64,000 bases of DNA from an uncultured virus (IMG/VR IMGVR_UViG_3300031787_000018) (lineage: Duplodnaviria > Heunggongvirae > Uroviricota > Caudoviricetes). The position numbers were made by a program, and so were the translations under genes. Shown here one piece after another: positions 1-64,000 of the stretch (positions within the stretch are counted from its first letter, which is position 1; each line of letters opens with the position of its first letter). Location of the stretch: the IMG/VR virus record IMGVR_UViG_3300031787_000018, positions 1 through 64,000 of that record. The stretch is one strand, 5' to 3'. The notes below the pieces were generated by a model. It saw nothing but the letters and a program-made list of their open reading frames with translations. It ran no database searches and had not been told where the DNA came from.

Positions 1-116
1 GTTTGCTTCTTATACTATTTTGTTTCTAAAAAAAGTTTTGATTTCGATAATGTATTAGCTGTAATGATTTTTATTTCATTGTGGCCAATAATAGTTTTAT
101 TTTATTTTTGTAAAAA

Positions 117-593
117 ATGTTTAAAATATTAAATTACCTACCTTCATGGTTAAAAAAGAAAAAAACAGTAAAAAATACTGAAGATAAAGATGTTAAATCT
201 TTAATCAATCTTCTAAAGAAAGAAGATAAAAAAACACCTAAAATCGAAAGATACGAATATCAAGGACACACTTATAAAATCGGTGATAAGGTTATTTGTA
301 GATCCAATGAACCACATCCATTTTGGTATGGTAAAATAGTTGAGTTTTGGGACAATAATGGTAAATGGAACACGGCAGTACCTAGGGTCAGAAATCTAAA
401 AACTGGTAAAGTTTGGGGTGTTAATGGAATTATTAAACCTTTTTCTAAAGAGTTAGTCGAAAAACTAAAAACCATGAAAGCTTTGGAACAATGGAATTAT
501 TTAGCACCTGAAGAAGCTAGGTATACAGAAAGTGAAATGAAACTTAAAGAAGAAAACTTTAAGAAAAAATCCGAATTATATAAAAAAAGTTAG
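117..593 (+). CDS. hypothetical protein
   Basis: 158-aa ORF in the dominant orientation; no recognised motif. Confidence 0.7.
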   Translation: MFKILNYLPSWLKKKKTVKNTEDKDVKSLINLLKKEDKKTPKIERYEYQGHTYKIGDKVICRSNEPHPFWYGKIVEFWDNNGKWNTAVPRVRNLKTGKVWGVNGIIKPFSKELVEKLKTMKALEQWNYLAPEEARYTESEMKLKEENFKKKSELYKKS

Positions 594-628
594 TATATTT
601 GTAATTAATTAATAAAACGGTCTATTTA

Positions 629-1006
629 TTGTTGATTACAATGTTATTTGAAGAATACGAGAAGATTTTAACAAAAGGTAAACGTGTCGAATGGCACGGA
701 ATTTCAGTACCTAAAGATTTGTTAACCCCAACAGTTCAAGCGGTTGCACAAAATATTATTGAAACAATTAATAAATTTGAATCTATAGCTGTTGATAAAG
801 ACAATAAAAAACAGTATATTTGTACACTTTGGGATAATCTTAAAAATTTACCATATAAATTAAACAATGATTTTTTTCTAATTAAAAAGAATAAAATAGA
901 AGAAAATTTAAAACAAAAACCAATTAAAGAAAGTAAAAAAGAAGAAACAACAAATAGTAAAAAACCCACCAAAAATAGTAGTTTAATATTCGGAAATAAA
1001 AAATAA
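629..1006 (+). CDS. hypothetical protein
   Basis: 125-aa ORF downstream of TATATTTG (594-601); start uncertain. Confidence 0.6.
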   Translation: MLITMLFEEYEKILTKGKRVEWHGISVPKDLLTPTVQAVAQNIIETINKFESIAVDKDNKKQYICTLWDNLKNLPYKLNNDFFLIKKNKIEENLKQKPIKESKKEETTNSKKPTKNSSLIFGNKK

Positions 1007-1016
1007 AGTTACATAT

Positions 1017-1844
1017 ATGAATAACACGACAAACATTAAAAGATTTATTGACACGTCAGAAGAAAGCATCTCTAGATACTTAAAAGACGTAAGAAAGGTT
1101 GATGTATTAACTCCTGAGGAAGAAAACAAATTAGCTTTAGAGGTACAAAATGGTAATCAAATTGCGATGGAAAAGTTAATTACGGCAAATCTTAGATTTG
1201 TCATTAGTGTGGCTAAAGAATATCAAGGGCAAGGTTTACCTTTGGTGGATTTGATATCTGAAGGTAACTTTGGTTTAATTAAGGCGGCACAAAAATTTGA
1301 CCCTAGTCGTGGATTTAGATTTATATCTTATGCGGTTTGGTGGGTTAAACAATCTATCATACAATCTTTAAATGATAACGCTAGAACTGTACGCATACCC
1401 GTTAATGTAACAAATAACGTATCTAAACTTAAAAAAGATATGGCAGCTTTTGAACAAGAACACGGTAGAAAGGCTACTGACGCTGATATGGATTTAAGTT
1501 TGTTAAACTTACCATCTTGTACGTCACTTAATGAAACTATTAATGAAGATGGTGATGAAATGTTGGATGTTATTGCTGATAACACTTTTGAATCACCTGA
1601 CGAATCTTTTCAGAAACCATCCGATATGTTAAAAGTTGAACTAGATAAAACTTTATCGGTGTTATCACCTAGAGAAAGAGTTATTATTGAACTTTACTTT
1701 GGTTTAAATGGTACACCTCTAACTTTAGAAGAAATAGGTGAGGATTATAATCTTACAAAAGAACGTATAAGACAGATTAAAGCAAAGGCTTTACGTAAAT
1801 TAAGAGATAAAAGTCAAAATTTATTTGACTTTGTACACAAATAA
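1017..1844 (+). CDS. rpoD: RNA polymerase sigma-70 factor, short Bacteroidota-type RpoD/SigA
   Basis: region 2 ANLRFVISVAKEYQGQGLPLVDLISEGNFGLIKAAQKFDPSRGFRFISYAVWW; region 4 TLEEIGEDYNLTKERIRQIKAKALRKLR. Confidence 0.95.
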   Translation: MNNTTNIKRFIDTSEESISRYLKDVRKVDVLTPEEENKLALEVQNGNQIAMEKLITANLRFVISVAKEYQGQGLPLVDLISEGNFGLIKAAQKFDPSRGFRFISYAVWWVKQSIIQSLNDNARTVRIPVNVTNNVSKLKKDMAAFEQEHGRKATDADMDLSLLNLPSCTSLNETINEDGDEMLDVIADNTFESPDESFQKPSDMLKVELDKTLSVLSPRERVIIELYFGLNGTPLTLEEIGEDYNLTKERIRQIKAKALRKLRDKSQNLFDFVHK

Positions 1845-1849
1845 AATTG

Positions 1850-1876
1850 AAACCACGGAATTCCGTGGTTTTTTTA
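1850..1876 (+). terminator. intrinsic terminator
   Basis: AAACCACGG-AATT-CCGTGGTTT followed by T-run. Confidence 0.85.
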
Positions 1877-1949
1877 TTTAATTTATACCGATATGTGTTA
1901 TTATTAATATAATAAATAATAAGATATTTATATTAAAAATTAAAATAAC

Positions 1950-2258
1950 ATGAAAACAATTACCGAATTTATTGATAAATGGGCCATCAGGGTGATGTTT
2001 CCATTGGTTATTATTGTTTTTTTTAAAACATGTAACACAAACAACAAGGTAGAAAAAACTAGAGAAGAATTAACCTTTAAAGTTGATAGTATTAACAATG
2101 TTGTTAAACAATCAGCTTCAAAACCTGAAATAGAGAAGATGATTAAGATTGAAGGTTTAAAATCTGAAAAGAGAATGATACAATCAACAGATAGAAAAAT
2201 TTTAGATGTTAATAGACAATCTGAGATTGATAAGGAGATTGAAACATTGAACAAATAA
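1950..2258 (+). CDS. hypothetical membrane-anchored coiled-coil protein
   Basis: N-terminal hydrophobic segment VMFPLVIIVFF. Confidence 0.65.
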   Translation: MKTITEFIDKWAIRVMFPLVIIVFFKTCNTNNKVEKTREELTFKVDSINNVVKQSASKPEIEKMIKIEGLKSEKRMIQSTDRKILDVNRQSEIDKEIETLNK

Positions 2259-2962
2259 TGGGTTTTAGACGTATAATTAAAGAATCTATAACAGAGTTTG
2301 AGTGGAAAAAACTCATAGGTGAGGGTTTGATAAAAACCCATAACCCAAAACAGGTTGTTGATATTTTAAATAGATTCGTTAATAAAACATTAGATGTAAA
2401 ATTACACAAAGAGGAAGATAGTGACACTTCTGGTATTATTTTAGTTTACTTTAAAGAAGATTTTAAAAAAACAAAAATAGACGAATTATTATCTTTTATG
2501 AATAATATGGGATACTATCCGGCTGGATTTTTTAGTAAAACAAATATGTTTACTAAAACGTATCAGGAGTTAGGTGATGATTTATATAGCGTAAGGTTTG
2601 AACCTAAATTTGATACAGAATATATACCGCAAGATAGATATATGTACCACATAACAGATGGTAAACATATCGAAAAAATAATGAGGATAGGGTTAACACC
2701 TAAAACTAAATCTAAAGCATTATATCACCCAGAAAGAATATATTTAACAAAGACAATCAACGATGCTTTAAACATAAAAACAATATTTAGTTTACAGAAT
2801 TTAGAGTCTGATTATGGTTTGATAGTATTGAAAATAGATTTACAAAATTTATTTATACATCTTAGGGAAGATTCACAATTTAAAGGTGGTGTTTATACAA
2901 CCGATAACATACCACCAAATCATATACAAGTGGTGGATTTAAAAAAAACAAATAATGATTAA
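2258..2962 (+). CDS. ADP-ribosyltransferase-fold protein resembling the NAD-binding C-domain of Tpt1/KptA
   Basis: YHIT...IMRIGLTPK...RIYLT...LKIDL...GGVYTTDNIPPNHI pattern. Confidence 0.6.
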   Translation: MGFRRIIKESITEFEWKKLIGEGLIKTHNPKQVVDILNRFVNKTLDVKLHKEEDSDTSGIILVYFKEDFKKTKIDELLSFMNNMGYYPAGFFSKTNMFTKTYQELGDDLYSVRFEPKFDTEYIPQDRYMYHITDGKHIEKIMRIGLTPKTKSKALYHPERIYLTKTINDALNIKTIFSLQNLESDYGLIVLKIDLQNLFIHLREDSQFKGGVYTTDNIPPNHIQVVDLKKTNND

Positions 2963-3614
2963 TTGGTTTAAAAATAACAAGAAAAGTTTAATTAGAGGAG
3001 CATTCCTAGTACCGATAATACTAGTGATGTTTATATCCATATCACACGTAGTTAGTTGGTATGATTTAGCAAACCCTTTTAAATGGGCTATATATCTATC
3101 GGTAGCTATAGAAATAGCTGCTATGAGTTCCATTGCTGCAGCATCTGTAAGAATTAAAGGTGGTGTTTGGTTGGTATTCATATTGGTGACATTGATACAG
3201 TTCATGGGTAACATATTTTTTTGTTTTAATGATATCGATGTTAACTCTAAAGAGTTTAAAAGTTGGGTGGAATTGACAGGACCGATATTTGAGTCTATTG
3301 GTTCTGATATTAAGGATATTGTTGCACAAAAAAGATGGTTAGCTTTATTAGAGGGTGGTTTACTACCTATCATATCATTAACTTCATTGCACTTCTTCAT
3401 TAGATACGGTGGTGAAGATGACACTAAGATTGAACGAATCAACCAAGCTACCGACCAAGCTACAGACCAAGTAGTTGAAGAGGTGAAAGAACCTGAAACC
3501 GTAATACAAGAAATAGTAGAAGAAATTTCTACACCAGAATCACCAACAACAATTACAACTAATGCTATAATAGACAGACCCAAAAAAAGAAATTGGTGGG
3601 GTAAAATTAGTTGA
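2955..3614 (+). CDS. multi-pass membrane protein
   Basis: about four hydrophobic helices; adjacent to an amidase-like gene. Confidence 0.7.
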   Translation: MINWFKNNKKSLIRGAFLVPIILVMFISISHVVSWYDLANPFKWAIYLSVAIEIAAMSSIAAASVRIKGGVWLVFILVTLIQFMGNIFFCFNDIDVNSKEFKSWVELTGPIFESIGSDIKDIVAQKRWLALLEGGLLPIISLTSLHFFIRYGGEDDTKIERINQATDQATDQVVEEVKEPETVIQEIVEEISTPESPTTITTNAIIDRPKKRNWWGKIS

Positions 3615-4213
3615 AAATGATAAATAAAACAACATATCAATTACCAGAAGAAAATTATTATAAAGATATCTTCGATAAGACACAAATAATAATTGGCCAT
3701 ACGTATAGAAATAATATGAAACATTATGGTAGTTGGGTATATAGATTAAATGGTAAAAATAAAAAAACAGCAACATTTACCATAACCAAAGAAGGTAAAA
3801 TATTCCAACATTATGATCCTAAATATTACTCAGACTTTACAAATAATAACCAAGACAAAGCCTCCATATCTATAGTATTAGAAAATTTGGGTTGGTTAAA
3901 AAAAGATGGTATAATTAATCGTTATGTAGATTGGTTAGGTAATACACATAGAAAAGAAGAAGATGAAATTTTAAGTAAACGTTGGCGAAATCATAATTAT
4001 TGGGACAAATACAGTCAAGAACAATTATCGGCATTAAAAATTATCATAAATAAATTGTGTGAAGAATATAATATACCAAAAAATTTTATTGGCCACAATG
4101 TTTATGATGAAAATGTGGATCTTTATAAAGGAATAACATTTAGAAGTAACTATAGTCAGGAATCAACAGACGTTAGTCCTGCTTTTGATATGGAATTATT
4201 AAAAAACTTGTAA
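3611..4213 (+). CDS. N-acetylmuramoyl-L-alanine amidase-like protein, catalytic residues look partly degenerate
   Basis: QIIIGHT, FTITKEGKIFQHYD, YSQEQLSALKIIINKLCEEYNIP, TDVSPAFD. Confidence 0.6.
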   Translation: MKMINKTTYQLPEENYYKDIFDKTQIIIGHTYRNNMKHYGSWVYRLNGKNKKTATFTITKEGKIFQHYDPKYYSDFTNNNQDKASISIVLENLGWLKKDGIINRYVDWLGNTHRKEEDEILSKRWRNHNYWDKYSQEQLSALKIIINKLCEEYNIPKNFIGHNVYDENVDLYKGITFRSNYSQESTDVSPAFDMELLKNL

Positions 4214-4214
4214 A

Positions 4215-4760
4215 ATGAAGAAAAAAGACGATATCAGAGACCTTTTAGGTAAGATTAGAAAATTACAAAATGAAAATCACCAAATCACAACTTTAAATTC
4301 TGATGATATTAGAAAAAGATTAGATGAGTCTAAATCACCTGTAAATAAATTAATTTTATTAAAAGAGGAAGAAGTACAAAACGTTACATCTGATGAACAA
4401 AGAGAAGAAGAAAATAAATTTAAAGATGTTGTGTCTAAATTGGTCAAGTTTGATGAAATTCAAGTTTATAGACAAAATGTAACTTGGGGTGGTTTTTTAG
4501 TTCGTGAAAAAATTAGATGGACATTTTCTCTAGACGAAAATAACGGTTGTTATATAAGTACGGAAAGTTTGGATATGCTACAACTAACAACTGAAGTTAT
4601 TGAATTACTTAAAAAACTTCGTGGTTATTATGAAGTATGGTCGGATGAATGGTCAAGTAGGCTAACAGGTTCACCTAAAGAAGGTGGAGAAGGGGAAGGT
4701 TCTGCAGCACCAGAAGGTGGAGAAACTGCAGCTGAAACAACAGGTGGTTTTGGTGTTTAA
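4215..4760 (+). CDS. hypothetical protein
   Basis: 181-aa ORF in operon. Confidence 0.7.
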   Translation: MKKKDDIRDLLGKIRKLQNENHQITTLNSDDIRKRLDESKSPVNKLILLKEEEVQNVTSDEQREEENKFKDVVSKLVKFDEIQVYRQNVTWGGFLVREKIRWTFSLDENNGCYISTESLDMLQLTTEVIELLKKLRGYYEVWSDEWSSRLTGSPKEGGEGEGSAAPEGGETAAETTGGFGV

Positions 4761-5557
4761 TGGAAAAGAAAGATAAATTTTATGTGGTGTTAATGGCTAT
4801 TATGATATTGGTCATTTTATTTTTAAGTTGGCGTATCGGTAATTTAAAAGTTGGTAATTCTGATGGTATTGATGAACTTAGAAAAACCATAATACAAAAC
4901 GATTCACTAACTAAAATAAAAGAAGGTCAGTATACTAAATTAGTTGATTATTATAATTCAGAAAAAGAATTAAAAGAAGAACTTAAAAAATCTAATCGAG
5001 ATTTATATAACACATTAAAAAAACAAGATGAAAAAATATTAAGTTTAACTAAAGTTGTTATTTCATTAAAAGATACTGTTGTACAAGGTTTTGGTAAATT
5101 TAATCCCAATGACACAAATTTAATTGATTTAAATTTAAAATATCCAGTAAGTGATGAAAAACCTTTTATATTTTGGAATGGTTTTGTTAATAAAAAAACA
5201 GCCTTTTATAAGGGTAATTGGGAGTTTAATACCTTACCAATTCAAATTGTATTGACAGAAGAAAAAAGAGGTTTGTGGAAAACAAATGTTGTTGGACCAA
5301 AATGGTTTAAATTGGATTCCCTAACAATTAAAAGTTTACCACCAGAAGATTTCCCCCAAAAAATAGAAAGAAATATTCAGTTTTTATTAGGTGGAATGTA
5401 TAATTCAAATATTGTACCAATGGTACCTAGAGCTATTGGATTTGGTGGTGGTGTTAGTTTTAAGAATCAACATAATTTAATTATGAACGTAAATTCTGAC
5501 CAATCATTTAGTTTAGGTTATTATTATAAATTTAAAACATTCAAAAAGAATAAGTAG
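4760..5557 (+). CDS. hypothetical membrane-anchored protein
   Basis: N-terminal TM helix, coiled coil, beta-rich C-terminus. Confidence 0.7.
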   Translation: MEKKDKFYVVLMAIMILVILFLSWRIGNLKVGNSDGIDELRKTIIQNDSLTKIKEGQYTKLVDYYNSEKELKEELKKSNRDLYNTLKKQDEKILSLTKVVISLKDTVVQGFGKFNPNDTNLIDLNLKYPVSDEKPFIFWNGFVNKKTAFYKGNWEFNTLPIQIVLTEEKRGLWKTNVVGPKWFKLDSLTIKSLPPEDFPQKIERNIQFLLGGMYNSNIVPMVPRAIGFGGGVSFKNQHNLIMNVNSDQSFSLGYYYKFKTFKKNK

Positions 5558-5558
5558 T

Positions 5559-5873
5559 ATGAGTCAACAAATTAATAGATTATTAGAAGAAATAAAAGAA
5601 AATAATGACAAAAAAGTTATTTTATATACAATGTCACATTGTCCTGCGTGTAAAGAATTGAAAGAAAAATTAGATCACGTTGGTATCTACTATGAAAATG
5701 TTGAAATGGAAGGTAATGACAAAGTATGGTCGGAAATTAAATCTGAAGGTGGTGCTGACTATGTACCACAAGTTAGAGTTTCAAGTAAACTTATACACGA
5801 ATTTGATGAAATTAATGATTTAATCGGTATGGTAATTAGTGAAATGATTGGCCGTAAAATTATTATAAAATAA
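5559..5873 (+). CDS. glutaredoxin-like protein
   Basis: ILYTMSHCPACKELKEKL and YVPQV (CxxC plus cis-Pro motif). Confidence 0.85.
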   Translation: MSQQINRLLEEIKENNDKKVILYTMSHCPACKELKEKLDHVGIYYENVEMEGNDKVWSEIKSEGGADYVPQVRVSSKLIHEFDEINDLIGMVISEMIGRKIIIK

Positions 5874-5883
5874 TTTTTAAGAT

Positions 5884-5910
5884 AAAACCACCATGTTAGG
5901 TGGTTTTTTT
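5884..5910 (+). terminator. intrinsic terminator
   Basis: AAAACCACC-ATGTTA-GGTGGTTTT followed by T-run. Confidence 0.8.
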
Positions 5911-5975
5911 ATGCTCTTTTGATATTTATAGAAAAATGTATTTGTACAAATAACAATAAATTAAAAAATTAAAAA

Positions 5976-6137
5976 ATGGCTAAAAAAGTATTACGTTACA
6001 CAGAAGAACAGTTTATAACACTTCTTGAAAACATTGTAAAAAAAGTTAAAGCTGAAGAAACTTTAAACGAATCAGTAGATCCTAACAGAAATGCCAGAAG
6101 ACAAAATTTAAACGAAAGATTTAAAAAACTAAAATAA
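5976..6137 (+). CDS. small hypothetical protein (53 aa, not in ORF track)
   Basis: MAKKVLRYTEEQFITLLENIVKKV...; A-rich leader; ATATTTAT at 5922. Confidence 0.65.
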   Translation: MAKKVLRYTEEQFITLLENIVKKVKAEETLNESVDPNRNARRQNLNERFKKLK

Positions 6138-6141
6138 TCCA

Positions 6142-6426
6142 ATGAGTAATAATAATATAAAAAGGATTATTAAGGAGGAGTTAAACAAATCTGATGAGGC
6201 TAAAATTAAAAAAATAGCTAAGGATGAGTTTGACAAACTAATTGGTAAACATTTAAAAAGTGAAGATCTTGAAAAAAAGGTTAAAGAATTAGTTCTTAAA
6301 CATATCAAGAAAGATAAACCAACACAAAAAGAAGTGGCTAATATCACCAAAGAAGTGTTAGTTAAACTATACAAAACACTTTGGACTAGGAATAATTTTT
6401 GGAGTAACGGTTTAGAAAATATCTAA
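6142..6426 (+). CDS. hypothetical protein with N-terminal IKRIIKE motif
   Basis: ORF; motif shared with many genes in the window. Confidence 0.7.
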   Translation: MSNNNIKRIIKEELNKSDEAKIKKIAKDEFDKLIGKHLKSEDLEKKVKELVLKHIKKDKPTQKEVANITKEVLVKLYKTLWTRNNFWSNGLENI

Positions 6427-8342
6427 TGGTACAAAAAGATCCAAACGCAAAAGAAGGAATGAGAGTTAGGGTTCTATCTATGGTAGATGACCCTAACCCA
6501 GTACTTGCAGGTACAGAAGGCACTATTGTTTTAATAGATGATATGGGTACATTACATGTTAAATGGGATGATGGTAGAAGATTAGGTTTAATACCTGGTA
6601 TTGATAGGTATGTCTTAGAACCTGAAGAATTTTCTAATTTAATGGACGATGCTTTTAGTACAATAGATGAGGCAGATTCTGGTAAAAATGCCATAAATAC
6701 ATCTATAAATCAAACCCCATCAAACATTAAAAAATCTATGCCAAGTATGCCAAGTTTGTCAAAAAGTAATGTTACCAAAAATTTTAAAACAGCTAACATT
6801 AAAGATGTTAAGGTTGAGTCTAATGAAATTAAAGGTGGTAAGGCCGATAAATTAAGTATTAAAGATTTGGCTAAAAAACATAAAGTTTCTATAGAAGATA
6901 TTAAAAAAGAAATTAAGATTGGTGTAAAGATTGAGAAGGAACATGTTGGTAATGATGTTAACAAGGCTAAAGAAATAGCTATGGATCATATATCAGAGTT
7001 CTCAGACTATTACTCCAACAAAAGATATGGTGTGTTAGCATCGGAAAAAGGTCTTAAAAAATCTAAAAAGAAAAAGGTTAATGAAAATCATGAACCATTG
7101 TATTTGTTAGACGCAATGACCGCTTGGATGGCGTACAGAGGTTATAAAGAATATGGGCTCAAGGGGATGATTAAAAATCTCGGAAATAACCTAAAAGAAA
7201 TCATGAAAGACTTTATTGAATATTCAACAACTGTTTATGGTACACCAGTAACTAAAGATATGACAGAGTATCAATTTAAAGAGTTATTAAAAAAATTTAA
7301 ATCGGATAAAACTGATTATATGACATCGACTGCTGGAGGTGTATCCACAGGGGCTTATACTGGTAATGCTTGGGGTTCAGGACCTTTAACCAAAAGTAAA
7401 TCAGTTGCCAAACCTGGCCCATTAAAAGAAATGACATATACACCCGACGATGATATTAGTGATACTAGTGCTGAAGCTTGGGCTGATAAAAATAAAGATG
7501 GATGGAAGTGGAATGATACCCCTTTATGGGAAGAAGGTGAAATTATCGATCCTTTGGCTAAGATAAAAACATCATGGGATGATGACAATTTGGACATCTC
7601 CAAAGATTGGGATAAAGTTCAAAAGAAAAAAAATCTTAAAAAAGAAGATGTATTAAAGATGGTCGGTATGAGACTTATAGAATCTAAATATAAAATTGTT
7701 AATGATAAGAGTTTAGATAGTATTAAAGATAATTTTAAACCACCAAGAACAGAAGATGAGGAAGAACCAATAGAAGAGACAACAACATTTGGTTCTGTTT
7801 GGGGACCTAATGGACCTCCTGTTGGGCCGGCTTTCGCGGCAAAACAAGGTCAATGGAGAGCAGGAAAAAACCCAATATGGAAAGGTGGTAAAATAGTTCA
7901 AAAAGTTAATAATTCTGGTGTTTTAAACCCTATTACTGAAAATAAAATAGAAGTAGGTGATATGGTAAAAATTAAAAAAGAATACGGTGGTGGTACGGGT
8001 GAAGTTGTTGACATTAAGAAATCATTTGTTGTTGTAAAAACAAAAGACGGTAATAAGTCATACCACATGTCTGATTTAATTACAGAAGCTAATAAGGTTA
8101 AATACAATCCTGATGGTCAAATAGTACAGATAAAAAAGAAGTGTACCAAATACCCTTATTGTAGTCAAGGGGCTATAGACAAACCTTTAAAAATATCAAG
8201 TTCAGTTAGTCAACCAGGGACTTATGTAGAAACAGAGTTATCTAACGAGACAATAAAGAACATACATGAAATATCCAAACAAATTGGTAGACCTTTTATA
8301 GAGGTTTATAATTTGGTTAAAGAAAAATTGGGTGATTATTAA
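6426..8342 (+). CDS. multidomain hypothetical protein (DUF4314-like N-terminus, DUF5661-like segment, KOW-like segment)
   Basis: GTEGTIVLIDDMGTLHVKWDDGRRLGLIPGID; GVKIEKEH...AKEIAMDHISEFSDYY; IEVGDMVKIK. Confidence 0.6.
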   Translation: MVQKDPNAKEGMRVRVLSMVDDPNPVLAGTEGTIVLIDDMGTLHVKWDDGRRLGLIPGIDRYVLEPEEFSNLMDDAFSTIDEADSGKNAINTSINQTPSNIKKSMPSMPSLSKSNVTKNFKTANIKDVKVESNEIKGGKADKLSIKDLAKKHKVSIEDIKKEIKIGVKIEKEHVGNDVNKAKEIAMDHISEFSDYYSNKRYGVLASEKGLKKSKKKKVNENHEPLYLLDAMTAWMAYRGYKEYGLKGMIKNLGNNLKEIMKDFIEYSTTVYGTPVTKDMTEYQFKELLKKFKSDKTDYMTSTAGGVSTGAYTGNAWGSGPLTKSKSVAKPGPLKEMTYTPDDDISDTSAEAWADKNKDGWKWNDTPLWEEGEIIDPLAKIKTSWDDDNLDISKDWDKVQKKKNLKKEDVLKMVGMRLIESKYKIVNDKSLDSIKDNFKPPRTEDEEEPIEETTTFGSVWGPNGPPVGPAFAAKQGQWRAGKNPIWKGGKIVQKVNNSGVLNPITENKIEVGDMVKIKKEYGGGTGEVVDIKKSFVVVKTKDGNKSYHMSDLITEANKVKYNPDGQIVQIKKKCTKYPYCSQGAIDKPLKISSSVSQPGTYVETELSNETIKNIHEISKQIGRPFIEVYNLVKEKLGDY

Positions 8343-8375
8343 CATAAATAGCATATTTATAATAAAAACAAAAAC

Positions 8376-9332
8376 ATGTCAAATATTAATAAACTAATAA
8401 AGAAAGGTCTTAACAAATTATTGGAGACAAAAGGTTTTGAAGAAATGGAATTTGCTTTTGGTACTAAAAAAAATTCCGAATTATCACAAGAGGAAAAAAA
8501 CCAATTTGGTCCCATGGGTAATTTAAAAGACCAAAAAGGTGGTAATATCACAACTCAAGAAGTTAATGGTTTAAAAGTGGTAAACAAAACCAATAAAACA
8601 AATGATAGTGACGCTCAAGCATATTATAAAGAAGTGGCTAAAAAAGTTAAAGACTATCAAACACCAAACGATAAAGAAAAGTTTGATGCACCTAAAGTAG
8701 ATACTAATACAAATGTTGAAGATGAGAGACTTGAGATAACTGGTTATGATGTTGGTGTTTCTGGTTTAGAAGTTACAGCCGATTTAGCTGCTGAAAAAGG
8801 TGGTTCAGAAGGGGTTAAAGCCAAATATAAAGAAAGGATTAAATCTGATGATCCTACGGCAGAGAAAATGATGAAGAACGCTAAGAAAACAAATGATTTA
8901 AAATATAAAAAAGAAGCAAATAACACAAGACCTGTAAAGGCACAAAAATCACCACAACCAATGGGAGAAAATGTGGAATATAGAGGTGTTGATGCTAAGA
9001 ACATCTTTAAAGCTAACGGTAAGTTAATATCAGAAGAACAAGTTTTAAAATTAGCAAATAAAGTACCATCTAGGATTAAAATAGATGAAACAACTTTTGC
9101 TATTACTGACGGTGAAAACACGTATAGACTTATATGGGAAGGTGATGATAAAAACGGTGAGGCAATCATTACAAACCATAAAAACAGTACATTAGTAAAA
9201 GAAGATATTGAAAAAATGAAGAAACTTTGGGGTTTTAAATCTAATAATTCTATATCCACTAAGAAAAACATTACCGAATCTGGTGAAGACGCATTTAAAA
9301 GAATGTTTAAAAAAATAAAAGAAGATAAATAA
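8376..9332 (+). CDS. hypothetical protein
   Basis: 318-aa ORF after ATATTTAT (8353); terminator at 9341-9365. Confidence 0.75.
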   Translation: MSNINKLIKKGLNKLLETKGFEEMEFAFGTKKNSELSQEEKNQFGPMGNLKDQKGGNITTQEVNGLKVVNKTNKTNDSDAQAYYKEVAKKVKDYQTPNDKEKFDAPKVDTNTNVEDERLEITGYDVGVSGLEVTADLAAEKGGSEGVKAKYKERIKSDDPTAEKMMKNAKKTNDLKYKKEANNTRPVKAQKSPQPMGENVEYRGVDAKNIFKANGKLISEEQVLKLANKVPSRIKIDETTFAITDGENTYRLIWEGDDKNGEAIITNHKNSTLVKEDIEKMKKLWGFKSNNSISTKKNITESGEDAFKRMFKKIKEDK

Positions 9333-9416
9333 TAAAAATTAACCCCTCTTCGTGAGGGGTTTTTTATGCTTAACAATATTTATATATAAAATAATAGATT
9401 TTAAAAACAAAATTAT

Positions 9417-9959
9417 ATGAAACCAGGTTATATTTCAGAATACGTAACACTCAAAGAAGTTACTTATAGTGATACAGCAGCAAGAAAAGGTATTGATAAC
9501 ACACCTTCACCAGAACAAATGAAACTAATTGAAGCCGCGGCCGTTAATGTTTTTGATAAATTAAGAGAGTGGGTTGGTGGCCCTATCAAAATCAACAGTG
9601 TGTTCCGTGGTGATAAATTAAATAAAGCTATAGGGGGTAGTAAAACATCACAGCATTGTGTTGGATTAGATCCTAAAACTTCTAGTTATGGGGCGGCTTT
9701 CGATGTGGACGATGATTACTTCCAAAAAAAATTTACAACTAAAAACAACAATGACATGTTTCATTACATCAAGGATAAATTAGATTTCGATCAATTAATA
9801 TGGGAATTCGGCAGTAAATCAAATCCTGATTGGGTTCATTTTAGTTATAGACCTGATGGTAAAAATAGAAAACAAGTTCTCATAGCTGTTAAGAAAGAAG
9901 GTAAAACAGTTTACTTACCATATAAAGGAAATGAAAATTTAACCGGCTCAATTAAATGA
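9417..9959 (+). CDS. peptidase M15A family protein (endolysin-like)
   Basis: PIKINSVFRGDKLNKAIGGSKTSQHC...AAFD...FDQLIWE...WVHFSY. Confidence 0.9.
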   Translation: MKPGYISEYVTLKEVTYSDTAARKGIDNTPSPEQMKLIEAAAVNVFDKLREWVGGPIKINSVFRGDKLNKAIGGSKTSQHCVGLDPKTSSYGAAFDVDDDYFQKKFTTKNNNDMFHYIKDKLDFDQLIWEFGSKSNPDWVHFSYRPDGKNRKQVLIAVKKEGKTVYLPYKGNENLTGSIK

Positions 9960-10014
9960 TAAATCAATTTTAAAATCTATTTAATTTAAAAACTATTGGT
10001 TTATATTATAAATT

Positions 10015-10479
10015 ATGAAAGGGAAAACACAGGCCATAGATTTTATAGAATACATTTCAAAACCTATGAATAAAGAAGATATTTCTTTAATGTATAAGAT
10101 TAATAATATAACCCCTGAGAGAACAGGTTTATATTTAGATTTTACACAAACAATATATCAAACCATAATTTCAACCTATTTGGGCGATGAAGTGATGGAC
10201 AATAAATCAATTAAAGAACATTTTGATTGGTGTTGGAACAAAACCGTAAATTCGTTTAAAAAAGAAGAAATATTTTTCGATAGTAATGAATTATACAATT
10301 ATTTTTATACCTTATTTTTAGAATCTTTTTATTCAGAAAATGATAAATCAGATTTAAATGTAAATAAATTGTTAGAGTTTTGGTTAGATATATTTAACTT
10401 TTCAAAAACCAAAACACGTTCAGAGCTAGAGGCTTTCATAGATTTATATAAACTTTTTGATAAATCTTTACTTAATTAG
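10015..10479 (+). CDS. hypothetical protein
   Basis: 154-aa ORF. Confidence 0.7.
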   Translation: MKGKTQAIDFIEYISKPMNKEDISLMYKINNITPERTGLYLDFTQTIYQTIISTYLGDEVMDNKSIKEHFDWCWNKTVNSFKKEEIFFDSNELYNYFYTLFLESFYSENDKSDLNVNKLLEFWLDIFNFSKTKTRSELEAFIDLYKLFDKSLLN

Positions 10480-10529
10480 TATTTAGTTTTTAATTAAAAC
10501 ACTTAAAATTTAATAAAAAATAATGTTTC

Positions 10530-10757
10530 ATGGATAAAAGAGTTACTGATGTTATATCCAATAAATACATCACCAAAAAAATAGAGATTGAACTTGAGTT
10601 GGAAAAATTGATTAACAACTCTTACAATATTTCCATAGAAGAATCCGTGGAAAGAATAATAAATAACGTATCAAAGTTAAGGTCTACTGTAAATGACATC
10701 CAAATGTGGGAAACTATAGTACAACAATTGTTACCACAAAATCCTGAAAAGGAATAA
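10530..10757 (+). CDS. hypothetical protein
   Basis: 75-aa ORF. Confidence 0.6.
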   Translation: MDKRVTDVISNKYITKKIEIELELEKLINNSYNISIEESVERIINNVSKLRSTVNDIQMWETIVQQLLPQNPEKE

Positions 10758-10783
10758 TAATAAATAAAATAAATAAAAAACAA

Positions 10784-10972
10784 ATGAAAACAACTAGTTT
10801 AGAAACAATGAAAGCTTTGGTTTCAGAATTTGAAACTGATTACACAAAATTTGCTGAAAAAGGAAACAAAGCTGCTGGCACACGTGCTAGAAAAGCTCTA
10901 CAAGAAATCAGAAATCTTGCCAAAGATATTCGTTCTGAAATCAGTGGGGCCAAAAAAGAAAAAGCTGCTTAA
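10784..10972 (+). CDS. histone H1-like protein, Hc1 family
   Basis: KFAEKGNKAAGTRARKALQEIRNLAKDIR signature. Confidence 0.85.
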   Translation: MKTTSLETMKALVSEFETDYTKFAEKGNKAAGTRARKALQEIRNLAKDIRSEISGAKKEKAA

Positions 10973-10973
10973 T

Positions 10974-11180
10974 ATGATAACTTCTCTCATAAATAAAGTT
11001 TTATTTATTCTTTTTTTTCTTTCACTATTAAATGTCATTAGACATGGGTGGAAGATTTTTATGCAACTGAGAGATACGGATTTACCTAATAAATATGAGC
11101 TCACCAAAAGTGAGCTTATATTTTTAGGATTATCTGTTGCTTATTTATTAACAACAATTTTTACAACAATAGAAATATGA
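10974..11180 (+). CDS. small two-TM membrane protein
   Basis: start re-placed to ATG 10974 just after the Hc1 stop; two hydrophobic helices. Confidence 0.65.
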   Translation: MITSLINKVLFILFFLSLLNVIRHGWKIFMQLRDTDLPNKYELTKSELIFLGLSVAYLLTTIFTTIEI

Positions 11181-11392
11181 AAGTAGGGGATAAAGTTTTA
11201 TACGACAGACAAGTTGCCACGGTAGTTAACAAAGTCAACCCAAGATGTCGTTGTAAAGGTAAAGGTTACTATGAATTAAATTTTGAAGGTTATCCTGAAA
11301 ATCATACGATTAGGATTCCTTTAGATACGATTTTAGAACCATATAAACCTTTAACAATGGCAAATCAAAAATTAGAAGTACATAAATTTTAA
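11177..11392 (+). CDS. hypothetical protein
   Basis: ATGA-coupled to the upstream stop. Confidence 0.65.
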   Translation: MKVGDKVLYDRQVATVVNKVNPRCRCKGKGYYELNFEGYPENHTIRIPLDTILEPYKPLTMANQKLEVHKF

Positions 11393-11393
11393 C

Positions 11394-11834
11394 ATGATAC
11401 AAGAACGTTTTAACGAATTACAACCTTATTTAAGAGGTATAAAAATAGCTGATAAATACTCAATTGTCGAATGTATTATTAAAAATACATGGAAGGTTGA
11501 TGGCATAATACCTGAAGGCATACAATACAAATCTTCTGGTAAAGAACCTGAAGAACATAAAGGTTATGTTGGATATATGTTTTGGTCTGAAAATACAATT
11601 GATAGTTTAATCGACAGTTTAGAAAATATCATCAACGTAAATATTGAAATAGAACAAAAACAGGCTCTCTTAAAAAGTAAAGTAGAAGAATTAAAAAGAA
11701 TGTTTGAAAACAAACCTTTAGATGAGTTAAAAAATTTAAAATTTAGTTCCGATGTTGATGTTACTTTAAATGTCAAACCACAACATAAAAAAGAAGAAAA
11801 CATTAAAACAGATGGCGTTACCGAAAAAGTTTAA
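11394..11834 (+). CDS. hypothetical protein
   Basis: 146-aa ORF in operon. Confidence 0.7.
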   Translation: MIQERFNELQPYLRGIKIADKYSIVECIIKNTWKVDGIIPEGIQYKSSGKEPEEHKGYVGYMFWSENTIDSLIDSLENIINVNIEIEQKQALLKSKVEELKRMFENKPLDELKNLKFSSDVDVTLNVKPQHKKEENIKTDGVTEKV

Positions 11835-12147
11835 CGAAACTATAAACCTTAAAAATAGAATTGGGTCTTTAAATGATTTAATATTTTATACAGTAAAATA
11901 TGATTATGTATTGACAGGTAAAAAGGTTGAAGAATTTGATACCGATACAGAAGTTACTGGAATCAAAGAATTTAGTGCTTTGGACGATGAACAAGCCAAT
12001 GCCAAAATCCAAAACTGGTTTAATGTTTTAATTAAAAATGGTGTATTGGAATCCTATGACATAAAATCAACCGAAGTCAGAAGTTTATATGAAACTTTAG
12101 AAGACAAGAAAATATTAGATGTACTAACACACAACAACCCTCAATAA
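11812..12147 (+). CDS. hypothetical protein
   Basis: likely start MALPKKF at 11812; terminator at 12136-12158. Confidence 0.65.
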   Translation: MALPKKFNETINLKNRIGSLNDLIFYTVKYDYVLTGKKVEEFDTDTEVTGIKEFSALDDEQANAKIQNWFNVLIKNGVLESYDIKSTEVRSLYETLEDKKILDVLTHNNPQ

Positions 12148-12156
12148 GAGGGTTTT

Positions 12157-12699
12157 TTATTTCTCCACAAATTCATCCCATTGGTCCGATTTAATTTCAT
12201 TAAGGTAAAAACTATCAATGCGACCCGTGTCTTTAAGTTTTTTACCCCAATCTTTAAAACTTGAAAAATGTTCTAAACGATCATCCCACAATTCAACCTC
12301 CCGAATATTAGGGAATTTATCCAATAAATCATTTAAATGGTTTATTTTTTCGTTTAAAGTATTACCACCACGATTAAATAAATAATAATCAAAACTAAAC
12401 CCTAAATCATTTAATATTGTTTTAACCAAGTTAGATATTTTATTAACCCTACCAGTTAACATAACAACTAAATTAGATGGATCAGATTTAACGGTGTCAT
12501 AATCTTTTTTAACCTCAGGTATTGGGTTCATATCCCAAACCTTTCTATCTAAACTTTCTTCACGTCCCCACCACCCAATGTATGGCCAAGGTTTACCATA
12601 ATGTTTAGACCATTTTTCTTTATTTTCTGGTGACGCAATTGCTGTATTTACAAGTGTTCCATCGAAATCAAACACGCAAAGCTTTCTTTTTTCTATCAT
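12157..12699 (-). CDS. HAD-superfamily phosphatase, Swiss-Army-Knife RNA-repair type
   Basis: VFDFDGTL, GWW, MLTGR, LWDDR..H motifs; TATATTTG on the minus strand at 12717-12724. Confidence 0.85.
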   Translation of the reverse strand: MIEKRKLCVFDFDGTLVNTAIASPENKEKWSKHYGKPWPYIGWWGREESLDRKVWDMNPIPEVKKDYDTVKSDPSNLVVMLTGRVNKISNLVKTILNDLGFSFDYYLFNRGGNTLNEKINHLNDLLDKFPNIREVELWDDRLEHFSSFKDWGKKLKDTGRIDSFYLNEIKSDQWDEFVEK

Positions 12700-12747
12700 T
12701 TCATTAATATTTAATACAAATATAAATATAGTTAAAAAATTGTTAAT

Positions 12748-13104
12748 ATGAAATTATTGTTATTTTTATTTATTGCTTACGGAATCTGTAACATTTTGAT
12801 TTTTGGTTCTATATTCAGATGGTGGAGAGATTTGTGGAACTCGATTAGTCCTGATTTTTTTGGGTCTTTATTTACTTGTTTCATTTGTTTACCAACTTGG
12901 GTTGGGTTTATGGGTTCATATCTTATTTGGTCACCATCAATAGATTATGGTGTTGTTACCCAAGGTGTTTCATTCTTTGGTTTATTTCAGTTCCCCAAAG
13001 AACTTGTGGCAACATTCTTAGACGGTTGCTTAACCTCTGGTGCTGTTTGGTTTATGCATACAACACAAGAGGCTATAGAAAGACATTTTAATGTGGAGAA
13101 GTAA
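12748..13104 (+). CDS. membrane protein (DUF1360-like)
   Basis: FFGSLFTCFICLPTWVGF CxxC motif among TM helices. Confidence 0.55.
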   Translation: MKLLLFLFIAYGICNILIFGSIFRWWRDLWNSISPDFFGSLFTCFICLPTWVGFMGSYLIWSPSIDYGVVTQGVSFFGLFQFPKELVATFLDGCLTSGAVWFMHTTQEAIERHFNVEK

Positions 13105-13136
13105 TGTAGATAAATTTTTTGTATATTTATCTTTGT

Positions 13137-13565
13137 ATGGAAAAAAGAAAAAAATCAGTGGGTATATTAATATTAGCCAAAAAAACTAATAGATTTTTAC
13201 TATTACATCGTGTTAACAAACCTGTAGCTTGGTCTACATTAGCTGGTAAAATGGAAGAAGGTGAAACACCAAAAGAAACCATTAAGAGGGAAATCTTAGA
13301 GGAGATTGGTATAAACTCCAATATTTTAAATGGTATAGAAGAAGTTGGTATGGTTGGTTCACACCATGTTATGGTTGGTATAACAGATAAAGAATTTGAA
13401 ATACCAAACTTAAAATTAGACGAAAATGATGATTATGGTTGGTTTACTGAGAAAACATTACCTTCACCAATGCACCCTAAATGGGAAGATAGTTTTAATT
13501 TAATAAAACCATTAATTAATCTAAGAGAAGTTTTTGTTAAGAATTTTAAAAATTTAATAAAATGA
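13137..13565 (+). CDS. NUDIX hydrolase
   Basis: Nudix box GKMEEGETPKETIKREILEEIG. Confidence 0.9.
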   Translation: MEKRKKSVGILILAKKTNRFLLLHRVNKPVAWSTLAGKMEEGETPKETIKREILEEIGINSNILNGIEEVGMVGSHHVMVGITDKEFEIPNLKLDENDDYGWFTEKTLPSPMHPKWEDSFNLIKPLINLREVFVKNFKNLIK

Positions 13566-13750
13566 GTAGAGATTTGGTTAAAAATGAAGAACGTAAAATG
13601 TTACAAGACATTGTCGCCACTCAAATAAAAAAAGAAAATTTTATTAGAGAGATTGTTGGTGGGTTAGGTGATGAAATAATAGCCGAACCAAGTAAACCAC
13701 AAAAAAAATTAAGTTTTTGGGGTAAATTAAGAAGAATGTTTTTAAAATGA
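13562..13750 (+). CDS. hypothetical protein
   Basis: translationally coupled ORF. Confidence 0.6.
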   Translation: MSRDLVKNEERKMLQDIVATQIKKENFIREIVGGLGDEIIAEPSKPQKKLSFWGKLRRMFLK

Positions 13751-13998
13751 AAAACGCAGTACTATTTAAAACCAACTCCTTAAAAGAGTTTGTTGATTTT
13801 GCCACATCTTTAAAAGAAATGGAAGAAGTTAAAGCCGGTAAATTTCCTTTACCTTTCGGTATTACTTACAAATTAGATAGTATTAATCATGATAATTTAC
13901 AAAAAGAAATTTTAAAACAAAAAAAGTTACCCACAGATGTACTATATGATGAATTTGAGTTAGAATTGTACGGTATAACTTTTAAATTTATAAAATAA
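13747..13998 (+). CDS. hypothetical protein
   Basis: translationally coupled ORF. Confidence 0.6.
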   Translation: MKNAVLFKTNSLKEFVDFATSLKEMEEVKAGKFPLPFGITYKLDSINHDNLQKEILKQKKLPTDVLYDEFELELYGITFKFIK

Positions 13999-14600
13999 TG
14001 GGTAACTTAATTAATTTACCACCACATCTAGATGATACAAAAATTTTTATAGGCCTCGATGAGGCTGGTAGAGGTTCTTTAGCAGGTCCAGTTGTTGTAG
14101 CAGGAGTCATATTACCAAAAGACTTTCAATCAGATATTGTCAAAGACTCTAAAAAATTATCAGAAAAAAAAAGAAAAGAGGCATTCGAGTTGATTAAACG
14201 AGAGGCAATATCTTGGTCAGTATCTTTTATAGGTCCTGAAGATATCGACGATTTAAACATACTTCAGGCAACAATGAAGGGTATGCATCAGTGTCTCACA
14301 GAACTAGAAGGTGAATATAACCATATATTAGTTGACGGTAATTATTTTAAACCATTTAAAGAGGTGGAACATGATTGTATCATCAAAGGTGATAACACCT
14401 ATTACTCAATAGCGGCAGCTTCAATTTTAGCTAAAGTATCTAGGGATGAGTATATGAAAAAACTACACCTTAGTCACCCACAATATGATTGGTGTGGTAA
14501 TAAAGGTTACGGTTCATCGGCCCATATTCAAAAAATAAAAGATATTGGATATACTGAACATCATCGTAAATCATTTTTAAAAAATATCATTCAGACCTAA
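13998..14600 (+). CDS. rnhB: ribonuclease HII
   Basis: GLDEAGRGSLAGPVV, KDSKKL, LVDGN, KGD...IAAASILAKVSRD, NKGYG. Confidence 0.97.
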   Translation: MGNLINLPPHLDDTKIFIGLDEAGRGSLAGPVVVAGVILPKDFQSDIVKDSKKLSEKKRKEAFELIKREAISWSVSFIGPEDIDDLNILQATMKGMHQCLTELEGEYNHILVDGNYFKPFKEVEHDCIIKGDNTYYSIAAASILAKVSRDEYMKKLHLSHPQYDWCGNKGYGSSAHIQKIKDIGYTEHHRKSFLKNIIQT

Positions 14601-14624
14601 TTTTATTTTCATTATTGTTAGGTT

Positions 14625-15104
14625 ATGGAAATACCTAAACATTTACTACAGTCTTTTATTGAAAGTGTTAAAAATATAATACTTTCATATAATAGAAAAT
14701 ACGTTAAAGAAAAATTAACAAAAAAACCTAAAGAAGAAATAGAACAAATTGTTAGATCTTTATATAGTGAAGAAAAAAAGATTGAGTGGTTAAATAATAG
14801 TGTTGATGTTAAAAATAAATTAAATTTAACTGATAAACCTTGGGTCCATCATTATAGTTTAAACATGTCTTGGATTTTGTTTTACAAATCCTTGTATGAG
14901 ATGGTTTTTAATAAAAACATAAATCAACCATCAAAGGAGTTAGAAAATTTTATACAAGAAGGTCATGAAACATACCACAAAGTATACAAACTATATGTTA
15001 TACTTAACACAGTTGACGGTATTATGGAGTCTGACGATACAATCTATTTGGTTAAAACAGATATATCTTTTATTAGACCAAACATCAAAAAGATATTTAT
15101 ATAA
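14625..15104 (+). CDS. hypothetical protein
   Basis: 159-aa ORF. Confidence 0.65.
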   Translation: MEIPKHLLQSFIESVKNIILSYNRKYVKEKLTKKPKEEIEQIVRSLYSEEKKIEWLNNSVDVKNKLNLTDKPWVHHYSLNMSWILFYKSLYEMVFNKNINQPSKELENFIQEGHETYHKVYKLYVILNTVDGIMESDDTIYLVKTDISFIRPNIKKIFI

Positions 15105-15105
15105 T

Positions 15106-15309
15106 ATGGATAATTTAATTACTTATCTTAACTTGATGAAATCTAAATTGGAACCTTTTGAGAATACGGTAAACACTGATATCGTTATGGAAGAATTAAC
15201 CAACATAGCAACTAATAATTGGGTTAAAAATGGTGTACCTAATTTATCAAAAGAACAATTTGATATTGTGTTAAGACGTTCTCTAGCTAGAACTATTATC
15301 TTGAATTAG
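15106..15309 (+). CDS. hypothetical protein
   Basis: likely start MDNLITY at 15106, after ATATTTAT. Confidence 0.55.
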   Translation: MDNLITYLNLMKSKLEPFENTVNTDIVMEELTNIATNNWVKNGVPNLSKEQFDIVLRRSLARTIILN

Positions 15310-15937
15310 AACGGTACAATCTATTATAACCAATACCAGTTCTATCGTGGATTTTTTTATACCACACTTTTCTGTTTTCTTTTGGTACTGAACCGAAAAA
15401 TATAATATCACCTATTTTGTTATCAAAACAATAAGTTCTAATTTTATTATATAATCTTATAGTTTCATCAATATTTTTACATGTAACCATATATAAATCT
15501 AAACCTTCAATTACAATTTTATTGTTTAACATTAATACCTGTTTAGGTGCTTTTTTTTGTTTGTTTGAAATAACAACATGCTCAATAATTTCTTTTGCTG
15601 TTAATTTACGATTAGCATCACTAACATTAAAACTTTCTTCAATATGGAAATATGAAGTATCCATTATAACCCAATCCTCATCATCAACAGTTTCTTCAAC
15701 AAATTTACCCAATTCGTTTTTAATAACTCTATTAACATCACCTTCTTCTCTTTTCTTTAATAAAAGTATTTCATAAACAACATCAACTAATTTTTTATTT
15801 TTATAAACCTTTATTTTAGGAAAAATTACCTCTTGAGATTTAAGTTTTTCAAACCTATAATTAGCATCGTGTTCCCTACTATATGAATGGAGAACTTTGA
15901 TTTTTTTCTTATTTTCAACTAGAACAATTTGATACAT
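15296..15937 (-). CDS. hypothetical protein
   Basis: 213-aa ORF; ATATTTAT on the minus strand at 15945-15952. Confidence 0.75.
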   Translation of the reverse strand: MYQIVLVENKKKIKVLHSYSREHDANYRFEKLKSQEVIFPKIKVYKNKKLVDVVYEILLLKKREEGDVNRVIKNELGKFVEETVDDEDWVIMDTSYFHIEESFNVSDANRKLTAKEIIEHVVISNKQKKAPKQVLMLNNKIVIEGLDLYMVTCKNIDETIRLYNKIRTYCFDNKIGDIIFFGSVPKENRKVWYKKIHDRTGIGYNRLYRSNSR

Positions 15938-15968
15938 ATATTATATAAATATATTCCACACAATTAAA

Positions 15969-16946
15969 ATGAATAAATATTACGAAATATTAGGCATTAA
16001 ACCCGGAGCCTCTAAAGAAGAAATTAAAAAGGCGTGGAAAAAGAAGAGTTTGGAGTATCATCCTGATAGAAACCCATCCGAAGATGCCACAACCAAGATA
16101 CAAGAAATAAATGAAGCCTATGAAATTTTAATAGGTAAAAAACAACCACCAAGAGAAGAAATACCTAATAAAGGTGGTTTTGGTGGTAACCCATTTAATA
16201 ATCCTTTTAATAACCCTTTTGCTGGGTTTAGAATGAAATCTAGACCCATTAGTATACTGGTTAATGTAACATTAGAAGATATTTTTCACGGTGTTAACAA
16301 AAATATAAAATTTAATGTTAATAAAACTTGTAAAACATGTCAGGGTAATGGTGGTAACACCACAACATGTACACATTGTAATGGAAGAGGTGGTAAAATA
16401 GAATACCACCAAGCTATGGGTATGCAAACAATGATAATGTGTAGTCATTGTGGTGGTTCTGGACAAATGAGGGTTGATACTTGTGGTACATGTCACGGTG
16501 CTGGCATTATAAACCATATAGAAAGTTTTGATTTAAAAATACCCAAAGGACTAACCGAAGGTGGTAGATTAATTATACAAGGTTTGGGGGCTGAAGGTCC
16601 TAACTTGGAAAGGGGCGACGTAGTTGTCAATTTTAATATACAACCCCACCCAAAATTCCAATTGGAAGGTTTAAATTTACATAAAACAGAAGAATTACCT
16701 TTTGTTGATATGATATTAGGTAAAGAAATTGAAATAGAAAGTTTTAGTGGTAAGTTTAAAGTTAATATACCTGAATATTGTGAAAGTAACAAAGTCATAA
16801 GATTAAAAGGCCAGGGTTTAATTGACGAGGATACAGGTATTACAGGAGACTTATATGTTAAATTAACACCAAAAGTACCAAAAAATATAACAGATAGAGA
16901 AAAAGAATTGTTACAAGAACTTAGGAGCTCAATCAATTTTTCGTGA
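15969..16946 (+). CDS. dnaJ: DnaJ chaperone
   Basis: J domain with HPD, G/F region, four CxxCxGxG repeats, C-terminal GDLYV. Confidence 0.95.
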   Translation: MNKYYEILGIKPGASKEEIKKAWKKKSLEYHPDRNPSEDATTKIQEINEAYEILIGKKQPPREEIPNKGGFGGNPFNNPFNNPFAGFRMKSRPISILVNVTLEDIFHGVNKNIKFNVNKTCKTCQGNGGNTTTCTHCNGRGGKIEYHQAMGMQTMIMCSHCGGSGQMRVDTCGTCHGAGIINHIESFDLKIPKGLTEGGRLIIQGLGAEGPNLERGDVVVNFNIQPHPKFQLEGLNLHKTEELPFVDMILGKEIEIESFSGKFKVNIPEYCESNKVIRLKGQGLIDEDTGITGDLYVKLTPKVPKNITDREKELLQELRSSINFS

Positions 16947-16958
16947 TATTTATAAAAT

Positions 16959-18098
16959 ATGAAAAAGAAAGAGTTACTTAAAGAAATCATGGGTGTACCC
17001 AAAGCTTTAAATTTTTGGGTTGATTATTTTAGTATTATATTAGCTGGTATGGCCAAATCAATTTCACAATCAGATGAGATGGAAGAAGCTGAAGTAACCT
17101 ATAAAAATCCAAATAACCCTGAAGAAATTGTTGAGGATTTAGCAAATCGTGGTTATAAAACCATGGATGGTAAAACAGTGATGGATTGGGTACAAAAAAT
17201 AGGTGGTTATTCAGACTTAGGGCAATTAATAAAAAATCCAACATATAAAGAATTTCCATTATACAAACCAACAATTGGTTTGATGGTAACATTTGTACCT
17301 GATGAATTATATGAAAGTGAAATTAGTGGTGATTATACAAAATCGATTCATGCCTATCATATTTGGGATCCAAATACAATAAAACTGTCTAAAATGGGTG
17401 GTGACAATTTTGTTTTTCTTGGACAAAGTTTTAATTTTGAAGTTATGGTACCATTTTCATGGATTGAGAATTTTGATACGGATCAGTTTAGAAAAATGTT
17501 AAAACCTGTTATTGGTCATGAGTTGACACATGCTTATGAAACATATAAAAGATTTCTTGGAACAGGTGATCCTCTAAAAGGTCGTGAAACTTTTTTAAAT
17601 GTCGCTTCTGAAACGGCTAAAAAATCCGATAACCCTTATTGGGGAAAATTTTTGTATTTGATATATCTATCATTATCCTATGAAATAAATGCCAGAATAG
17701 TAGAATTATATTCTTTTATTAAAAACAATGACATTAAAAACCAAGAGGAATTTATGAATGTTTTACAAAAAAGTTCTATATGGGATAAGATTAAAAAATT
17801 ACAATCTTTTAATGCTGAAAACTATATTAATAATTTTAGTGACGATGAAATTAAATCTTTAATAGATAATTGGGACCGAACATTACAGGATTTAAACATA
17901 GAAATGACAAATAAATTAGGTCACATATATAAGGGAAAATTAATGGACAAGGTACCACAATCGGCCAAAGAAAACCCAATTAAATTTTTTAAATTTTTTG
18001 AAAAAATATTCCATAAAAAAGGTGAAGATTTTAGAAGAAAGGCATTAAGATTATCTTCTTTATTAATAAATGGTGAACAAGAAAAAATAGTGAAATGA
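16959..18098 (+). CDS. hypothetical protein with zincin-like HExxH motif
   Basis: GHELTHAYE...YEINA. Confidence 0.6.
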   Translation: MKKKELLKEIMGVPKALNFWVDYFSIILAGMAKSISQSDEMEEAEVTYKNPNNPEEIVEDLANRGYKTMDGKTVMDWVQKIGGYSDLGQLIKNPTYKEFPLYKPTIGLMVTFVPDELYESEISGDYTKSIHAYHIWDPNTIKLSKMGGDNFVFLGQSFNFEVMVPFSWIENFDTDQFRKMLKPVIGHELTHAYETYKRFLGTGDPLKGRETFLNVASETAKKSDNPYWGKFLYLIYLSLSYEINARIVELYSFIKNNDIKNQEEFMNVLQKSSIWDKIKKLQSFNAENYINNFSDDEIKSLIDNWDRTLQDLNIEMTNKLGHIYKGKLMDKVPQSAKENPIKFFKFFEKIFHKKGEDFRRKALRLSSLLINGEQEKIVK

Positions 18099-18201
18099 TG
18101 GAAAATTATAAAATTAATAGTGATTTAATTTCACAAGAAGAGATGGCAAAAAGGTGGGAAGAAAAAATAATTGGGTTACTACCTAAATTAAAAAAAATAA
18201 T

Positions 18202-18244
18202 TTGACATTTAAATAAACTTTTGTATATTTGTATCATATTTATT
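18202..18244 (+). promoter_or_regulatory. promoter of tRNA cluster 1
   Basis: TTGACA 18202, TATATTTG 18224, then ATATTTAT; similar to the promoters at 28594 and 33336. Confidence 0.75.
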
Positions 18245-18274
18245 AAACACAAAAAATTATATAGTAAACTCACC

Positions 18275-18364
18275 ATGACAAAGGCGACAACATACATTGT
18301 TTTAACTCACAGAGAGGAGAGAGAACGTTATCTGACTAACAGTCGGAGTGGATGTCGTATATAG
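18275..18364 (+). CDS. attenuator leader peptide 1 (Glu/Arg sensor), MTKATTYIVLTHREERERYLTNSRSGCRI
   Basis: AGA GAG GAG AGA GAA CGT run, followed by a terminator and then tRNA-Glu and tRNA-Arg. Confidence 0.8.
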   Translation: MTKATTYIVLTHREERERYLTNSRSGCRI

Positions 18365-18388
18365 TCATGTCTCTATATATCAAGATAT

Positions 18389-18416
18389 AAACCCCGATTA
18401 AGAGTCGGGGTTTTTT
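18389..18416 (+). terminator. attenuator terminator 1
   Basis: AAACCCCGATT-AAG-AGTCGGGGTTT+T; competing AGTCGGAGT at 18341-18349. Confidence 0.85.
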
Positions 18417-18471
18417 ATTTTGGCCAATAAATAAAAAATTTATACTTTTGTAAAAGTTCTTTGATAAACAA

Positions 18472-18543
18472 GCTCCCGTCGTCTAAAGGCAAGGACACAT
18501 CTCTTTCACAGATGAAATACGGTTTCAAGATCCGTCGGGAGTA
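18472..18543 (+). tRNA. tRNA-Glu(TTC)
   Basis: acceptor GCTCCCG/CGGGAGT; anticodon arm CATCT-CTTTCAC-AGATG. Confidence 0.85.
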
Positions 18544-18548
18544 CAAAT

Positions 18549-18622
18549 GGTTCCGTAACTCAATAGGATAGAGTAACTACCTTCTAAGTAGTAAGTTACA
18601 GGTTCGATCCCTGTCGGAATCA
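18549..18622 (+). tRNA. tRNA-Arg(TCT)
   Basis: GGTTCCG/CGGAATC; ACTAC-CTTCTAA-GTAGT; GGTTCGATCC. Confidence 0.92.
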
Positions 18623-18711
18623 CAAAAAAAGTGATAAAAAATTTATAAAGCGTATTGACAGAAGAGGTTTTTATCACTAGTATTAACAAACAAAAACGAT
18701 ATAGTTCTTTA

Positions 18712-19035
18712 AAATACTGATACTTGAATATTTGAAGCGGTTGGAATGATTACATCAAACAACTATGATTCAGAAAAAGGACATTTTACCTAAGTATTGT
18801 CCAAGGTTTAATTAAAAGATGGGTATTAAGTTATCGTCCTGTTAAACTTAAAAAAACAATGGGAGTTTGTTAGCAACTCTAAAATCTAACAAGTTAGGAA
18901 GGGACTTTAAAACCCCCGAGTTTATTAGTGTCTGTAAAACCTAGTCAGGGTCACTCCTGGTCTTCCCCGAGATGGGGAACACGAAAAGTAACCATTATTC
19001 TGAAACATTCTCAGATATCAAGTTATCTAGTATTT
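18712..19035 (+). ncRNA. Y-RNA-like RNA 1 (about 320 nt, long terminal helix)
   Basis: paired ends (AAATACTGATACTTGA/TCAAGTTATCTAGTATTT, GGAATGA/TTATTCT); GAAGCGGT 18734 and TACATC 18751; upstream of the Ro60 gene. Confidence 0.65.
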
Positions 19036-19042
19036 AAAAATA

Positions 19043-19120
19043 TTCTATTGAAGCGGTGAAGAAAGTTACATCATTATTATTGAAAACGAAAAACACTTTC
19101 ATCTAAAATACTCAATAGGT
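19043..19120 (+). ncRNA. Y-RNA-like RNA 2 (minimal stem)
   Basis: CTATTGA/TCAATAG, GAAAGT/ACTTTC; GAAGCGGT 19050 and TACATC 19067. Confidence 0.65.
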
Positions 19121-19167
19121 ACTTTATTTGTCCACGTTAACTGTAAGAGTTAATTGTGAGACCTTAC

Positions 19168-19201
19168 AGTCCCTACGAGTAAAATTGTGGGGACTTTTTT
19201 T
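19168..19201 (+). terminator. terminator between the Y-like RNAs and Ro60
   Basis: AGTCCCTAC...GTGGGGACT followed by T-run. Confidence 0.7.
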
Positions 19202-19231
19202 ATTTTATTAAACAATATTAAATTTTAAGTT

Positions 19232-20842
19232 ATGACAAAGTTCAAATCAAAAGCAGTGGAAAATTTTGACGGTGGTATTTCTTATACCTTAAACCCATTG
19301 GATACATTACGTATCGTGGCAGCATCATCTATCTTTGGTGAACCATCTTATTACAGAGGTTCTCACGACAAACCATCTAACTTATCTACGTTAAAGACGT
19401 ATGACGTGTTAGGTTTGTACAAAGACCCAAGTGATACAACTACTGATGTTTTCACTAAGGCTATCGACGAGGCTTTAGACTATGACTTCAAGGCAACCCT
19501 TGAGTTAGCTAAGACTCTTCGTCACGAACACTTCATGAGGTTAAACCCAGCGGTTATCTTCATTAGAGCGTCTCAACACCCAAAGAGGGTTGAATTTAAC
19601 GAAGCAAACCCAGGTTTGATGAAACAATACGGTTTGGACATTGTTGGTCGTCCTGATGACATCACCAACCAATTTGATTACTACATGTTCTTAAACGGTT
19701 CTAAGAATGGTTTACCATCTATCGTTAAGAGGACATGGGCTGAGAAGTTGGCGTCTTTCACCAAGTACCAAATCAAGAAATATAAGTCAAAGTCATTAAT
19801 TGACTTGGTTCGTATTTCTCACGCACACTCTGAAGTTATCGATGAGTTAATGAAGACTGGTGACGTGGCTGTTTCTGAAACTGAAACAACTTGGGAATCA
19901 CTTAGGTCTCAAGGTAAGACTTGGAAGGAAATTCTTAACACAATTAAGGTTTCACACATGGCTTTACTTAGGAACTTAAGGGGTATTTTCACTGAGGTGA
20001 ATGATACTGAAGTGGCTAAGAAGGTTTTAACTGACCTTAAGGCAGGTGTTAAGTTTGGTAAGCAATTCCCATTCCGTTACTACACAGCTTACAAGGAAAT
20101 CGATAAGGTTTCTATAAACCACAAGGGTATGATACTTGACGCTTTACAAGAGTGTCTTGACATCTCTATCGAAAACTTCCCTAAGTTAAAGGGTAAGGTG
20201 GCTTGTTTATCAGATAACTCTGGTTCAGCTTGGGGTACAATGACCTCTGAGTATGGTACAACCCATATTGCTGAAATTGCTAACTTATCATCTATCATCA
20301 CAGCTTTATGTTCTGATGAAGGATATGTCGGTGTCTTTGGTGAAAGATTGAGTTTAAAACCTGTTTCTAAAAGAGACGGTATTATTACTCAGTTGGAAGA
20401 AACTTGTAAGAGAGGTAAGTCTCAAGGACAATCTTGTGAACACGGTATTTGGTTATTCTTACGTGAAGCAATCGACACTAAAACTCACTATGATACTATC
20501 TTTATTTATAGTGACATGCAGGCAGGACACGGTGGTCTTTACGGTACAAGTGTAAGCCGTGGTGACGTTCACTCTAGAGGTGGAAGTTATGTAGACGTAC
20601 TTAAAATGGTACAAGAATACCGTAAGAAGGTTAACCCAAAGGTTAACGTATTCACAGTCCAAGTGGCTGGATACAACAACTCTGTTGTACCTGAAAACCT
20701 TTACAGGGGTTCAGTACTTGGGGGTTGGACTGGTAAGGAAGCCTTATACGCTAGTGAGGTAATCAAGACTTGGGATGAAATTGAGTCTAACGACAAGGTT
20801 ACATCTGAGGTTGAAGTTACTGAACAAGTAGTACAATCTTAA
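19232..20842 (+). CDS. rsr: Ro60/Rsr TROVE-domain RNA-binding protein with vWA domain
   Basis: FGEPSYY, MALLRNLRGI, QFPFRYYTAY, MIDAS DNSGSA, IYSDMQ. Confidence 0.92.
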   Translation: MTKFKSKAVENFDGGISYTLNPLDTLRIVAASSIFGEPSYYRGSHDKPSNLSTLKTYDVLGLYKDPSDTTTDVFTKAIDEALDYDFKATLELAKTLRHEHFMRLNPAVIFIRASQHPKRVEFNEANPGLMKQYGLDIVGRPDDITNQFDYYMFLNGSKNGLPSIVKRTWAEKLASFTKYQIKKYKSKSLIDLVRISHAHSEVIDELMKTGDVAVSETETTWESLRSQGKTWKEILNTIKVSHMALLRNLRGIFTEVNDTEVAKKVLTDLKAGVKFGKQFPFRYYTAYKEIDKVSINHKGMILDALQECLDISIENFPKLKGKVACLSDNSGSAWGTMTSEYGTTHIAEIANLSSIITALCSDEGYVGVFGERLSLKPVSKRDGIITQLEETCKRGKSQGQSCEHGIWLFLREAIDTKTHYDTIFIYSDMQAGHGGLYGTSVSRGDVHSRGGSYVDVLKMVQEYRKKVNPKVNVFTVQVAGYNNSVVPENLYRGSVLGGWTGKEALYASEVIKTWDEIESNDKVTSEVEVTEQVVQS

Positions 20843-20847
20843 AAAAT

Positions 20848-21318
20848 ATGGGGGACTTAATGTCCCCCTATTTATTTTATAGTGATATTATATTATTATT
20901 ATATTCCGTGGTAAAGACGGAATATTTTTCATTTCTCAAGTACAACCGATTCAAATTTGGTAAACAGGAGGTTTCACAATTTGTAATTTTTGAGTTTAAG
21001 TGGTTGTTTTCAATAATAATTTTTTATTTTCATAAGTGTGATGATTCACAAGATAGGTTTCATACTCACGCTTTTAATGCCCTATCATTTAAACTATTTG
21101 GTCAATATGATGAACATATATTAGATGATGAATCTAATGGTTCCTATCATACAGAACGTAGAACACAAGTGGTAAAATATTTCCCTAGGGATTCTTATCA
21201 TCGTATAGCAAACAGTAATGGTTGTTGTACTTTGTTGTTATCAGGCCCATGGAAAAAACATTGGAAGGAGTATGTTGACGGTAATGTAATACATTATACT
21301 TGGGGTAGAAAGAAATAG
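20848..21318 (+). CDS. hypothetical cupin-like protein; start may be GTG 20908
   Basis: FHTHAF...YDEH...SYHRI...TLLLSGP. Confidence 0.55.
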   Translation: MGDLMSPYLFYSDIILLLYSVVKTEYFSFLKYNRFKFGKQEVSQFVIFEFKWLFSIIIFYFHKCDDSQDRFHTHAFNALSFKLFGQYDEHILDDESNGSYHTERRTQVVKYFPRDSYHRIANSNGCCTLLLSGPWKKHWKEYVDGNVIHYTWGRKK

Positions 21319-21371
21319 TTTGATTTTAATTTTTTATACACTATATTTGTGGTTAATAAAAACAAACAGTC

Positions 21372-22055
21372 ATGGAAAAAGTAACATTAGAAATTCGAGC
21401 CGCTGAGGGTGGTGAAGATTCGAAACTCCTTGTGGAGGACATGGCTGCAGTCTATCTGAAAGCAGCCAAGAATAAAGGTTTTACCGTAGAGTCCGAACAT
21501 TGAAGAGACGGACTTGTTAGTATTTAGCTGACAGGTAAAGGGGTTAAGAAATACTTCCAAAACGAAGTTGGTTGTCATAGATGGCAAAGAATTCCACCCA
21601 CTGAAAAACGTGGTAGAGTACATACAAGTACAATTACAGTAGCTTTATTAGATTCCCAAAATTATCAGGAGATAGACATCAATATGGATGAATTACGTAT
21701 TGAAACAACTCGTGGTACAGGTAATGGTGGTCAACATAAGAACACAACAGATTCTTGTGTGGTTATAACCCATATACCAACAGGGATAAAAGTGGTTAGA
21801 GATGGTAGAAGTCAACATAAGAATAAGGACGAGGCTTTAAACGAAATAAAACAACGTCTAAATGATTTATACCAACAAAACCATATGGATAAAGTTTCTA
21901 AAGAAAGAAAGGGTCAAATCGGTAGTGGTAATAGGGGTTCTGAAAAGAAACGTACCTACAACCAAAAAATGGATTTGGTTATCGATCATGAAAGTGATAA
22001 GTCTACAAGTCTTAAACAATTCATGAAAGGTAAATTAGAACTATTAATGTGTTAA
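21372..22055 (+). CDS. class I peptide-chain release factor, minimal (PrfH-sized, no domain 1), RF1-type PxT motif, with in-frame TGA (21501) and TAG (21525)
   Basis: one frame from ATG 21372: LEIRAAEGGEDSKLLVEDM...H*RDGLVSI*L...EVGCHRWQRIPPTEKRGRVHTSTITVA...GTGNGGQHKN. Confidence 0.9.
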
Positions 22056-22130
22056 TATTAAAGGTGGGAATTACCCACCTTTTTTGTTTTAAAGAATATT
22101 TATAAGTGTGAGACATTTAGTAGGTGAAAT

Positions 22131-22322
22131 ATGGAAACTTATGAAAGAGAAAAAATAGATAAAATATTAGAACTAATTAAGGAGTTAAACATTAAACACA
22201 ATGATAAGGATTTTGTTATTAGAGAGGTTTTAAATAACGAATTAAGGGCTAACTTAACAATTAATGGACTATTTGTTTCAGACGAATTCATATCAAATTA
22301 TATAAAATATGTTATCGATTGA
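22131..22322 (+). CDS. hypothetical protein
   Basis: 63-aa ORF after ATATTTAT. Confidence 0.55.
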   Translation: METYEREKIDKILELIKELNIKHNDKDFVIREVLNNELRANLTINGLFVSDEFISNYIKYVID

Positions 22323-22325
22323 AAT

Positions 22326-24125
22326 ATGAGACATTTAATCAAGAAAATATTAAAAGAAGACATCTTTCAAATGGATAGATTAAGGCAATTGGAAGAAGGT
22401 GACTTGTTCATCATCACAAAAGTTAATCAAAATCTAGAAGATTGTGATCCAGATGCTCTTAGTGTTCTAAACCCACTTATCGGTAAAGTTTGTAAAGTTA
22501 TAACCACAGATTGGGATGTTAATTTATATGACGGTATGTGTGAAGAACATTATGGTTGGGGTGCTTATATAATGTCAGAAGATATGGTTGGTGGCCACGA
22601 TTTATACGAAAAGAATGGTGAATGTAAAAAGGATAAATGTTATTGGGTTAATGACTACTATATAGATTATGATATAATAGATGATGTAAATACTGATGAA
22701 TTTTTTACACAACTAGACGAACAAGAAGAAGATTTTGGATGGATGGATGATATTATAGATATATCTATAAAAATAGGTGATGTTTTTTATATAGTAGATT
22801 ATAATTACGGTTATGACATGCAACCTATAAATTATAGACCAAATGTAGTAAGATATATTTTTTATGTTACAGATATTTTTGAAGAAGGCGGTAAACTTCA
22901 TTTAAATTACAAATATTGTGAACCTGTAAATGTCACATATAACCCAAAAGACTATATTAAATCCAAATGTCGTTCCACGCAAGATGAGGTTATTGAATAT
23001 GAAAGAGCTTTAGAGTTGGTAGATAAACAATATTGGCGATTTATGGGTAATAACAATATGAGTAATAATATAAACGAACAAGAAGAAGATTTTGGTTGGG
23101 CTGAAGAATCCATCTCAGGTGATTTAAATTTGGGTAAATATTTTGAAAATTCTGATATTTGTTTTGATGATGAAGTTAATGTTGATAACAACTGTAAAAT
23201 TACCGTAACAAAAGATAGTTTTGTTTTTAAACTAAATTATAGTTGGTGGTTGAATAAATTTGGTGAAGACAATTGGATGTTGGATAGACTTATCAGATAT
23301 GGAAGTATGGGATATGACAGTTATTATGTTGATTATGAGTTGGATGATGAGGAGTTTAATTATATTTATTATATGATTAATGAAGAAAATAGATATAAAC
23401 TAGCTGATTGTTTAAGTGTATTAAATGAAGATGTAAGTGAAAATGATTTAAAAAATAATCTATATGATGTTTTTGAAAATTTTAATGGTATCTTACCGGT
23501 AGAAGGAATGGCCTCAGATGTTGTTTATGAACTATCAAGAGCTTTAGAAAAAAATCGAAATCAACAAATAAATTTGGAGTTTGAAGATTTAATGTCAAAG
23601 ACTGTCGCTAAATTTGAACATGTTGGAGGTTGGAAAGAAGACTACATTTTAATAAAAATACCAAAAGAATTGGTTTTAGAAGCTTTAGAGCAAAATAAGG
23701 ATGAAAATTTAACTGATATTGTGAAAAAATACAGTTACGTTTTTGATATAAATTGGGATGATTTTTATTATGGTACTTTTGATTTAAGTGGTTCTGAGGA
23801 TCAAATTAACGATATTATGGCCGATTATTTGGATAAATTAATTGATATATTAAATAATGATGATACGATACAGACATTAAATAATTTTACATCTTCATTA
23901 AAAAAATTAGGTTTTAAAAAAGAAAATAATAAATGGTATAAAACAATTAAAAAAGATAATTTAGATTATGTTTTTATTGTTAGTGATATAAATGGTGAAG
24001 ACATGAATTTAATTCTAACTATAACCGTTTTTTATGATACACAAACCAAATATAAAAATTATAAATATAAAATAAGTTTTGACGAGTTGGGTTATTACAT
24101 TAATAATTATATTTTAGACATATAA
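22326..24125 (+). CDS. acidic modular hypothetical protein with IKKILKE and EEDFGW motifs
   Basis: 599 aa; two EQEEDFGW repeats. Confidence 0.75.
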   Translation: MRHLIKKILKEDIFQMDRLRQLEEGDLFIITKVNQNLEDCDPDALSVLNPLIGKVCKVITTDWDVNLYDGMCEEHYGWGAYIMSEDMVGGHDLYEKNGECKKDKCYWVNDYYIDYDIIDDVNTDEFFTQLDEQEEDFGWMDDIIDISIKIGDVFYIVDYNYGYDMQPINYRPNVVRYIFYVTDIFEEGGKLHLNYKYCEPVNVTYNPKDYIKSKCRSTQDEVIEYERALELVDKQYWRFMGNNNMSNNINEQEEDFGWAEESISGDLNLGKYFENSDICFDDEVNVDNNCKITVTKDSFVFKLNYSWWLNKFGEDNWMLDRLIRYGSMGYDSYYVDYELDDEEFNYIYYMINEENRYKLADCLSVLNEDVSENDLKNNLYDVFENFNGILPVEGMASDVVYELSRALEKNRNQQINLEFEDLMSKTVAKFEHVGGWKEDYILIKIPKELVLEALEQNKDENLTDIVKKYSYVFDINWDDFYYGTFDLSGSEDQINDIMADYLDKLIDILNNDDTIQTLNNFTSSLKKLGFKKENNKWYKTIKKDNLDYVFIVSDINGEDMNLILTITVFYDTQTKYKNYKYKISFDELGYYINNYILDI

Positions 24126-24550
24126 TGAAAAATTTAATTAAAAAGATATTAAAAGAAAACGAAGAAGATTTTGGTTGGGCCGAAAATATTATAAGTTCTG
24201 ATGATTTATTTATAAAAAGAGGGGATAATTATATTATAGATATGTGTAAAGATATGGTTGATCCCAATTTGTTTAAAAAAAAATTTTACGAATTTTATGG
24301 TGAAAAAATAGTTGATGATTTAACTTCAAGAATGGATATTAACATCTTTAACAACCCCAACATTGATGGTTATCTCAGAGAAAAAAAACCATTTCAAATA
24401 TTAGTCGAATATGATGGAATAAAAATAAGTAGGACAGGATGGAATCCTTGTTATAGTGACTATCAAGGTGAAAAATCCAAATTTACCAAAAAATTTCCTA
24501 AATTAAAATCTTTTACACCTTCAGACTTTCTATCGCTTATAATGGTTTAA
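24125..24550 (+). CDS. hypothetical protein with IKKILKE/EEDFGW motif
   Basis: MKNLIKKILKENEEDFGWAENII. Confidence 0.7.
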   Translation: MKNLIKKILKENEEDFGWAENIISSDDLFIKRGDNYIIDMCKDMVDPNLFKKKFYEFYGEKIVDDLTSRMDINIFNNPNIDGYLREKKPFQILVEYDGIKISRTGWNPCYSDYQGEKSKFTKKFPKLKSFTPSDFLSLIMV

Positions 24551-24676
24551 ATTTTTTAACAAACTATTGATACTAATTTACTGTTTGTTTTTTATTGGTT
24601 ATATTTTAATTGTAGGTAACAAAAAATAATACATTACGTATTAAAATGTAGATATTTATTATGAAAGGGTGTATCA

Positions 24677-26311
24677 GTGAAAATAAAATTATCCATATTA
24701 TTTTTTTTATTCAGTTTAATCAATTCGGTTAAGTCACAAGTATCTACATGGTATACATTTTCTGAAACGGTTGGTACTTATACGGCCATAACAGGTGGTA
24801 CTCAATTAGTTACCACAACTGCCGGTGCTATAACATATGATACTGACGGTAATAATATCGTTCTTCCTACCACATCAAGATTTGTCGTAAATGGTATTAT
24901 CATTACAAATGTAAATATGACTGCGGATGGTTCACTATGGTGTAATCCAGTTACACCGACATCTGGTTTTGGTACTACGGGTCCATTACAATCAGGTCAA
25001 GATGCGGCTGGTATAATATCAGTTATGGGAATGGATTTACGTAGTACTGCATTAGCTACACAAGTTTATGAAAGAAGATGGCAAGATGTGGGGACTGAAG
25101 TTGTATTTCAATGGCAGAATTGTGCGAGATATCTACAAAGTGGTACGGAAAGATTTTCATTTCAAATTAGAATAAACAAAACAAATAATCAGATTAGAAT
25201 GGTATATGGTAATATGACAACCATAGCCAACAGTACCACTTATCAACCACAAGTTGGAATACGAGGTCTTACCAATGCTGATTACATAGCCAGACGATTA
25301 ACTAATTCAGTACCCGATGCATCTCCTAATTGGGGCGCACCTAATGGGACGACTAACGCCACTACAAACGCACATACAGTTAGGTTTACATCTAATGGTT
25401 CTTGTTTTCCTGTTTCAGGATTAACATTTATATGGTCATATAGCGGTCCTTTATTCAATAACGATTTGTGTGAGAATGCAACTCTTGTTACATTACCATA
25501 TAATAGTGGAGTTGTAACAACGATAGGTTCAAGTACAGATGTTCCGAATGTCGCATCACCCTGTGACGATTATATTACTCAATCAAATAACTTATGGTAT
25601 AGAGTAGTTGGTACGGGTAATGATATGACTTTTAATACATGTAACGCCTCTACTAATTTTGATTCTGAAATAAGAGTTTATACAGGTGATTGTTCTTCAT
25701 TAAATAGTATGGTTGAAGTTGTATGTAGTGATGATGATCCAAATTGTACTTCAGGTGGTGTGTTAGATCCTTCCGTTACGTGGTGTTCATCATTAGGTGT
25801 TAATTATTTTATATCTGTCGGATATTACACAGTTACAAGTACATTAAGTACTGGTAATTACGTATTAAGTGGTGTAGAAGGAGGTTCTTGTTCATCACTA
25901 CCAGTAGAACTAATTCATTTTTCCGGTAAAGGATTTGAACATTATAATTTATTAAGGTGGAAAACCGCCACAGAAATAAATAATGACCATTTCACACTTG
26001 AAAGAAGTTTAGATGGAATTAGATTTCAAGAAATACAACAAATTGATGGTATGGGTAATTCTAATGTAATTCAAGAATACTCGACACGTGATTTTGAACT
26101 AAATACAGGGTTAATATATTACAGACTTATACAAACAGATTATGATGGTACACGTACCTATTCAGATATAATTGTAATTAATAGAGACCCTTACAAATCA
26201 CTTAAGGTTGTTAGAATTACAAATGTATTAGGTCAAGACATAAATGAATGGAGTCCAGGTATTAAACTCTATCATTATAGTGATGGTAGTATTGAAAAGA
26301 GAATAGAATAA
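24677..26311 (+). CDS. secreted beta-rich protein with a Bacteroidota T9SS-substrate-like C-terminus
   Basis: signal peptide; LPVELIHFSG...WKTATEINNDHFTLERSLDG...YYRLIQTDYDG; ITNVLGQ tail. Confidence 0.75.
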   Translation: MKIKLSILFFLFSLINSVKSQVSTWYTFSETVGTYTAITGGTQLVTTTAGAITYDTDGNNIVLPTTSRFVVNGIIITNVNMTADGSLWCNPVTPTSGFGTTGPLQSGQDAAGIISVMGMDLRSTALATQVYERRWQDVGTEVVFQWQNCARYLQSGTERFSFQIRINKTNNQIRMVYGNMTTIANSTTYQPQVGIRGLTNADYIARRLTNSVPDASPNWGAPNGTTNATTNAHTVRFTSNGSCFPVSGLTFIWSYSGPLFNNDLCENATLVTLPYNSGVVTTIGSSTDVPNVASPCDDYITQSNNLWYRVVGTGNDMTFNTCNASTNFDSEIRVYTGDCSSLNSMVEVVCSDDDPNCTSGGVLDPSVTWCSSLGVNYFISVGYYTVTSTLSTGNYVLSGVEGGSCSSLPVELIHFSGKGFEHYNLLRWKTATEINNDHFTLERSLDGIRFQEIQQIDGMGNSNVIQEYSTRDFELNTGLIYYRLIQTDYDGTRTYSDIIVINRDPYKSLKVVRITNVLGQDINEWSPGIKLYHYSDGSIEKRIE

Positions 26312-26351
26312 TTATGTTTACGTTGTTGTTTTTATTCTTTATATTTTAACT

Positions 26352-27095
26352 ATGGAAAATAGTGAGGATATACGTAAGTTTATAAACAGAGAAATTAAGG
26401 CAAATTCAATTTTTATCATCAAACAAATAGATAAAAAAGTTGCTTATGAATTTGTTAGGGTTTACCATTATTTGGGTGATGCTAAGTTCTTTGCTAAGTT
26501 TTCCTTTGGTTTATACCATAAAGAAACCGATGAATTATTAGGGATTACCGCCTTCTCAAACCCACAAGGTAATGTGGCTTTAAAAGGTTGGTTCGGATTA
26601 CCTAATACAGACCAAACAGTATTAGAACTTAGTAGACTATGTGTTAAACCATACTTAAACGGAACCAACGCAACATCTTATTTATTGGGTAACAGTATAA
26701 AACTTCTTAAGAAAGAAGGGGTTAGAGCTGTTATAACATTAGCAGATGACAGTAGACACAATGGTAGTATATACCAAGTATGTAATTTCAAATACTACGG
26801 TCTAACAGATAAAAAATCAGACTTCTTTCATTTGAACGATAAAGGCGAATGGAAAGTCAATCCAAGAGGACCCACAAAAGATAAAAACGGTGTATGGATT
26901 AATAGAACACAAAAACACAGATATGCCTACATCATAGACGAAAACCTAAAATGTCTATACGAACAACTTTCATATCCTAAAAAAGACGATACAAAACAAT
27001 ATGATTGTTGTGCTGGTACTAAAATTGTAAAAGATAAACGCTTCAATATTGACTATCCGTGCCCCAAATGTACACTTTCTGTATTGGTCGAGTGA
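26352..27095 (+). CDS. Mom-like (GNAT-fold) DNA base-modification protein
   Basis: YHYLG, LELSRLC, SYLLGNSIK, ITLADDSRHNGSIYQVCNFKYYG. Confidence 0.7.
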   Translation: MENSEDIRKFINREIKANSIFIIKQIDKKVAYEFVRVYHYLGDAKFFAKFSFGLYHKETDELLGITAFSNPQGNVALKGWFGLPNTDQTVLELSRLCVKPYLNGTNATSYLLGNSIKLLKKEGVRAVITLADDSRHNGSIYQVCNFKYYGLTDKKSDFFHLNDKGEWKVNPRGPTKDKNGVWINRTQKHRYAYIIDENLKCLYEQLSYPKKDDTKQYDCCAGTKIVKDKRFNIDYPCPKCTLSVLVE

Positions 27096-27108
27096 TATTT
27101 ATTAATAT

Positions 27109-27324
27109 ATGAATATCCATAAATTTATAAGAAGACATGATTTCATAAGTGGTAAACCATTTTATTCATTGTCAATGATTGAGGTTGTACCGAGAATTAT
27201 ATTTGATTTTGTACCAAACCGAATACCAACAAGATATTCAACAACAATGATTGATAGTAGGTATTATTCTACGATAACATATAATAACCCAATGCCAATG
27301 GTCAACGGTACGGTACTATTTTAA
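27109..27324 (+). CDS. small protein resembling the C-terminal segment of T4-like major capsid protein
   Basis: TRYSTTMIDSRYYSTI resembles gp23 TRYAKKMVNxRFYG. Confidence 0.45.
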   Translation: MNIHKFIRRHDFISGKPFYSLSMIEVVPRIIFDFVPNRIPTRYSTTMIDSRYYSTITYNNPMPMVNGTVLF

Positions 27325-27878
27325 TGATAACCAAATCTTTACCAATATTTTCTTTTATCAATCCATCATTTAAATGGAGTTGTGTTCAATCTCGTATTGT
27401 AGTTGGTGAAACTAGGGCTATAAGAGCTATATGGACACCAGAACTCGCTCAAGATTTACAGGCTTTCCACAATATAGATGCTGAAGCTGAATTAACAGCT
27501 TTATTGACGGAAAATCTTAGACAAGAAATTGATACACAAATATTAAACGATTTACGTGTACGTGGTTGGGATAATTTATTTGATGTTAACAGAGGTTTAA
27601 TTAATAACAGACCTGTAAATGATTTTGATAATATACAGTTACCTTTAATTAGACAAGTATCTGCAAGAACATTAGGTATGGATTTAGTAGGGGTACAATC
27701 ATTGGAACTACCTGATGGGTTAATGAATTACCTAGATTATAATTATAGAACTTTACCTAATGAGGAAGGTTGGTACACAAACGATACTTGGGAATCTATA
27801 TTCATTAATATGTATTTAAAACCACATAAATTTTTACCACCGAAACGTAGAAGTAGAAGGGATATAAGAAATTTTTAA
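27324..27878 (+). CDS. major capsid protein (gp23) fragment paralog with rearranged segment order
   Basis: RAIWTPELAQDLQAFHNIDAEAELTALLTENLRQEID, then LPLIRQVSARTLGMDLVGVQSLELPDG. Confidence 0.75.
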   Translation: MITKSLPIFSFINPSFKWSCVQSRIVVGETRAIRAIWTPELAQDLQAFHNIDAEAELTALLTENLRQEIDTQILNDLRVRGWDNLFDVNRGLINNRPVNDFDNIQLPLIRQVSARTLGMDLVGVQSLELPDGLMNYLDYNYRTLPNEEGWYTNDTWESIFINMYLKPHKFLPPKRRSRRDIRNF

Positions 27879-27914
27879 AATTTCATGGATAAATATTTAT
27901 ATGAAACATAGATT

Positions 27915-28586
27915 ATGAGAAACTTAATTAAAAAAATCATAAAAGAAGAAATAATTAATGAATTTAATTTAAAAGAAACATTTACAAGACCATTGAAAAA
28001 TATTTCTAAATTAGATGATTTCACCTACATTGGTTATGAAGACAATGTTAAGGCCATATATAATTTCAGATTAGAAACTGTGGATGATAATATACCGAAA
28101 AGGTATTTTGGGGATTTGATTGATTATTTTTATGAATTTTCATGGAAATTCGACATGGAAATGGATGTAGAATTAAAAAACGATTGGTCTTGGGTTAAAG
28201 CCACAACAACATCTATAAAAATAATAGATGATTTTATTAGAACAATAAACCCAAAACTTATAAAATTTAGTGGTAGAAGTGAAGGTACCAAATCTATGTA
28301 TAATAACGACATTTTTGTTGATAAATTAAGATCAATATTTGGTCAAACACATAATATTATATTAGATGATGACGATCCTGAAAATAGAAAAATCTACATA
28401 TCAAAAAGAGAATACAATATTTTAAGTGAAGATACCATCCGTAAAAACATGGATTGTATGACTTATGAAGAGGCTTATAGAATTGTGAAATTCCCTAAAA
28501 AAAACCAATTTAAAGGTATAGTAAGGAATAAATTTAAAAAAGAACAAATACAAAGAATATTAAACAAAGAAAAATATTTATTTTAA
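27915..28586 (+). CDS. hypothetical protein with IKKIIKE motif
   Basis: 223-aa ORF after ATATTTAT (27893). Confidence 0.7.
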   Translation: MRNLIKKIIKEEIINEFNLKETFTRPLKNISKLDDFTYIGYEDNVKAIYNFRLETVDDNIPKRYFGDLIDYFYEFSWKFDMEMDVELKNDWSWVKATTTSIKIIDDFIRTINPKLIKFSGRSEGTKSMYNNDIFVDKLRSIFGQTHNIILDDDDPENRKIYISKREYNILSEDTIRKNMDCMTYEEAYRIVKFPKKNQFKGIVRNKFKKEQIQRILNKEKYLF

Positions 28587-28593
28587 AAAAAAC

Positions 28594-28640
28594 TTGACAA
28601 GTAATAAACTTTTACTATCTTTGTATCATATTTATTAACA
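28594..28640 (+). promoter_or_regulatory. promoter of tRNA cluster 2 (47-nt block identical to 33336-33382)
   Basis: TTGACAAGTAATAAACTTTTACTATCTTTGTATCATATTTATTAACA. Confidence 0.8.
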
Positions 28641-28657
28641 GTAACAGAATTAAACAA

Positions 28658-28750
28658 ATGAAGACTTTAACAAACATATTATTCGTGATGACACTAACGG
28701 TGTTATTTCAGTTTACACAAACTGAACTCGGGTTCTTATGTCTAAGTTAA
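28658..28750 (+). CDS. attenuator leader peptide 2 (Gln/Phe/Met/Thr/Val/Leu sensor), MKTLTNILFVMTLTVLFQFTQTELGFLCLS
   Basis: 15 consecutive codons from the downstream tRNA set; antiterminator CTCGGGTTCTT 28727-28737. Confidence 0.85.
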   Translation: MKTLTNILFVMTLTVLFQFTQTELGFLCLS

Positions 28751-28778
28751 TCATTTAATATATTAACAAATTTAGAAG

Positions 28779-28806
28779 AACCCGAGAAAAACTCTCGGGT
28801 TTTTTT
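28779..28806 (+). terminator. attenuator terminator 2
   Basis: AACCCGAGA-AAAAC-TCTCGGGTT followed by T-run. Confidence 0.88.
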
Positions 28807-28815
28807 ATTTTATAT

Positions 28816-28889
28816 TATCCCGTCGCCTAATTGGCATGGCACTAGATTTTGACTCTAGCATAGTACAGGTTCGAACCCTGTCGGGATAA
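28816..28889 (+). tRNA. tRNA-Gln(TTG)
   Basis: TATCCCG/CGGGATA; CTAGA-TTTTGAC-TCTAG. Confidence 0.9.
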
Positions 28890-28919
28890 CCGAAGAAGTT
28901 ATTTGACATATTATATTTT

Positions 28920-28992
28920 GTGGAAGTTACCAAGTTGGTCAAGGTGTTGGTCTGAAAAACCAATTATATGAGTTCGATTCTCATCTTCCACA
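28920..28992 (+). tRNA. tRNA-Phe(GAA)
   Basis: GTGGAAG/CTTCCAC; TTGGT-CTGAAAA-ACCAA. Confidence 0.9.
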
Positions 28993-29108
28993 CAACAAGC
29001 CGTAGGTATGAATAAGTATATATATATATATATAATATTATTTTAATAACTTATTTAATCATTAATTAAAATAATCATCTAAAGTTCGATAATTTTTATC
29101 GATATATA

Positions 29109-29957
29109 ATGATATTTATTACTATGAAATGGTATAAAAAAGATATTGAAACATTGATTGAATTAATTCGTCAAGGTAACACCTATGATGAAATAGGTGT
29201 TATAATGAAAAGAAGTAGATCTTCTATTAAAGCTAAATTATTAAAATTGGGTGAGACATATAGAAAGTATTCTGAAAACAATTATTATGAAAAGGTTAAT
29301 TGTAAAAATTGTGGTATAGAATTTAAATCTTTAATGTCTAATAAACAAAAATTTTGTAACCATACATGTGCTGCAAGTTATAATAATGTAATTAGAGGTA
29401 AAAGAAGTCAAGAAACAAAAAATAAAATAAGTAAATCATTAAAAAGTAAAAAAAAGGAGAAATATGATTTAAATCCTAAAAAATGTATGAAATGTGGTGA
29501 ACATATACCATATAGTAAATGGTGTAATTATAGAAAAAATTGTGACGAATGTAACATTATTATTCGTAAAAATATGGGTAGGATTTTAGGTCAAAAAACC
29601 TCACAAACCAAAATAAAAAGATCGAAAGACGAGATAAATTTATATGAGTTATGTAAGATGAGTTTTAACGATGTTGAACATAATAAAATAATAAGTTCTG
29701 GATGGGATGCTGATATTGTTATAAATGATTATAAAATACTTATACTATGGAATGGTCCTTGGCATTATAAACAGTTACCATTAAAAAACCATAGTTTAAA
29801 TCAAGTACAAACTAGAGATAAAATAAAACAAAAATTGTTTGAAAGTTTAGGTTGGAGAGTTATAATATTTGAAGATAGATATTACACACCATATACAGCT
29901 TTTGATTATTTAAAAAATATAATTCGGGATATATCTCCCCACTCTCATAAGGTGTAG
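29109..29957 (+). CDS. putative free-standing homing endonuclease (Zn-ribbon plus Vsr/DUF559-like nuclease)
   Basis: CxxC pairs; DADIVI...ILWNGPWHY...RDKIK...GWRVIIFED; lies inside a tRNA cluster. Confidence 0.7.
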   Translation: MIFITMKWYKKDIETLIELIRQGNTYDEIGVIMKRSRSSIKAKLLKLGETYRKYSENNYYEKVNCKNCGIEFKSLMSNKQKFCNHTCAASYNNVIRGKRSQETKNKISKSLKSKKKEKYDLNPKKCMKCGEHIPYSKWCNYRKNCDECNIIIRKNMGRILGQKTSQTKIKRSKDEINLYELCKMSFNDVEHNKIISSGWDADIVINDYKILILWNGPWHYKQLPLKNHSLNQVQTRDKIKQKLFESLGWRVIIFEDRYYTPYTAFDYLKNIIRDISPHSHKV

Positions 29958-30002
29958 AAAGAGTAATTGGCAACATGTGAGTTCAACTCTCACTATCCCG
30001 AC
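29924..30002 (+). tRNA. atypical tRNA-Met(CAT)-like element lacking a normal D-arm
   Basis: TCGGGAT/ATCCCGA acceptor; CACT-CTCATAA-GGTG; GTGAG-TTCAACT-CTCAC T-arm. Confidence 0.45.
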
Positions 30003-30047
30003 AAAATAATGGTTCGATCTGTTCAAATCAGATATACGGTACTATAT

Positions 30048-30121
30048 TCCGGTGATACTCTGAAGGTAAGGGTGCTCGCCTTGTAAGCGAGATTTAGTCG
30101 GTTCGATCCCGACCACCGGAT
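30048..30121 (+). tRNA. tRNA-Thr(TGT)
   Basis: TCCGGTG/CACCGGA; CTCGC-CTTGTAA-GCGAG. Confidence 0.85.
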
Positions 30122-30126
30122 CAAAA

Positions 30127-30197
30127 GCCCTGATGACGTAATGGTAGCGTACTAATTTTACATGTTAGCAGCAAAGGTTCAATTCCTTTTCAGGGCA
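30127..30197 (+). tRNA. tRNA-Val(TAC)
   Basis: GCCCTGA/TCAGGGC; CTAAT-TTTACAT-GTTAG. Confidence 0.85.
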
Positions 30198-30203
30198 CAA
30201 AAA

Positions 30204-30280
30204 GCCTTCGTGACGTAATTGGTAACCGTGTTAGTTTTAGAAACTAAATTTTGTGAGTTCAAATCTCACCGAAGGCACCA
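30204..30280 (+). tRNA. tRNA-Leu(TAG), short variable loop
   Basis: GCCTTCG/CGAAGGC-ACCA; TTAGT-TTTAGAA-ACTAA. Confidence 0.88.
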
Positions 30281-30328
30281 AAAATTTTGATAATAAATAA
30301 ACTTTTACTATATTTGTATCAACAAAAT

Positions 30329-30402
30329 GTTCCCATGGCGAAATTGGTAAACGCAACGAGTTTAAGCCTCGTATGTTCTCGGTTCAAATCCGGGTGGGAA
30401 TA
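30329..30402 (+). tRNA. tRNA-Leu(TAA), short variable loop
   Basis: GTTCCCA/TGGGAAT; ACGAG-TTTAAGC-CTCGT. Confidence 0.88.
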
Positions 30403-30405
30403 CAA

Positions 30406-30897
30406 AACATTGACGATATGGCGTGTAGGTGTAACTCGTTATAACACCGAGGGGAACATATGGTATACGAGAAACCATTGTGGTGTGTCTGAAGGGTCAA
30501 TGTTGATATGGGGTGAGAATCTTAGTTGGCCACTAAGAAAATATGGAAGGGTGTCGCGTTACCCAATCGGCTCAAATCCGATCCACTCCACTTTGGGTTA
30601 TTTTTTGACCAAAAAATAATGAGTAAGAGATACTCAAGAGTTGGGCTACTGGTCTATATCGCGTGGCAGTCTAGATGAGTGATGAGACTTTAAACTTCAC
30701 CCCTTGGGTTAAAGGAGAAACATCGAACTCCTCCATTGTACGGTTGACAGGTTTTTATGTGGTAAGACACTAATGTAAACTCATAGAATTACCGATTAGA
30801 GACAAAGGGCTCTTCTGCAGGTGTTATGAGATGGTTCTCGAAACAGTCAGAGAAACCCGTTAAAATCTAATCCTCAAAGTAATCTCATTTGGGGTAA
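30406..30897 (+). ncRNA. unidentified structured RNA region, including a tRNA-like element at 30509-30590
   Basis: GC-richer and gene-free; helices AACATTGAC/GTCAATGTT, TGGGGTG/CACTCCA, T-arm-like ATCGG-CTCAAAT-CCGAT. Confidence 0.5.
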
Positions 30898-30901
30898 AAA
30901 T

Positions 30902-31001
30902 AGTCAGGTGGCGTAATTGGTAACCGCTATAGGGTTGAGGCGTGCTAACTACCTATATAAATTGTTTTTAAACAATGCAGGTTCGAGTCCTGTCCTGACT
31001 A
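30902..31001 (+). ncRNA. tRNA-like RNA, AGTCAGG family copy 1
   Basis: AGTCAGG/CCTGACT acceptor, D-arm, GCAGGTTCGAGTCCTGT T-arm; extended non-canonical anticodon arm. Confidence 0.75.
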
Positions 31002-31016
31002 CAAAAATAAAGACAT

Positions 31017-31121
31017 ATGGAATATATATTAGGATTTTTAATTGGTATAAGTATTTTTATTATTTTTCATAAACCTATTATTAGAGCTTTAGAAAAATTA
31101 ATCGACATTATCCAAGAATAG
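31017..31121 (+). CDS. small membrane peptide (34 aa)
   Basis: MEYILGFLIGISIFIIFHKPIIRALEKLIDIIQE. Confidence 0.5.
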   Translation: MEYILGFLIGISIFIIFHKPIIRALEKLIDIIQE

Positions 31122-31220
31122 TCAGGTGGTGAAATTGGTAGCCACAGCATATAAGACCATGGGCGTTGTGTTGAAACCTACTGGGGATTAGATTTACAGG
31201 TTCGAGTCCTGTCCTGACTA
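31120..31220 (+). ncRNA. tRNA-like RNA, AGTCAGG family copy 2
   Basis: same acceptor and near-identical T-arm as copy 1; different interior. Confidence 0.75.
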
Positions 31221-31223
31221 CAC

Positions 31224-31440
31224 GAGTCGAGTTGTGTTCGACTAATGTGCTCCCGCATGATGGAAGTGGTGTCACACCCACAGGGACCTGAGCCGATTAC
31301 TTGAATCTAAGTCGGTTGGTTGGTGTACCAGTAACAGGAGGAAGTTAACACACAAGTCCTAACCCCTCACGTAAGTGGGTTGCCGCTGAAGCCTCGAGAA
31401 GCTATTCGGTATTGGGGACAGTCAGAAATGATTGGGCGAA
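31224..31440 (+). ncRNA. unidentified structured RNA
   Basis: GC-rich non-coding stretch; hairpins AGTCGA/TCGACT, GCCGATT/AGTCGGT, CTCAC-GTAA-GTGGG, CAGTCA-GAAA-TGATTG. Confidence 0.45.
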
Positions 31441-31446
31441 AATTAT

Positions 31447-31521
31447 AGTCAGGTGGTAGAATTGTGATTACACCTTGGGACGAATGTCTAGGAGATACAG
31501 GTTCGAATCCTGTCCTGACTA
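31447..31521 (+). ncRNA. tRNA-like RNA, AGTCAGG family copy 3
   Basis: same acceptor and near-identical T-arm; anticodon arm closed by a 4-nt GAAT loop. Confidence 0.75.
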
Positions 31522-31554
31522 CAAGATATTTATAAAAGAGATAGGAGGGATTAC

Positions 31555-32037
31555 ATGGTACTAATACTTAACGCTGACTACACACCATTAACTGTGGCTA
31601 ACTTTAAAAGAGCCTACAGATTAGTGTATAAAGGTAAGGCAGAAATAGTGGTTTCTCATGGTAAAGTTGATGCTGGTATAATATTGGATAAGCCTTCCAT
31701 AATTAGATTAATTAAATATGTTTACTTTCCATATAAAAAAGTAACCTTATCAAGGTATAACATTTATAGAAGGGATGAACATAAGTGTTTATATTGTGGA
31801 TCCAAAGATAATTTAACGTTAGACCATGTTATACCAAGAAGTAAGGGTGGGCCAAACAGTTGGACAAACTTGGTGACATGTTGTATGAGATGTAATATGT
31901 TAAAGGGTGATAGAACACCTGATGAGGCAGGAATGGTATTATCACATAAACCATTTACACCTAATTATTTATATTTTATAAACAAAATGCATAAAATACA
32001 TGAAGAATGGAAACCTTATTTAATGGATGATAAATAA
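31555..32037 (+). CDS. HNH endonuclease (McrA-like)
   Basis: IYRRDEHKCLYCG...LTLDHVIPRSKGG..SWTNLVTCCMRCNMLKG. Confidence 0.92.
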   Translation: MVLILNADYTPLTVANFKRAYRLVYKGKAEIVVSHGKVDAGIILDKPSIIRLIKYVYFPYKKVTLSRYNIYRRDEHKCLYCGSKDNLTLDHVIPRSKGGPNSWTNLVTCCMRCNMLKGDRTPDEAGMVLSHKPFTPNYLYFINKMHKIHEEWKPYLMDDK

Positions 32038-32225
32038 TGGAAGGAAAAGAATTTAAATTTGTTGAGGGTATAGATTATTACCTAGATAAAGGTAGTATTG
32101 TACTTACTGAAGAATATTTAACACGTAGAAAAAAATGCTGTGGCTCTGGTTGCCGACATTGTCCATTTTGGCCTAGACATACTAAAGGTAATACAGAGTT
32201 AAGAGAAAAACCTAAAGAAAATTAA
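32037..32225 (+). CDS. small Cys-rich protein (DUF5522-like)
   Basis: VLTEEYLTRRKKCCGSGCRHCPF. Confidence 0.75.
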   Translation: MEGKEFKFVEGIDYYLDKGSIVLTEEYLTRRKKCCGSGCRHCPFWPRHTKGNTELREKPKEN

Positions 32226-32275
32226 AAAATACTTGACAGGAGATAAAAATTAATATATAATTGTATCATTAATAT

Positions 32276-32347
32276 CGCGATGAGGGTGTTGGTTCCCCAC
32301 CGGTCTCATAAACCAGGTCCACGGCCGTTCGATTCGGCCCGTCGCCA
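32276..32347 (+). tRNA. tRNA-Met(CAT), initiator-like
   Basis: C1 mismatch in CGCGATG/CGTCGCC; loop CTCATAA; own TTGACA promoter (32233) and terminator, no leader peptide. Confidence 0.75.
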
Positions 32348-32444
32348 CTAAGTCCCCTATAGTATTATAGGGGATTTTTTTTAACATTAAAGACAACTTG
32401 ACAAATTTAACAATCATAACGATATTTATATAAAAAGATATACC

Positions 32445-33023
32445 ATGAGAAATTTTAACGAAGACGATTTTAACAATGAATTTGGTGATGACTTTTTTGG
32501 TCGTTGGGAACGATTTAATGAACGTATGAAAAACGATAGAGATTTTAGACGTGAAATTAATAGATTCCAAAAAGATTTTGAAGAAATGATGCGTATGATG
32601 TCTAAAAATAAAAAAAATGGCATAAATTTATTTGGTTTAAATGATGATATGAGGTTTATACCTTTAAACGATTTTAGGACAAATAATTTTGATGGAATGG
32701 ATATTCCTGAAGATGAAATGGATATTGAAAAAGGTGAGGATGAAAATGGTGAATGGGAAAAAAGAAATTGGGCATCACCTGACGGTTCTGTTTCTTATAC
32801 TTCTTTCACACGTTCATCAGGTATTGAGGATTTTGGTGATAAAATATTTGATAGAGATAAAAACAGAAATATTTTTGACCCTGAAAAAGAAAAATATTTA
32901 AAGTTGGCTAAATTAAAAAAGGCTTTGGATTATTGTGTTGAACAAGAAAAGTATGAAAAAGCCGCTGAACTTAAAAAAGAAATTGATAAAATAACAGCTT
33001 CTTTAAAAAAGAAAGAGGAATAA
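32445..33023 (+). CDS. hypothetical protein with C-terminal UVR (UvrB/C) motif
   Basis: LKKALDYCVEQEKYEKAAELKKEI. Confidence 0.75.
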   Translation: MRNFNEDDFNNEFGDDFFGRWERFNERMKNDRDFRREINRFQKDFEEMMRMMSKNKKNGINLFGLNDDMRFIPLNDFRTNNFDGMDIPEDEMDIEKGEDENGEWEKRNWASPDGSVSYTSFTRSSGIEDFGDKIFDRDKNRNIFDPEKEKYLKLAKLKKALDYCVEQEKYEKAAELKKEIDKITASLKKKEE

Positions 33024-33092
33024 AAACTATAAGTAATATTTTTTTACTGTTTTTTCTTATAGTTAATTTTAAATAATCATACATGGACAGTA

Positions 33093-33323
33093 GTGATGAA
33101 CCGTATAAACAAAGAAAGACTCGCAACCATAAGCTTAATTTTGGCAATGTTCTTCAACCCTCTAGGGTTCGACGCACTATTCAACGCTGTAATGACATTG
33201 ACAGGTTCTTATTGGATTACGGATATAATATTTTACCTTATATCACTATCGTTTCTTGGGTTATATTTCTTATTACAAGGTATTAACCCAATAAAACACG
33301 TAAAAGAAAAAATAAAAAAATAA
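33093..33323 (+). CDS. small membrane protein
   Basis: two hydrophobic helices; FFNPLGFDALF. Confidence 0.6.
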   Translation: MMNRINKERLATISLILAMFFNPLGFDALFNAVMTLTGSYWITDIIFYLISLSFLGLYFLLQGINPIKHVKEKIKK

Positions 33324-33335
33324 TTTAAAAAATAG

Positions 33336-33382
33336 TTGACAAGTAATAAACTTTTACTATCTTTGTATCATATTTATTAACA
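33336..33382 (+). promoter_or_regulatory. promoter of tRNA cluster 3 (identical to 28594-28640)
   Basis: exact 47-nt repeat containing TTGACA, TATCTTTG and ATATTTAT. Confidence 0.8.
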
Positions 33383-33400
33383 AACAAAACAATTAAAGAA

Positions 33401-33496
33401 ATGAAAAATTGGCATAACATATCGAGTATACATAGTAATCGAATTAATAGTTCGGTGTACACATGGTGTGTTTTGTCCAATCAAGATAATACTTAA
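33401..33496 (+). CDS. attenuator leader peptide 3 (Ser/His/Asn/Ile/Trp/Arg sensor), MKNWHNISSIHSNRINSSVYTWCVLSNQDNT
   Basis: 16 consecutive codons from the downstream tRNA set; antiterminator TGGTGTGTTTT 33464-33474. Confidence 0.87.
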   Translation: MKNWHNISSIHSNRINSSVYTWCVLSNQDNT

Positions 33497-33521
33497 TGGG
33501 AATTAAGTTTTTTGTACAAGG

Positions 33522-33556
33522 AAAACCCACCACATGAAAATGTCGGTGGGTTTTTT
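33522..33556 (+). terminator. attenuator terminator 3
   Basis: AAAACCCACC-ACAT-GAAA-ATGT-C-GGTGGGTTTT+TT. Confidence 0.85.
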
Positions 33557-33584
33557 GTTATTTGACATATTGGTAAATTAAAAT

Positions 33585-33673
33585 GGAGAGTTAAGCAGAT
33601 GCATTGGAGCGTCGACCAGCTTTGAAACCTGGGTCTCGTTAAGTCGGGTGGGGGTCGGGTCCTCAGCTCTCCG
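33585..33673 (+). tRNA. tRNA-Ser(TGA)
   Basis: GGAGAGT/GCTCTCC-G; loop TTTGAAA; long variable arm; atypical T-loop. Confidence 0.75.
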
Positions 33674-33679
33674 CAAAAT

Positions 33680-33768
33680 GGTGTTAGAGTCGGATATTGG
33701 TTAGCCGAGCTTGTCTGTGAAACAAGTGTTCTTTAGTGAACGTGCGGGTTCAATCCCCGTCTATCACC
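33680..33768 (+). tRNA. tRNA-His(GTG) with long variable arm
   Basis: G-1:C73; CTTGT-CTGTGAA-ACAAG. Confidence 0.85.
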
Positions 33769-33775
33769 CAAATAC

Positions 33776-33850
33776 GGGTCTGTAGTACTAATTGGATAAA
33801 ACTTTCGGCTGTTAACCGAGATGATGTGAGTTCGAGTCTCACTGGACCCG
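33776..33850 (+). tRNA. tRNA-Asn(GTT) 1
   Basis: GGGTCTG/TGGACCC; TTCGG-CTGTTAA-CCGAG. Confidence 0.85.
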
Positions 33851-33857
33851 CTGATTT

Positions 33858-33933
33858 GGACTGTAAGCTGACAAGGGGTAGCTGTGGCCTGTTAAGCCAA
33901 GGGTGGTGGGTTCGATTCCCACACAGTCCGCCA
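33858..33933 (+). tRNA. tRNA-Asn(GTT) 2
   Basis: GGACTGT/ACAGTCC-GCCA; TGGC-CTGTTAA-GCCA. Confidence 0.85.
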
Positions 33934-33936
33934 AAC

Positions 33937-34008
33937 GGGGGTATAGCTCAGTGGTAGAGCAGAGAGCTGTTAACTCTAAGGTCGTAGGTTCAATCCCTTC
34001 TACCCCCG
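33937..34008 (+). tRNA. tRNA-Asn(GTT) 3
   Basis: GGGGGTA/TACCCCC; canonical D-arm; AGAG-CTGTTAA-CTCT. Confidence 0.9.
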
Positions 34009-34015
34009 CAAATAT

Positions 34016-34088
34016 AGTATCGTGTCTGAACGGTTTAGGAACTATCCTGATAAGATAGGAAAAGTGGGTTCAACTCCCACCGATACTA
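34016..34088 (+). tRNA. tRNA-Ile(GAT)
   Basis: AGTATCG/CGATACT; CTATC-CTGATAA-GATAG. Confidence 0.88.
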
Positions 34089-34095
34089 CTAAAAT

Positions 34096-34169
34096 ACATC
34101 TGAGACCATATAGGAATTGGTACTGGCTTCCAAACCCAGTTGTTGCAGGTTCGAATCCTGTCAGATGTG
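34096..34169 (+). tRNA. tRNA-Trp(CCA)
   Basis: ACATCTG/CAGATGT-G; anticodon loop TTCCAAA. Confidence 0.85.
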
Positions 34170-34174
34170 CAAAA

Positions 34175-34264
34175 GGAAGATAGGTAAATATTGGTTTGTT
34201 ACAGCATCCTGCTAAGATGTCCCGGGTAATACCGGTGAGGGTTCAATTCCCTTGTCTTCCGCCA
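34175..34264 (+). tRNA. tRNA-Ser(GCT)
   Basis: GGAAGAT/GTCTTCC-GCCA; GCATC-CTGCTAA-GATGT; long variable arm. Confidence 0.9.
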
Positions 34265-34267
34265 AAT

Positions 34268-34355
34268 GGAGAGTTAAGGAAGGGAGTGGTTCCCTCGCTT
34301 GTTTGGAAAACAAGAACCCATTAAGTTGGGCACAGTTCGACTCTGTATCTCTCCG
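34268..34355 (+). tRNA. tRNA-Ser(GGA)
   Basis: GGAGAG/CTCTCC-G; CTTGT-TTGGAAA-ACAAG; long variable arm. Confidence 0.85.
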
Positions 34356-34365
34356 CTAATAACAT

Positions 34366-34437
34366 GGGCGTGTCATATAAGGGTTATTATGCGAAGCTTA
34401 TACCTTCGTCAAGGTGGCTCAACTCCACCCACGCCTA
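34366..34437 (+). tRNA. tRNA-Ile(TAT)
   Basis: GGGCGTG/CACGCCT-A; CGAAG-CTTATAC-CTTCG. Confidence 0.8.
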
Positions 34438-34442
34438 CAAAT

Positions 34443-34517
34443 GGTTCCATAGTGTAATTGGATAACACGCAAAGCTACGAACTTTGAGACTTGAGGGTTC
34501 AAATCCTTCTGGAACTA
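34443..34517 (+). tRNA. tRNA-Arg(ACG)
   Basis: GGTTCCA/TGGAACT; CAAAG-CTACGAA-CTTTG. Confidence 0.9.
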
Positions 34518-34522
34518 CTAAC

Positions 34523-34548
34523 AAACCCACCCCATGGTGGGTTTTTTT
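34523..34548 (+). terminator. terminator ending tRNA cluster 3
   Basis: AAACCCACC-CCAT-GGTGGGTTT followed by T-run. Confidence 0.85.
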
Positions 34549-34584
34549 ATTTACATATGCCCCTAGTTTAAGTATAATTTATAT

Positions 34585-35103
34585 ATGATTAAAAATAGTA
34601 TTCCTGAACATAGAATGGGTGTACATGTTTCTGTACCGATAGAAGATATTAGACAGAACATGGATTTTGGTAATATAATCCAACCTAGATGGTTATTAAC
34701 AATACCACACAATCATGGTTTATATCAGTATTTAGTAAAAACAGATGGTCCATCAGTGGTAACAGTTGGTAATATTGATTTTGGTGTACCAAGATTGGAA
34801 TGGCAACCATTAAAATTAACCGTTGTAAGATGTGATGATTATGACACCACAAATACTATAACTTATACCAGTGGTACAATTACATTAGGTGATAGTCCTT
34901 TAGATGTAATCAGAAATTGGATGATGAGTTATGAAAAGAAAAATATTAGGTTGGAAAAAATAAACCATAATGGTTTATGGCATGAAAGGTTTGATATAAG
35001 AGGTTCATTTATAACAGAAATGAATCATGAGGTAATTATGGATAGGGAGATCAGTCAAATGGAGATAACAATAAATTTTGACCATTTACAGTATATATTA
35101 TGA
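34585..35103 (+). CDS. divergent T4 gp19-like tail tube paralog
   Basis: EWQPLKLTV...IRNWM...EKKNIRLEK...ERFDIRGSFITE...EITINFD pattern. Confidence 0.55.
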   Translation: MIKNSIPEHRMGVHVSVPIEDIRQNMDFGNIIQPRWLLTIPHNHGLYQYLVKTDGPSVVTVGNIDFGVPRLEWQPLKLTVVRCDDYDTTNTITYTSGTITLGDSPLDVIRNWMMSYEKKNIRLEKINHNGLWHERFDIRGSFITEMNHEVIMDREISQMEITINFDHLQYIL

Positions 35104-35570
35104 AAGAAAAAATTATGAGCAAGGTGTTGAAAAAGATAATAAAAGAATCGTTATTGTTAGAATCTATAGATATTTTTGATATAAATAACATACCTTGTGA
35201 GTTTAATATACATACTGAAAATAATAATAACATAACAGTAATATTCACACCAAATTCAGAAGACTTTTACCAATTAAGTATTGAAATAAAAGATGACGGT
35301 TGTTATTATGTTATATTCGGTGTTATTATTGATGATGTAGTTAGAACATCTTTGACTTTAAATAGTGATTACAGACTTAAAGTTTTATCTACTGTGTTCT
35401 CTTTAATTAAATACTATACAGATAAGTATAACGTTGAATGTTTGGAAATGGATATAGATGATGAAATGAGATTAAAATTATATAATCTTTATTTTAGTAA
35501 ACATTTTAAAAATTTCCAAGTAGATAAGTTAGGTAACAAAGTGAGATTAGTAAAAAATGATAAACTTTAA
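35100..35570 (+). CDS. hypothetical protein with LKKIIKE motif
   Basis: 156-aa ORF. Confidence 0.65.
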   Translation: MKEKIMSKVLKKIIKESLLLESIDIFDINNIPCEFNIHTENNNNITVIFTPNSEDFYQLSIEIKDDGCYYVIFGVIIDDVVRTSLTLNSDYRLKVLSTVFSLIKYYTDKYNVECLEMDIDDEMRLKLYNLYFSKHFKNFQVDKLGNKVRLVKNDKL

Positions 35571-35874
35571 TCAATATTTTAAAGAAATTGTTAGACCAAT
35601 AATTGGTGGGGATATGATAAAGGATGTTATATTGGTTAATAACGCTAAAATTAAAAATATAACAATAACGGAAGAAATTGAGTTACAAAAAAATAGTGTA
35701 GGTATTGATTTAATTGAGGATTGGACTTTTGATTTTATAGACCTTATTCAAAAAATAGAAAAAGATTATGGAATCACAATAAAAGATGATGAATATTGTT
35801 GTGATAATAACGGTTATTTCACTGTTAAAACTTTTGATGAATTAAATGATATTATAAAAAATAAAACATTATGA
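35557..35874 (+). CDS. acyl-carrier-protein-like protein lacking the DSL serine
   Basis: DFIDLIQKIEKDYGITIKDDE...VKTFDELNDII. Confidence 0.4.
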   Translation: MINFNQYFKEIVRPIIGGDMIKDVILVNNAKIKNITITEEIELQKNSVGIDLIEDWTFDFIDLIQKIEKDYGITIKDDEYCCDNNGYFTVKTFDELNDIIKNKTL

Positions 35875-36143
35875 AAGAAAAAATTATGAGCAAGGTTTTT
35901 ATAACCTTATTGGTTGTATGGGTGTTTTCGGCAGTTTATTTGTCGATTAATTCAATTTTTGGTATCTTTATGGATACAAATCCAAATATATCTAAAGCCA
36001 TATTAGGTTTTAGTTTTTTAGGTATGGTTGGTTCTGGTATCGTTAACAAATTTATTGGTAACGATTTAAATAAAATCGGTGAAGATTTAAAACAAAAAGG
36101 TTGTAAAACTTGTAAACAAAAGAATAAGAATGGGAATGTTTGA
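35871..36143 (+). CDS. small membrane protein
   Basis: two TM helices; C-terminal GCKTCK. Confidence 0.65.
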   Translation: MKEKIMSKVFITLLVVWVFSAVYLSINSIFGIFMDTNPNISKAILGFSFLGMVGSGIVNKFIGNDLNKIGEDLKQKGCKTCKQKNKNGNV

Positions 36144-36603
36144 TTATCTTAATGTTGACATCAATATTCTACCTGATTTAACAGAAGAAGAAAGGGTTAA
36201 ATTAGGTGGTAATAATATTGATTGGCAAACAAAACATTTTGAATGTGAAATGACCCATGTTTATATTGTTGAGGATACAGAAAATAAATTTAGACATTCA
36301 TTCTTAAAAAACAGAACACCTTATAAATTACAAATAAAAAGATTTGATTGGGAAGAGGTACCAAAAGAAGAAAGACCGTACCCAAATGCTGATGAAAATT
36401 CTTTTGAACACCTTCTAGGTTCTTTTAGGGAAATTAATGTAAGAGTTGAAGATTTAGATTATACAGGAACTTTTACTTTCTATACTTATATAAAACCAGA
36501 AGATGAGGGGATTGGTGATGTTAAAAAGTTAAAATGGGTTGAGTTTATTTGTGAAGTTGAAAATGGTAAAATAATTTCAATAAAGCGGTTGACAGATGAA
36601 TAA
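36130..36603 (+). CDS. hypothetical protein (MGMFD-start phage family)
   Basis: MGMFDYL...WQTK...YTGTFTFYT...WVEF. Confidence 0.65.
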   Translation: MGMFDYLNVDINILPDLTEEERVKLGGNNIDWQTKHFECEMTHVYIVEDTENKFRHSFLKNRTPYKLQIKRFDWEEVPKEERPYPNADENSFEHLLGSFREINVRVEDLDYTGTFTFYTYIKPEDEGIGDVKKLKWVEFICEVENGKIISIKRLTDE

Positions 36604-36822
36604 TAATCCTTATATTTGTATAAGAAATAAAAATACATAACATAAATTTAACATAAGCGTTGACAAATAAATAAAACTTTATTAATTTTGTCCATATTTA
36701 TTTATAGAAGTTGTGGTTCTGATGGGTTTCAGGAACCACCCCAAAAAAGACAGATACAGAACGGGGACTGTTTACAACGAAAACCCCACAAAAAAAACTA
36801 TAAACAAATTAAAACTAAAAAA

Positions 36823-36930
36823 ATGAGAAAGAATTACACATATCAACCGAGTACACCGAAAGCAGGGAAAGTAGCCGATAAAGGCTGTGATACCTTGAAT
36901 GGTTGTGGTATGTACAATTCTGTCTCATAA
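36823..36930 (+). CDS. attenuator leader peptide 4 (Tyr/Pro/Asp/Gly/Ala/Cys/Lys sensor), MRKNYTYQPSTPKAGKVADKGCDTLNGCGMYNSVS
   Basis: 11 of codons 12-23, plus Y5, Y7 and P9, match downstream tRNAs; antiterminator GGTTGTGG 36901-36908. Confidence 0.85.
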   Translation: MRKNYTYQPSTPKAGKVADKGCDTLNGCGMYNSVS

Positions 36931-36954
36931 GAATATATAGAGAAGAGTTTAAAT

Positions 36955-36991
36955 AACCCCCACAACCGATAAAAAAGTTGTGGGGGTTTTT
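36955..36991 (+). terminator. attenuator terminator 4
   Basis: AACCCCCACAAC-CGATAAAAAA-GTTGTGGGGGTT+TTT. Confidence 0.88.
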
Positions 36992-37005
36992 GTTTATAGT
37001 TATAC

Positions 37006-37087
37006 CCGTAAGTTGAACAGGTGGTGAGTTCCGTTGACTGTAGATCAACCGTTTTAAACTGTGGGGGTTCGATTCCCTCCTTACGGA
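37006..37087 (+). tRNA. tRNA-Tyr(GTA), C1:G72
   Basis: CCGTAAG/CTTACGG-A; GTTGA-CTGTAGA-TCAAC. Confidence 0.88.
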
Positions 37088-37107
37088 CAAAAACGTTCAT
37101 TGAAAAT

Positions 37108-37231
37108 AAAAAGAATAGAAGCGGTGGTATTGGTTACATCGATAATGGATATCAATTTGACAGCAAATCAAACGTTGTGGGTTCGAGTCCCATGATAAAA
37201 AACACCGATATTTTTATTCTCTGTTCTTTTT
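37108..37231 (+). ncRNA. Y-RNA-like RNA 3 with tRNA-like module
   Basis: AGAATAGA/TCTGTTCT and GTATTGGT/ACCGATAT stems; GAAGCGGT and TACATC motifs; D-, anticodon- and T-arm-like (GTGGGTTCGAGTCCCAT) hairpins inside. Confidence 0.75.
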
Positions 37232-37237
37232 AAATAT

Positions 37238-37316
37238 ATGGGGTTGGAGGAGTCAGGTTTTCCTCGCTTGGTTTGGGACCAAGAGACTTGCGTGGGTTCA
37301 AATCCCACACCCCATA
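37238..37316 (+). tRNA. tRNA-Pro(TGG)
   Basis: ATGGGGT/ACCCCAT; CTTGG-TTTGGGA-CCAAG. Confidence 0.88.
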
Positions 37317-37322
37317 CAAAAC

Positions 37323-37399
37323 GGATACGGCGCATAACGGCTGGTGTACCTGACTGTCTATCAGGTTTTAAGAGGGTTCGACTCCCTTCGTATCCGCCA
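37323..37399 (+). tRNA. tRNA-Asp(GTC)
   Basis: GGATACG/CGTATCC-GCCA; CCTGA-CTGTCTA-TCAGG. Confidence 0.88.
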
Positions 37400-37401
37400 A
37401 T

Positions 37402-37472
37402 GCGGGATTAGCATAAAGTTAATGTACTAGTCTTCCAAACTAGTGAAGTCGGATAGTTACCGGCATCCCGCT
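37402..37472 (+). tRNA. tRNA-Gly(TCC), atypical T-loop
   Basis: GCGGGAT/ATCCCGC-T; CTAGT-CTTCCAA-ACTAG. Confidence 0.82.
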
Positions 37473-37482
37473 CTAAAATTAT

Positions 37483-37557
37483 GGGCTACATCCCGAAGGC
37501 AGGGCACTTGATTTGCACTCAAGTGAAAACGGTAGGGTTCGATTCCCTCGTGGTCCA
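37483..37557 (+). tRNA. tRNA-Ala(TGC)
   Basis: G3:U70 in GGGCTAC/GTGGTCC; CTTGA-TTTGCAC-TCAAG. Confidence 0.85.
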
Positions 37558-37571
37558 CAAATATAATAAAA

Positions 37572-37662
37572 GGGTCTGTGGTGTGAGTGGTTTAAACCAC
37601 CTGTCTGCAAAACAGGGATGACAATTAATTTTGTTACGTCAGTTCGAATCTGACCAGACCCT
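37572..37662 (+). tRNA. tRNA-Cys(GCA) with long variable arm
   Basis: GGGTCTG/CAGACCC-T (U73); CCTGT-CTGCAAA-ACAGG. Confidence 0.85.
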
Positions 37663-37674
37663 CTAAAAAATAAA

Positions 37675-37749
37675 GACCTCGTAACTTAGTTGGTTTAAAG
37701 TGCTAATCTTTTAAATTAGAAATCGTGAGTTCGAATCTCACCGGGGTCA
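37675..37749 (+). tRNA. tRNA-Lys(TTT)
   Basis: GACCTCG/CGGGGTC; CTAAT-CTTTTAA-ATTAG. Confidence 0.9.
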
Positions 37750-37750
37750 C

Positions 37751-38203
37751 TTAACCACCATAACAATCAATACCTTTTATGGTTATTGTTGTATCGTTTT
37801 TAATTGTAATTTCTGTTTTTTCAGGGAAATATTCCTCATGGGTTAAATCATTACTACACTCAACCCTAGGATTGTCCAATTTTATAATAAGTTTATCATC
37901 TGATATCACACCTCTAATTGGTGTGTCTAACTTATAATAAACATTACCACCATCATAATCTTTATGTACTGTTCTTTCGTAAAATATTGAACCAAATATT
38001 GAATCTGAAAATACTGATTTTGTGTAATCTATAGTACAATAATAAGAAGTGTTACCACTCATAGTACTACGAATTTGACCTTCATATCTATAACTCGAAC
38101 TAAACAATCCACAAATCAAGGCAATTATAATCACCAAAAATACTAATCCACCGCCTCCACCACTAGGTGTTGATGGTACCCATACCCAAAAACCTTTTGA
38201 CAT
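37751..38203 (-). CDS. hypothetical membrane protein
   Basis: Gly run followed by a TM helix near the N-terminus. Confidence 0.65.
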   Translation of the reverse strand: MSKGFWVWVPSTPSGGGGGLVFLVIIIALICGLFSSSYRYEGQIRSTMSGNTSYYCTIDYTKSVFSDSIFGSIFYERTVHKDYDGGNVYYKLDTPIRGVISDDKLIIKLDNPRVECSNDLTHEEYFPEKTEITIKNDTTITIKGIDCYGG

Positions 38204-38214
38204 AATCTTTATTT

Positions 38215-38403
38215 TTAATTAAAAACCTCACTACTTAATTTTAAATATTTAATATGTTTTATTGGTAATAAATTACCCTCGTAACGTAATTCCAAACAAA
38301 GTTCACCTTTGTTATTTGTTACAACAATCCCTGTTGAAAATACATCCATTGGTACATCCAGTTCATCACCAATTTTAATTTCGTTACCGTTTAAATCTTT
38401 CAT
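38215..38403 (-). CDS. hypothetical protein (YopX-like start)
   Basis: MKDLNGNEIKIGD. Confidence 0.55.
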   Translation of the reverse strand: MKDLNGNEIKIGDELDVPMDVFSTGIVVTNNKGELCLELRYEGNLLPIKHIKYLKLSSEVFN

Positions 38404-38404
38404 T

Positions 38405-39373
38405 TTAAGTTGTTTTTGGAAAATAAAAATTTGAGTTTGTTATTCTAACACCTTCTAACATTAATTTTATATTTAAATCATTAATGATAGCCTGTGCTTC
38501 TTTTTCATCATACAAGTCTAAATCTACGGTAAAAGAATTATATTTTCCACCGCCACCTTTAACTGAATTGTATTTTACGTTCATGGAATCTAGTCTATCC
38601 ATTAGTCTAAATTTATTGTAAGTTGGTTCCGAAACCTCAAAACTCATAATACAATTTACGTCTGGTTTTTTATACCTAAAACCCATAACTCTTTGACTAT
38701 CTTCGTTTAAATTTTCAATCACGTTATTATCTACAATATAACCCCATTTTCTATATGGTGTTTGTATTAAATGTCTTTTAGCATAATCTCGCCAAGTATT
38801 TAAAACAGTTTTAATTTCATCAGGGTGTATGTTAATACTTTCCAAATAATTACCAAACTCATCAATTAAAATATTTAATGGTTCTTTCATAGTTTTAGCC
38901 TTTTTATATAAACCTCTAACATACGCTTCAACCTCATAAGGTTCCGTAAGGTATTCATAATATTCTAAATCCTCTGGATATCTTCTTTTTGTTGAAAAAA
39001 AGCTTCCACGTTCTTTTACTTTAAATCTATCTTGTGCTATGTGTTCAATTTCGTGCCTAATTATATTTTTTAGTTCAGCAACCAATTTATTTAAATCGGT
39101 ATAAAAATCTTGTTCATTACTAGATACGGTTATATCTAATATCATTTTTTTATATTTACCTCTATTTGGAGACAATTCCATATGGCCACCAACCAAAGGT
39201 TCTTTTAAATTATCCATTTCTTTTATCTTAACGATTACGTCAATAAAAGTTCTACTAAATAACCTTATTCTTGTTCTATATTTTTTTACACCTTTTTTAA
39301 CAGCATAGATAATTTCTTTTGTTAATTCATTAGTTACATTATCGTACCTACCTTCGTTTAATAAATTACTCAT
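38405..39373 (-). CDS. zincin-like HExxH protein, paralog of the C-terminal domain of 56266..58881
   Basis: LLNEGRYD...IRHEIEHIAQ...EVEAYVRGLYKKAK. Confidence 0.65.
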   Translation of the reverse strand: MSNLLNEGRYDNVTNELTKEIIYAVKKGVKKYRTRIRLFSRTFIDVIVKIKEMDNLKEPLVGGHMELSPNRGKYKKMILDITVSSNEQDFYTDLNKLVAELKNIIRHEIEHIAQDRFKVKERGSFFSTKRRYPEDLEYYEYLTEPYEVEAYVRGLYKKAKTMKEPLNILIDEFGNYLESINIHPDEIKTVLNTWRDYAKRHLIQTPYRKWGYIVDNNVIENLNEDSQRVMGFRYKKPDVNCIMSFEVSEPTYNKFRLMDRLDSMNVKYNSVKGGGGKYNSFTVDLDLYDEKEAQAIINDLNIKLMLEGVRITNSNFYFPKTT

Positions 39374-39443
39374 TGATTTTGCTATATGATATAAATATCA
39401 TATATTTGGTGTTATGAATATATTATTTTATAAAAATTGATGT

Positions 39444-40232
39444 ATGCCAGAAATTAGTGAAGTTAGAATAATGTCAGAATACATTAATGAAGTTAGTCAG
39501 GATAAAACTTTTATTAACATTAAAAAATCTGAGGTAAGTAAGATAAAAACTAACTTGGATTATGACTGGTCTGTTGGTTTTAAGTTAAAATCAGAAAGCA
39601 GGGGTAAAGAATTAATTTTAAAGTTAGAAAGTTTAAATAAATCTTTATTAACCAACATGGGAATGTCTGGTAATTGGGTTTTTATTAAAAATAAAATAAC
39701 CCCAAAACACGCACATTTGATATTTGAAACCACAGATGGTGGGTTATTGTGTTTGGTTGATGTTAGAAGGTTTGCCAAATGGAAATGGTCAGAAACTTGG
39801 TCTGAAAATAGGGGACCTGATCCTATAAAAGAACATTTAAAATTTAAAGAAAATATTCTTGATAACTTAAATAAAAAAGATTTTCAAAAACCAATTTATG
39901 AACTGATGATGAACCAAAAATATTTTAATGGTATTGGGAATTATTTAAGGTCGGAAATAATCAACAGAATAAACGATAACCCTTTTTTAACTTCAAAAGA
40001 ATTTATCACAAAAAACCCAAATTTTTTTGATGTTTGTAAAGACGTTATATTGGAATCTTATGTTTTAGGTGGGGGTCAACTTAAAGAATGGGTAAATCCT
40101 TTTAATGAGGATAAAATAACATTTTCAGAATGGTTAAAATGTTATGGCAAAAAAAATATGTCCACAATTATAGATAAAAATGGTAGAAAGTTTTGGTATA
40201 ACCCAAAATTTGATTTATCTTTGGTTAGTTAA
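39444..40232 (+). CDS. Fpg/Nei-family DNA glycosylase
   Basis: N-terminal PE, RGKEL, MGMSG, DVRRFA, GPDP, NQKYFNGIGNYLRSEI (H2TH). Confidence 0.92.
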   Translation: MPEISEVRIMSEYINEVSQDKTFINIKKSEVSKIKTNLDYDWSVGFKLKSESRGKELILKLESLNKSLLTNMGMSGNWVFIKNKITPKHAHLIFETTDGGLLCLVDVRRFAKWKWSETWSENRGPDPIKEHLKFKENILDNLNKKDFQKPIYELMMNQKYFNGIGNYLRSEIINRINDNPFLTSKEFITKNPNFFDVCKDVILESYVLGGGQLKEWVNPFNEDKITFSEWLKCYGKKNMSTIIDKNGRKFWYNPKFDLSLVS

Positions 40233-40248
40233 TTTTAAAAGAAAAAAT

Positions 40249-40446
40249 ATGAGTAAGATTAAAGATGAAAATTTTGACGAAATAATTTTTCGTAAAGAAT
40301 TACTTAAAGTTTATAAAGAATTGGAAAATCATCCAACATTTGAAGAATTTAGTCCTATAGTTTTGGCTAAAAGTCTTTATGGTAAGTTTCATTTAAATGA
40401 TGAAGATGTTTTGATGGCTGTTAAAATGTATTATAATTTTGAGTAA
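40249..40446 (+). CDS. hypothetical protein
   Basis: likely start MSKIKDE at 40249. Confidence 0.55.
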   Translation: MSKIKDENFDEIIFRKELLKVYKELENHPTFEEFSPIVLAKSLYGKFHLNDEDVLMAVKMYYNFE

Positions 40447-40723
40447 GTTTAGTAAATATAGGGAAAAACCTAATTGGAAACCTAAGGAAGGTAACCTTAT
40501 TCTAATAAATACTAATGGTTGTTTGATGGAGGTTGGTGGTACTGAAGATATTGACGGGGAAAGAAAAGTTTCTTTAAATATGGATTGTGGTGATTATAAC
40601 TTAGGGGTTGAAATGGTGCCTATCAGAGATTTAATTCAAAAAGTTAGAAATGGTGAATGGAAAATTGTTAAAGATGGACCGATAGAACCCGAAAAAATAT
40701 TAAAGCAATATAAATTTATTTGA
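40439..40723 (+). CDS. hypothetical protein
   Basis: TTG start overlapping the upstream stop. Confidence 0.55.
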   Translation: MSKFSKYREKPNWKPKEGNLILINTNGCLMEVGGTEDIDGERKVSLNMDCGDYNLGVEMVPIRDLIQKVRNGEWKIVKDGPIEPEKILKQYKFI

Positions 40724-40766
40724 TATTTTCTTGACTGTTAATAATTTTTTTTGTAATTTTACTTTG

Positions 40767-40897
40767 TGACGAGTGGCGGAGGGTATACGCGGTTCATCGA
40801 CGGATGGATTGGTTCAAAACACTAAGGTTACATATTGGTACCTTTAAATATTTGACACGAAATAGAACATCGAAAGGTTTAAATCCTTTCCTCGTCA
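40767..40897 (+). ncRNA. tRNA-like RNA with expanded central region
   Basis: TGACGAG/CTCGTCA acceptor, GCG..CGC D-arm, GAAAGG-TTTAAAT-CCTTTC T-arm; terminator follows. Confidence 0.55.
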
Positions 40898-40987
40898 AAA
40901 AATTCCCCCGATTGATTGAGATTTATCTCTCTCGGGGGGTTTTTAATTTAAAAACTTTTTACTATATTTGTAATAAACCTTAGAATA

Positions 40988-41137
40988 ATGAAAGAATATA
41001 AATTAGTGTCTAAAGGGGGTGAAAAAATTTCTAAATACTCCACATATAGTTTAGAATTAGCTATTGAGTATTTTGCTAAAGTCAAAAAGTTAAAAGTTTC
41101 ACAATTATTAAAAATTTATAACGTAGAAGAATGTTAA
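40988..41137 (+). CDS. small hypothetical protein (49 aa)
   Basis: MKEYKLVSKGG...; follows TATATTTG at 40963. Confidence 0.55.
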   Translation: MKEYKLVSKGGEKISKYSTYSLELAIEYFAKVKKLKVSQLLKIYNVEEC

Positions 41138-41904
41138 TCACACTGGGCGATATACACGGTAATTTTAACTACGTTAAGTGGTATATAAAGGCACACAAGA
41201 TTAAAGATTGTACTATATATCAGGTAGGTGACTTTGGTATTGGGTTTACCAATGAATTCAACGATATGAATACATTGGGTGATTTGAATAAGTTTTTAAA
41301 CGAATATAACATTCAAATGTATGCTATACGTGGTAACCACGATAACCCAAAATACTTTGACGGGCATTTAAGAAACTACTTTACCAACTTACATTTACTA
41401 CCTGATTATACAGTAATAAACGTAGATGGTGTTAACATATTAGGTGTTGGTGGTGCTGTGAGTGTTGACCGTAGACCACATATGAGAGAACAACTTCAAT
41501 ATGCCAGAAATGGTGTTGAGAGAGAGTTATATTGGTACGATGAGGTTTTCGTGTTGGATGAGGAAAAACTAAAAGGTTTTAGGGATATAGATATTGTTGT
41601 AACACATACAGCACCTGATTTCTGTCACCCTGTAAATACAAACGGGTTTGGATATTTGGTTAATCAATTTGCCATGGATGATGAAAAACTAAAAGATGAC
41701 CTTTTAGAAGAGAGAAAATTGGTTACTAAGATGTGGGAGATATTAAAAGAGAATAATAAACCTTTTATGTATTTTTATGGCCATTTTCACAATGTATGGC
41801 TTGAAGATATTGATGGATGTGAATTCAGATTATTAGGTATTAACGAATTCTACGACCCAAAAATCGATTACATGAATTATTTAAACAAAAAATATGGGGA
41901 TTAA
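41131..41904 (+). CDS. calcineurin-like metallophosphoesterase
   Basis: GDIHG, VGDFG, RGNHD, VTHTAP, YGHFH. Confidence 0.92.
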   Translation: MLITLGDIHGNFNYVKWYIKAHKIKDCTIYQVGDFGIGFTNEFNDMNTLGDLNKFLNEYNIQMYAIRGNHDNPKYFDGHLRNYFTNLHLLPDYTVINVDGVNILGVGGAVSVDRRPHMREQLQYARNGVERELYWYDEVFVLDEEKLKGFRDIDIVVTHTAPDFCHPVNTNGFGYLVNQFAMDDEKLKDDLLEERKLVTKMWEILKENNKPFMYFYGHFHNVWLEDIDGCEFRLLGINEFYDPKIDYMNYLNKKYGD

Positions 41905-41949
41905 TGGTTTTCAGTCCCTTTACATATATTTATATGTAAAGGGGTTTTT

Positions 41950-42759
41950 ATGCAAAAATGGTCAACATATGAAATAAATTATTTAAAAGAAAATTATGAA
42001 AATAAAGGTAGTGAATATTGTTCAAAACAATTAAATAGAAGTTTAAACTCTGTTAGGAATAAAGTTAGAAAACTTAAACTATCCATTAATAAAGAACTTA
42101 AATCTGAAATACAATCTAAAAACGGGTCAAAATATGAAAAAATGGTATTCTCCTTTGAAAACCCCCAAGATTTATATATAATGGGATTTTTATGGGCGGA
42201 CGGTTATCTTCACGATACATTTAATAGATTGGAGTTATATACCACTACTGAAGATTTTAAAACCATAGAATGGTTATTTGATGATAATAAATGGTCTATT
42301 TCACATAGAGAAAGGGTGAATAAAAAACCATCAACAACATTAGGATTGTATCAAAAAAATGTTTGTGAAAATTTTAGAGAGTATGGTTATACAGGGAAAA
42401 GTTTATATTCCCCTAATTTTTTACACAAAATACCAGAAAACATAATACATTATTTTTTTAGGGGTTTTTTTGACGGTGATGGATGTTTTTATGTTAGTAA
42501 AGATAATAAACAAAAACAATGTTATTTGGCCGGTAGTTATGAACAAGATTGGTCATGGGTTGAAGATAGGCTTAAAAAATTGAATATTGATTATACCATA
42601 AAAAGAAAAACACAAAAAGGTGGTAAGGAAAAATATTCTATTGTTTACATTAAAAAATCATATATAAAGAATTTCGGTTTTTTTATATATGAAAATTATG
42701 ATATAGATAATATTGGTTTACCTAGAAAATATAATAAATTTTTACAAATAATAAATTAA
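41950..42759 (+). CDS. LAGLIDADG homing endonuclease, free-standing
   Basis: YIMGFLWADG and FFRGFFDGDG motifs. Confidence 0.88.
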   Translation: MQKWSTYEINYLKENYENKGSEYCSKQLNRSLNSVRNKVRKLKLSINKELKSEIQSKNGSKYEKMVFSFENPQDLYIMGFLWADGYLHDTFNRLELYTTTEDFKTIEWLFDDNKWSISHRERVNKKPSTTLGLYQKNVCENFREYGYTGKSLYSPNFLHKIPENIIHYFFRGFFDGDGCFYVSKDNKQKQCYLAGSYEQDWSWVEDRLKKLNIDYTIKRKTQKGGKEKYSIVYIKKSYIKNFGFFIYENYDIDNIGLPRKYNKFLQIIN

Positions 42760-42760
42760 T

Positions 42761-42859
42761 TTTGAAGGTACTAACTTTAGATTGTTAGGGATAAACGAAC
42801 ATTATATGTATCAAAACCATAATGATTATACACCTGAATGGGAGAAGGAATTAAAATAA
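42761..42859 (+). pseudogene. orphaned alternative 3' end of the upstream metallophosphoesterase
   Basis: FEGTNFRLLGINEHY... versus IDGCEFRLLGINEFY. Confidence 0.75.
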
Positions 42860-42904
42860 AAAAGGGACAATTAAGTCCCTTTTTTTATTATTTGTTATTT
42901 TAAT

Positions 42905-43813
42905 TTATTTTAAAGCTGGTACGGCATCCTTAGTATAACCCAAGAACTCACAAATAACTTGACCGCCTTGTCCTTGTCGGTTAGTTTGTGATGTATTTAT
43001 TTGACCATATTTTGTAGAACACTCCACTGGGTAAGATGGGTCAGAACATGGTGTAGGTGGCTCAAACTGTTTATAACCCCAATCACAACCGTAAGGAAAA
43101 ACACCTGGAATATCTACACAACTTTTAAATGATACACCATTAGTTGCTGTAGTAAATTTGGCTAATTGACCAGTACTGTCAGTATATCCAAAATCCCAAA
43201 ACGCACCGAAGTTAGGGTTTAATCCGTTAGTGTTTCTAGGCCCAAAAGAAGTAACACTTTCTCTAAGTACGGAATGTAAACCATCAACACAAGAAATATC
43301 GAAAGATTCGACATCACCTAATACTTTACCGTTTTGCCACCAAGTATTTACTGAAAATTCAAATATATTTAAACCATACGGATAAACTTGTTTTTCATTT
43401 GAATCCAATATACTTTGAGCTGCAGTGCAAGCTTGATTATCAATACCCCAAGTAATAACAACTGAATTTATAGCTAAAGTATCACCCAAATGATATTGTA
43501 CACCTTTTTTTGCCCAAAATATACCTTTACATTTTACTGGTGTACCATCAGGGTTTTTAGCTTCAGGGTTAAAGTTAGTAGAATCCATACCAAACTTACC
43601 TACAATTGATTGTGTACTTGGTAATGTAACAAATACTTGTACGGAATCCAAATTTGAATTATTTATTAATACAACATCAGTGTATTTAGTTGTATCTACC
43701 GTGTTAGTTGATGGTGGAGTTACGGGTTTAGAATTTTTCCAATTCCAAAGAACACCACCCGCAATTATAGAACCTATTCCTATTGCGATTAAAATTTTAG
43801 CGATTTTTTTCAT
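42905..43813 (-). CDS. secreted Cys-rich protein, thaumatin-like motif
   Basis: N-terminal TM segment; IFEFSVN...ESFDISCVDG. Confidence 0.45.
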   Translation of the reverse strand: MKKIAKILIAIGIGSIIAGGVLWNWKNSKPVTPPSTNTVDTTKYTDVVLINNSNLDSVQVFVTLPSTQSIVGKFGMDSTNFNPEAKNPDGTPVKCKGIFWAKKGVQYHLGDTLAINSVVITWGIDNQACTAAQSILDSNEKQVYPYGLNIFEFSVNTWWQNGKVLGDVESFDISCVDGLHSVLRESVTSFGPRNTNGLNPNFGAFWDFGYTDSTGQLAKFTTATNGVSFKSCVDIPGVFPYGCDWGYKQFEPPTPCSDPSYPVECSTKYGQINTSQTNRQGQGGQVICEFLGYTKDAVPALK

Positions 43814-43922
43814 TTTGTTTATTGTTTATTACTAAATATCTCTTAATAATAAAAAAATGTCACATTAAAAAAAGCGTTAACTATTTAAATATTTTTCTTA
43901 TTTTTATATTAAATAATTAATT

Positions 43923-44390
43923 ATGTACTTTTCAGCAATAGTAGCTCACGATAAAAACAAATTAATAGGTGGTAACAATAAACTTTTGTGGCACATACCT
44001 GAAGATTTAAAAAGGTTTAAGAAAATAACCACCAATTCGGTTGTGGTTATGGGTAGAAAAACTTATGAAAGTATAGGAAAACCATTGTCAAATAGGATAA
44101 ATGTTATATTGACTAAAAATAAAAACTATAAGGTAGATGGTTGTATTGTGTTAAATTCTGTTGATGAGATTATTATGGAATTTAAAAACACACCAGAAGT
44201 TTTTATCATAGGCGGTGGTGAAATTTATAAACAATTTTTATCATATATTGATAGAATTTATGTAACTTTGGTGGAAGGAAATTATGAAGGTGATTCTTAT
44301 TTCCCTGAATATTCAGAATATGATTGGAAATGTTTTTATGAAGAAAAGGGCGAAGGTTTTACGTATAAAACTTATATTAGAAAAAAATGA
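43923..44390 (+). CDS. folA: dihydrofolate reductase
   Basis: LWHIPEDLKRFKKIT, VMGRKTYESIGKPLSNR, IIGGGEIY, EGDSYFP. Confidence 0.97.
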   Translation: MYFSAIVAHDKNKLIGGNNKLLWHIPEDLKRFKKITTNSVVVMGRKTYESIGKPLSNRINVILTKNKNYKVDGCIVLNSVDEIIMEFKNTPEVFIIGGGEIYKQFLSYIDRIYVTLVEGNYEGDSYFPEYSEYDWKCFYEEKGEGFTYKTYIRKK

Positions 44391-44767
44391 AACTATTCTT
44401 AGATGATGTACGTACTTTAGATATGATATACCCTAAGGAAAACCATAAAGATTGGGTTATCGTTAGAAGTTACCATGAATTTGTTAACTACATTAAAAAA
44501 TTTGGGTTGCCAACTTTTATTAGTTTCGACCATGATTTAGGTTTTGAACATACTAGATGGTATTTTGAAAACGGTGGTCATGAAAATCCACCCGATCCTT
44601 TTGATACTGATTTTAAAGAAAAAACTGGTTATGATTGTGCAAAATTTTTAGTTGATTATTGTCTTAGTAATAAAAAATCATTACCTATTTGGCAAGTACA
44701 TTCACATAACCCTGTAGGGTCAAAAAACATTAGAAGTTACTTAAAAAATTTTGAAAAATTTTATTAA
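44387..44767 (+). CDS. cyclic-phosphate-processing receiver-like domain protein
   Basis: LFLDDVR, ISFDHDLG, TGYDCAKFL, VHSHNPVG. Confidence 0.8.
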   Translation: MKLFLDDVRTLDMIYPKENHKDWVIVRSYHEFVNYIKKFGLPTFISFDHDLGFEHTRWYFENGGHENPPDPFDTDFKEKTGYDCAKFLVDYCLSNKKSLPIWQVHSHNPVGSKNIRSYLKNFEKFY

Positions 44768-45017
44768 ACAATATAAATTTATAAACATGAGAATTAATAT
44801 CCAAAACCTATTGGTACAACAAGACTTATTTGAAATACTAAACTCTAATTCTATGGAGTTGGGGGTTCAGGAAGATGACAACAAAGTATATTTAATCAAA
44901 ACAATTACAGACGGAGAATATTGGTTGGGTGAATCCAGATATATTTACGACAACAAAGAAGAAGCTTTAAAAGATTTAGAAACCTTAAAAAACATCATGA
45001 AAAGTATTGATGTCTAA
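44751..45017 (+). CDS. hypothetical protein
   Basis: short ORF in operon; start uncertain. Confidence 0.55.
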   Translation: MKNFIKQYKFINMRINIQNLLVQQDLFEILNSNSMELGVQEDDNKVYLIKTITDGEYWLGESRYIYDNKEEALKDLETLKNIMKSIDV

Positions 45018-45019
45018 AT

Positions 45020-45619
45020 ATGAAATACGAAAAACAAAATATATTTTTTATTAGTGATTTACACATAGGACACACCAACGTAATAAGATACGATGGTAGA
45101 CCTTTTGCGGATGTAAATGAAATGCATATAGAATTAATTAAACGATGGAACAATGTTGTGGGTGAAAACGATATTGTCTATTATTTAGGTGATTTGTCTT
45201 TTACTAGAGATGATATCACTAAATGGTTTATAAACTCTATTAAGGGTAAAATACATTTTATTATGGGTAATCACGATAAAATGAAACATATTATAAAATT
45301 TAATAGATGGGAAAATATCTATGAATATGGTACTGAAATTTTTGTTAAAGATGAAAATAACAATAAAACAAGAGGTTCAAACGGTTACCAACAAATTATT
45401 CTATCACATTACCCCATATTAAGTTGGAATAAAGCACATTACGGGAGTGTACATTTGCATGGCCATTGCCACGGTAGTTTGTTAAAATCAAACCAAGAAT
45501 ATTACAAAAGGAGAGTAATGGATGTAGGTGCTAATTGTATTGACTATACACCTATATCGTACCCACAAGTTATGGATGTTATGAGTAAAAAAATTATATC
45601 TAGTGTTGACCATCATTGA
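45020..45619 (+). CDS. calcineurin-like metallophosphoesterase
   Basis: ISDLHIGH, LGD, GNHD, LSHYP, HLHGHCH. Confidence 0.92.
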   Translation: MKYEKQNIFFISDLHIGHTNVIRYDGRPFADVNEMHIELIKRWNNVVGENDIVYYLGDLSFTRDDITKWFINSIKGKIHFIMGNHDKMKHIIKFNRWENIYEYGTEIFVKDENNNKTRGSNGYQQIILSHYPILSWNKAHYGSVHLHGHCHGSLLKSNQEYYKRRVMDVGANCIDYTPISYPQVMDVMSKKIISSVDHH

Positions 45620-45625
45620 TAGTGA

Positions 45626-46261
45626 TTATTTAAAAAACATTTTATTATTATATTTTTTTAATATTTCATTTAAGTAAATAATATTAATGTTTATAACACT
45701 CCCATTTAAATTAGAACCTAACCAAACAAAGGTTTTATTTTTTATTGAAACTATCTTATAATAATAAATCGGTATTTTTATCCTAGATTTACCTAAGTAA
45801 GTTTTTTTATTGTTATCATAAACAACACCAGTTATTATTCTAACATCAGACTTGTATTTTGATATGGTGTCTTCAACACCCAACTCCATCATTTTCCATT
45901 TACCTCTGTTAAAATCTGCCAACTGTGGTGCTTGGTTAAACATTGAGAACGAATGATATTGTAATGTGTCATCATATGATGTTATGTGTGCCGGAGTTAA
46001 ATGACCCAAATCATAACCTGAATTATGATAATATTCTTTTTTGTAAGGCCCATTCGGTTTTTCATTATGCCACCTATCTTTCCTATCAGAATCCAATTTC
46101 TGAAAATCAGCCCATTTTATATTATGTTCTGATATAAAAGTACACGTATCATTATCTAGTGATAGTTTTATATCACCATGATTTATAGTAAATTTAGTTT
46201 TTTGATATGTAATTGGTTTAACTAATAAAACAATTAAAATAATGTAAGATATGATTTTCAT
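45626..46261 (-). CDS. DNA/RNA non-specific endonuclease (NucA family), secreted
   Basis: SGYDLGHLTPA, FNQAPQLADFNRGKWKMME, IPIYYYKIV; signal peptide. Confidence 0.85.
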   Translation of the reverse strand: MKIISYIILIVLLVKPITYQKTKFTINHGDIKLSLDNDTCTFISEHNIKWADFQKLDSDRKDRWHNEKPNGPYKKEYYHNSGYDLGHLTPAHITSYDDTLQYHSFSMFNQAPQLADFNRGKWKMMELGVEDTISKYKSDVRIITGVVYDNNKKTYLGKSRIKIPIYYYKIVSIKNKTFVWLGSNLNGSVININIIYLNEILKKYNNKMFFK

Positions 46262-46647
46262 TTTTTTCTTTTGATTTTTCTTAAAACTTTATGTGATTCC
46301 GTTGTTAACTTATGACCCTTCCTCATGTTAATTGTGGACCTAATAAATCTTAAATTAGATATATGCCCTATTTTTTCTGGTGGTATGTTGTTATAAAATC
46401 CGTAAGAAATAGGTACGATGTGGTCTAAATGCCAGCAATTAACCCCTCTAAAACAACGGCGTTCGTGATTTTTTAATAAATGTAATGGTTGAGATTCGGT
46501 AATAGACCACACCTTTAAGTAGAAAAGGCGCCTATCCAAATCCTTTATTGTATTTAACTTACGTTTTTTAAGGTTTGGGTGTTCTTTTAATATCTTCTTA
46601 CACTCTGTTATTAATAATTTTTCTCTTTCTGTTAAAACTTTCTTCAT
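46258..46647 (-). CDS. HNH-motif protein
   Basis: HLDHIVPISYGF...GHISNLRFI...NMRK. Confidence 0.7.
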   Translation of the reverse strand: MKKVLTEREKLLITECKKILKEHPNLKKRKLNTIKDLDRRLFYLKVWSITESQPLHLLKNHERRCFRGVNCWHLDHIVPISYGFYNNIPPEKIGHISNLRFIRSTINMRKGHKLTTESHKVLRKIKRKK

Positions 46648-46686
46648 TTCTATAAATATTAGATTATATTTATAAAAAATAAAATT

Positions 46687-46872
46687 ATGACAAGAGAAGA
46701 AAAAGCTAAAAAATTTGATGCATTATTACTTGAACACGATAAACTAAGTCGTGAAGTTAGTGTAATACAATCTAAATTTGATTTAACAGTTGAGGATAAT
46801 AAAAAAATCAAGGAGTTAAAGATAAAAATGGATGATTTACAAAGACAGGCAACAAGTTTAGGTAGTTATTAA
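46687..46872 (+). CDS. hypothetical coiled-coil protein
   Basis: 61-aa ORF after ATATTTAT. Confidence 0.55.
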   Translation: MTREEKAKKFDALLLEHDKLSREVSVIQSKFDLTVEDNKKIKELKIKMDDLQRQATSLGSY

Positions 46873-46930
46873 TTTTTATATTGACAGAATACTAATTATT
46901 ACCTATCTTTATATTGTTCTTTGAAATTAT

Positions 46931-47321
46931 GGGGGTGACTTGGAATTGATTGGCTACATTAGTTATTGTAAAAGCATGTCGAGACTTGTTTGTAGGCTCG
47001 TTAAACCAACAATCAAAATTTTAAATGGCGACATTTTCGCAGACGCTACTGTAGGTCACTTTGTGACTGAAGGTGCAGAGGTTGTAGCCTAATTAGATTA
47101 GGGTACACAACGGGGTTGGATTACCTAGGAACAGAAGTCCAAAAAAGGGTGTTACCACTACCACAAAAGGGTAAAGTCAAACATGGAATGTGTCAACTAA
47201 GTCCATGGGAGAACTAAAAGATGAAGTTGTATATTTTGGGTGGTTAGAAAACCACATCCTAAACATGTAGAAGACTTTAATTCATTAGAACAAGACGGCG
47301 GTTCGACCCCGCTCACCTCCA
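46931..47321 (+). ncRNA. ssrA: tmRNA
   Basis: GGGGGTG/CACCTCC-A acceptor with G3:U; GCGGTTCGACCCCGC T-arm; tag ORF 47027-47092 after TTAAAT. Confidence 0.93.
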
Positions 47322-47354
47322 CTTTAGAAATTTATTAACCTAAAAATCGAAAAA

Positions 47355-47648
47355 ATGGACATTACTAAAAAGAAAGAGAAATTCTTAAAAAGACTGAGAA
47401 ATGCTAAATCTGGTGAAACAGTTAAAGTTGTTGAATTTAAAAGAAAACATTTTAAATCAGAACTTTCTACTGAGTTTGGTTTTGGAATTCAAGATATGAA
47501 AAAGAAGTCTAGAGAGTTTTATAATTGGTTAATTACCAGTGGTTATGATATTAACGTAACACCTACAAGTATGGAACCATCTAATTTTGGTGTCTTAGTT
47601 ACAGTTAAGAAGGAAAAAATTGATGAGGTTTATTTTGTTGGTGACTAA
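47355..47648 (+). CDS. hypothetical protein
   Basis: 97-aa ORF. Confidence 0.6.
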   Translation: MDITKKKEKFLKRLRNAKSGETVKVVEFKRKHFKSELSTEFGFGIQDMKKKSREFYNWLITSGYDINVTPTSMEPSNFGVLVTVKKEKIDEVYFVGD

Positions 47649-47806
47649 ACATTTGTTTCTTGGTTCGTAAACCAAGTGGTGGATTCCGAAAAAGATAAAA
47701 TCTTGTCGGCCCTAACCTCTGATTTTCAGGGGTTTTTTATTGCCTAAAAATTTGATAAATTAGTATTTACTTTTTATATTTGTACGTGGTATTAAATTTA
47801 ATCACT

Positions 47807-49717
47807 ATGAAAATAACGGATTTTTTAAACTCAAAAGAAACATTAAATAAAGTTTTGGATGTATTGGTTGAGAGAGGTTTGGATTTTGCCAAACTACCCC
47901 AAGATTGCTTTATCGCAGGTGGTTCAGTTTCTAATGTACTAATATCAATGTTACACGGTGGTGAACCTATCGTTAATGATATTGATGTGTATGTTAAAAC
48001 CGACGATAAAAATGCTAAGGTTGGTAATAGTTGGTACCCTTCTATGTACACAACTGAAGACTCTATTGAGGTGTTGGATGATGATTATGGTCGTATATAC
48101 ATTTCAGAAGGTGGTGATAGAATGAGAGTAGTTGCACATCGTAGAGACGGTGTTTTAAATATTATACAATATGCATACGAAAAAGGTTACCAAAGAATGA
48201 ACGGTAAACCTAGTACTAAGACTGAATGTGAATTAACCATTGAGGGTTTTGATTTGAATTGTTGTATGGCAGGTATTGACCTATCCAATCGTAAGATAGT
48301 TTATAACGAAAACTTTGTGGATTTTTTGAAAACCAAACAATTAAAGGTTGTGAATCCAATGGCACCAATTCAGACAACCATCCGTATCTATAAAAAATTA
48401 AAAGATTTGGATTGTTACTGTAATGTAGAACATGAAATACGTTTTTTAACTGTTGCTTTTAGAAAGTTAACCAATAATCAGTTATGTAAGTATATAGGAC
48501 CTGAAACTGAGGCTAAGTATAGAAAGTATTTTGACTTTGTTTCTAAGTATTTTACAATTCGTGAACCAAAAAATTCTGATGAAATACCCCATAATATGAA
48601 GGATAAATATTTCATCGATACTCCCATAAATCCTAACTGTAAAATTTGGTTATATGAACCTGTGATGGATTTTGATATAATAGAAGAGGTTACTTCGGCC
48701 ATAAGACTAAAACGTATTTGGTATTTGAATTACACGCCAAAGAAAAAATCTGAACAAGATAAGATTAATAAAGTTTTTTATAAAAATGTATTCACAGGTA
48801 ATCTTAGTGAAGATGCTTGGGAATACAAAGAGGGTTGGCCTGTATCTGTCGTAAAACCCATTTACGCGTCAAGTAGATATAGTTATATGATGGTATTAGC
48901 TAAGAAAGATTACCACAAGTGTGATTTTACTATTAAACATTTAAATGTTATAGACGAGTTTACAAAGAAACATTACTACATTAGAAGGGTTTTATCTAAA
49001 CTTGATACTGTTAGTGAACAGTATAAAATGGTTAAATTTATAAAATCTTTAGCTAAAAAAGAGGGTGAATGGATTATTGGTTTGTTGGAAAATGTTGACA
49101 ATAAAGAACTACCTAATAATTTTACAAATGAACAATTAGTAAAGTTTATTGAAGAGGAAAAATCTAAGGATAGTCAAGCACTTGTTGAACCTTTAAATTT
49201 GAATGATTTTATATTTAATAAAAACATCAAAGAGTTAATATCAAACCTTCAATTAAAAATGGAAGGTACTATGATGGGTCATTGTGTAGGTGGTTACGGT
49301 TCTCAAGTGGAAAGAGGGTACTCACGTATTTTTCACGTTGAACATAATGGCATCGGGTCTACTTTAGAACTATCCTTACCTAATCTTGTTAAACCTAATT
49401 ATAATGTTTTCATAGACCGTGGTGACGGACCAAAAATAGAGGAGATTATTAGGTCTACAAAATATGAAGATAAATTTATTGTTAGATATAGTGATGATAG
49501 CACAGCTGTGTTATCAGAAAAGGACCTAGGTTATAAAGTTAGACAACATCAAGGAAGATACCCTGAAAAAGGTAATCTTACACCAACAGAAAGAAATACT
49601 TATGTTGCTACAGAATTAGTTAAATTTTTAAACCAAAAATACTTTTTGGAAAAGTTCAATATTGATTTAACAGAAAATTTTGCCATCAAAAAAAATAATC
49701 TTACATTTGTTGAGTGA
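47807..49717 (+). CDS. nucleotidyltransferase-like N-domain fused to a PcfJ-like C-domain
   Basis: FIAGGSVSN...NDIDVY; FDLNCC; LKMEGTMMGHCVGGY...STLEL. Confidence 0.65.
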   Translation: MKITDFLNSKETLNKVLDVLVERGLDFAKLPQDCFIAGGSVSNVLISMLHGGEPIVNDIDVYVKTDDKNAKVGNSWYPSMYTTEDSIEVLDDDYGRIYISEGGDRMRVVAHRRDGVLNIIQYAYEKGYQRMNGKPSTKTECELTIEGFDLNCCMAGIDLSNRKIVYNENFVDFLKTKQLKVVNPMAPIQTTIRIYKKLKDLDCYCNVEHEIRFLTVAFRKLTNNQLCKYIGPETEAKYRKYFDFVSKYFTIREPKNSDEIPHNMKDKYFIDTPINPNCKIWLYEPVMDFDIIEEVTSAIRLKRIWYLNYTPKKKSEQDKINKVFYKNVFTGNLSEDAWEYKEGWPVSVVKPIYASSRYSYMMVLAKKDYHKCDFTIKHLNVIDEFTKKHYYIRRVLSKLDTVSEQYKMVKFIKSLAKKEGEWIIGLLENVDNKELPNNFTNEQLVKFIEEEKSKDSQALVEPLNLNDFIFNKNIKELISNLQLKMEGTMMGHCVGGYGSQVERGYSRIFHVEHNGIGSTLELSLPNLVKPNYNVFIDRGDGPKIEEIIRSTKYEDKFIVRYSDDSTAVLSEKDLGYKVRQHQGRYPEKGNLTPTERNTYVATELVKFLNQKYFLEKFNIDLTENFAIKKNNLTFVE

Positions 49718-50238
49718 TGACTAAAATATTAATAAATTTTTTTCTAATTATAACTTTGTTTGTAGGTGTAACTTCTTGTAAGAAAGAAAAACCACAAGCA
49801 AAGTATAATTTTATTGTCGGTAAATGGTCATACAGTCCTTTATACCCGATACCTGGTAGACCTAAAAGTAAAGAAGAAAGTTTAGAACAATGTACATTAC
49901 TTTTCAATGAAAAAGGTATTGTAACAATCACAATTGGTGACGACTATTCAAGTGATAATCCAATCAAAAATTATAAAGCAAGGTATTACATTACAGAAAG
50001 TAAGGATACTTTTTTTACATACCAAATAAAAATTGATTTTAAATTAAATTTTGACCATAACCAAAAATACGGTGACATTATAAGAAAAGATTTTTCCCTT
50101 TTTCAAAACAAAACCATAAATTTTAAACACTATTTAAAGGGTGATTATATCGTTGATTTTGGTGAAGGACCAAAGGATAATAATGAATTGATAATATTTA
50201 ATGAGGTAAGTGATAGAACTTTTGTCAGAAATTTTTAA
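49714..50238 (+). CDS. lipoprotein
   Basis: signal peptide II VGVTS-C. Confidence 0.7.
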   Translation: MMTKILINFFLIITLFVGVTSCKKEKPQAKYNFIVGKWSYSPLYPIPGRPKSKEESLEQCTLLFNEKGIVTITIGDDYSSDNPIKNYKARYYITESKDTFFTYQIKIDFKLNFDHNQKYGDIIRKDFSLFQNKTINFKHYLKGDYIVDFGEGPKDNNELIIFNEVSDRTFVRNF

Positions 50239-50297
50239 ATAAAAATATTTTGTAAAGTCAAGTTTATTTATTACTTTTACATAGTCAAAAAAATCAT

Positions 50298-51257
50298 ATG
50301 AAAAATATTTTATACCTTTTATTTTTATTTAACATATTTCTTACTTCTTGTGAGAAAGAAGAAAAATATATACCCAGTACACTTACTGTGGTAGAAAAAG
50401 ACCCTTACGTAAATCCTATTGGGTATAAATGGGAGTTGATTGATGCTAAAGTTTTTGTTACCAAAAGTTTATCAGGTGGTAATGGACAAGTTGTGAGTAA
50501 AAAATATTACGACCATTTTGATGTGAATAAAAATACATCCAACATGGACATATTTGTACCATCTTGGTTACCAATTGATAATGTAATTAAAAATGTAACT
50601 ACCTTTCAATTAAGTACTTCAGGTTTTTTCACTCTAAATGATAATCAACAATATGATTATACTTACACCGAAGTTAAAGGTTTAAACCCCACTATAAGGG
50701 TAAACGGTTTAGAAAATGGTAGTGCTAGGGTTTTTAGTATATTAAAAGCCACCGAAAGTTACATGCATGTTGAGGCTTATCTTAGTCACGCTAGTGATAG
50801 TCAATATGATTATGACTATTACTCTATTTTAGAGTTTGTTAAGGTTGGGGGTAGTGGAAATTATGAAAATTATAAAACACCATATGATTTTGTTTATAGT
50901 GGTGTTTGGAACGTAACGCCACAACCAAATACAAACGATATGACAGGTCAGAAGTGGGTTGTAACTAGATACAATAACGGTTTAAGTGGTAACGTATACC
51001 CAAATGACACTTTAGAGTTTACCTCTCAAACTGAATATAAAATAAATAATGGTTTATTAAGAAATTATACATTAAGTAATGTTACAGGTAATAATATGAA
51101 AAGTTTAAGTTTGTATTCATTTACAACTTTGGGTGGTGATTACAGTGGTCAGGTAATATCTACATTCATAACTGACGGTGTTATAAACAATAATAATTTT
51201 GTGGATATATTCAACGTTAATAACACTGTGACAGTTTGGATGAAACGTGTACAATAA
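50298..51257 (+). CDS. lipoprotein
   Basis: signal peptide II FLTS-C. Confidence 0.75.
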   Translation: MKNILYLLFLFNIFLTSCEKEEKYIPSTLTVVEKDPYVNPIGYKWELIDAKVFVTKSLSGGNGQVVSKKYYDHFDVNKNTSNMDIFVPSWLPIDNVIKNVTTFQLSTSGFFTLNDNQQYDYTYTEVKGLNPTIRVNGLENGSARVFSILKATESYMHVEAYLSHASDSQYDYDYYSILEFVKVGGSGNYENYKTPYDFVYSGVWNVTPQPNTNDMTGQKWVVTRYNNGLSGNVYPNDTLEFTSQTEYKINNGLLRNYTLSNVTGNNMKSLSLYSFTTLGGDYSGQVISTFITDGVINNNNFVDIFNVNNTVTVWMKRVQ

Positions 51258-51283
51258 AAAAATGGGGGTCATGACCCCCATTT

Positions 51284-51481
51284 TTATTCGTTATTATTTT
51301 TATATTTTTTATTAACGTAAATAGCTTTCTTTTTTTGTTTTCTTCTTTTAACTGAACCTTTTTCGTATACACGACGATCGTTCAATTCAGACATTTGACG
51401 CGTCTTAATCACTTTGGAACGATAGTTTTTTAAGGCTTTTTCGATACTACCTTTACCTTCTTTTACCTTTACTTTTAACAT
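51284..51481 (-). CDS. rpsU: ribosomal protein bS21
   Basis: IEKALKNYRSKVIKT...ELNDRRVYEKGSVKRR. Confidence 0.88.
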   Translation of the reverse strand: MLKVKVKEGKGSIEKALKNYRSKVIKTRQMSELNDRRVYEKGSVKRRKQKKKAIYVNKKYKNNNE

Positions 51482-51602
51482 ATATTAATAAATATATCTT
51501 TTTTAATTAAAATTAAAGATTATGTTAAAAAATAGTGTGGAGGATATATAGTACAGATGTTACAAGATATTTATTGAAACAATAAGTCTCAATTAAAACT
51601 GA

Positions 51603-52211
51603 TTGATTATGGATATCGTAAAAATTATGTTACTTGGTAGCGGTTACGATGTAACGAGAGGCATTGTCACAAAGAAGAATTACAAAAAAATTAAAAATTC
51701 TTCAACTCTCGATAATGTATGGATTAAAAAGTTAGGAAAAAAAATAGAAAAAAATTTTACAGGATTTAAAACAGAATTTAATGATTATGGAATATCAAAA
51801 GGTGATTTAATAATAGAAGTAAACGGCGAAGAATTTGTAAATATACCAATAAGTGTTTTAGAAGATTATACATTTAATAATGTTGAACTAATGGAATTGG
51901 AAGGGTATCAATATCCTTCAACAGATGGTGTTGTTGTAACGTCTGTACAAGAATTATATGGTGTTTTTATGGATGTAATATTTGTAACTTCTGAAAAATT
52001 TGATGTCACAAAGTTTAAATTTATTAAAAAAGAAATACAAGACGAAAAAGAAGAAACTTTATTTAATTTAATTTCTGAAGTTTACTATGATGAAGAGTTA
52101 ATTAAATTTGAGGGTGATAACACAGATTTACGTATGTCAAATGTTAACTTTGATATAGGTAAAAAAGAAAAAGTTTCAAAAAATGAAAAAGACGATAATA
52201 GACAACTTTAG
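51603..52211 (+). CDS. hypothetical protein
   Basis: 202-aa ORF. Confidence 0.65.
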   Translation: MIMDIVKIMLLGSGYDVTRGIVTKKNYKKIKNSSTLDNVWIKKLGKKIEKNFTGFKTEFNDYGISKGDLIIEVNGEEFVNIPISVLEDYTFNNVELMELEGYQYPSTDGVVVTSVQELYGVFMDVIFVTSEKFDVTKFKFIKKEIQDEKEETLFNLISEVYYDEELIKFEGDNTDLRMSNVNFDIGKKEKVSKNEKDDNRQL

Positions 52212-52410
52212 GATTAACGATAACGTTTTAATAACAAGTTTTAACCCACCTTTGGAGGGTAGAATAGCTGACATGTATGAAATGGAACCAAATATGATTG
52301 GTGATCCTACTTTAACAAAAATGTATCCTAAAATGGTACCAATTATTGAGGTGATATTGAAAGACGGTAAGTTACGTTCTTTTGTGAAAGATGTTGTAAA
52401 AAAGGTTTAA
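52183..52410 (+). CDS. hypothetical protein
   Basis: 75-aa ORF. Confidence 0.55.
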   Translation: MKKTIIDNFRINDNVLITSFNPPLEGRIADMYEMEPNMIGDPTLTKMYPKMVPIIEVILKDGKLRSFVKDVVKKV

Positions 52411-52412
52411 AT

Positions 52413-52504
52413 CTTTCGTTTATGGGTTTCATACAACTTCAATATATTCGTTTAGTGTTACTTTAACCGCTGTAGATACCTTTCGTTTATGGGTTTCATA
52501 CAAC
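52413..52504 (-). repeat. 25-nt direct repeat pair with 42-nt spacer
   Basis: CTTTCGTTTATGGGTTTCATACAAC at 52413-52437 and 52480-52504. Confidence 0.9.
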
Positions 52505-53409
52505 ATACGCACGCAGATTTTCTGAAATTCTGGGTATTCTACCCCCATTTCTTTACATTTTAACCATATTTTATCATAATCTGCATATAAAACCGGTTTC
52601 TGATCACCAGTATCTATGTTATCTAAAAATAAAAAATCCCCATTTTTATCAATATATTTTGTCCATCCTGGTTGTTTTTCTGATTCTACCAATTCACAAT
52701 CCATTAATTTTTCCATAATAAACCCCTCACATGGGGATAATTCCGGAACATCATTAACCCAATCAAATTCTTCTTCGTTTTCTTTTAACCCTTTTTTACT
52801 TTTCATTAAGTTCTTTAAAACGTAAGAACCGGCTGATAATGATATACCCATCATAAGTTCATCTAAGTTATCAACACTAAAACCTTTTTCTGATGCAATA
52901 TCTTTTAAAGTATTTAAAATCGGAACTGACATAAAAGTAAAAGACAACACATCAATTAAAGTTGTTATAGTAACACCAATCTTCATACCTATAGTTTTAA
53001 ATAAATTAATACTGGCATTCATAAATTTGACAACGCCCTTTAACTCTTCATTTAGTTTACGTTTTTTTAATTCAGAAATTAATTTTTTTAAATCTTCTTT
53101 GGACTTAGATGTCAAAATGTAAACTGCTGTCATAACCAAAAGTGTTGCATCATATTCGGTTATGTTTATGTTTTTATTATGTAATAATTCTATAACAGGC
53201 CCAGAAAAAGCACTAATACCTAAACCATAAGTTAACATAAAGTCAGCATTGATTTTCATATCGTTAATAACTTTTTTAATTATAGGTTTACTACTTGGTA
53301 TACCACCACTACCTTCATTAATTATTTTTTCATACATCATGTGAACTTGACCTTCCATGTACACACGTTCAGTTAATAAGTTTAACGATAATTTTGATAA
53401 GTTACTCAT
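52429..53409 (-). CDS. hypothetical protein with EEFDW motif
   Basis: 326-aa ORF; LKENEEEFDWVNDV. Confidence 0.7.
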   Translation of the reverse strand: MSNLSKLSLNLLTERVYMEGQVHMMYEKIINEGSGGIPSSKPIIKKVINDMKINADFMLTYGLGISAFSGPVIELLHNKNINITEYDATLLVMTAVYILTSKSKEDLKKLISELKKRKLNEELKGVVKFMNASINLFKTIGMKIGVTITTLIDVLSFTFMSVPILNTLKDIASEKGFSVDNLDELMMGISLSAGSYVLKNLMKSKKGLKENEEEFDWVNDVPELSPCEGFIMEKLMDCELVESEKQPGWTKYIDKNGDFLFLDNIDTGDQKPVLYADYDKIWLKCKEMGVEYPEFQKICVRMLYETHKRKVSTAVKVTLNEYIEVV

Positions 53410-53477
53410 ACAATAATAAATATGCTTTACCTTTCTTTAAAGATAATTTAGAATATTTATATAATAAAATATTTAAC

Positions 53478-54140
53478 ATGAAAAAAGTCATAAGATTAAA
53501 TGAAAATGATATTGAAAAATTGGTTAAAAAAATCATCAGAGAAGGTGAAACCAGTTACATGAATGATCACGAAGCTAATACATATATGTTTTGGCAAAAC
53601 CTTGAAACCATTAAACATGCCGCAGAGGAAATTTTGGAGATGGACAGGGAAAAAATAAATGAAATTTTAGCAGATGGTCATGCTTGGGCCATGGACCATA
53701 TTGCGACTTCAGCTGATGATGTTGAAGAAGTATATCATTTTTTGGAAGGTCGTGAAGATGATTATGAAAAACATGAACACAAGGAAGAAGAAGAGGAGGA
53801 GGAAGAATATGGGCAATATATGGAATCCATCAAAGGTAGAATAATTCATGCTGACGAATTTGGCTTCACAGAGTTATTACCAATAAATGAAGGTAAAGGT
53901 AAAGGGGCTTGTGCAAACAGAGATTTAAATAAACCTTGGTTAACACCTGATGGACCTAAAAAACGTTCTGTTTGTGTTAAAAACGCTTCAGGAAATGTGG
54001 TTAAAGTTAATTTTGGTGACCCTAATATGAGAATTAAAAAATCAAACCCTGAAAGAAGAAAATCTTTTAGAGCTAGACATAAATGTGAGAATCCAGGACC
54101 AAAGTGGCGTGCACGCTATTGGTCGTGTAAGTTTTGGTGA
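53478..54140 (+). CDS. hypothetical protein
   Basis: likely start MKKVIRLNENDIEKLVKKIIRE after ATATTTAT (53453); ends VNFGDPNM...RRKSFRARHKC...RYWSCKFW. Confidence 0.75.
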   Translation: MKKVIRLNENDIEKLVKKIIREGETSYMNDHEANTYMFWQNLETIKHAAEEILEMDREKINEILADGHAWAMDHIATSADDVEEVYHFLEGREDDYEKHEHKEEEEEEEEYGQYMESIKGRIIHADEFGFTELLPINEGKGKGACANRDLNKPWLTPDGPKKRSVCVKNASGNVVKVNFGDPNMRIKKSNPERRKSFRARHKCENPGPKWRARYWSCKFW

Positions 54141-55021
54141 TACAACCCAATACCCCTATAAGATTTTAACTTACCCTTAATAACTTTAGTTATATTTGAC
54201 CTATCTAGATTATTTTCTTTACAAAATTTAGATAGGTCATTTTTTAATATATCTATGACTAATTTTTTACCCATATCATAAAGTTTCACCATTTCAACAT
54301 TTAAAACATCGTATTCTTGACATTTTGTTAAAATTTCATCATCAGTTTGTTGGGTGTCTAAAAAACAATAATAACCATTATGTCTTTTAATATTTTTAGT
54401 ATGACCTCTTAGTGTGTTAACAAAAAAATGTATTTTCAAATTATTTTGTTGACAAAAATCCCCCAAATTTTTAATCCTCAAAATATTATTTTTTCCATCA
54501 ACTAAAATCCAACTTTTTGATTTGTTTTTATTTTGTTCAATTAATCTGGGCCCGTTTTTTTGACTTATCTTATTTTTATGTTCTTCGGTAAATTTTTTAC
54601 CTTTGTTGTATCCTATGAATTTGACTTTAATTTTTTCCTTATAATCATTACTGTTTAAAGTTTTTTGCCATTTTTCAGATTTTTTTAAACCTTCAGAAAT
54701 TCTATTAGATAAATCTTCAGATATTATTCTATTTTTCTGACCACCTCCTAAAACATTATACCCATTAGGTGTTAGTGAGTTATGTTCATTTATCCAATAG
54801 ATTTCCTTTTTATCTAACTCATCAATCGATGAAGCCTCATCAATCACTTCCCATTCAAAATTATCTATACCATATTTTTTTATTGCATTTAAAAATGGTC
54901 TATCATTTTTATCATTTTTCGATTCTTTTAGGTGTCCACTAATTCTTTTATCTAAACCCCTTATGGTCTGACCTATGTAAACTTTCCCATTTATTTTATT
55001 TTTAACCATATAAATTACCAT
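54116..55021 (-). CDS. GIY-YIG homing endonuclease
   Basis: VIYMVKNKINGKVYIGQT...R...H; NUMOD3-like GKKFTEEHKNKIS. Confidence 0.9.
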   Translation of the reverse strand: MVIYMVKNKINGKVYIGQTIRGLDKRISGHLKESKNDKNDRPFLNAIKKYGIDNFEWEVIDEASSIDELDKKEIYWINEHNSLTPNGYNVLGGGQKNRIISEDLSNRISEGLKKSEKWQKTLNSNDYKEKIKVKFIGYNKGKKFTEEHKNKISQKNGPRLIEQNKNKSKSWILVDGKNNILRIKNLGDFCQQNNLKIHFFVNTLRGHTKNIKRHNGYYCFLDTQQTDDEILTKCQEYDVLNVEMVKLYDMGKKLVIDILKNDLSKFCKENNLDRSNITKVIKGKLKSYRGIGLYHQNLHDQ

Positions 55022-55086
55022 AACTACTGACTATTTATTATATAAATATCTATAACTTTTAATGGAGTTGTAAATTTTGGTAAAAT

Positions 55087-55533
55087 ATGAAACATATAAT
55101 CAAAGAAGTTCTCTTACAAGAGGCTAAAAAAAAGAAATCGAATGACCGTTGTACACGTATTGCTAAACGTAAATACGACGTATGGCCATCTGCTTACGCA
55201 TCAGGTGCTGTAGTTAAGTGCCGTCAAGGTAAAATTTGGAAAAATGAAGATTTGGAATATGATTTGGATACTTTGATGGAAAATACTGAGTATGAAGATT
55301 TACTTAGTGAAGAACCTAAGAGAGATTTTTCAAAAGAAAAAGAAAAGGGGTTACACGGATGGTTTGAACGTAGAGGTGGAACAGGTAAGGCTAAAGGATG
55401 GGTAGATTGTAACACTTGTCGTGACGGTAAATGTAAACCGTGCGGTAGACAAGAGGGTGAGAAAAGAAAGAAACCTAGATGTAGGCCAACACCATCACAA
55501 TGTAAGGGGTATAAAAGACCGGATCAAAGATAA
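55087..55533 (+). CDS. hypothetical Cys-rich protein
   Basis: YDVWPSAYASGAVVKCR; GWVDC...CGR...PRCRP. Confidence 0.7.
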   Translation: MKHIIKEVLLQEAKKKKSNDRCTRIAKRKYDVWPSAYASGAVVKCRQGKIWKNEDLEYDLDTLMENTEYEDLLSEEPKRDFSKEKEKGLHGWFERRGGTGKAKGWVDCNTCRDGKCKPCGRQEGEKRKKPRCRPTPSQCKGYKRPDQR

Positions 55534-56259
55534 ATGAAAAATTTAATTCGTAAAATATTAAAAGAAGAATTAAAGACTAAAAAATATAAGTCTTTAAAAC
55601 CTGGCGTTGCTGAACTACATGGTAAAAAGATTGTTGTGGTTTTAGATGAGAACGATAGAATAGTTGCACATGGACCTTACATAACTGACACTACAGATAA
55701 AAGGTATATATGTCATATTGCTGAAGGTTTAATAGAAGAACTATTCGATGAAGGTGAAATACAAATGGAAAGTTTGTTAAAAGAACTAGATACAAAAGAT
55801 TTTACTAATATTCAAAAAATAAACTATTGTGACAACATTAGAGAATCCGAAGAAATAGATTCTGAAAATGTTTTATTAAGTGGTCATAAAGGTCACACAG
55901 GTAAAGTGTTTGTACATAGAAATTTAAATAAACCACCTTATTGGACAATAAAGGCTAGAAGTGGTGAAAACGCTGGGATTGTTATTGGTTATGATAAAAC
56001 AGTTTGTTTAACAAATGTTGTATTCTCAGTTAGTGAAAAATCACGTCAAAGGGTTTTAGTGACAAAACAAAAAAACGTACATGCTGGGGTGGTTGGGTAT
56101 TTAAAAGAAAATTGTTCTACGAACACAAGCGGTTGGATTCCTGTCACATATAATCCTTACAAATATAGTACTTTTATTAGATTAGATAATGGTCAACCTA
56201 TATATGAAGCTAGTGAGGCCATATTAAAAAATGAAAAAGAAATTTGGGTAAAAATTTAA
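55534..56259 (+). CDS. hypothetical protein with IRKILKE motif
   Basis: RQRVLVTKQKNVHAGVVG...VTYNPYKYSTF conserved-looking phage domain. Confidence 0.7.
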   Translation: MKNLIRKILKEELKTKKYKSLKPGVAELHGKKIVVVLDENDRIVAHGPYITDTTDKRYICHIAEGLIEELFDEGEIQMESLLKELDTKDFTNIQKINYCDNIRESEEIDSENVLLSGHKGHTGKVFVHRNLNKPPYWTIKARSGENAGIVIGYDKTVCLTNVVFSVSEKSRQRVLVTKQKNVHAGVVGYLKENCSTNTSGWIPVTYNPYKYSTFIRLDNGQPIYEASEAILKNEKEIWVKI

Positions 56260-56265
56260 TTTATT

Positions 56266-58881
56266 ATGCCTTACGAAATAGATCCTAAAAATAAAAAATG
56301 TGTCAGAAAGGCCGATAGCAAAAAACGTGTCGGTTGTACAAAAGGTTCTGTAAAGAAGTACCTTACAGCATTACGTATGAATGTTAGTGAATCTGAAATG
56401 GGTGATTTTGAATGGGCGGAAGAAACTATAAGTGGTGGAGTGGATTTAAACAACCCTGAAGTTTTATTTACAGTTTTAGAAGATACATTTAAAAACAGTA
56501 ATTTTAAAATAGTAAAAAACGGTGGTATCTATCATATCGAAGACCAATACGGTGATATATATTCCTACATAAGTAAAAATGACTTCAACCTACCTTTTAT
56601 TTATCATGATATTAAAGATAATATAACATTTTTAACTGGTGAAGGTGATAATGATTTATTACCTTATTATAGGAGATTACTTAACTTAATAAGACATTTA
56701 TATAAAAACAACATAAACCAATTATTCAAACCCATCAATGAAACAGAAGATGATTTTAGTTGGTTTGATTTGGATAGTGGGGTAAGATTAGGTGACTTAT
56801 GGCAAAGTGGTACCTTAAAAGTTGGTGATGTTATTTTTATCTCTGGTGATGTTTATGATGGTGAAGGTAAGTTATTAACAACATTTAATAAAGAATTATT
56901 CGAAGTCACTCAAATAATCGTACATGGTGATGACCATAGAATGAAATTTAAATGGGTTGATAACACAAAAGAAAAACCTAATGATTGGAAGGATGTTTTG
57001 AGTTATGAAAATACTATAATAGTAGACGGTTTAATTGATTCTGATTTTAAATGGATAATAGAACCTGTAACAAAATCAATTAATGAATCTGAAGAAGGTG
57101 AATTTGGTTGGGTTGAAGATATCTTAGATAACCCAATTAATATGTTAGTAAAGGGTGGTGTTTATTTAGTTAATCACAGAGATAAGGATGAATGGGGGTT
57201 AAATGTTAAAGTTTTAGATTTTACAAGTGATACTGTGTCTTACATAAGAAGAGTAACTGATAATGGTGATCAAACCTTAAATAATAGTGAAAACATAATA
57301 GGTAGAAGTAGGGTTGATAAGTTAATAACCCGTAATTATTGGCAATTAATACCAACCAAAACCTCTTTATTTAGTGATACTATAAAAGAATCCGAAGATA
57401 ATTTTGGATGGGCTGAAGATATAATTGAAAAACCATTTTTAGATTTTACAGGTAAGGAACTTTTAATAGATGTTAGAGGTTTTACAGAGGAAGAACGTGA
57501 AGAATTGTACCAAGTCTTAAAAGGTTATATAGATTTTGATTATGGTAGAGAACATAGAGGTGATTGGAACCCCAAATGTATTATAGATAATTATAATCTT
57601 AAATCGGTTTGTCTTCATTGTGGTACTGAGGATTTTGATTATGAACCACAAAGAGGTCATATATGTTGTTTATCTAACACATATGACGAACAACCGGCTT
57701 ACACCAAAGCAAATATCATACCAATTGACGGTAAAATTTTATTGGGTAAAAATAATTTAAATGAGGCTGAAAAAATTAGTTCTGATGATTTTGGATGGGC
57801 TGAAGATATAATACACGGTGAAGCTATCGGAATTAACATACAAGGTAAAGACGATTTTATAAGAAACCTAAAACCAGGTTCCGTTTTAAAGATAAGTGGT
57901 GACCAAGACGGATTGTTTTTTTATGATGAAATGGTTGAGGTTGTGTCTAATTTTCCTAGTTCCGATGATAGAGCGACAAATTTAAAATTAATAAAATTTA
58001 GTGGTTTTTTAGCAACTGATGATGCTGATGCTGATATGGAAGGTACACATTGTGGTGGTATTTCAACTAATGATGAAATTAAATCTAAATGTGGGTGTGA
58101 AAATTATGGTGAAGGTATAAATCAAGATATGGGTATTGGTAGATGCTGGTGGGTTGATTTGAAAAACTCAGTAGACGAAATATCTTTCTATCCATCCAAA
58201 AGTAATATAATGGAAAATAAAAATAAAAAACCTTTATTAAAAGAAGGTCGTTATGACCGTATAACAAGTAGTGTTGTAAGGGACATTATGGAATTGGTGA
58301 AAACTAATAAAGAAGGTTATTTTCATTTACCCGATGATGTTAGGGATGAATTATATTATGAACAAGAAGGTTTATCTTTTAGTGTTGAAATAACGATAAA
58401 AAAAACAGAAGATCCTATAACATTTGAAGTTGGTACTATTACGGTTGGTGATGAAGAATATGATGAAGAATACGATGAAAACGTGTTAGAAATGTCAATC
58501 TTATTGGGTACAAATTTTAATAGACAAAATTTTGAAAGTTTATTTTATAAACTACAAGAAGATGTGAGACATGAAATAGAACACTTTACTCAAGAAGGTC
58601 CTGATAGAATAAAAGATAAACCTAAATCTAAAGAAAAAACATCAGAATTACCACCATTCGAACATCATACACATATAACTGAAATACCAGCTTTGGTACA
58701 TGGTTTTTATCGTCGAGCTAAATTGGAAAGAAGACCATTAGATGAAATAATGGTTGAAGATTTAGATGAAGATATATCCAAAGGTAATTTAACCAAAGAA
58801 CAGGCTAGTCAAATACTCACATTATGGATTGATTACGCCAAAAAACATTTACCACATGCTCAATATAGTGGTGAATATTAA
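56266..58881 (+). CDS. large modular protein with five DFxW-type linker repeats and a C-terminal HExxH domain
   Basis: 871 aa; VRHEIEHFTQ. Confidence 0.75.
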   Translation: MPYEIDPKNKKCVRKADSKKRVGCTKGSVKKYLTALRMNVSESEMGDFEWAEETISGGVDLNNPEVLFTVLEDTFKNSNFKIVKNGGIYHIEDQYGDIYSYISKNDFNLPFIYHDIKDNITFLTGEGDNDLLPYYRRLLNLIRHLYKNNINQLFKPINETEDDFSWFDLDSGVRLGDLWQSGTLKVGDVIFISGDVYDGEGKLLTTFNKELFEVTQIIVHGDDHRMKFKWVDNTKEKPNDWKDVLSYENTIIVDGLIDSDFKWIIEPVTKSINESEEGEFGWVEDILDNPINMLVKGGVYLVNHRDKDEWGLNVKVLDFTSDTVSYIRRVTDNGDQTLNNSENIIGRSRVDKLITRNYWQLIPTKTSLFSDTIKESEDNFGWAEDIIEKPFLDFTGKELLIDVRGFTEEEREELYQVLKGYIDFDYGREHRGDWNPKCIIDNYNLKSVCLHCGTEDFDYEPQRGHICCLSNTYDEQPAYTKANIIPIDGKILLGKNNLNEAEKISSDDFGWAEDIIHGEAIGINIQGKDDFIRNLKPGSVLKISGDQDGLFFYDEMVEVVSNFPSSDDRATNLKLIKFSGFLATDDADADMEGTHCGGISTNDEIKSKCGCENYGEGINQDMGIGRCWWVDLKNSVDEISFYPSKSNIMENKNKKPLLKEGRYDRITSSVVRDIMELVKTNKEGYFHLPDDVRDELYYEQEGLSFSVEITIKKTEDPITFEVGTITVGDEEYDEEYDENVLEMSILLGTNFNRQNFESLFYKLQEDVRHEIEHFTQEGPDRIKDKPKSKEKTSELPPFEHHTHITEIPALVHGFYRRAKLERRPLDEIMVEDLDEDISKGNLTKEQASQILTLWIDYAKKHLPHAQYSGEY

Positions 58882-58956
58882 TTTACTGTACCAATTATTT
58901 AACCTATATTTGTAATAATAAAGAATTTAATTAAATAAATTTTAAGTTTACAAAAA

Positions 58957-59211
58957 ATGGGTAAAGCAAAAAAAGAACACAGAAAAAGAGTTGAAGCACG
59001 TAATCGTAGAATTGAACAGGCTAGAAAAAGTTTTAGAGACAAGTTCAGAGAAGAACTTTTAAAAGAAATTGAATTGGAAAAGGCAAGAAGAATTGCTGAA
59101 AACCCTGAACTAATGGCAGAATTAGAAAAGAAAGTTAGGGAAGAAGGGGAAAAAATTGTCGAGACAAACCCGAATGACACTGAAACTATTATAACAAAAT
59201 CTATAGAATAA
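58957..59211 (+). CDS. hypothetical basic protein
   Basis: MGKAKKEHRKRVEARNRRI. Confidence 0.65.
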   Translation: MGKAKKEHRKRVEARNRRIEQARKSFRDKFREELLKEIELEKARRIAENPELMAELEKKVREEGEKIVETNPNDTETIITKSIE

Positions 59212-59215
59212 CCAT

Positions 59216-59839
59216 ATGAACAGTGAAGTTTTAGAATACGAAATTATAAACCGCGAAACCAAGTACAAAGGATTTTCCAAATTAGAAGAAGTTACAGTAA
59301 AACACGGTGATACTGAATTTAAACGTGAAGTTTTTGATAGAGGTAATGCTGCGGCAGCTTTAGTTTATAACACAGAAACTAATAAATTTCTTTTTGTGGA
59401 ACAGTATCGTCCAGGTGCCGACGGAGTAACAGTTGAAATTGTGGCCGGTGGTATTGATGACGGTGAAAAACCACAAGATACGGTTAAAAGAGAAATTGCT
59501 GAAGAGTTGGGGTATAAAGTTGATAAGTTGACCCATATTACAGATTGTTACGTATCACCTGGAGCTAACACAGAAGTTACCGCTATATTCTACGCTGAAG
59601 TAAGTGAAAAAATAGGTGAAGGTGGTGGTATTGATAATGAAAATATTAAAATAGTTGAAGTGGACGAGTTGGGTTTAAACGGGAATTTATTTTTTAGTAT
59701 ACCTGAAGATGGTAATATAGTTCCACCATATAAACTTATTGATGCTAAATCCATAATTGCGGTTAGTTGGTTTATGACTTCTAAATTGATGAAATCCCTT
59801 TGGGAAACTATTTCTGATTATAAAATGAAATCTTTATAA
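59216..59839 (+). CDS. NUDIX hydrolase, ADP-ribose/NDP-sugar pyrophosphatase type
   Basis: VEQYRP, AGGIDDGEKPQDTVKREIAEELG, YVSPG. Confidence 0.9.
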   Translation: MNSEVLEYEIINRETKYKGFSKLEEVTVKHGDTEFKREVFDRGNAAAALVYNTETNKFLFVEQYRPGADGVTVEIVAGGIDDGEKPQDTVKREIAEELGYKVDKLTHITDCYVSPGANTEVTAIFYAEVSEKIGEGGGIDNENIKIVEVDELGLNGNLFFSIPEDGNIVPPYKLIDAKSIIAVSWFMTSKLMKSLWETISDYKMKSL

Positions 59840-60456
59840 TGAAAACAATATTCGTAAACGTAAACACACAAGAAGATTTCTTTGGTGAGGATAGTAAAGT
59901 TAAAGTTCCAAATGTGGAATCAATACGTCCTAAATTAAAAGCTTTAACATCATTCGCTAAAGAAAATAAAATAAAGGTGGTCAATGTTATTAGTTGGTAT
60001 GATCCTAAAAATGAAATGTTTAAACCACCACATGATTTTAATAAAACATTTCCTGAACACTGTGTCGCAAACACAAATGGAACCAACTTTATCAAAGAAA
60101 CTTTACCTGAAGATGATTATTTTTTAATCAAATGGGATGCACCTTATATTGTCTTTCCTGAAATACATAAACATCGTAATTTGATTGTTTTCAAAAACAA
60201 CATCAACCTTATTGAAGGTAACAAATTTGCTGACAGTGTATTAAACAATTTAGGTACCGTATTAATGGATAGACCTTTGTATGTTGTTTACGGTGTTGGT
60301 GCGGGATTGGTCGCCAAAGATTTAACACGTAGAGGTTACAATGTTAAAGTTATAACTGATGCTACCATAGAATTTAATAACATACCTTTAAGTTACGAAG
60401 AGGTAGGTGTTGAACCAATAACTACTGAGTATTTATTTTCTTCTGAATTGGCATAA
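59839..60456 (+). CDS. nicotinamidase/isochorismatase-fold protein with a degenerate catalytic triad
   Basis: VNVNTQEDF, FPEHCVANTNG, VYGVGAGLV. Confidence 0.65.
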   Translation: MKTIFVNVNTQEDFFGEDSKVKVPNVESIRPKLKALTSFAKENKIKVVNVISWYDPKNEMFKPPHDFNKTFPEHCVANTNGTNFIKETLPEDDYFLIKWDAPYIVFPEIHKHRNLIVFKNNINLIEGNKFADSVLNNLGTVLMDRPLYVVYGVGAGLVAKDLTRRGYNVKVITDATIEFNNIPLSYEEVGVEPITTEYLFSSELA

Positions 60457-60477
60457 TATTTAATAAAATAATTTAAA

Positions 60478-61095
60478 ATGGAATATACTGAAGATGAAAT
60501 ATTAGAAGTTGTATCTCGTTGGGAAAATTCGGGATTATTATACGGTTTACCTTTATATGAAAAACAAGAGTTAGCACCAATATACGATAACGTTGCCAGA
60601 CTTGCCATCTCTAAATTAGACAAAGGTTTAATAAGTCGTGAAGTATCAGACTTATTGGATAACGTAATGTTTCCTATATGTAGAAGACTTTATCGTAGGG
60701 TTGGTTCAGACTTTGAAATAGAAAGAATGATAGAAAATCTAATCAAAGAAGTTAATGAAAATAAAGATAAATTAAACAGTTTTGTGGTTGACAAAACTAC
60801 AAATCCTATTGTTGAATTTTGTGTTACATTCGCGGACGGGTATGAAGATGAAACAATAAGTAATAAGCAATTTAGTGATGAAGAATATATAGAAAGAGTT
60901 GATAAAGTATTAGATACACTACGTCACATACTCCTCAACAAAGATATGGTATCATTTGTGGATAGAACAAATTCTGATTGGAAGATTATGTTATCTGACG
61001 CTAAAAAATCTTCCAAACAAGTAAGATATTGGAACCAAAAAATATGTAAAGAATTTCTTAGTCAAATTATGTCAGATACAAACAAAGCTATATAA
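60478..61095 (+). CDS. protein resembling the N-terminal segment of T4-like major capsid protein
   Basis: RWENSGLLYGL...LAPIYDNVA...VMFPICRRLY. Confidence 0.55.
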   Translation: MEYTEDEILEVVSRWENSGLLYGLPLYEKQELAPIYDNVARLAISKLDKGLISREVSDLLDNVMFPICRRLYRRVGSDFEIERMIENLIKEVNENKDKLNSFVVDKTTNPIVEFCVTFADGYEDETISNKQFSDEEYIERVDKVLDTLRHILLNKDMVSFVDRTNSDWKIMLSDAKKSSKQVRYWNQKICKEFLSQIMSDTNKAI

Positions 61096-61151
61096 GTATA
61101 TTAAACCATTTTTTCAAACTAATTAATATTTATTGTTAGTAAATAATTTTA

Positions 61152-61676
61152 ATGAGTAAATACAACAAATCCTATCTTATTAATTATGAGATAAAAGCAA
61201 ATAAAGTTCGTATTATAGGTGACAATATAGAACCAAGAATATGTAACATCAAAGAAGCTATCAGTATAGCGGAATCCATGGAAATGGATTTGGTTGAAAT
61301 AAATTCAAATTCAGAACCACCAATATGTAGAATTGTCAGGTATGACAAATTTTTATATGAGGAAAAACGTAAACAAAGGGATGTAGAAAAAAGAAACCGT
61401 GAAAATCGTATAGAAGTTAAAGAAATACAATTATCACCAAACATTGATATTCATGATGTGGAATTTAAATCAAAACATGCCATCAAATTTTTAAAAGAAA
61501 ATAACAAAGTAAAGTTAGTGGTCAAGTTCGGCGGTCGTGAAATTATGTTTAAAGAGCGGGGTGAAAAACTTTTATTAGAATTTGTTCAAAATTTGGAATC
61601 CTTTGGGGTACCTGAGTATTTACCAAAATTAGAAGGTAAAAGAATGCATTTAATTTTAAAACCTAAAAAACAATAA
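61152..61676 (+). CDS. infC: translation initiation factor IF-3
   Basis: INYEIKANKVRII, DLVEINSNSEPPICRI, KEIQLSPNIDIHD, KVKLVVKFGGRE. Confidence 0.95.
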   Translation: MSKYNKSYLINYEIKANKVRIIGDNIEPRICNIKEAISIAESMEMDLVEINSNSEPPICRIVRYDKFLYEEKRKQRDVEKRNRENRIEVKEIQLSPNIDIHDVEFKSKHAIKFLKENNKVKLVVKFGGREIMFKERGEKLLLEFVQNLESFGVPEYLPKLEGKRMHLILKPKKQ

Positions 61677-61686
61677 AAAAAGGGAC

Positions 61687-61881
61687 TTATGTCCCTTTTT
61701 CTGTATTTTGTATTTTTTTATGTGTTTCCATCAGTTCCCTCATGTCAGCATATATTTGTTCAACAGCTAATTTGAGGTATCCGGTTTTTTCTTCATCATT
61801 AGATTTATCCATTTCAGACTTTAACCCTTTTACCTTATCAACCAAATTTTGTAATTTTATATAATATATTTCCTTATCCAT
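61687..61881 (-). CDS. hypothetical protein
   Basis: 64-aa ORF ending in a bidirectional terminator. Confidence 0.55.
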   Translation of the reverse strand: MDKEIYYIKLQNLVDKVKGLKSEMDKSNDEEKTGYLKLAVEQIYADMRELMETHKKIQNTEKGT

Positions 61882-63344
61882 CTTTGTTCTCTTATTCTAT
61901 CATCCACAAGTTTTGGTGGGGGTAGTATTTTAAGCATTGTATTTTTTTCATTTCTAGCTGTTTTTTTATCGTTACTTAAAAAAACAAACTTATCTGTTAA
62001 TCTTACCACTGTTACATTAGTACCTGGACCCCACTTTCTACCCCTTTCTTTATACACAACAGTATCACCAATAGATAAATTTTTGGTGGATTGATTTATT
62101 TTGGTACCTTCTTCACCCATTATTTTATAAAAATTTAAAACTAATCTATACGCAATTTCTTCTTTTGCCTCACTATTTAAATCCTTAGTTACCCCATCTT
62201 CATCTAGTGATTTAATAATTTCTGATAATTTAACAATTTGATTTTTATCTTTTAAATTATTTAAAAAATAATAACCAAAATCATCTTGACTAAAATAATC
62301 CGACATATCTTCAAAGTTAGAGGTCAAAAGTAAAGAAATATCTAATGTTAAAAAAGGTATATCGTAACCGTTATAGTTATTAAAATAACTATTCATCGGT
62401 AAACCCCTATAATTTATTATTATATCATTTAAAAAAGGAACATCTTGAATGACACCATTTAACATTTTAGGGAAAATATGTATGTAACCACGGTTAGTTG
62501 TAATACCTGCGACATAAGGTTTTAATTTATCAAGAAAGGTATTAATTTTATTTTTTTTATTTTTTACAATATCACCTACATATTTTTTACAAGCCTCGAT
62601 ACCATCTTTAGGTAAGATAGTTATCATAAAAGAAGATTCCATTCTTTGGTCCTCCATCGAATACCATTCCCAATCAATTGGTTTTTCAAAAAAAGGAAAC
62701 TTTATATGGACGGCTATTTTGTAATTTCCAACTTCCTGACCTCTAGTTGGGTGTAATTCTTTTTTATCTAACCAAAATATCAAAGAACCTTCTTTAGAGT
62801 ATCTATTCCAATAATTTGAATTAGATGTTGACACACACCAACTTGAGTGTATTCCGTATTTACATGAAGCCTCATGTGTTAAAGGTGAAATAAGTAACCA
62901 TCTATCATCCTCCCAAATTTTAACCCTATTAGCTGTGGCCGGTTTTAATTCTTCAAAGTACTCACACATTGGTTTTATCCAAAGGTGTGAAACATAAGAG
63001 TTAATATCTTTTGGTGCTTTTTTAATCCTATCAAATTCTTTTTTTTGTTCTTCACTTGGATTTTGGAAGTTTTGTTCACTATATATTGCGGCAACAGTTT
63101 TGTCATTTAAACGATTAGTATTTGTATGAAAACATTTAACCGCATCAATTATTTCATTACCACTTTCCGGTGAAATAATAATATTTTTAACCATCCACTC
63201 AAGGTATTTGTTATTACCTGAGGGGTCGTTTCCAGATAAAGAACGTATGGTTTCTTCATCTACATTATTATATTTTTTAATGACATCCTCTAAACGCCCT
63301 TCATTTATAATCTGCTCTAATATAATGTATTTAATATTTGTCAT
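61857..63344 (-). CDS. hypothetical protein
   Basis: 495 aa; DPSGNNKYLEW, PLTHEASCKYG..SSWCVS. Confidence 0.75.
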   Translation of the reverse strand: MTNIKYIILEQIINEGRLEDVIKKYNNVDEETIRSLSGNDPSGNNKYLEWMVKNIIISPESGNEIIDAVKCFHTNTNRLNDKTVAAIYSEQNFQNPSEEQKKEFDRIKKAPKDINSYVSHLWIKPMCEYFEELKPATANRVKIWEDDRWLLISPLTHEASCKYGIHSSWCVSTSNSNYWNRYSKEGSLIFWLDKKELHPTRGQEVGNYKIAVHIKFPFFEKPIDWEWYSMEDQRMESSFMITILPKDGIEACKKYVGDIVKNKKNKINTFLDKLKPYVAGITTNRGYIHIFPKMLNGVIQDVPFLNDIIINYRGLPMNSYFNNYNGYDIPFLTLDISLLLTSNFEDMSDYFSQDDFGYYFLNNLKDKNQIVKLSEIIKSLDEDGVTKDLNSEAKEEIAYRLVLNFYKIMGEEGTKINQSTKNLSIGDTVVYKERGRKWGPGTNVTVVRLTDKFVFLSNDKKTARNEKNTMLKILPPPKLVDDRIREQRWIRKYII

Positions 63345-63439
63345 GGTATTAATTTAATTATTTATTCTAATAAATAAATATCAATTTATTTGTAATAATA
63401 TCTTGACAGTAATATAAAAAATAAGTAATATTAACTTGT

Positions 63440-63578
63440 AATCGAAACGGTGAGACCGACAACAAAACTCAGACAGTAAGGTTAAGGAAAGATTCGAGTG
63501 AATCATGGAAATAATCGAGGACTGTAATTATAAGAAAGGGTCTCTATTGATTAATAGGAGGTAACCCGAAAGTTACCA
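63440..63578 (+). ncRNA. unidentified structured RNA upstream of the Gly-like tRNAs
   Basis: after TTGACA (63403); hairpins CGG-TGAGA-CCG, GATTC-GAGT-GAATC, CTATT-GATT-AATAG, GGTAAC-CCGAAA-GTTACC. Confidence 0.4.
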
Positions 63579-63583
63579 CATAC

Positions 63584-63656
63584 GCGGAAGTAGTTTAACT
63601 ATTAGAACACAACACATCCTGTGTTGGGGTAACAGTGAAAATCTGATTCTTCTGCT
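63584..63656 (+). tRNA. non-canonical tRNA-Gly(TCC)-like RNA 1
   Basis: GCGGAAG/CTTCTGC-T; CAACA-CATCCTG-TGTTG; no TTC T-loop. Confidence 0.6.
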
Positions 63657-63665
63657 CTAATAAAC

Positions 63666-63735
63666 GCGGAGGTCGTATAATGTTAATATGTCGTACATCC
63701 TGTATGAAGATTGTGGACGAACCCACACTTCCGCT
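63666..63735 (+). tRNA. non-canonical tRNA-Gly(TCC)-like RNA 2
   Basis: GCGGAGG/CTTCCGC-T; TCGTA-CATCCTG-TATGA; no TTC T-loop. Confidence 0.6.
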
Positions 63736-63777
63736 CAACCCATAACCCGATAATAAAATATCGGGTTTTTTTATACG

Positions 63778-64000
63778 ATGGAAAAATTAAAAGTAGGTGA
63801 TTTCGTTTCTTGTTTCTATAGTTTTAGAACTGGTACCGCTTACGGTAAAGTTTTAAAAATACATGATTTAAAAAATAATATAGATTGTGATGAATACGGT
63901 CCTATTATTACAGGTATGGGTGATGAGAATAGTAAACTTAAAGTAACCGTAAAAATATTAGGTTATGATATGGGTGAAGATTACGGTATTAACAGTTTAG
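63778..64000 (+). CDS. hypothetical protein, runs off the window end
   Basis: MEKLKVGDFVSCF... open to 64000. Confidence 0.55.
   Translation, partial: MEKLKVGDFVSCFYSFRTGTAYGKVLKIHDLKNNIDCDEYGPIITGMGDENSKLKVTVKILGYDMGEDYGINSL

Follow-up and report, generated by a model that had tools for sequence, protein, structure and literature searches.

The genome of an uncultured virus (IMG/VR IMGVR_UViG_3300031787_000018) carries four tRNA arrays that are each separated from their promoter by a short ORF and an intrinsic terminator, which raises the question of whether ribosomes on the short ORF decide if RNA polymerase enters the tRNA genes. The window examined here is the stretch 1-64000 (64,000 nt) of this contig. 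We conclude, with a probability of roughly 0.8, that these units are ribosome-mediated (leader-peptide) transcription attenuators whose targets are tRNA genes instead of genes for amino-acid biosynthesis. The core of this reading, that they are ribosome-stall attenuators written in the amino acids of their own arrays, draws support from statistics within the genome, from structure modelling and from co-variation over 29 IMG/VR contigs.

In all four units a promoter is followed by a leader ORF of 29-35 codons, an intrinsic terminator and a tRNA array (Table 1), the order that a preliminary description of this DNA had proposed. The promoters of units 2 and 3 are identical over 46 bases. The terminators between leader and array are predicted to fold with energies from -14.3 to -19.9 kcal/mol, and each has a T tract. 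By default ARAGORN detected 22 tRNAs; at a 95% threshold it detected 28 in the whole 132,425-bp contig, 27 of which fall within 18472-37750; one further gene, Ser-UGA at 33590-33674, was detected only at an 80% threshold. Rfam gave 24 tRNA matches in 17000-39000.

Table 1. Features of the four units and of the leaderless tRNA genes
Feature	Coordinates	Strand	Details
Unit 1	18202-18623	+	
Promoter, unit 1	18202..18229	+	TTGACA, 16 nt, TATATT; -10 region continues into TTTGTATCA
Leader ORF L1	18275..18364	+	29 codons; sensor run REERER = codons 13-18; antiterminator strand 18340-18350
Intrinsic terminator, unit 1	18389..18421	+	called at 18389-18413; 11-bp stem and T tract
Array 1	18472..18623	+	tRNA-Glu(UUC), tRNA-Arg(UCU)
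Unit 2	28594-30403	+	
Promoter, unit 2	28594..28621	+	
Leader ORF L2	28658..28750	+	30 codons; sensor run LFVMTLTVLFQFTQT = codons 8-22; antiterminator strand 28726-28738
Intrinsic terminator, unit 2	28773..28812	+	called at 28773-28807; 15-bp stem and T tract
Array 2	28816..30280	+	Gln(UUG), Phe(GAA), interrupted Met(CAU), Thr(UGU), Val(UAC), Leu(UAG)
tRNA-Leu(UAA)	30287..30403	+	gene 30329-30403; own family-type promoter 30287-30314; no leader
tRNA-Met(CAU)	32233..32377	+	gene 32276-32348; own 12/12 promoter and own terminator; no leader
Unit 3	33336-34544	+	
Promoter, unit 3	33336..33363	+	
Leader ORF L3	33401..33496	+	31 codons; sensor run NWHNISSIHSNRINSS = codons 3-18; antiterminator strand 33459-33474
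Intrinsic terminator, unit 3	33523..33556	+	folded, -17.4 kcal/mol
Array 3	33590..34544	+	Ser(UGA), His(GUG), Asn(GUU) x3, Ile(GAU), Trp(CCA), Ser(GCU), Ser(GGA), Ile(UAU), Arg(ACG); ends in terminator 34523-34544
Unit 4	36589-37750	+	
Two promoters, unit 4	36589-36616; 36660-36691	+	first 11/12; second family-type, fits the pattern used for the IMG/VR search
Two-hairpin RNA element	36706..36790	+	conserved; between unit 4 promoter and L4 ORF
Leader ORF L4	36823..36930	+	35 codons; sensor window YTYQPSTPKAGKVADKGCD = codons 5-23; antiterminator strand 36900-36909
Intrinsic terminator, unit 4	36955..36995	+	12-bp stem and T tract; 36955-36990 folded, -19.9 kcal/mol
Array 4	37006..37750	+	Tyr(GUA), Pro(UGG), Asp(GUC), Gly(UCC), Ala(UGC), Cys(GCA), Lys(UUU)

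The tRNAs encoded by this phage cover all 20 amino acids. Arg is the sole overlap among the isotype sets of the arrays (UCU versus ACG), and all 20 amino acids are present in the four sensor runs taken together. Both statements had been made in the preliminary description and both stand, with a caveat for Met: the elongator tRNA-Met gene of array 2 is split into pieces around an ORF (29109-29957), and the second tRNA-Met, probably the initiator, has no leader. To say that the phage monitors the entire tRNA pool goes slightly too far, given these two Met genes, the leaderless tRNA-Leu-UAA and five L4 residues that belong to other arrays.

No Shine-Dalgarno match was found at any of the four leaders. 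Because a match of at least 4 nt is seen at just 14 of 100 long phage ORFs, leaders without one are normal here. Indels of 3, 6 and 9 nt within the L3 family leave the ORF in frame. A point against attenuation is that RNA contigs from four metatranscriptomes span the L4 terminator and, in some runs, the L3 terminator too, although such contigs show neither levels nor ends nor the absence of DNA.

We measured enrichment as the number of leader residues (Met1 excluded) belonging to the amino-acid set of the leader's own array. The counts were 8 of 28 for L1 (binomial p 0.008), 21 of 29 for L2 (p 4e-7), 20 of 30 for L3 (p 2e-5) and 19 of 34 for L4 (p 0.01), and the true assignment of leaders to arrays ranks first of the 24 possible (z-sum 15.75 versus 8.04 for the runner-up), with each leader fitting its own array best. 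The 16-residue run of L3 that lies wholly within its set is the sole such window among 100,331 stop-free 16-residue windows of the six-frame translation, in which the corresponding criteria for L1 and L2 are satisfied at two places each and that for L4 at six, the last being weak taken alone. The match largely extends to codons. By a hand count under strict wobble, own-array anticodons read 5/6 sensor codons in L1, 13/15 in L2 (14 if the interrupted Met is counted), 16/16 in L3 and 12/19 in L4, where five of the 19 residues (T, Q, S, T, V) have their tRNAs in other arrays. The Arg codon is AGA in L1, whose array has the anticodon UCU, and CGA in L3, whose array has ACG.

Duplex energies between the 3' part of each ORF and the 5' arm of its terminator were compared with those of 1000 dinucleotide shuffles. 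The complementarity claimed for all four leaders is above chance in L2 (-19.6 kcal/mol; 0/1000 shuffles as good) and L4 (-14.5 kcal/mol; 15/1000), whereas by energy alone it is not in L1 (-8.8 kcal/mol; 150/1000) or L3 (-9.5 kcal/mol; 517/1000). The ACATA at codons 6-7 and its ATGT/GTGT partner, also described earlier, occur in all four leaders and pair with each other both in the minimum-energy folds and in the L3-family consensus fold. Folding also predicts pairing of segment 1 (around the shared ACATA) with segment 2 (the ORF 3' part), an anti-antiterminator, in L1, L3, L4 and the L3-family consensus; this lock was not found in L2.

To model the switch, we cut the transcript at the end of the terminator 5' arm, masked the bases covered by a ribosome and read out the share of the arm paired upstream. 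In L1 this share is 0.62-0.68 while the ribosome occupies codons 1-19 (0.31 at codon 15), 0.04-0.13 at codons 21-30 and 0.05 without a ribosome; in L3 it is 0.66 at codons 3-13 versus 0.17, and in L4 0.47-0.64 at codons 2-11 versus 0.08. L2 gives 0.87 except with the ribosome on codons 22-30 (0.10-0.26). Thus, in silico, the ORF 3' part can sequester the terminator arm while a ribosome sits on the sensor codons, but not while it sits at the end of the ORF. Sensor codons 13-23 of L4 fall outside the antitermination zone of a single ribosome in these masked folds, and a queued second ribosome would be needed there. When full-length leaders are folded at equilibrium, the terminator persists at all ribosome positions in L1 (0.90-0.91) and L3 (0.99), which means that the switch must be kinetic, like that of trp.

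A search of IMG/VR with the promoter pattern gave 97 matches at 60 distinct sites. At 37 of these the distance to the first downstream tRNA is 150-700 nt, and all but one of the 37 have a terminator and a 24-40-codon ORF ahead of the array; the resulting 36 related units come from 29 contigs. Against the reading, some arrays in related contigs (L129, L141) stand directly behind the promoter, without a leader. The leader peptides vary widely across unit types, forming 12 families at 50% identity. The match first seen in four units is borne out in this larger set, in which leader composition follows array content: the mean z over all 36 units is 2.82, versus a permuted mean of 0.00 and a highest permuted value of 1.11, and none of 20,000 permutations reaches the observed value. 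The same was found (0/20,000 permutations in each case) for 16 units with less than 60% leader identity and the window phage excluded (z 2.85) and for 11 units with less than 40% identity (z 2.59). Array isotypes are found in their own leader in 96-97% of cases versus 74-76% after permutation. Leaders also track the codon boxes of their arrays in part: where the array has Arg-ACG only, CGN makes up 17/24 leader Arg codons versus 205/762 in phage long ORFs, and where it has Ile-GAU only, AUY makes up 25/29 leader Ile codons versus 982/1769.

These data bear on the possibility that the same attenuator hardware reports general translation speed or coupling, responding to any ribosome slowing or general stress, with the amino-acid match being secondary. 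In the model any delay within codons ~1-19 yields the antiterminator, regardless of codon, and the non-cognate residues in the L4 sensor would be unremarkable in such a device. However, a general sensor needs neither a leader composition that tracks array content across units with different arrays nor the partial agreement of the Arg-CGN and Ile-AUY preferences with array anticodons, and we consider this explanation improbable.

Folding of the related units extends the switch model. Placing the ribosome at codons 4-12 instead of the last five codons raises sequestration of the arm by at least 0.2 in 28 of the 36 units, and the reverse is seen in none; in 13 of 36 the arm is freed only with a ribosome present. 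In a duplex test with stem-only arms and mononucleotide shuffles, the antiterminator is clearly better than shuffles in 16 of 36 units (<=1/200) and is not in 14 (>20/200). Among seven sequences of the L3 family, three of the 13 antiterminator pairs have compensatory double changes, and both the segment 1:2 helix and the terminator emerge again from eight sequences. In a diverged syntenic relative (G001; anchor protein 31% identical), the L3 sensor remains 16/16 within its set despite four changed residues, and the antiterminator strand and the terminator have changed jointly. Reverse polarity, in which the terminator would open during unhindered leader translation and close on stalling so that arrays are made only while decoding is already good, would agree with the default formation of the L2 antiterminator in the model, but the absence of a single unit with the opposite dependence on ribosome position makes it very improbable. 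Still less credible is the absence of any regulation, with chance ORFs before leaky terminators, or small proteins that serve a separate function, and a match that is a by-product of codon usage: the modest enrichment of L1 and L4 alone and the six places satisfying the L4 criterion would allow it, but the near-constant pairing of ORF and terminator, the permutation tests, the conserved position of the switch point and the diversity of the peptides speak against it, and codon-usage adaptation cannot explain the array-specific partition because the phage has tRNAs for all 20 amino acids.

Under the attenuation reading, we infer that the leaders are translated and that stalling on them changes read-through. 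A strong host-type promoter would start a transcript whose first ~100 nt contain the leader ORF, with codons ~3-23 acting as a sensor matched in amino acids, and largely in codons, to the tRNAs encoded just downstream. If any of these aminoacyl-tRNAs became scarce, the ribosome would linger on the sensor, segment 2 would be free to pair with the emerging terminator 5' arm, no terminator would form and RNA polymerase would enter the array. With all of them plentiful, the ribosome would cover segment 2 up to the stop codon, the hairpin and U tract would form, and a terminated transcript of ~190 nt would result. With zero translation, pairing of segments 1 and 2 in L1, L3 and L4 would lead to termination too.

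Several known systems share parts of this design. Multivalent leader attenuators occur in enterobacteria in ilvGMEDA (Leu/Val/Ile) and thr (Thr/Ile), and trp, his, leu and pheA are also controlled by leader attenuation. Like these, the phage units have a promoter-proximal short ORF rich in regulatory codons, an intrinsic terminator and predicted mutually exclusive 1:2, 2:3 and 3:4 pairings in which, here in silico, a stalled ribosome frees the antiterminator. Unlike them, they control tRNAs and not enzymes, which places them outside the classical scope of proteins for biosynthesis or aminoacylation; their sensors list 2-7 amino acids (up to 13 in relatives), mostly with 1-3 codons each and no long single-residue runs; and their setting is a phage without Shine-Dalgarno use. 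No Rfam leader family was reached in 17000-39000, with Trp_leader at 27.2 bits versus a gathering score of 41. The phenylalanyl-tRNA synthetase operon pheST of E. coli has an attenuator with a Phe-rich leader, and it resembles the phage units in that leader-peptide attenuation of a translation-machinery component serving the sensed codons gives feedback on decoding capacity; pheST, however, senses one amino acid and controls a protein gene, whereas the phage units sense several isotypes at once and their product is the tRNA itself. T-box riboswitches likewise use a terminator/antiterminator switch to report the state of a specific tRNA, but bind uncharged tRNA directly, without a translated leader, and neither a T-box nor another riboswitch family matched in Rfam within 17000-39000 at E up to 0.1.

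The tRNA region of phage T5 is similar in having many tRNA genes amid promoters, small ORFs, HNH endonucleases and tRNA-like stable RNAs. We translated 14 small T5 ORFs, none of which spells out the amino acids carried by the tRNAs that follow it, and found no support for an attenuator-like idea in the older T5 literature. The phage arrays also resemble the long tRNA array of Anabaena PCC 7120, which is described as supernumerary, horizontally mobile, associated with homing endonucleases, normally silent and inducible by impaired translation (PMC8421152). Unlike for the phage units, no leader-peptide mechanism is described for it in the main text of that paper, which contains none of the terms 'attenuat', 'terminator', 'small ORF' or 'riboswitch'. 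We found no description in the literature of leader-peptide attenuators gating tRNA arrays.

Newly made tRNAs would relieve the stall, such that each unit would form a closed negative-feedback loop and act as an OR gate over 2-7 isotypes in this phage and up to 13 in its relatives. The inducible counter-defence against anticodon nucleases that had been suggested for these units is a speculative step beyond this reading, and a simple negative-feedback or demand-matching role fits just as well. Each tRNA set would probably be produced only while ribosomes are slow to read its codons.

The window forms the first 64 kb of one contig of 132,425 bp (G+C 29.8%), whose PHROG matches (a major-head-protein fragment, a Mom-like protein, HNH endonucleases and thymidylate synthase) identify it as phage. 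Except for one weak call, the tRNA genes of the contig are confined to 18.4-37.8 kb; ARAGORN counted 22 with its default settings and 28 when the threshold was set to 95%, and Rfam gave 24 tRNA matches. The preliminary description had placed four units here, each made up of a promoter, a short leader ORF, an intrinsic terminator and a tRNA array, and all of these components were found in all four. The common plan runs from a TTGACA promoter, the -10 region of which continues into TTTGTATCA, through an ORF with an ATG start (L1 to L4; 29, 30, 31 and 35 codons) and a spacer of 22-26 nt to a G+C-rich hairpin with a T tract, followed by the array. Units 2 and 3 have promoters that match exactly across 46 bases, and unit 4 has two promoters and an additional conserved structured element 5' of its ORF. 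No Shine-Dalgarno sequence precedes the leaders, but this is no argument against their translation, because 86 of the 100 long ORFs of the phage also lack one. A TAnnTTTG-like -10 region and scarce Shine-Dalgarno sites are traits of Bacteroidota; since both occur here, the hosts are probably Shine-Dalgarno-poor and Bacteroidota-like.

The ATATTTAT motif lies 3' of each tRNA promoter and also 10-20 nt ahead of many start codons (the contig has 47 copies on its + strand and 29 on its - strand), and may be a phage-specific promoter or translation signal. The extra element of unit 4, which has no match in Rfam, comprises two hairpins kept in all five L4-type units. Three of its pairs are compensatory, and a pseudoknot could arise from its conserved CCCC/GGGG stretches. 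The element includes a near-copy of the terminator 5' arm and may therefore join in the switch.

Features of the tRNA region (positions in the window)
Feature	Coordinates	Strand	Remarks
L1 leader ORF	18275-18364		unit 1
L2 leader ORF	28658-28750		unit 2
L3 leader ORF	33401-33496		unit 3
L4 leader ORF	36823-36930		unit 4
ATATTTAT sites	18233-18250, 28625-28640, 33367-33382, 36695-36705		3' of the tRNA promoters
Two-hairpin element	36706-36790		between promoter and L4 ORF
Leaderless tRNA-Met	32276-32348	+	same-type promoter, perfect 12/12; own terminator
Leaderless tRNA-Leu(UAA)	30329-30403	+	own promoter of same type
Interrupted tRNA-Met(CAU)	28994-30047		interruption of about 1 kb
ORF within the interruption	29109-29957		weak HNH-endonuclease and D5-like matches
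tRNA-like gene	30902-31001		Rfam tRNA, 41.3 bits
tRNA-like gene	31120-31220		Rfam tRNA, 34.5 bits
tRNA-like gene	31447-31521		Rfam tRNA, 48.3 bits; 8-nt loop by ARAGORN
tRNA-His(GUG)	33682-33770		89 nt; long extra arm
Anchor protein gene	34585-35103		between arrays 3 and 4
Ro60/TROVE-like gene	19232-20842		RNA-binding protein; just past array 1
RF-1-domain ORF	21684-22055		peptidyl-tRNA hydrolase-like; after the Ro60/TROVE-like gene

Each leader was said to be enriched in the amino acids of its own tRNAs, and against the amino-acid composition of the 100 long ORFs of the phage this was borne out for all four. The residues falling within the set of the own array were 8 of 28 in L1 (p = 0.008), 21 of 29 in L2 (p = 4e-7), 20 of 30 in L3 (p = 2e-5) and 19 of 34 in L4 (p = 0.01). 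When leaders were permuted against arrays, a check that had been proposed with the claim, the true assignment was the best of the 24 possible (score 15.75, with 8.04 for the next). We also scanned the six-frame translation of the whole contig for windows as long as each sensor (the leader codon run written in the amino acids of its own array), at least as filled with the set and containing every member of it. Such places numbered two for L1, two for L2 (one when Met is counted), one for L3 and six for L4; taken singly, therefore, L2 and L3 stand out, whereas L1 is moderate and L4 weak. By a manual tally under strict wobble rules, the anticodons of the own array can read 5 of 6 sensor codons in L1, 13 of 15 in L2, 16 of 16 in L3 and 12 of 19 in L4. 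The Arg codon is AGA in L1, where array 1 holds Arg-UCU, and CGA in L3, where array 3 holds Arg-ACG. The L4 sensor has Thr and Gln codons that array 4 does not serve, and the array of a homologous unit (L157) has tRNAs for both; the L4 leader may retain a trace of older array content.

The four arrays serve the sets {E,R}, {Q,F,T,V,L}, {S,H,N,I,W,R} and {Y,P,D,G,A,C,K}, and with Met they make up the 20 amino acids. The assertion that the four units sense all 20 agrees with the sequence in that Arg is the sole overlap and the four sensor runs jointly contain all 20, with a caveat for Met. Relatives carry an elongator tRNA-Met between Phe and Thr, and array 2 holds scattered pieces of such a gene: near 29000, at 30034-30042 and, for the anticodon loop, at 29942-29952. 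An insertion has therefore interrupted the gene; it contains an ORF that the pieces flank and follow, and is possibly an intron with a homing endonuclease. The tRNA-His(GUG) of array 3 has a long extra arm, which is unusual for a His tRNA; its counterparts in two related loci (L009 and L115) measure 88-89 nt.

The phage has no close relative among GenBank phages: blastn with positions 33300-34600 returned just generic tRNA matches covering at most 10% of the query, and tblastn with an 871-aa ORF returned no match. An exact promoter pattern and a single-protein anchor each matched only IMGVR_UViG_3300027793_000052 (318 kb), which is unchanged from the window where compared and hence not independent. 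The anchor protein has two homologues among 5.8 billion proteins, and its alignment led to G001, an IMG/VR contig of 18.9 kb in which the anchor is 31% identical and the array order is the same. In the L3 leader of G001, four sensor positions are changed and all 16 residues still lie within {N,W,H,I,S,R}, whereas changes past the sensor fall outside the set. Its terminator also differs from that of the window, and the antiterminator strand in the ORF is altered along with it. The L2 leader of G001 sits behind a promoter-proximal tRNA-Met, and the array of this G001 unit has an intact elongator tRNA-Met, matching the Met codon of the sensor.

A degenerate promoter pattern gave 97 matches in 89 IMG/VR stretches, representing 60 distinct sites. 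Fifteen of these have no downstream tRNA (six through lack of DNA), six have a tRNA within 150 nt and two only past 700 nt; in the other 37 the first tRNA lies 150-700 nt downstream, and 36 of the 37 have an ORF of 24-40 codons ahead of a terminator. The exception (L153+5001, which has no terminator) was excluded, leaving 36 units on 29 contigs. The choice of leader was blind to array content: it was the longest ORF with an ATG start whose end lay no more than 90 nt 5' of the strongest terminator. Arrays were allowed internal gaps of up to 1300 nt and were ended by any promoter-like motif; a strict boundary with a break at any terminator-like hairpin cut several arrays short and was dropped. 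A leaderless Glu-Thr-Asp-Arg-Leu-Ala-Met-Gly array lies 66 nt behind a promoter of the same type in L129 and L141, and tRNA-Met comes first, directly behind the promoter, in L102, L106, L144 and L153; leaderless expression thus exists beside gated arrays.

Co-variation in related phages had been named as a check, and leader composition does follow the array. The arrays of the 36 units vary widely and the sensor tracks them: a run of only Leu, Val and Cys stands ahead of a Cys-Val-Leu array, a run of F, D, A, E and S ahead of a Phe-Glu-His-Asp-Ala-Ser array, and one 22-residue run lies entirely within the set of a 12-isotype array. When arrays were permuted among all 36 leaders, the observed match was reached in 0 of 20,000 permutations. 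Because relatedness inflates such tests, the set was thinned by leader identity. The result was again 0 of 20,000 both for 16 units with less than 60% leader identity, a set without the window phage and without arrays that are truncated or have fewer than three tRNAs, and for 11 units with less than 40%. Array isotypes were present in the own leader in 96-97% of cases, compared with 74-76% after permutation. Codon boxes, tallied over whole leaders in the set without thinning, support the match in part. Leader Arg codons are CGN in 17 of 24 cases ahead of arrays with only Arg-ACG (27% in phage ORFs), Ile codons are AUY in 25 of 29 ahead of Ile-GAU arrays (55% in phage ORFs) and Leu codons are CUN in 10 of 21 ahead of Leu-UAG-type arrays (compared with 22%); Ser boxes in leaders show no clear preference.

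In minimum-energy folds of the whole leaders, the 5' part of the ORF pairs with its 3' part (the 1:2 helix) and the terminator forms. Equilibrium folding of the full transcript with a ribosome mask gave no switch for L1 and L3, the terminator being formed at every ribosome position; in such a model a formed terminator would be expected of a kinetic switch, yet is not evidence for one. A co-transcriptional snapshot was therefore used instead, in which the transcript ends at the end of the terminator 5' arm and the bases from -15 to +12 relative to the A site are masked. Pairing of the arm with the 3' part of the ORF (the antiterminator) was 0.62-0.68 with the ribosome at codons 1-19 of L1 (apart from a dip to 0.31 at codon 15), 0.66 at codons 3-13 of L3 and 0.47-0.64 at codons 2-11 of L4. 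Without a ribosome it was 0.05, 0.17 and 0.08, respectively, and a ribosome close to the stop codon left the arm free in all three. L2 departs from these three in that the antiterminator is the default (0.87) and is blocked only by a ribosome on codons 22-30. Sensor codons 13-23 of L4 lie beyond the single-ribosome zone of this model, so that a second, queued ribosome would be needed. The complementarity claimed between each ORF 3' part and terminator arm exceeds chance in L2 and L4 (0 and 15 of 1000 dinucleotide shuffles gave as good a duplex energy) but not in L1 and L3 (150 and 517).

In every one of the 36 units, the best duplex between ORF and terminator 5' arm has its end within the final third of the ORF. 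Compared with 200 shuffles, this duplex was better than at least 199 in 16 units and not notable in 14. Among seven units with dissimilar arms, own arms paired at -10.3 kcal/mol and foreign arms at -6.6 kcal/mol, with 44 of 20,000 permutations as good. For the L3 family, RNAalifold predicted an antiterminator of 13 pairs from seven sequences (three pairs with compensatory double changes) and, from the full alignment of eight, the 1:2 helix and terminator with 18 pairs (four with double changes); in the 1:2 helix a common ACATATC pairs with GGTGTGT. These three helices use common strands and are therefore mutually exclusive. In the ribosome scan, 28 of the 36 units had the same geometry and none the reverse, the switch point lying mostly at codons 17-23, that is, at the end of the sensor.

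Six metatranscriptome runs contain the stretch, and the assembled contigs of four were examined. RNA depth per contig varies more than 20-fold along the region, with a peak on the Ro60-like gene, raised values over tRNA blocks and low values over intervening genes, a pattern that suggests RNA rather than contaminating DNA. Contigs span from upstream of the L4 leader across its terminator into array 4; being contigs without ends, strand or levels, these data have no bearing on attenuation. Contigs are broken at 28611-28623 and 33353-33365, positions that match the 46-nt repeat common to the L2 and L3 promoters. One contig from run X17 (depth 12) lacks 33507-33549, 43 nt that include the L3 terminator 5' arm and lie between nine repeated letters; either reverse transcriptase skipped the hairpin or the contig stems from a natural variant that has no terminator. 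Three tRNA-like genes with long or odd anticodon regions have their acceptor stem and T arm in common, and in all four runs a contig joins 30922 to 31497, omitting 574 nt, at a depth of 90-416, above that of the flanks. This junction could mean that the RNA is processed or spliced, or that a strain has one copy only. The Ro60/TROVE-like gene, whose product is 52% identical to gp540 of Bacillus phage G, lies on the RNA contig of greatest depth in the stretch. The tRNA region looks like a wider module for RNA care and translation rescue, and it is speculation that the odd tRNA-like RNAs are Y-RNA-like partners of the Ro60-like protein.

Attenuation by leader peptides is a textbook mechanism for the control of amino-acid and synthetase genes. 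As modelled in silico, the units would work like the multivalent leader-peptide attenuators of enterobacterial amino-acid operons. The defining features of such attenuators that were tested are present, with two departures: in two of the four window units the antiterminator does no better than chance, and tRNAs take the place of the usual regulated genes. Neither an Rfam leader family nor a T-box was reached in 17000-39000. The tRNA region of phage T5, the best studied, was rejected as a precedent, as the 14 small ORFs translated from it have no leader/array pattern. Directly 5' of its tRNA-Cys lies a 42-aa ORF (T5.070, 14628-14756) with six Cys in two CxxC pairs, most likely a zinc-ribbon protein in a coincidental position. 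The nearest functional parallel is the inducible tRNA array of Anabaena, but the main text of that paper contains no attenuation terms (PMC8421152). Leader-peptide control of tRNA genes was not found in a full-text literature that largely lacks subscription journals and old scans, so that an older account is possible.

The observation in the preliminary description is real. From modelling and co-variation, we consider it probable (roughly 0.8) that the units are leader-peptide attenuators of tRNA arrays, a variant, widespread in one group of uncultured phages, of a known mechanism. A tentative and rather doubtful extension is that the leaders form a multiplexed viral sensor of host decoding capacity. 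On this reading each leader would act as a barcode of its own array, and the phage would replenish precisely the isotypes that become scarce in the infected cell; the cause could be host anticodon nucleases, loss of tRNAs following host shut-off or a host whose tRNA pool differs. The device would then serve inducible counter-defence and host range, with leader and array evolving by co-editing.

The attenuation logic is here probably applied to tRNA genes themselves, with sensors listing up to 13 amino acids, and the design recurs in many uncultured phages with differing array content. For annotation, an ORF of about 30 codons and a terminator 5' of a phage tRNA array indicate a regulator, and the leader peptide predicts array content. 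If the units work as modelled, they would explain how large phages carry 20-40 tRNA genes without over-production, would provide natural, compact, programmable sensors for chosen aminoacyl-tRNA sets, and would link phage tRNAs directly and testably to the decoding state of the cell, including tRNA-targeting defences.

Follow-up and report, generated by a model that had tools for sequence, protein, structure and literature searches.

A probable leader-peptide attenuator of tRNA genes in an uncultured phage

Why phages carry tRNA genes is debated: they have been proposed to compensate for codon usage, or to replace tRNAs that host defence or shut-off has removed. The regulation of phage-encoded tRNAs is, to our knowledge, largely unknown. 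The locus considered here, positions 18275–18622 of the window (the whole 64,000-nt stretch of an uncultured lake phage that we analysed), raises this question directly: between a predicted promoter and a pair of tRNA genes lie a short ORF and an intrinsic terminator. Might a ribosome on the ORF decide whether the tRNAs are made?

The putative promoter P1 (18202–18231, + strand) has a −33 element at 18202–18204 (hexamer 18202–18207), a 19-nt spacer and a −7 box at 18224–18231, and scores 11/12 in a sigma-70 scan. It fits the pattern TTG-N19-TAnnTTTG, found in this phage 19 times on the + strand and five times on the − strand (0 and 3 in a backwards control), and a Shine–Dalgarno motif was found for only three of the 105 long ORFs. 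Promoters of this kind and the absence of Shine–Dalgarno sequences are described for Bacteroidetes in a passage of PMC6847099, and leader-peptide attenuation is reported, in a passage of PMC9723704, as likely ahead of amino-acid operons of Flavobacterium psychrophilum. P1 thus resembles a Bacteroidota-type promoter, and the phage's signals appear compatible with a Bacteroidota host in which attenuation could operate. With the −7 box consensus and its distance to the start site taken from that same passage of PMC6847099, we infer a transcription start near 18236, giving a predicted 5′ untranslated leader of 39 nt (18236–18274, +) with an A at −3 and no Shine–Dalgarno sequence. The first ATG past that start, 39 nt from it at 18275, opens a leader ORF of 29 codons plus a TAG stop at 18362–18364 (18275–18364, +).

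Downstream are a tRNA-Glu with anticodon UUC (18472–18544, +; Rfam tRNA score 48.8 bits) and a tRNA-Arg with anticodon UCU (18549–18623, +; 65.9 bits), both found by ARAGORN and both as an earlier note on this DNA had proposed. That note also saw in codons 13–18 of the leader a six-codon Glu/Arg sensor. Five of these codons hold up: AGA, GAG, GAG, AGA and GAA (Arg, Glu, Glu, Arg, Glu; codons 13–17, 18311–18325, +), the longest cognate run of the leader, are all decodable by the two adjoining tRNAs; codon 18, however, is CGT, an Arg codon outside the decoding range of tRNA-Arg(UCU). The run spells Arg as AGA and the array holds Arg(UCU), so the match is one of codons. Runs of at least five Glu(GAR)/Arg(AGR) codons occur only twice in 264,846 codon positions (six frames of the 132-kb genome), the leader being one of the two, and 0.00018 would be expected in a 28-codon ORF. 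The run at 18311–18325 precedes the only tRNA-Glu and tRNA-Arg(UCU) genes. Over the whole ORF, enrichment is not significant by itself (5/28 codons cognate, binomial P 0.14), and the purine repeat of the leader yields Glu/Arg codons nearly as often in the other two frames (5/29 and 4/29).

The region folds more stably than chance predicts (18230–18420, z = −3.88, with 0/200 shuffles its equal) and offers a set of alternative RNA pairings. The intrinsic terminator and its T tract (18389–18416, +) have a stem of 18389–18399 with 18403–18413 and a loop at 18400–18402 (11 pairs, five of them G-C; −14.3 kcal/mol). Just past the codon run, hairpin 1:2 (18331–18347, +) pairs 18331–18337 with 18341–18347 (7 bp, 3-nt loop, −6.2 kcal/mol), and segment 18341–18349 is able to pair instead with 18391–18399 (core duplex −7.1 kcal/mol). 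On checking the sequence, we found the ORF, codons 13–18 (18311–18328), the hairpin and this last pairing exactly where the earlier note had put them. The 9-nt segment that it took for the antiterminator can pair in this way, but the structure predicted with a ribosome on the codon run is longer: an extended antiterminator (18341–18399, +; −18.7 kcal/mol) built of 18342–18346/18394–18398, 18348–18349/18391–18392 and inner helices, which consumes the 5′ arm of the terminator. The best duplex between leader and terminator arm (−9.1 kcal/mol) is equalled by 25/300 and 19/200 shuffled leaders (about 6–10%).

Hairpin 1:2, the competitor of the antiterminator in the earlier note, is present, but in our folding model the main competitor is a long-range helix, which would serve as an anti-antiterminator and next to which the hairpin alone appears insufficient. 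The 5′ strands of this helix lie within 18258–18289 (+) and include the start codon; the 3′ strands lie within 18353–18379 (+) and share bases with the inner antiterminator. The predicted pairs are 18258–18264/18373–18379, 18274–18279/18364–18369 and 18284–18289/18353–18358, and together they form the minimum-energy state of the ribosome-free RNA (−30.8 kcal/mol).

To place a ribosome on this leader, we folded the RNA with a 28-nt mask and ended the transcript before the 3′ arm of the terminator. The modelled probability that the terminator's 5′ arm is paired upstream was 0.04 without a ribosome, 0.70–0.77 with the A site on codons 2–19 (0.34 at codon 15, where 0.2 kcal/mol separates the closed state from the antiterminated one) and 0.02–0.09 with the A site on codons 21–30. 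A stall on the Arg-Glu-Glu-Arg-Glu-Arg stretch is thus predicted to favour the antiterminator, as had been suggested, but the suggested means, masking of segment 1, does not hold throughout: a ribosome with its A site at codon 13 or 14 would be physically short of that segment. Full-length RNA at equilibrium showed no switch, the terminator being preferred with P 0.89–0.95 at every ribosome position, so that any switch depends on the order of folding.

We consider that 18275–18622 is probably a classical ribosome-mediated transcription attenuator whose regulated product is the tRNAs themselves. For its working we infer translation of the leader ORF, ribosome stalling, an order of folding and read-through, as well as a biological trigger. 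Transcription would proceed from P1, and a ribosome would load on the 29-codon leader while RNA polymerase moves on. With charged tRNA-Glu and AGA/AGG-reading tRNA-Arg ample, the ribosome would pass codons 13–17 to the end of the ORF and there cover segment 2 (18341–18349) and its neighbours; the terminator at 18389–18416 would form and the transcript would stop before the tRNA genes. With these scarce, the ribosome would stall on the run, the 5′ leader would be kept off 18353–18379 and hairpin 1:2 partly melted, and 18341–18399 could then fold as the antiterminator with the terminator's 5′ arm, permitting read-through into tRNA-Glu and tRNA-Arg(UCU). An untranslated leader would form the long-range helix and hairpin 1:2, and so terminate. 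Such a circuit would be a direct feedback on decoding capacity, in which slow reading of a set of codons leads to production of the matching tRNAs.

The element has counterparts. One module, consisting of a common promoter, a short ORF, an antiterminator/terminator and a tRNA array, stands ahead of four tRNA clusters in the window, and the extended P1 motif has five copies in the genome, each ahead of a tRNA unit. Module 2 (28594–28806, +) has its promoter, a leader ORF at 28658–28750, an antiterminator segment at 28726–28738 and a terminator at 28778–28806; its array starts with tRNA-Gln and tRNA-Phe (28816–28993) and continues, after a 282-codon ORF, with Thr, Val, Leu and Leu tRNAs (30048–30403). 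Eighteen of its 29 leader codons are cognate to the array, with a run of 10, and its duplex of −19.6 kcal/mol was matched by 0/300 shuffles. Module 3 (33336–33556, +; leader ORF 33401–33496, terminator 33523–33556) precedes 11 tRNAs at 33590–34518 (Ser, His, Asn x3, Ile, Trp, Ser, Ser, Ile and Arg-ACG), and 20/30 of its leader codons are cognate, with a run of 16. The rare codon CGA, which accounts for 26 of 762 Arg codons across long ORFs, is used in this leader, and its array holds Arg(ACG). Module 4 (36660–36991, +) has a long 5′ leader after its promoter, an ORF at 36823–36930 and a terminator at 36955–36991, followed at 37006–37750 by Tyr, Pro, Asp, Gly, Ala, Cys and Lys tRNAs; 15 of its 34 leader codons are cognate (run of 5).

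We scored every leader against every array in a 7 x 7 matrix of seven modules taken as independent, the four in the window and the modules at loci L044, L067 and L100. The true pairing came out on top in summed cognate fraction, enrichment and longest run, and only one of the 5040 permutations, the identity itself, reached it; longest runs were 5–16 codons against a leader's own array vs 0–4 against a foreign one. We also swept every collected locus blindly, including those from a scan of viral contigs with a 15-base promoter word (mostly unrelated AT-rich matches), which yielded 27 distinct cases of a terminator at most 90 nt upstream of a cluster's first tRNA. In 16 of the 27, a short ORF contains at least five successive codons cognate to its own array; when the pairings were shuffled 200 times, such cases averaged 2.98 and never exceeded 7. 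Leaders match the codons of their own tRNA arrays, and with AGA beside Arg(UCU) in the Glu/Arg leader and CGA beside Arg(ACG) in module 3 the match goes beyond amino acids to codons. Segment 2 ends 3–19 nt ahead of the stop codon in 11/14 modules.

The Glu/Arg leader itself has homologues. We scanned the surroundings of relatives of the neighbouring TROVE gene, 134 loci in all, and found a homologous leader at 10 loci (nine distinct sequences) in related uncultured phages; a second search, with the upstream 379-aa protein, for which Pfam gave no function, found two loci. Every homologous leader keeps a run of 4–7 Glu/Arg codons, and tRNA-Glu and tRNA-Arg lie downstream in 10/10 loci. The leader ORF is kept in 9/9 family members at a length of 29 or 23 codons (23 in eight distinct homologues), and a hairpin follows directly on the codon run in all nine members that were folded, its 1:2 stems being kept while the loop codons freely change amino acid. 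Between the two subfamilies the hairpins are offset in alignment A1, and we therefore used structure predictions for each sequence instead of column-wise pair counts. The terminators vary, with three stem types, and in each relative a leader segment just ahead of the stop codon is complementary to the 5′ arm of that relative's own terminator: the duplexes reach −14.5 kcal/mol in L054 (0–1 shuffles as good), −13.8 in L059 (1–2) and −12.5 in L056 (3/200). In the mask model, the value on the codon run (0.41–0.98) exceeded the minimum over the last codons (0.00–0.22) in 9/9 members. The ribosome-free state was predicted to be antiterminated (0.56–0.70) in four of the nine, a prediction that shifts with the assumed 5′ end (for L054, 0.07 with a leader of 30 nt vs 0.70 with 39 nt). 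Among GenBank phages, blastn with 4 kb of the locus gave only tRNA matches, each covering 2% of the query, and tblastn with the TROVE protein gave Bacillus phage G as best match (52% identity) and no close cultured relative. Anatomy, codon–tRNA match, conservation and the possible alternative pairings are established by sequence and computation. The central proposal of the earlier note, that the leader senses Glu/Arg decoding through a terminator/antiterminator switch, gains support from the near-unique run, the matching across seven modules and the nine homologous leaders.

Promoter, short ORF and terminator could instead form a separate small unit, encoding a small RNA or micropeptide, with the tRNAs transcribed from a promoter of their own past the terminator and the codon match either without regulatory meaning or bearing on a minor inducible share. 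A candidate second promoter, P2 (18419–18450, +), does lie ahead of tRNA-Glu: a TTTG at 18419–18422, a 20-nt spacer and a −7-like box at 18443–18450 (TTTG-N20-TAnnTTTG-like), and a similar motif occurs in the terminator-to-tRNA spacer of the homologous locus L059. P2 could give tRNA expression independent of the attenuator in the 18275–18622 module. The closed fold is also very stable, as in stable small RNAs (18230–18420, z = −3.88, 0/200 shuffles as stable). RNA contig depth is low across leader and tRNAs, although the RNA data, four freshwater metatranscriptome runs, exist as assembled contigs from which ends and levels cannot be read, and the depths of bin 18000–18663 (0, 1.8, 2.9 and 0) are uninformative on termination or read-through. 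For modules 2, 3 and 4, RNA contigs span leader, terminator and tRNAs. Contig breaks at 33353 and 28611 coincide with the promoter sequence that recurs between modules and stem from assembly. Elsewhere, however, a promoter past the terminator would have little or no room. In four homologues (L229, L232, L243 and L267) tRNA-Glu begins 1–10 nt past the terminator and is thus reachable by read-through only, and in modules 2, 3 and 4 the first tRNA lies about 10–35 nt past it, nearest in modules 2 and 4. Subfamilies share the Glu/Arg run and the RNA stems but not the peptide; the leader is present solely where the tRNAs are, two relatives (L048 and L061) having neither; and an unrelated small gene cannot explain codon matching across modules. 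We regard a separate unit as improbable.

A switch coupled to translation but indifferent to codons, reporting ribosome availability (overall capacity for translation, or its coupling to transcription) with the run incidental or tuning only speed, would fit some features of the folding model: a ribosome anywhere on codons 2–19 favours the antiterminator, and the antiterminator's main competitor includes the start-codon region. A general sensor, however, has no need of array-specific codons, and it is in just such codons that each leader is written; leaders differ between arrays of one genome, and the run is conserved in 9/9 family members. This explanation seems to us distinctly unlikely.

T-box riboswitches (RF00230), which lie before genes of tRNA charging or amino-acid supply, need no ribosome: by means of a specifier codon and the T-box sequence they contact the tRNA itself and sense its charging. 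Like them, the phage leader would take tRNA charging as input and choose between terminator and antiterminator; unlike them, it contains a complete reading frame, from start codon to stop. That the run might itself pair with the anticodons of uncharged tRNAs and stabilize the antiterminator, as this shared logic and the exposure of codon triplets near the switch could suggest, is hardly credible, given no T-box match at E up to 10 in 18100–19300, triplets in frame between ATG and stop in all modules, and leaders in which as many as 16 cognate codons follow one another, for as many as six amino acids, a pattern that suits a decoding ribosome and not a lone specifier. No known RNA family accounts for 18200–18470, where Rfam gave no match at gathering thresholds; the best sub-threshold matches (E up to 10) were Trp_leader (RF00513; 27.2 bits vs 41, mostly on the terminator) and PyrR (26.6 vs 54). 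The design of an attenuator alone cannot separate shortage of a tRNA from shortage of its amino acid.

Attenuation is the oldest known RNA-based control, and leader-peptide attenuators serve the trp, his, leu, thr, ilv and pheA operons of enterobacteria, the thr and ilv leaders being multivalent. An attenuation model for pheL is set out in part of PMC3082878. The ribosome-mediated attenuator that we propose resembles these systems in its promoter-proximal short ORF, regulatory codon run, predicted exclusive 1:2/2:3/3:4 pairings and terminator ahead of the regulated genes, and in the position of the stop codon, at which a terminating ribosome would cover segment 2. It differs in that the phage modules regulate tRNA genes, not enzymes, so that sensed molecule and product are of the same class; in being phage-encoded, with multivalent leaders that cover as many as six or more amino acids; and in the Bacteroidota-type promoter, the lack of a Shine–Dalgarno sequence and, around the leader at 18275, an extra long-range helix. 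Attenuators of aminoacyl-tRNA synthetase genes, such as that of E. coli pheST, likewise have a leader peptide that senses the charged level of one tRNA and a target within the decoding apparatus; there, however, the product is the charging enzyme and not the tRNA, the specificity is single and the system is cellular, not viral. The leader-peptide attenuators that we know to have been described all regulate genes of amino-acid biosynthesis or charging, and in the literature searched we found no prior description of one controlling tRNA genes. It is this product, tRNA genes, that is novel and sets the element apart from ordinary members of the class.

If the attenuator works as proposed, the phage reads decoding speed directly and answers with matching tRNAs, attenuation extends to a new class of product, and tRNA depletion gains a simple sensor that can be tested; the module, found at four of this phage's arrays and in many of its uncultured freshwater relatives, would amount to a family-wide strategy. 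We suggest, tentatively and with slightly more doubt than belief, that the arrays are demand-driven: multivalent leaders would gauge decoding for each codon family, replacement tRNAs would be made only when it falters, and the trigger would be loss of host tRNA during infection. Host shut-off, AT-rich phage codon usage set against the host pool, or tRNA-cleaving defence nucleases would each be a possible cause of such loss. Were demand-driven reading true, the leaders would be sensors of tRNA-targeting immunity. At about 200 nt, the modules are small and combine one promoter/terminator logic with exchangeable codon strings, an attractive design for codon-specific reporters of translation stress.

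Module 1 is probably a ribosome-mediated attenuator that admits transcription into tRNA-Glu(UUC) (18472–18544) and tRNA-Arg(UCU) (18549–18623) when the corresponding codons are read slowly, and the phage is predicted to have four gates of this kind, module 1 included. The anatomy described in the earlier note was recovered: (i) a leader ORF of 29 codons (ATG at 18275, TAG at 18362–18364) whose codons 13–18 (18311–18328) are AGA, GAG, GAG, AGA, GAA and CGT, (ii) a segment 1 (18331–18337) that pairs with 18341–18347 (7 bp, −6.2 kcal/mol), (iii) a segment 2 (18341–18349) that is similar to the terminator 3' arm and could pair with 18391–18399, and (iv) the two downstream tRNAs. An intrinsic terminator with an 11-bp stem and a T tract lies at 18389–18416. 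The promoter (18202–18231) matches at 11/12 in a sigma-70 scan and also fits the Bacteroidetes pattern TTG-N19-TAnnTTTG; by the −7 box geometry of PMC6847099, the transcript should start near 18236, so that ATG 18275 would be its first start codon. The proposed Glu/Arg sensor holds for codons 13–17, which are cognate (readable by a tRNA of the array behind the leader), and not for codon 18, as CGT is unreadable by a UCU anticodon. A second promoter-like motif at 18419–18450, present also in L059 (L-numbers denote loci on other viral or metagenome contigs), may give attenuator-independent basal expression of both tRNAs.

To model the decision, we folded the transcript cut just 5' of the terminator 3' arm, with a 28-nt unpaired stretch representing the ribosome, and took the probability of the terminator 5' arm being already paired upstream. 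As equilibrium predictions for truncated RNAs, which shift with the assumed 5' end, the module 1 values were 0.04 with no ribosome, 0.70–0.77 for an A site at codons 2–19 (dipping to 0.34 at codon 15) and 0.02–0.09 at codons 21–30. The predicted antiterminator is an extended fold (18341–18399, −18.7 kcal/mol) closed by pairs between 18342–18346 and 18394–18398. Its main competitor is a predicted long-range helix joining 18258–18289 (5' leader, start codon and first codons) to 18353–18379, which together with the hairpin of segments 1 and 2 makes up the predicted closed, terminator-permissive state (−30.8 kcal/mol). The anatomy follows the classical attenuator, and the switch suggested earlier is supported in a refined form, with the extended fold as predicted antiterminator and the long-range helix opposing it. 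A stalled ribosome was suggested to mask segment 1, which a ribosome at codon 13 or 14 would fall short of. In the mechanism we propose, slow reading of Glu and Arg(UCU) codons would let transcription continue into the two tRNA genes, and a ribosome reaching the ORF end would cover segment 2, which ends 3–19 nt upstream of the stop codon in 11 of 14 modules. Throughout the family, the codon-run value (0.41–0.98) exceeded the minimum over the last codons (0.00–0.22) in all nine members; the no-ribosome state is predicted to be antiterminated in four of the nine relatives. Full-length module 1 RNA always prefers the terminator in equilibrium folding (P 0.89–0.95), and therefore the decision must be kinetic.

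Among 134 loci scanned around relatives of the adjacent TROVE gene (54 on viral and 80 on metagenome contigs), 10 carry a homologous leader, representing nine distinct sequences. Every one of the 10 is followed by tRNA-Glu and tRNA-Arg (UCU, often CCU too), and all homologous leaders keep a Glu/Arg run of 4–7 codons; no leader was found in L048 and L061, relatives without these tRNAs. The leader ORF has 23 codons in eight distinct relatives versus 29 in module 1. Two subfamilies keep the RNA stems with peptides alike in little except the run, the hairpin that follows the run has a freely and non-synonymously varying loop, and the terminators are of three stem types. Each relative has, shortly before its leader stop codon, a segment complementary to its own terminator 5' arm. 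These leader–terminator duplexes reach −14.5 kcal/mol in L054 (shuffled leaders as good in 1/300 and 0/200), −13.8 in L059 (1/300 and 2/200), −12.5 in L056 (3/200) and −6.7 to −7.8 in L229, L232 and L267 (9–21/200). In L229, L232, L243 and L267, tRNA-Glu starts 1–10 nt past the terminator and is therefore transcribed only by read-through. L054 and L056 have an extra ORF inserted between terminator and tRNAs, different from the 282-codon ORF of module 2.

By itself the whole-ORF cognate count of module 1 is unimpressive (5/28 codons, binomial P 0.14), and its purine repeat gives Glu/Arg codons in other frames too. Runs of at least five Glu(GAR)/Arg(AGR) codons occur only twice in the 264,846 codon positions of the six-frame genome; one is the module 1 leader, and it precedes the genome's sole Glu and Arg(UCU) tRNA genes. 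The region 18230–18420 folds with z = −3.88, none of 200 shuffles being equally stable; for the core antiterminator duplex, 6–10% of shuffled leaders were at least as good.

The same arrangement of promoter, 30–35 codon ORF, terminator and tRNAs occurs three more times ahead of other tRNA clusters, and the near-identical promoter has five copies in the genome, each before a tRNA unit. Under strict wobble rules, and with four extra tRNAs from relaxed ARAGORN calls, cognate codons make up 18/29 of leader 2 (longest run 10; array Gln, Phe, Thr, Val, Leu, Leu), 20/30 of leader 3 (longest run 16; Ser, His, Asn, Ile, Trp, Ser, Ser, Ile, Arg(ACG)) and 15/34 of leader 4 (longest run 5; Tyr, Pro, Asp, Gly, Ala, Cys, Lys). 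The match extends to codon choice: AGA with Arg(UCU) in module 1, and CGA, rare at 26/762 Arg codons in long ORFs, with Arg(ACG) in module 3. For seven independent modules (the window's four and those of L044, L067 and L100 in other uncultured phages), the true leader-to-array pairing was reached by 1/5040 permutations, the identity alone, whether scored by fraction, enrichment or longest run, with longest runs of 5–16 codons for the own array and 0–4 for foreign arrays. A blind sweep of all collected loci gave 27 distinct cases with a terminator at most 90 nt upstream of the cluster's first tRNA; 16 have a short ORF with an own-array run of at least five codons (200 shuffled pairings: mean 2.98, maximum 7), and among the 11 misses some loci end shortly past the first tRNA.

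The most striking leaders of all are found in more distant relatives, L298 (about 2700–2944) and L289 (about 5000–5210): one has an 11-codon Cys/Lys/Gln/His/Glu/Arg/Phe run before an array of exactly those tRNAs, and another consists of Leu/Phe/Val/Pro codons ahead of tRNAs for Leu, Pro, Val and Phe. Within module 2, the 282-codon ORF (29109–29957; a weak, sub-threshold RAP-domain match only) separates tRNA-Phe from tRNA-Thr; leader 2 has an abundance of codons for the tRNAs beyond it (Thr, Val, Leu), which suggests that the ORF was inserted into a formerly contiguous array. The fifth promoter copy (30287–30328) stands immediately 5' of tRNA-Leu(UAA) with neither leader ORF nor terminator, an unattenuated unit. 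Array 3 includes three different consecutive tRNA genes with the Asn anticodon GUU (33776–34009), and leader 3 has seven Asn codons.

Parts of the region occur in six freshwater metatranscriptome runs. We examined four of these runs in the form of contigs, from which neither ends nor levels can be read. RNA contigs span leader, terminator and tRNAs in module 2 (28611–30053 in run X1), module 3 (33353–34476 in X1 and X2) and module 4 (36641–37900 in X2 and X3). For module 1 (bin 18000–18663), contig depths were 0, 1.8, 2.9 and 0, uninformative on termination or read-through. Module 4 has, within 36589–36822, an additional same-type promoter upstream (36589–36618) and a structured leader of ~160 nt 5' of its ORF; contigs from two runs start at 36641 and carry adapter sequence there, a hint of a defined RNA end at this position.

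The window makes up the first 64 kb of a virus record (132,425 bases, 29.8% G+C, estimated 67% complete); the same phage is also represented by a 318-kb contig (L047, 100% identity). No Shine–Dalgarno signal was found (3/105 long ORFs versus 8 in the control window), and an A-rich stretch precedes phage start codons. The promoter pattern TTG-N19-TAnnTTTG has 19 matches on the + strand and five on the − strand (backwards-read control, 0 and 3). Such promoters and a missing Shine–Dalgarno signal are Bacteroidetes traits according to PMC6847099, and PMC9723704, on the Flavobacterium psychrophilum transcriptome, reports strong clues to leader-peptide attenuation ahead of amino-acid operons; from these we infer, coherently, a Bacteroidota host. 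Translation-related genes abound around module 1, including those for DnaJ, an RF-1 domain protein, a TROVE/Ro-like protein and tmRNA. The DnaJ homologue (15969–16946), RF-1 domain protein (21684–22055) and tmRNA (46931–47324; Rfam RF00023, 82 bits, full length) form a translation-rescue/chaperone cluster in this tRNA-rich phage.

The trp, his, leu, thr and ilv operons have leader-peptide attenuators, and the phage element would share the working principle of these and of pheA. It was compared with the pheL attenuation model of PMC3082878. T-box leaders follow a similar logic, but an Rfam search gave no T-box match at module 1, and the element is a sequence member of none of the Rfam leader families. 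The defining difference from amino-acid operons lies in what is regulated: the product would be the tRNA itself, the carrier is a phage, and its multivalent leaders are fitted to each array. We found no description of leader-peptide attenuation of tRNA genes in the full-text literature, chiefly that outside subscription journals, and an older account may exist. An attenuator of this kind makes it directly testable how phage tRNAs are controlled and what they are for.

Two tandem non-coding units (18655–19205) separate the module 1 tRNAs from the TROVE/Ro-like gene (19232–20842), with their own conserved promoter at 18655 and a terminator at 19168–19195. A shared 8-nt motif opens each (near 18735 and near 19050); a third copy (37090–37237), which has a tRNA-like T arm, lies inside tRNA array 4. 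The units are conserved in L048 and L061, which lack the Glu/Arg module, and have no Rfam match; RNA contigs over 18740–20848 (depth 196 and 128) carry adapter sequence at their start, 18740. As candidates, these units may be Y-RNA-like phage RNAs that partner the Ro protein. Finally, three tRNA-like genes (30902–31001, 31120–31221, 31447–31521) have common 5' and 3' ends, whereas their middles differ or are interrupted; the intervals between the genes hold structured RNA. In RNA contigs of all four runs (depths 415, 150, 99 and 152), 30922 is joined to 31497 with 574 nt skipped; either the assembly jumped because of the repeat, or the RNA may truly exist in this joined form.

Follow-up and report, generated by a model that had tools for sequence, protein, structure and literature searches.

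Organisation of a probable attenuator

A block of tRNA genes in the genome of a giant freshwater phage is probably gated by a ribosome-mediated (leader-peptide) transcription attenuator that senses decoding capacity. The element, referred to here as attenuator 2, is located in the window, i.e., the whole 64,000-nucleotide (64-kb) stretch of DNA that was analysed, and slow ribosome reading of its leader codons probably switches the tRNA block on. The parts of the element, their order, a frame-specific match between the leader and the array, and alternative pairings with covariation are established by sequence and comparison. An earlier note on this DNA had arrived at the attenuator reading, and the present analysis bears it out: the same layout is found at 4/4 large arrays of the window, the frame-specific match extends over 20 leader families, the antiterminator 5' arm (A) lies in the 3' part of the ORF in 20/20 of them, and compensatory changes have occurred in the paired segments. 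The features of attenuator 2 and of the array behind it are as follows.

28594-28623, + strand, promoter of the TTG-N19-TAnnTTTG type, TTGACAAGTAATAAACTTTTACTATCTTTG
28658-28750, + strand, leader ORF, 30 codons, MKTLTNILFVMTLTVLFQFTQTELGFLCLS
28679-28723, + strand, sensor run, leader codons 8-22, only L, F, V, M, T, Q
28727-28737, + strand, antiterminator 5' arm (A), CTCGGGTTCTT, within leader codons 24-27
28746-28767, + strand, inner antiterminator hairpin GTTAAT/ATTAAC, 95.5% of cells paired in 11 sequences
28776-28786, + strand, segment B, antiterminator 3' arm, AAGAACCCGAG, overlapping the terminator 5' arm
28779-28811, + strand, intrinsic terminator, stem 28779-28787 / 28793-28801, loop AAAAC, U-run from 28800
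28816-28891, + strand, tRNA-Gln(UUG)
28920-28993, + strand, tRNA-Phe(GAA)
29109-29957, + strand, 282-aa ORF within the array, only a sub-threshold RAP-domain match
29925-30001, + strand, atypical tRNA-like gene with a CAU anticodon loop, 28.5 bits (Rfam cut-off 29)
30048-30122, + strand, tRNA-Thr(UGU)
30127-30198, + strand, tRNA-Val(UAC)
30204-30280, + strand, tRNA-Leu(UAG)
30287-30316, + strand, internal promoter without a leader, directly 5' of tRNA-Leu(UAA)
30329-30403, + strand, tRNA-Leu(UAA)

The leader ORF and the tRNA array

The leader starts at the first ATG past the promoter, 35 nt after the promoter motif, and is preceded by an A-rich stretch without a Shine-Dalgarno sequence. Its reading frame is open in 11/11 distinct homologues. 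As had been noted earlier, codons 8-22 (TTA TTC GTG ATG ACA CTA ACG GTG TTA TTT CAG TTT ACA CAA ACT, encoding LFVMTLTVLFQFTQT) are restricted to L, F, V, M, T and Q. This 15-residue run is the longest of such composition in the six frames of the 64-kb window, followed by runs of 14 and 10 residues, and 21/29 leader residues belong to the amino-acid set of the array at a background of 0.267 (binomial P 3.7e-7). Under strict wobble, the called array tRNAs read 13/15 sensor codons; the sensor ATG needs the atypical CAU tRNA-like gene, and the sensor ACT needs extended U34 wobble. The final three or four sensor codons are near arm A, so that, judging from the geometry, a ribosome stalled there would cover A.

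The tRNA-Gln gene begins about 5 nt past the U-run of the terminator, which leaves no room for a promoter of its own. The tRNA-like gene at 29925-30001, where ARAGORN made no tRNA call, occupies the place of tRNA-Met in relatives (G017, G026, G028). The 282-aa ORF is possibly a mobile endonuclease-like insert; its assignment as an HNH endonuclease was rejected, being without Pfam support.

Promoters

The TTG-N19-TAnnTTTG pattern, which we take to be the Bacteroidota sigma-A consensus, has 11 matches in the window versus 2.6 expected, and the promoter at 28594 has an identical copy at 33336 and near copies at 18202 and 30287. The transcript would start a few bases past the 28594-28623 promoter, at about 28630-28640. 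The earlier note had also suspected a second promoter at 30287-30316 driving tRNA-Leu(UAA). The suspicion is justified for this phage, where the element is an exact match to the pattern with 89% identity to the leader promoter over 35 nt, but it does not extend to relatives G002, G028, G029 and G026, in which no such promoter was found between the two Leu genes. Judging from the sequence, tRNA-Leu(UAA) is probably made independently of the attenuator in this phage. Another candidate bypass promoter, TTATTTGACATATT, located 5' of tRNA-Phe and of a Ser-like tRNA, was rejected: it has 2 exact copies only, occurs at chance level when up to 2 mismatches are allowed, and is no more than 12-22 nt away from the 5' ends of the tRNAs, which is too close for this promoter type.

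Predicted antiterminator and terminator

The segments 28727-28737 and 28776-28786 are exact reverse complements over 11 nt, and the 5' strand of the terminator stem (28779-28787) overlaps B, both as proposed before. Only 3 places in the window have a perfect inverted repeat of 11 nt with <=60 nt in the loop and >=5 G/C, and two of these are attenuators. The full 11-nt pairing is exact here, but among the 11 homologues only a 6-7 bp core of the 11 bp, CTCGGGT/ACCCGAG, is conserved, and the outer 4 bp are often unpaired (each of the pairs 77-80 with 119-122 is open in between 1 and 6 of the 11 sequences).

The A:B pairing is supported by covariation. In 11 distinct sequences, 88% of cells are paired versus 31-51% in slid controls, and both pair 74-125 and pair 75-124 show a double change from G-C to A-U. 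One of these double changes is a synonymous GGG to GGA replacement in the leader, accompanied by matching changes in both arms of the terminator, and a replacement of Gly by Glu in the peptide has a compensating change in the terminator arm. The terminator itself, with a folding energy of about -20 kcal/mol, has 96.9% of cells paired and 3 pairs changed on both sides. The stop codon of the leader, 28748-28750, is situated within the 5' arm of the inner antiterminator hairpin.

Speaking against the attenuator, full-length minimum-energy folds contain the terminator in every state, and the antiterminator was obtained only when the RNA was truncated. When 4/4 window leaders were folded in truncated form, as during transcription, with a ribosome in the middle of the run, the terminator 5' arm is paired with a segment of the 3' part of the ORF (-17 to -22 kcal/mol), and with a ribosome at the stop codon the terminator 5' arm is free. 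In 3/4 window leaders, A is predicted to be sequestered by an upstream pairing when no ribosome is present, much as by the 1:2 pairing in the trp leader.

Proposed sister attenuators

The layout comprising a promoter, a short ORF, a terminator and tRNA genes was found 5' of 4/4 large arrays in the window. In addition to attenuator 2, it includes the following units.

18202-18416, + strand, sister attenuator 1: promoter, leader ORF 18275-18364 (contains REERER), terminator; array of tRNA-Glu(UUC) and tRNA-Arg(UCU)
33336-33556, + strand, sister attenuator 3: promoter identical to that at 28594, leader ORF 33401-33496, terminator; array of His, Asn x3, Ile, Trp, Ser, Ser, Ile, Arg
36660-36991, + strand, sister attenuator 4: promoter, long 5' region, leader ORF 36823-36930, terminator; array of Tyr, Pro, Asp, Gly, Ala, Cys, Lys

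The enrichment of leaders 1-4 in the amino acids of their own arrays is 2.63, 2.71, 2.31 and 1.61 (binomial P 0.008, 3.7e-7, 2e-5 and 0.0095, respectively), and each leader scores highest for its own array. The long 5' region of attenuator 4 contains a conserved hairpin; an upstream ORF in the same region is not conserved in relative G001.

The sister leaders bear on the nature of the leader peptide. The ORF of attenuator 2 might be an independent small hydrophobic (membrane) peptide with a terminator of its own, resembling the array by coincidence, and a stable membrane peptide conserved whatever the array was the scenario that the earlier note had set against its own proposal. The peptide is hydrophobic and highly conserved, with 7 distinct peptide variants and few changes among 11 DNA variants, and the leader has stayed intact in the contig of relative G003, where array 2 is replaced by an IS200/IS605-like insertion. 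However, the three sister leaders are polar (REERER; the 16-codon run NWHNISSIHSNRINSS of attenuator 3; KNYTYQPSTPKAGK) and each tracks its own array; the match is found in 20 families and is frame-specific; the Gly-to-Glu change mentioned above is compensated in the RNA; and tRNA-Gln lacks a promoter of its own. The membrane-peptide scenario is thus unsupported as a general explanation and seems extremely improbable.

Leader and array match across related viral contigs

A scan with the promoter pattern gave 61 viral loci, and in 50/61 of them a first-ATG ORF of 23-36 aa is followed by tRNAs. A composition-blind pipeline yielded 53 units in 31 records; the 49 units with arrays were assigned to 20 leader families, whose arrays are differently sorted. 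As these families belong to related phages with one promoter type, they do not represent 20 independent inventions. The mean own-array Z for the 20 families is 2.96 versus 0.04 +/- 0.37 for permuted data, a value reached by 0/100,000 permutations, and the own array is the top score in 13/20 family rows. On average, the leaders name 94% of the amino acids of their arrays. The match depends on the frame: residues of the array set make up 55% in the ORF frame and 29-35% in the other five frames, and the ORF frame is the best in 17/20 families. Substitutions between homologous leaders were kept within the array set in 33/41 cases in the sensor part versus 19/46 in the 3' part (Fisher P 2e-4, with the set of one family inflated to all 20 amino acids by the array rule). 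In 20/20 families, the segment most complementary to the terminator 5' arm is situated 0-45 nt ahead of the stop codon; this complementarity beats dinucleotide shuffles (P<=0.05) in 13/20 families, with a mean z of -2.7, and is no better than the shuffles in 7/20.

The earlier note had regarded the Leu codons TTA and CTA as exact cognates of the Leu(UAA) and Leu(UAG) tRNAs. The Watson-Crick correspondence is present in attenuator 2, but it is not a rule across families: the isoacceptor match is absent for Leu (8/20 versus 8.6 expected) and Arg (12/22 versus 13.0). Taken over all informative codons, the array anticodons decode 79/135 versus 62.8 expected (Z 3.1), and for Ser, Thr and Gly the codons used do track the array anticodons. 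Since Leu and Arg codons fit the anticodons no better than codon usage predicts, the robust match is that at the amino-acid level.

A robust match of amino acids and a modest one of isoacceptors would also be expected if the same attenuator hardware sensed amino-acid supply (charging) during host starvation rather than the size of the tRNA pool, the arrays then being part of a starvation response. In attenuation, a ribosome stalls in the same way at a missing and at an uncharged tRNA, which speaks for this version. On the other hand, the tracking of array anticodons by Ser, Thr and Gly codons speaks against it, and extra tRNA gives no relief from amino-acid starvation, so the one-to-one listing, with its coverage of 94%, would have no obvious purpose. 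Sensing of starvation therefore appears unlikely, and sensing of decoding capacity is the reading that we prefer.

Intact leaders without matching arrays, as in G003, and arrays without leaders weigh against the attenuator reading. In relatives G008 and G009, an 11-amino-acid leader has only Arg and Cys tRNAs behind it. No leader precedes tRNA-Leu(UAA) behind the 30287 promoter of this phage, the Leu-Glu-Arg array of G006 or, in G013, the second of the arrays. A blastn search of the region against the phage collection found only two short matches at the level of tRNAs, and a tblastn search for cultured relatives with an 871-aa protein of the window gave no match.

RNA-library contigs

The stretch is present in six RNA-library runs, and in 4/4 runs examined the contigs span the terminator into tRNA-Gln, where the bridging molecules may be DNA. 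Each contig carries one depth figure, and transcript ends and levels are not readable from contigs. The contigs break at 28582-28640, which is also the site of the repeated promoter sequence.

The contigs across the terminator are compatible with frequent read-through, and such read-through would suit post-transcriptional control, in which translation of the ORF and its match to the array are as above, but stalled ribosomes might, for example, protect the precursor from nucleases or expose it to them or to tmRNA-linked decay. The hairpin with its U-run would then be a constitutive leaky terminator or a processing or stability element. The phage also encodes its own tmRNA. Nevertheless, the contigs are no proof that the bridging molecules are RNA, and a co-varying complement of the terminator arm in the 3' part of the ORF (20/20 families) is the signature of an antiterminator, needless for a pure stability element. 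It seems that control after transcription is quite improbable, even more so than the sensing of starvation, and the attenuator remains the favoured explanation.

Proposed mechanism

According to the proposed scheme, transcription would begin from the 28594-28623 promoter and a ribosome would translate the 30-codon leader. If decoding is fast, the ribosome would reach the stop codon and cover or unwind A; with A masked, B would pair with 28793-28801 to form the terminator, and the transcript would stop at the U-run before tRNA-Gln. Should it stall within roughly the first twelve sensor codons (Leu, Phe, Val, Met, Thr, Gln), A would stay free and pair with the emerging B, no terminator would form, and the polymerase would enter the Gln, Phe, (Met-like), Thr, Val and Leu tRNA genes. 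The three sister units would do likewise for the other three arrays. We infer that the leader is translated, that ribosome and polymerase are coupled, that the switch works in this direction, and that charged tRNA is the limiting quantity sensed. As the tRNAs produced would relieve the stall, the unit is proposed to be a negative-feedback regulator of decoding capacity.

A further suggestion is more tentative, and we consider it possible rather than probable: the leaders may be multiplexed sensors of failing host decoding capacity, each listing one tRNA block, and together serve as an inducible counter-defence. Host tRNAs might be lost to cleavage by anticodon nucleases or to dilution after host shut-off, or they might fall short of the codon demand of late genes; the block repairing the deficit would be switched on, and then off once decoding recovers. 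If so, this would be the first case of tRNA gene expression under decoding-speed feedback.

The role of phage tRNA genes has been argued for decades, with codon compensation opposed to escape from tRNA-targeting defences. If a sensor does read the decoding speed for the amino acids of its own array, phage tRNAs would be deployed on demand, and the question would become an experimental one, namely which stress opens which attenuator. Leader-peptide attenuation would be extended from biosynthesis and synthetase genes to tRNAs, with leaders covering up to a dozen amino acids, and transcription-translation coupling would be implied in hosts whose expression signals are of the Bacteroidota type. 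The composition of a leader predicts what its tRNA array contains and could thus be a signature for annotation, and the leader may represent a compact, tunable sensor of decoding capacity.

Comparison with known systems

The literature search found no published account of such a tRNA-array attenuator. Phage tRNAs have been considered a counter-measure to host tRNA-targeting defences in work concerned with tRNA sequences (eLife 2023, PMC10264068). The portion of that paper available to us supplies a reason for phages to carry their own tRNAs when host tRNAs fail and contains no regulatory element 5' of the arrays.

The Rfam leader families (Leu_leader, His_leader, Thr_leader, Trp_leader and others) gave no match at the gathering score in the window and none at E<=0.05 in 28500-37100; the assignment of a homologue to Leu_leader was rejected at 23-25 bits versus the cut-off of 50. 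The T-box riboswitch (RF00230) likewise has no match in the window. T-box elements resemble the present units in being terminator/antiterminator switches that sense tRNA status 5' of translation-related genes, but they bind uncharged tRNA directly and need no ORF, whereas a conserved in-frame ORF and a frame-specific match are found here.

The closest parallels are in enterobacteria, where multivalent leader-peptide attenuators control thr, ilvGMEDA and ilvBN, and related ones trp, his, leu and pheA. Shared features include a promoter-proximal short ORF rich in the codons of the amino acids under control, an antiterminator and a terminator hairpin that exclude each other (predicted here), the antiterminator 5' arm being at the end of the ORF, and an intrinsic terminator 5' of the regulated genes. 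The differences are no less clear. The regulated genes here are tRNAs instead of biosynthetic enzymes. The number of different amino acids listed by a leader ranges from 2 to 12 or more, each of them often occurring just once or a few times, whereas enterobacterial leaders contain runs of one to three amino acids. The units are phage-borne, with Bacteroidota-type promoters and without Shine-Dalgarno sequences. In the pheST attenuator of E. coli, a leader peptide also senses particular codons and controls a translation component for the same amino acid. That system is chromosomal and deals with one amino acid and a synthetase gene, whereas many amino acids are involved here. Since the tRNA genes themselves are the output, the product would, unlike that of pheST, directly relieve the stall.

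Organization of the probable attenuator 2

All the elements reported in the earlier note for the unit preceding tRNA array 2 were found in place. The unit and its surroundings are laid out as follows:

28594–28623: promoter
28658–28750: leader ORF, starting at the first ATG 3′ of the promoter
28727–28737: antiterminator arm A, CTCGGGTTCTT
28776–28786: antiterminator arm B, AAGAACCCGAG
28779–28787/28793–28801 (+): stem of the intrinsic terminator, with a U-run from 28800
28816: start of tRNA-Gln
29925–30001: CAU tRNA-like gene

Codons 8–22 of the leader encode L, F, V, M, T and Q exclusively, and this run of 15 residues is longer than any other such run in the six frames of the whole window. 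Arm A is the exact reverse complement of arm B, which overlaps the 5′ arm of the terminator, a canonical one. Perfect G/C-containing 11-nt inverted repeats of short range occur at three places in the window, two of which are attenuators. The position of tRNA-Gln leaves no space for a separate promoter. The Met codon of the run is matched by the atypical CAU tRNA-like gene, which scores 28.5 bits, slightly under the Rfam cut-off, and is not called by ARAGORN; in relatives, a tRNA-Met occupies its place.

The window has a G+C content of 30% and makes up the first 64 kb of an IMG/VR virus record of 132 kb. Over the stretches compared, its leader regions are letter-identical to those of a 318-kb record with a completeness rating of 96%, which indicates a jumbo phage. 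The sequencing runs matching the stretch are mostly labelled as freshwater metagenome. ARAGORN with default settings found 22 tRNA genes in the window, and the use of Rfam or lowered thresholds added a few. A phage-encoded tmRNA (46931–47324 (+), 82 bits, full-length model) was also detected, which is notable beside a system that would depend on ribosome stalling.

Promoters

The motif TTG-N19-TAnnTTTG, which we take to be the Bacteroidota housekeeping promoter consensus, is present in 11 copies in the window versus 2.6 expected. Near-identical copies precede tRNA arrays at 18202, 28594, 30287 and 33336, and a related copy with different spacing is located at 36660. The second promoter-like element suggested previously at about 30287–30316 corresponds to a motif copy immediately 5′ of tRNA-Leu(UAA). 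In relatives, the spacer between the two Leu tRNA genes is either conserved and structured or nearly absent.

30404–30600 (+): RNA-like element (ATATGGGGTGAGA ... CCACTCCAC), about 90 nt long, with a U-rich tract after it

This element is conserved, being also found between the two Leu tRNA genes of the related records G002, G028 and G029, and it matched no Rfam family.

Correspondence of leaders and arrays

A promoter, a first-ATG ORF of 29–35 codons and a terminator precede all four large arrays of the window, among which the amino acids are partitioned. In the 4 × 4 table of leaders and arrays, each leader shows the highest enrichment for its own array.

Leaders and tRNA arrays in the window and in three related leader families (own-array enrichment; binomial P)
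Leader 1: contains REERER; Glu(UUC), Arg(UCU); 2.63-fold; 0.008
Leader 2: L/F/V/M/T/Q run; Gln, Phe, CAU tRNA-like gene, Thr, Val, two Leu; 2.71-fold; 3.7e-7
Leader 3: 16-codon run NWHNISSIHSNRINSS; His, Asn x3, Ile(GAU), Trp, Ser(GCU), Ser(GGA), Ile(UAU), Arg(ACG), and a diverged Ser(UGA) called at a lowered threshold only; 2.31-fold; 2e-5
Leader 4: rich in Y, P, K, A, G, D, C; Tyr, Pro, Asp, Gly, Ala, Cys, Lys; 1.61-fold; 0.0095
Family MKLVNKQIVKHVIQFCQNWYIRLF...: Phe, Ile, Gln, Lys, Val, Tyr, Cys, His, Arg, Trp, Leu, Asn
Family MITNNIHISNRNQWYQPCF...: Ile, Asn, Tyr, Trp, Phe, Pro, Gln, His, Ser, Ile, Arg, Cys
Family MKTNNNIFEFFIAEADF...: Phe, Glu x3, Asp x2, Ala

The viral collection was scanned twice with promoter-based patterns, giving 10 and 61 loci. 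Among the 61, a first-ATG ORF of 23–36 aa followed by tRNAs was present in 50, a leader without tRNA within the available stretch in two, and neither in nine. A composition-blind search of tRNA regions from 31 records (promoter motif, first-ATG ORF of 15–45 aa, hairpin with U-run) yielded 53 units, 46 of them with a tRNA at most 350 nt away and 49 with an assignable array. These 49 units form 20 leader families (50% identity) whose arrays are grouped in clearly different ways. When each family was represented by a single leader, the mean own-array Z was 2.96 versus 0.04 ± 0.37 after permutation, and none of 100,000 permutations attained the observed score. Of the amino acids with a tRNA in the array, the leader includes 94% on average; the own array ranked first in 13 of 20 rows, and the arrays of several families are alike.

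The reading frame matters: 55% of residues belong to the array set in the ORF frame versus 29–35% in the five other frames, and the ORF frame was the best in 17 of 20 families. Where homologous leaders differ, the minority states of the sensor part fall inside the array set in 33 of 41 cases, versus 19 of 46 for those of the last 11 columns (Fisher P = 2e-4). This contrast is weakened, though not created, by the array-boundary rule, which inflated the set of one family to all 20 amino acids. At the codon level, 79 of 135 informative codons can be decoded by array anticodons under strict wobble versus 62.8 expected (Z 3.1), a match carried by Ser, Thr and Gly and not by Leu or Arg.

Some loci depart from this pattern. 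Some tRNA arrays have no leader, and two records have Arg and Cys tRNAs alone after an 11-amino-acid leader. In one 7.7-kb contig (record G003), the leader and terminator are intact, but transposase-like and TnpB-like ORFs take the place of the array, presumably an IS200/IS605-like transposase and a TnpB-like protein, judging by their sequences.

L021 (a stretch of record G003), 5787–7515: IS200/IS605-like pair (136-aa minus-strand ORF plus 400-aa TnpB-like ORF)

The pair in G003 occupies the site of the relatives' tRNA array 2, directly 3′ of the intact leader and terminator.

Alternative folds and covariation

The terminator was present in all full-length minimum-energy folds. The leaders were also folded just to the terminator loop, mimicking the state during transcription. 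With a ribosome in the middle of the run, the terminator 5′ arm is predicted to pair with a segment in the 3′ part of the ORF for each of the four window leaders (−17 to −22 kcal/mol), and with a ribosome at the stop codon the arm is predicted to be free. In the ribosome-free state, upstream sequestering of the antiterminator segment, resembling the trp 1:2 pairing, is predicted for leaders 1, 3 and 4 but not for leader 2.

The segment that best complements the terminator 5′ arm is located 0–45 nt 5′ of the stop codon in all 20 families, and in 13 it beats dinucleotide shuffles (P<=0.05; mean z −2.7). The paired sequences vary by family (e.g., GTTCGGG, GACTGGG, GTTGTGG, GTCGGA), a variety that amounts to family-level covariation.

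In the alignment of 11 distinct homologues of leader 2, three of them newly obtained by a metagenome scan, 88% of antiterminator cells are paired versus 31–51% in slid controls. Four pairs changed on both sides, a number attained by 8 of 500 shuffles; they include core pairs 74-125 and 75-124, which went from G-C to A-U. One core change, GGG to GGA in the leader, is synonymous and matched by both terminator arms; the other replaces Gly with Glu in the peptide, the pairing being preserved. The 11-nt pairing of arms A and B proposed earlier is exact in the window, but its outer four pairs are often unpaired in homologues, so the conserved core is CTCGGGT/ACCCGAG. In the terminator, 97% of cells are paired, with three covarying pairs.

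Six RNA-library runs match the stretch. In all four examined, contigs span the terminator into tRNA-Gln; such contigs may include DNA and are blind to ends and levels, and they are compatible with read-through.

Relation to known systems

The Rfam search of the window revealed no leader family and no T-box. The phage tRNA units share hardware and logic with leader-peptide attenuators, of which the multivalent leaders (thr, ilv) and that of pheST come closest. A full-text search of literature available without subscription found no account of tRNA genes or phage tRNA arrays being controlled by a leader peptide or by attenuation. The earlier observation is confirmed as a whole, and its interpretation as an attenuator is supported by the leader/array match, the frame control and the predicted alternative pairings. 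The leader/terminator unit is probably a variant of a known regulatory kind, the leader-peptide attenuator, for which termination, translation and a response to tRNA limitation are predicted.

Other features around the arrays

19232–20842 (+): 536-aa ORF with a TROVE (Ro60-like) domain, just 3′ of tRNA array 1
26352–27095 (+): Mom-family protein (PF25680)
27324–27878 (+): 184-aa ORF matching the T4 Gp23 major capsid profile in part only
28899–28912 and 33558–33571 (+): exact 14-nt repeat TTATTTGACATATT, 12–22 nt ahead of tRNA 5′ ends
30902–31001, 31120–31220 and 31447–31521 (+): three paralogous tRNA-like genes
36695–36822 (+): additional 5′ region of attenuator 4, about 130 nt long and containing a strong hairpin GTGGTTCTG...CAGGAACCAC

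Small RNAs that are misfolded or resemble tRNAs are bound by proteins of the Ro type. Motifs resembling the 14-nt repeat precede tRNAs in relatives; a promoter of the local type was ruled out, the tRNAs being too near, and the repeat may be a processing signal. In attenuator 4, an ORF overlapping the 5′ hairpin in the window is not conserved in relatives, where the hairpin is kept. The three tRNA-like genes have the acceptor and T arms in common (AGTCAGG...CCTGACTA), and their anticodon regions are inserted or irregular, with introns or non-7-nt loops according to ARAGORN. Similar '???' tRNAs occur in relatives, one of which has a CUA (amber-reading) tRNA. Within the stretch examined, the depth of RNA-library contigs peaks over 30400–31600.
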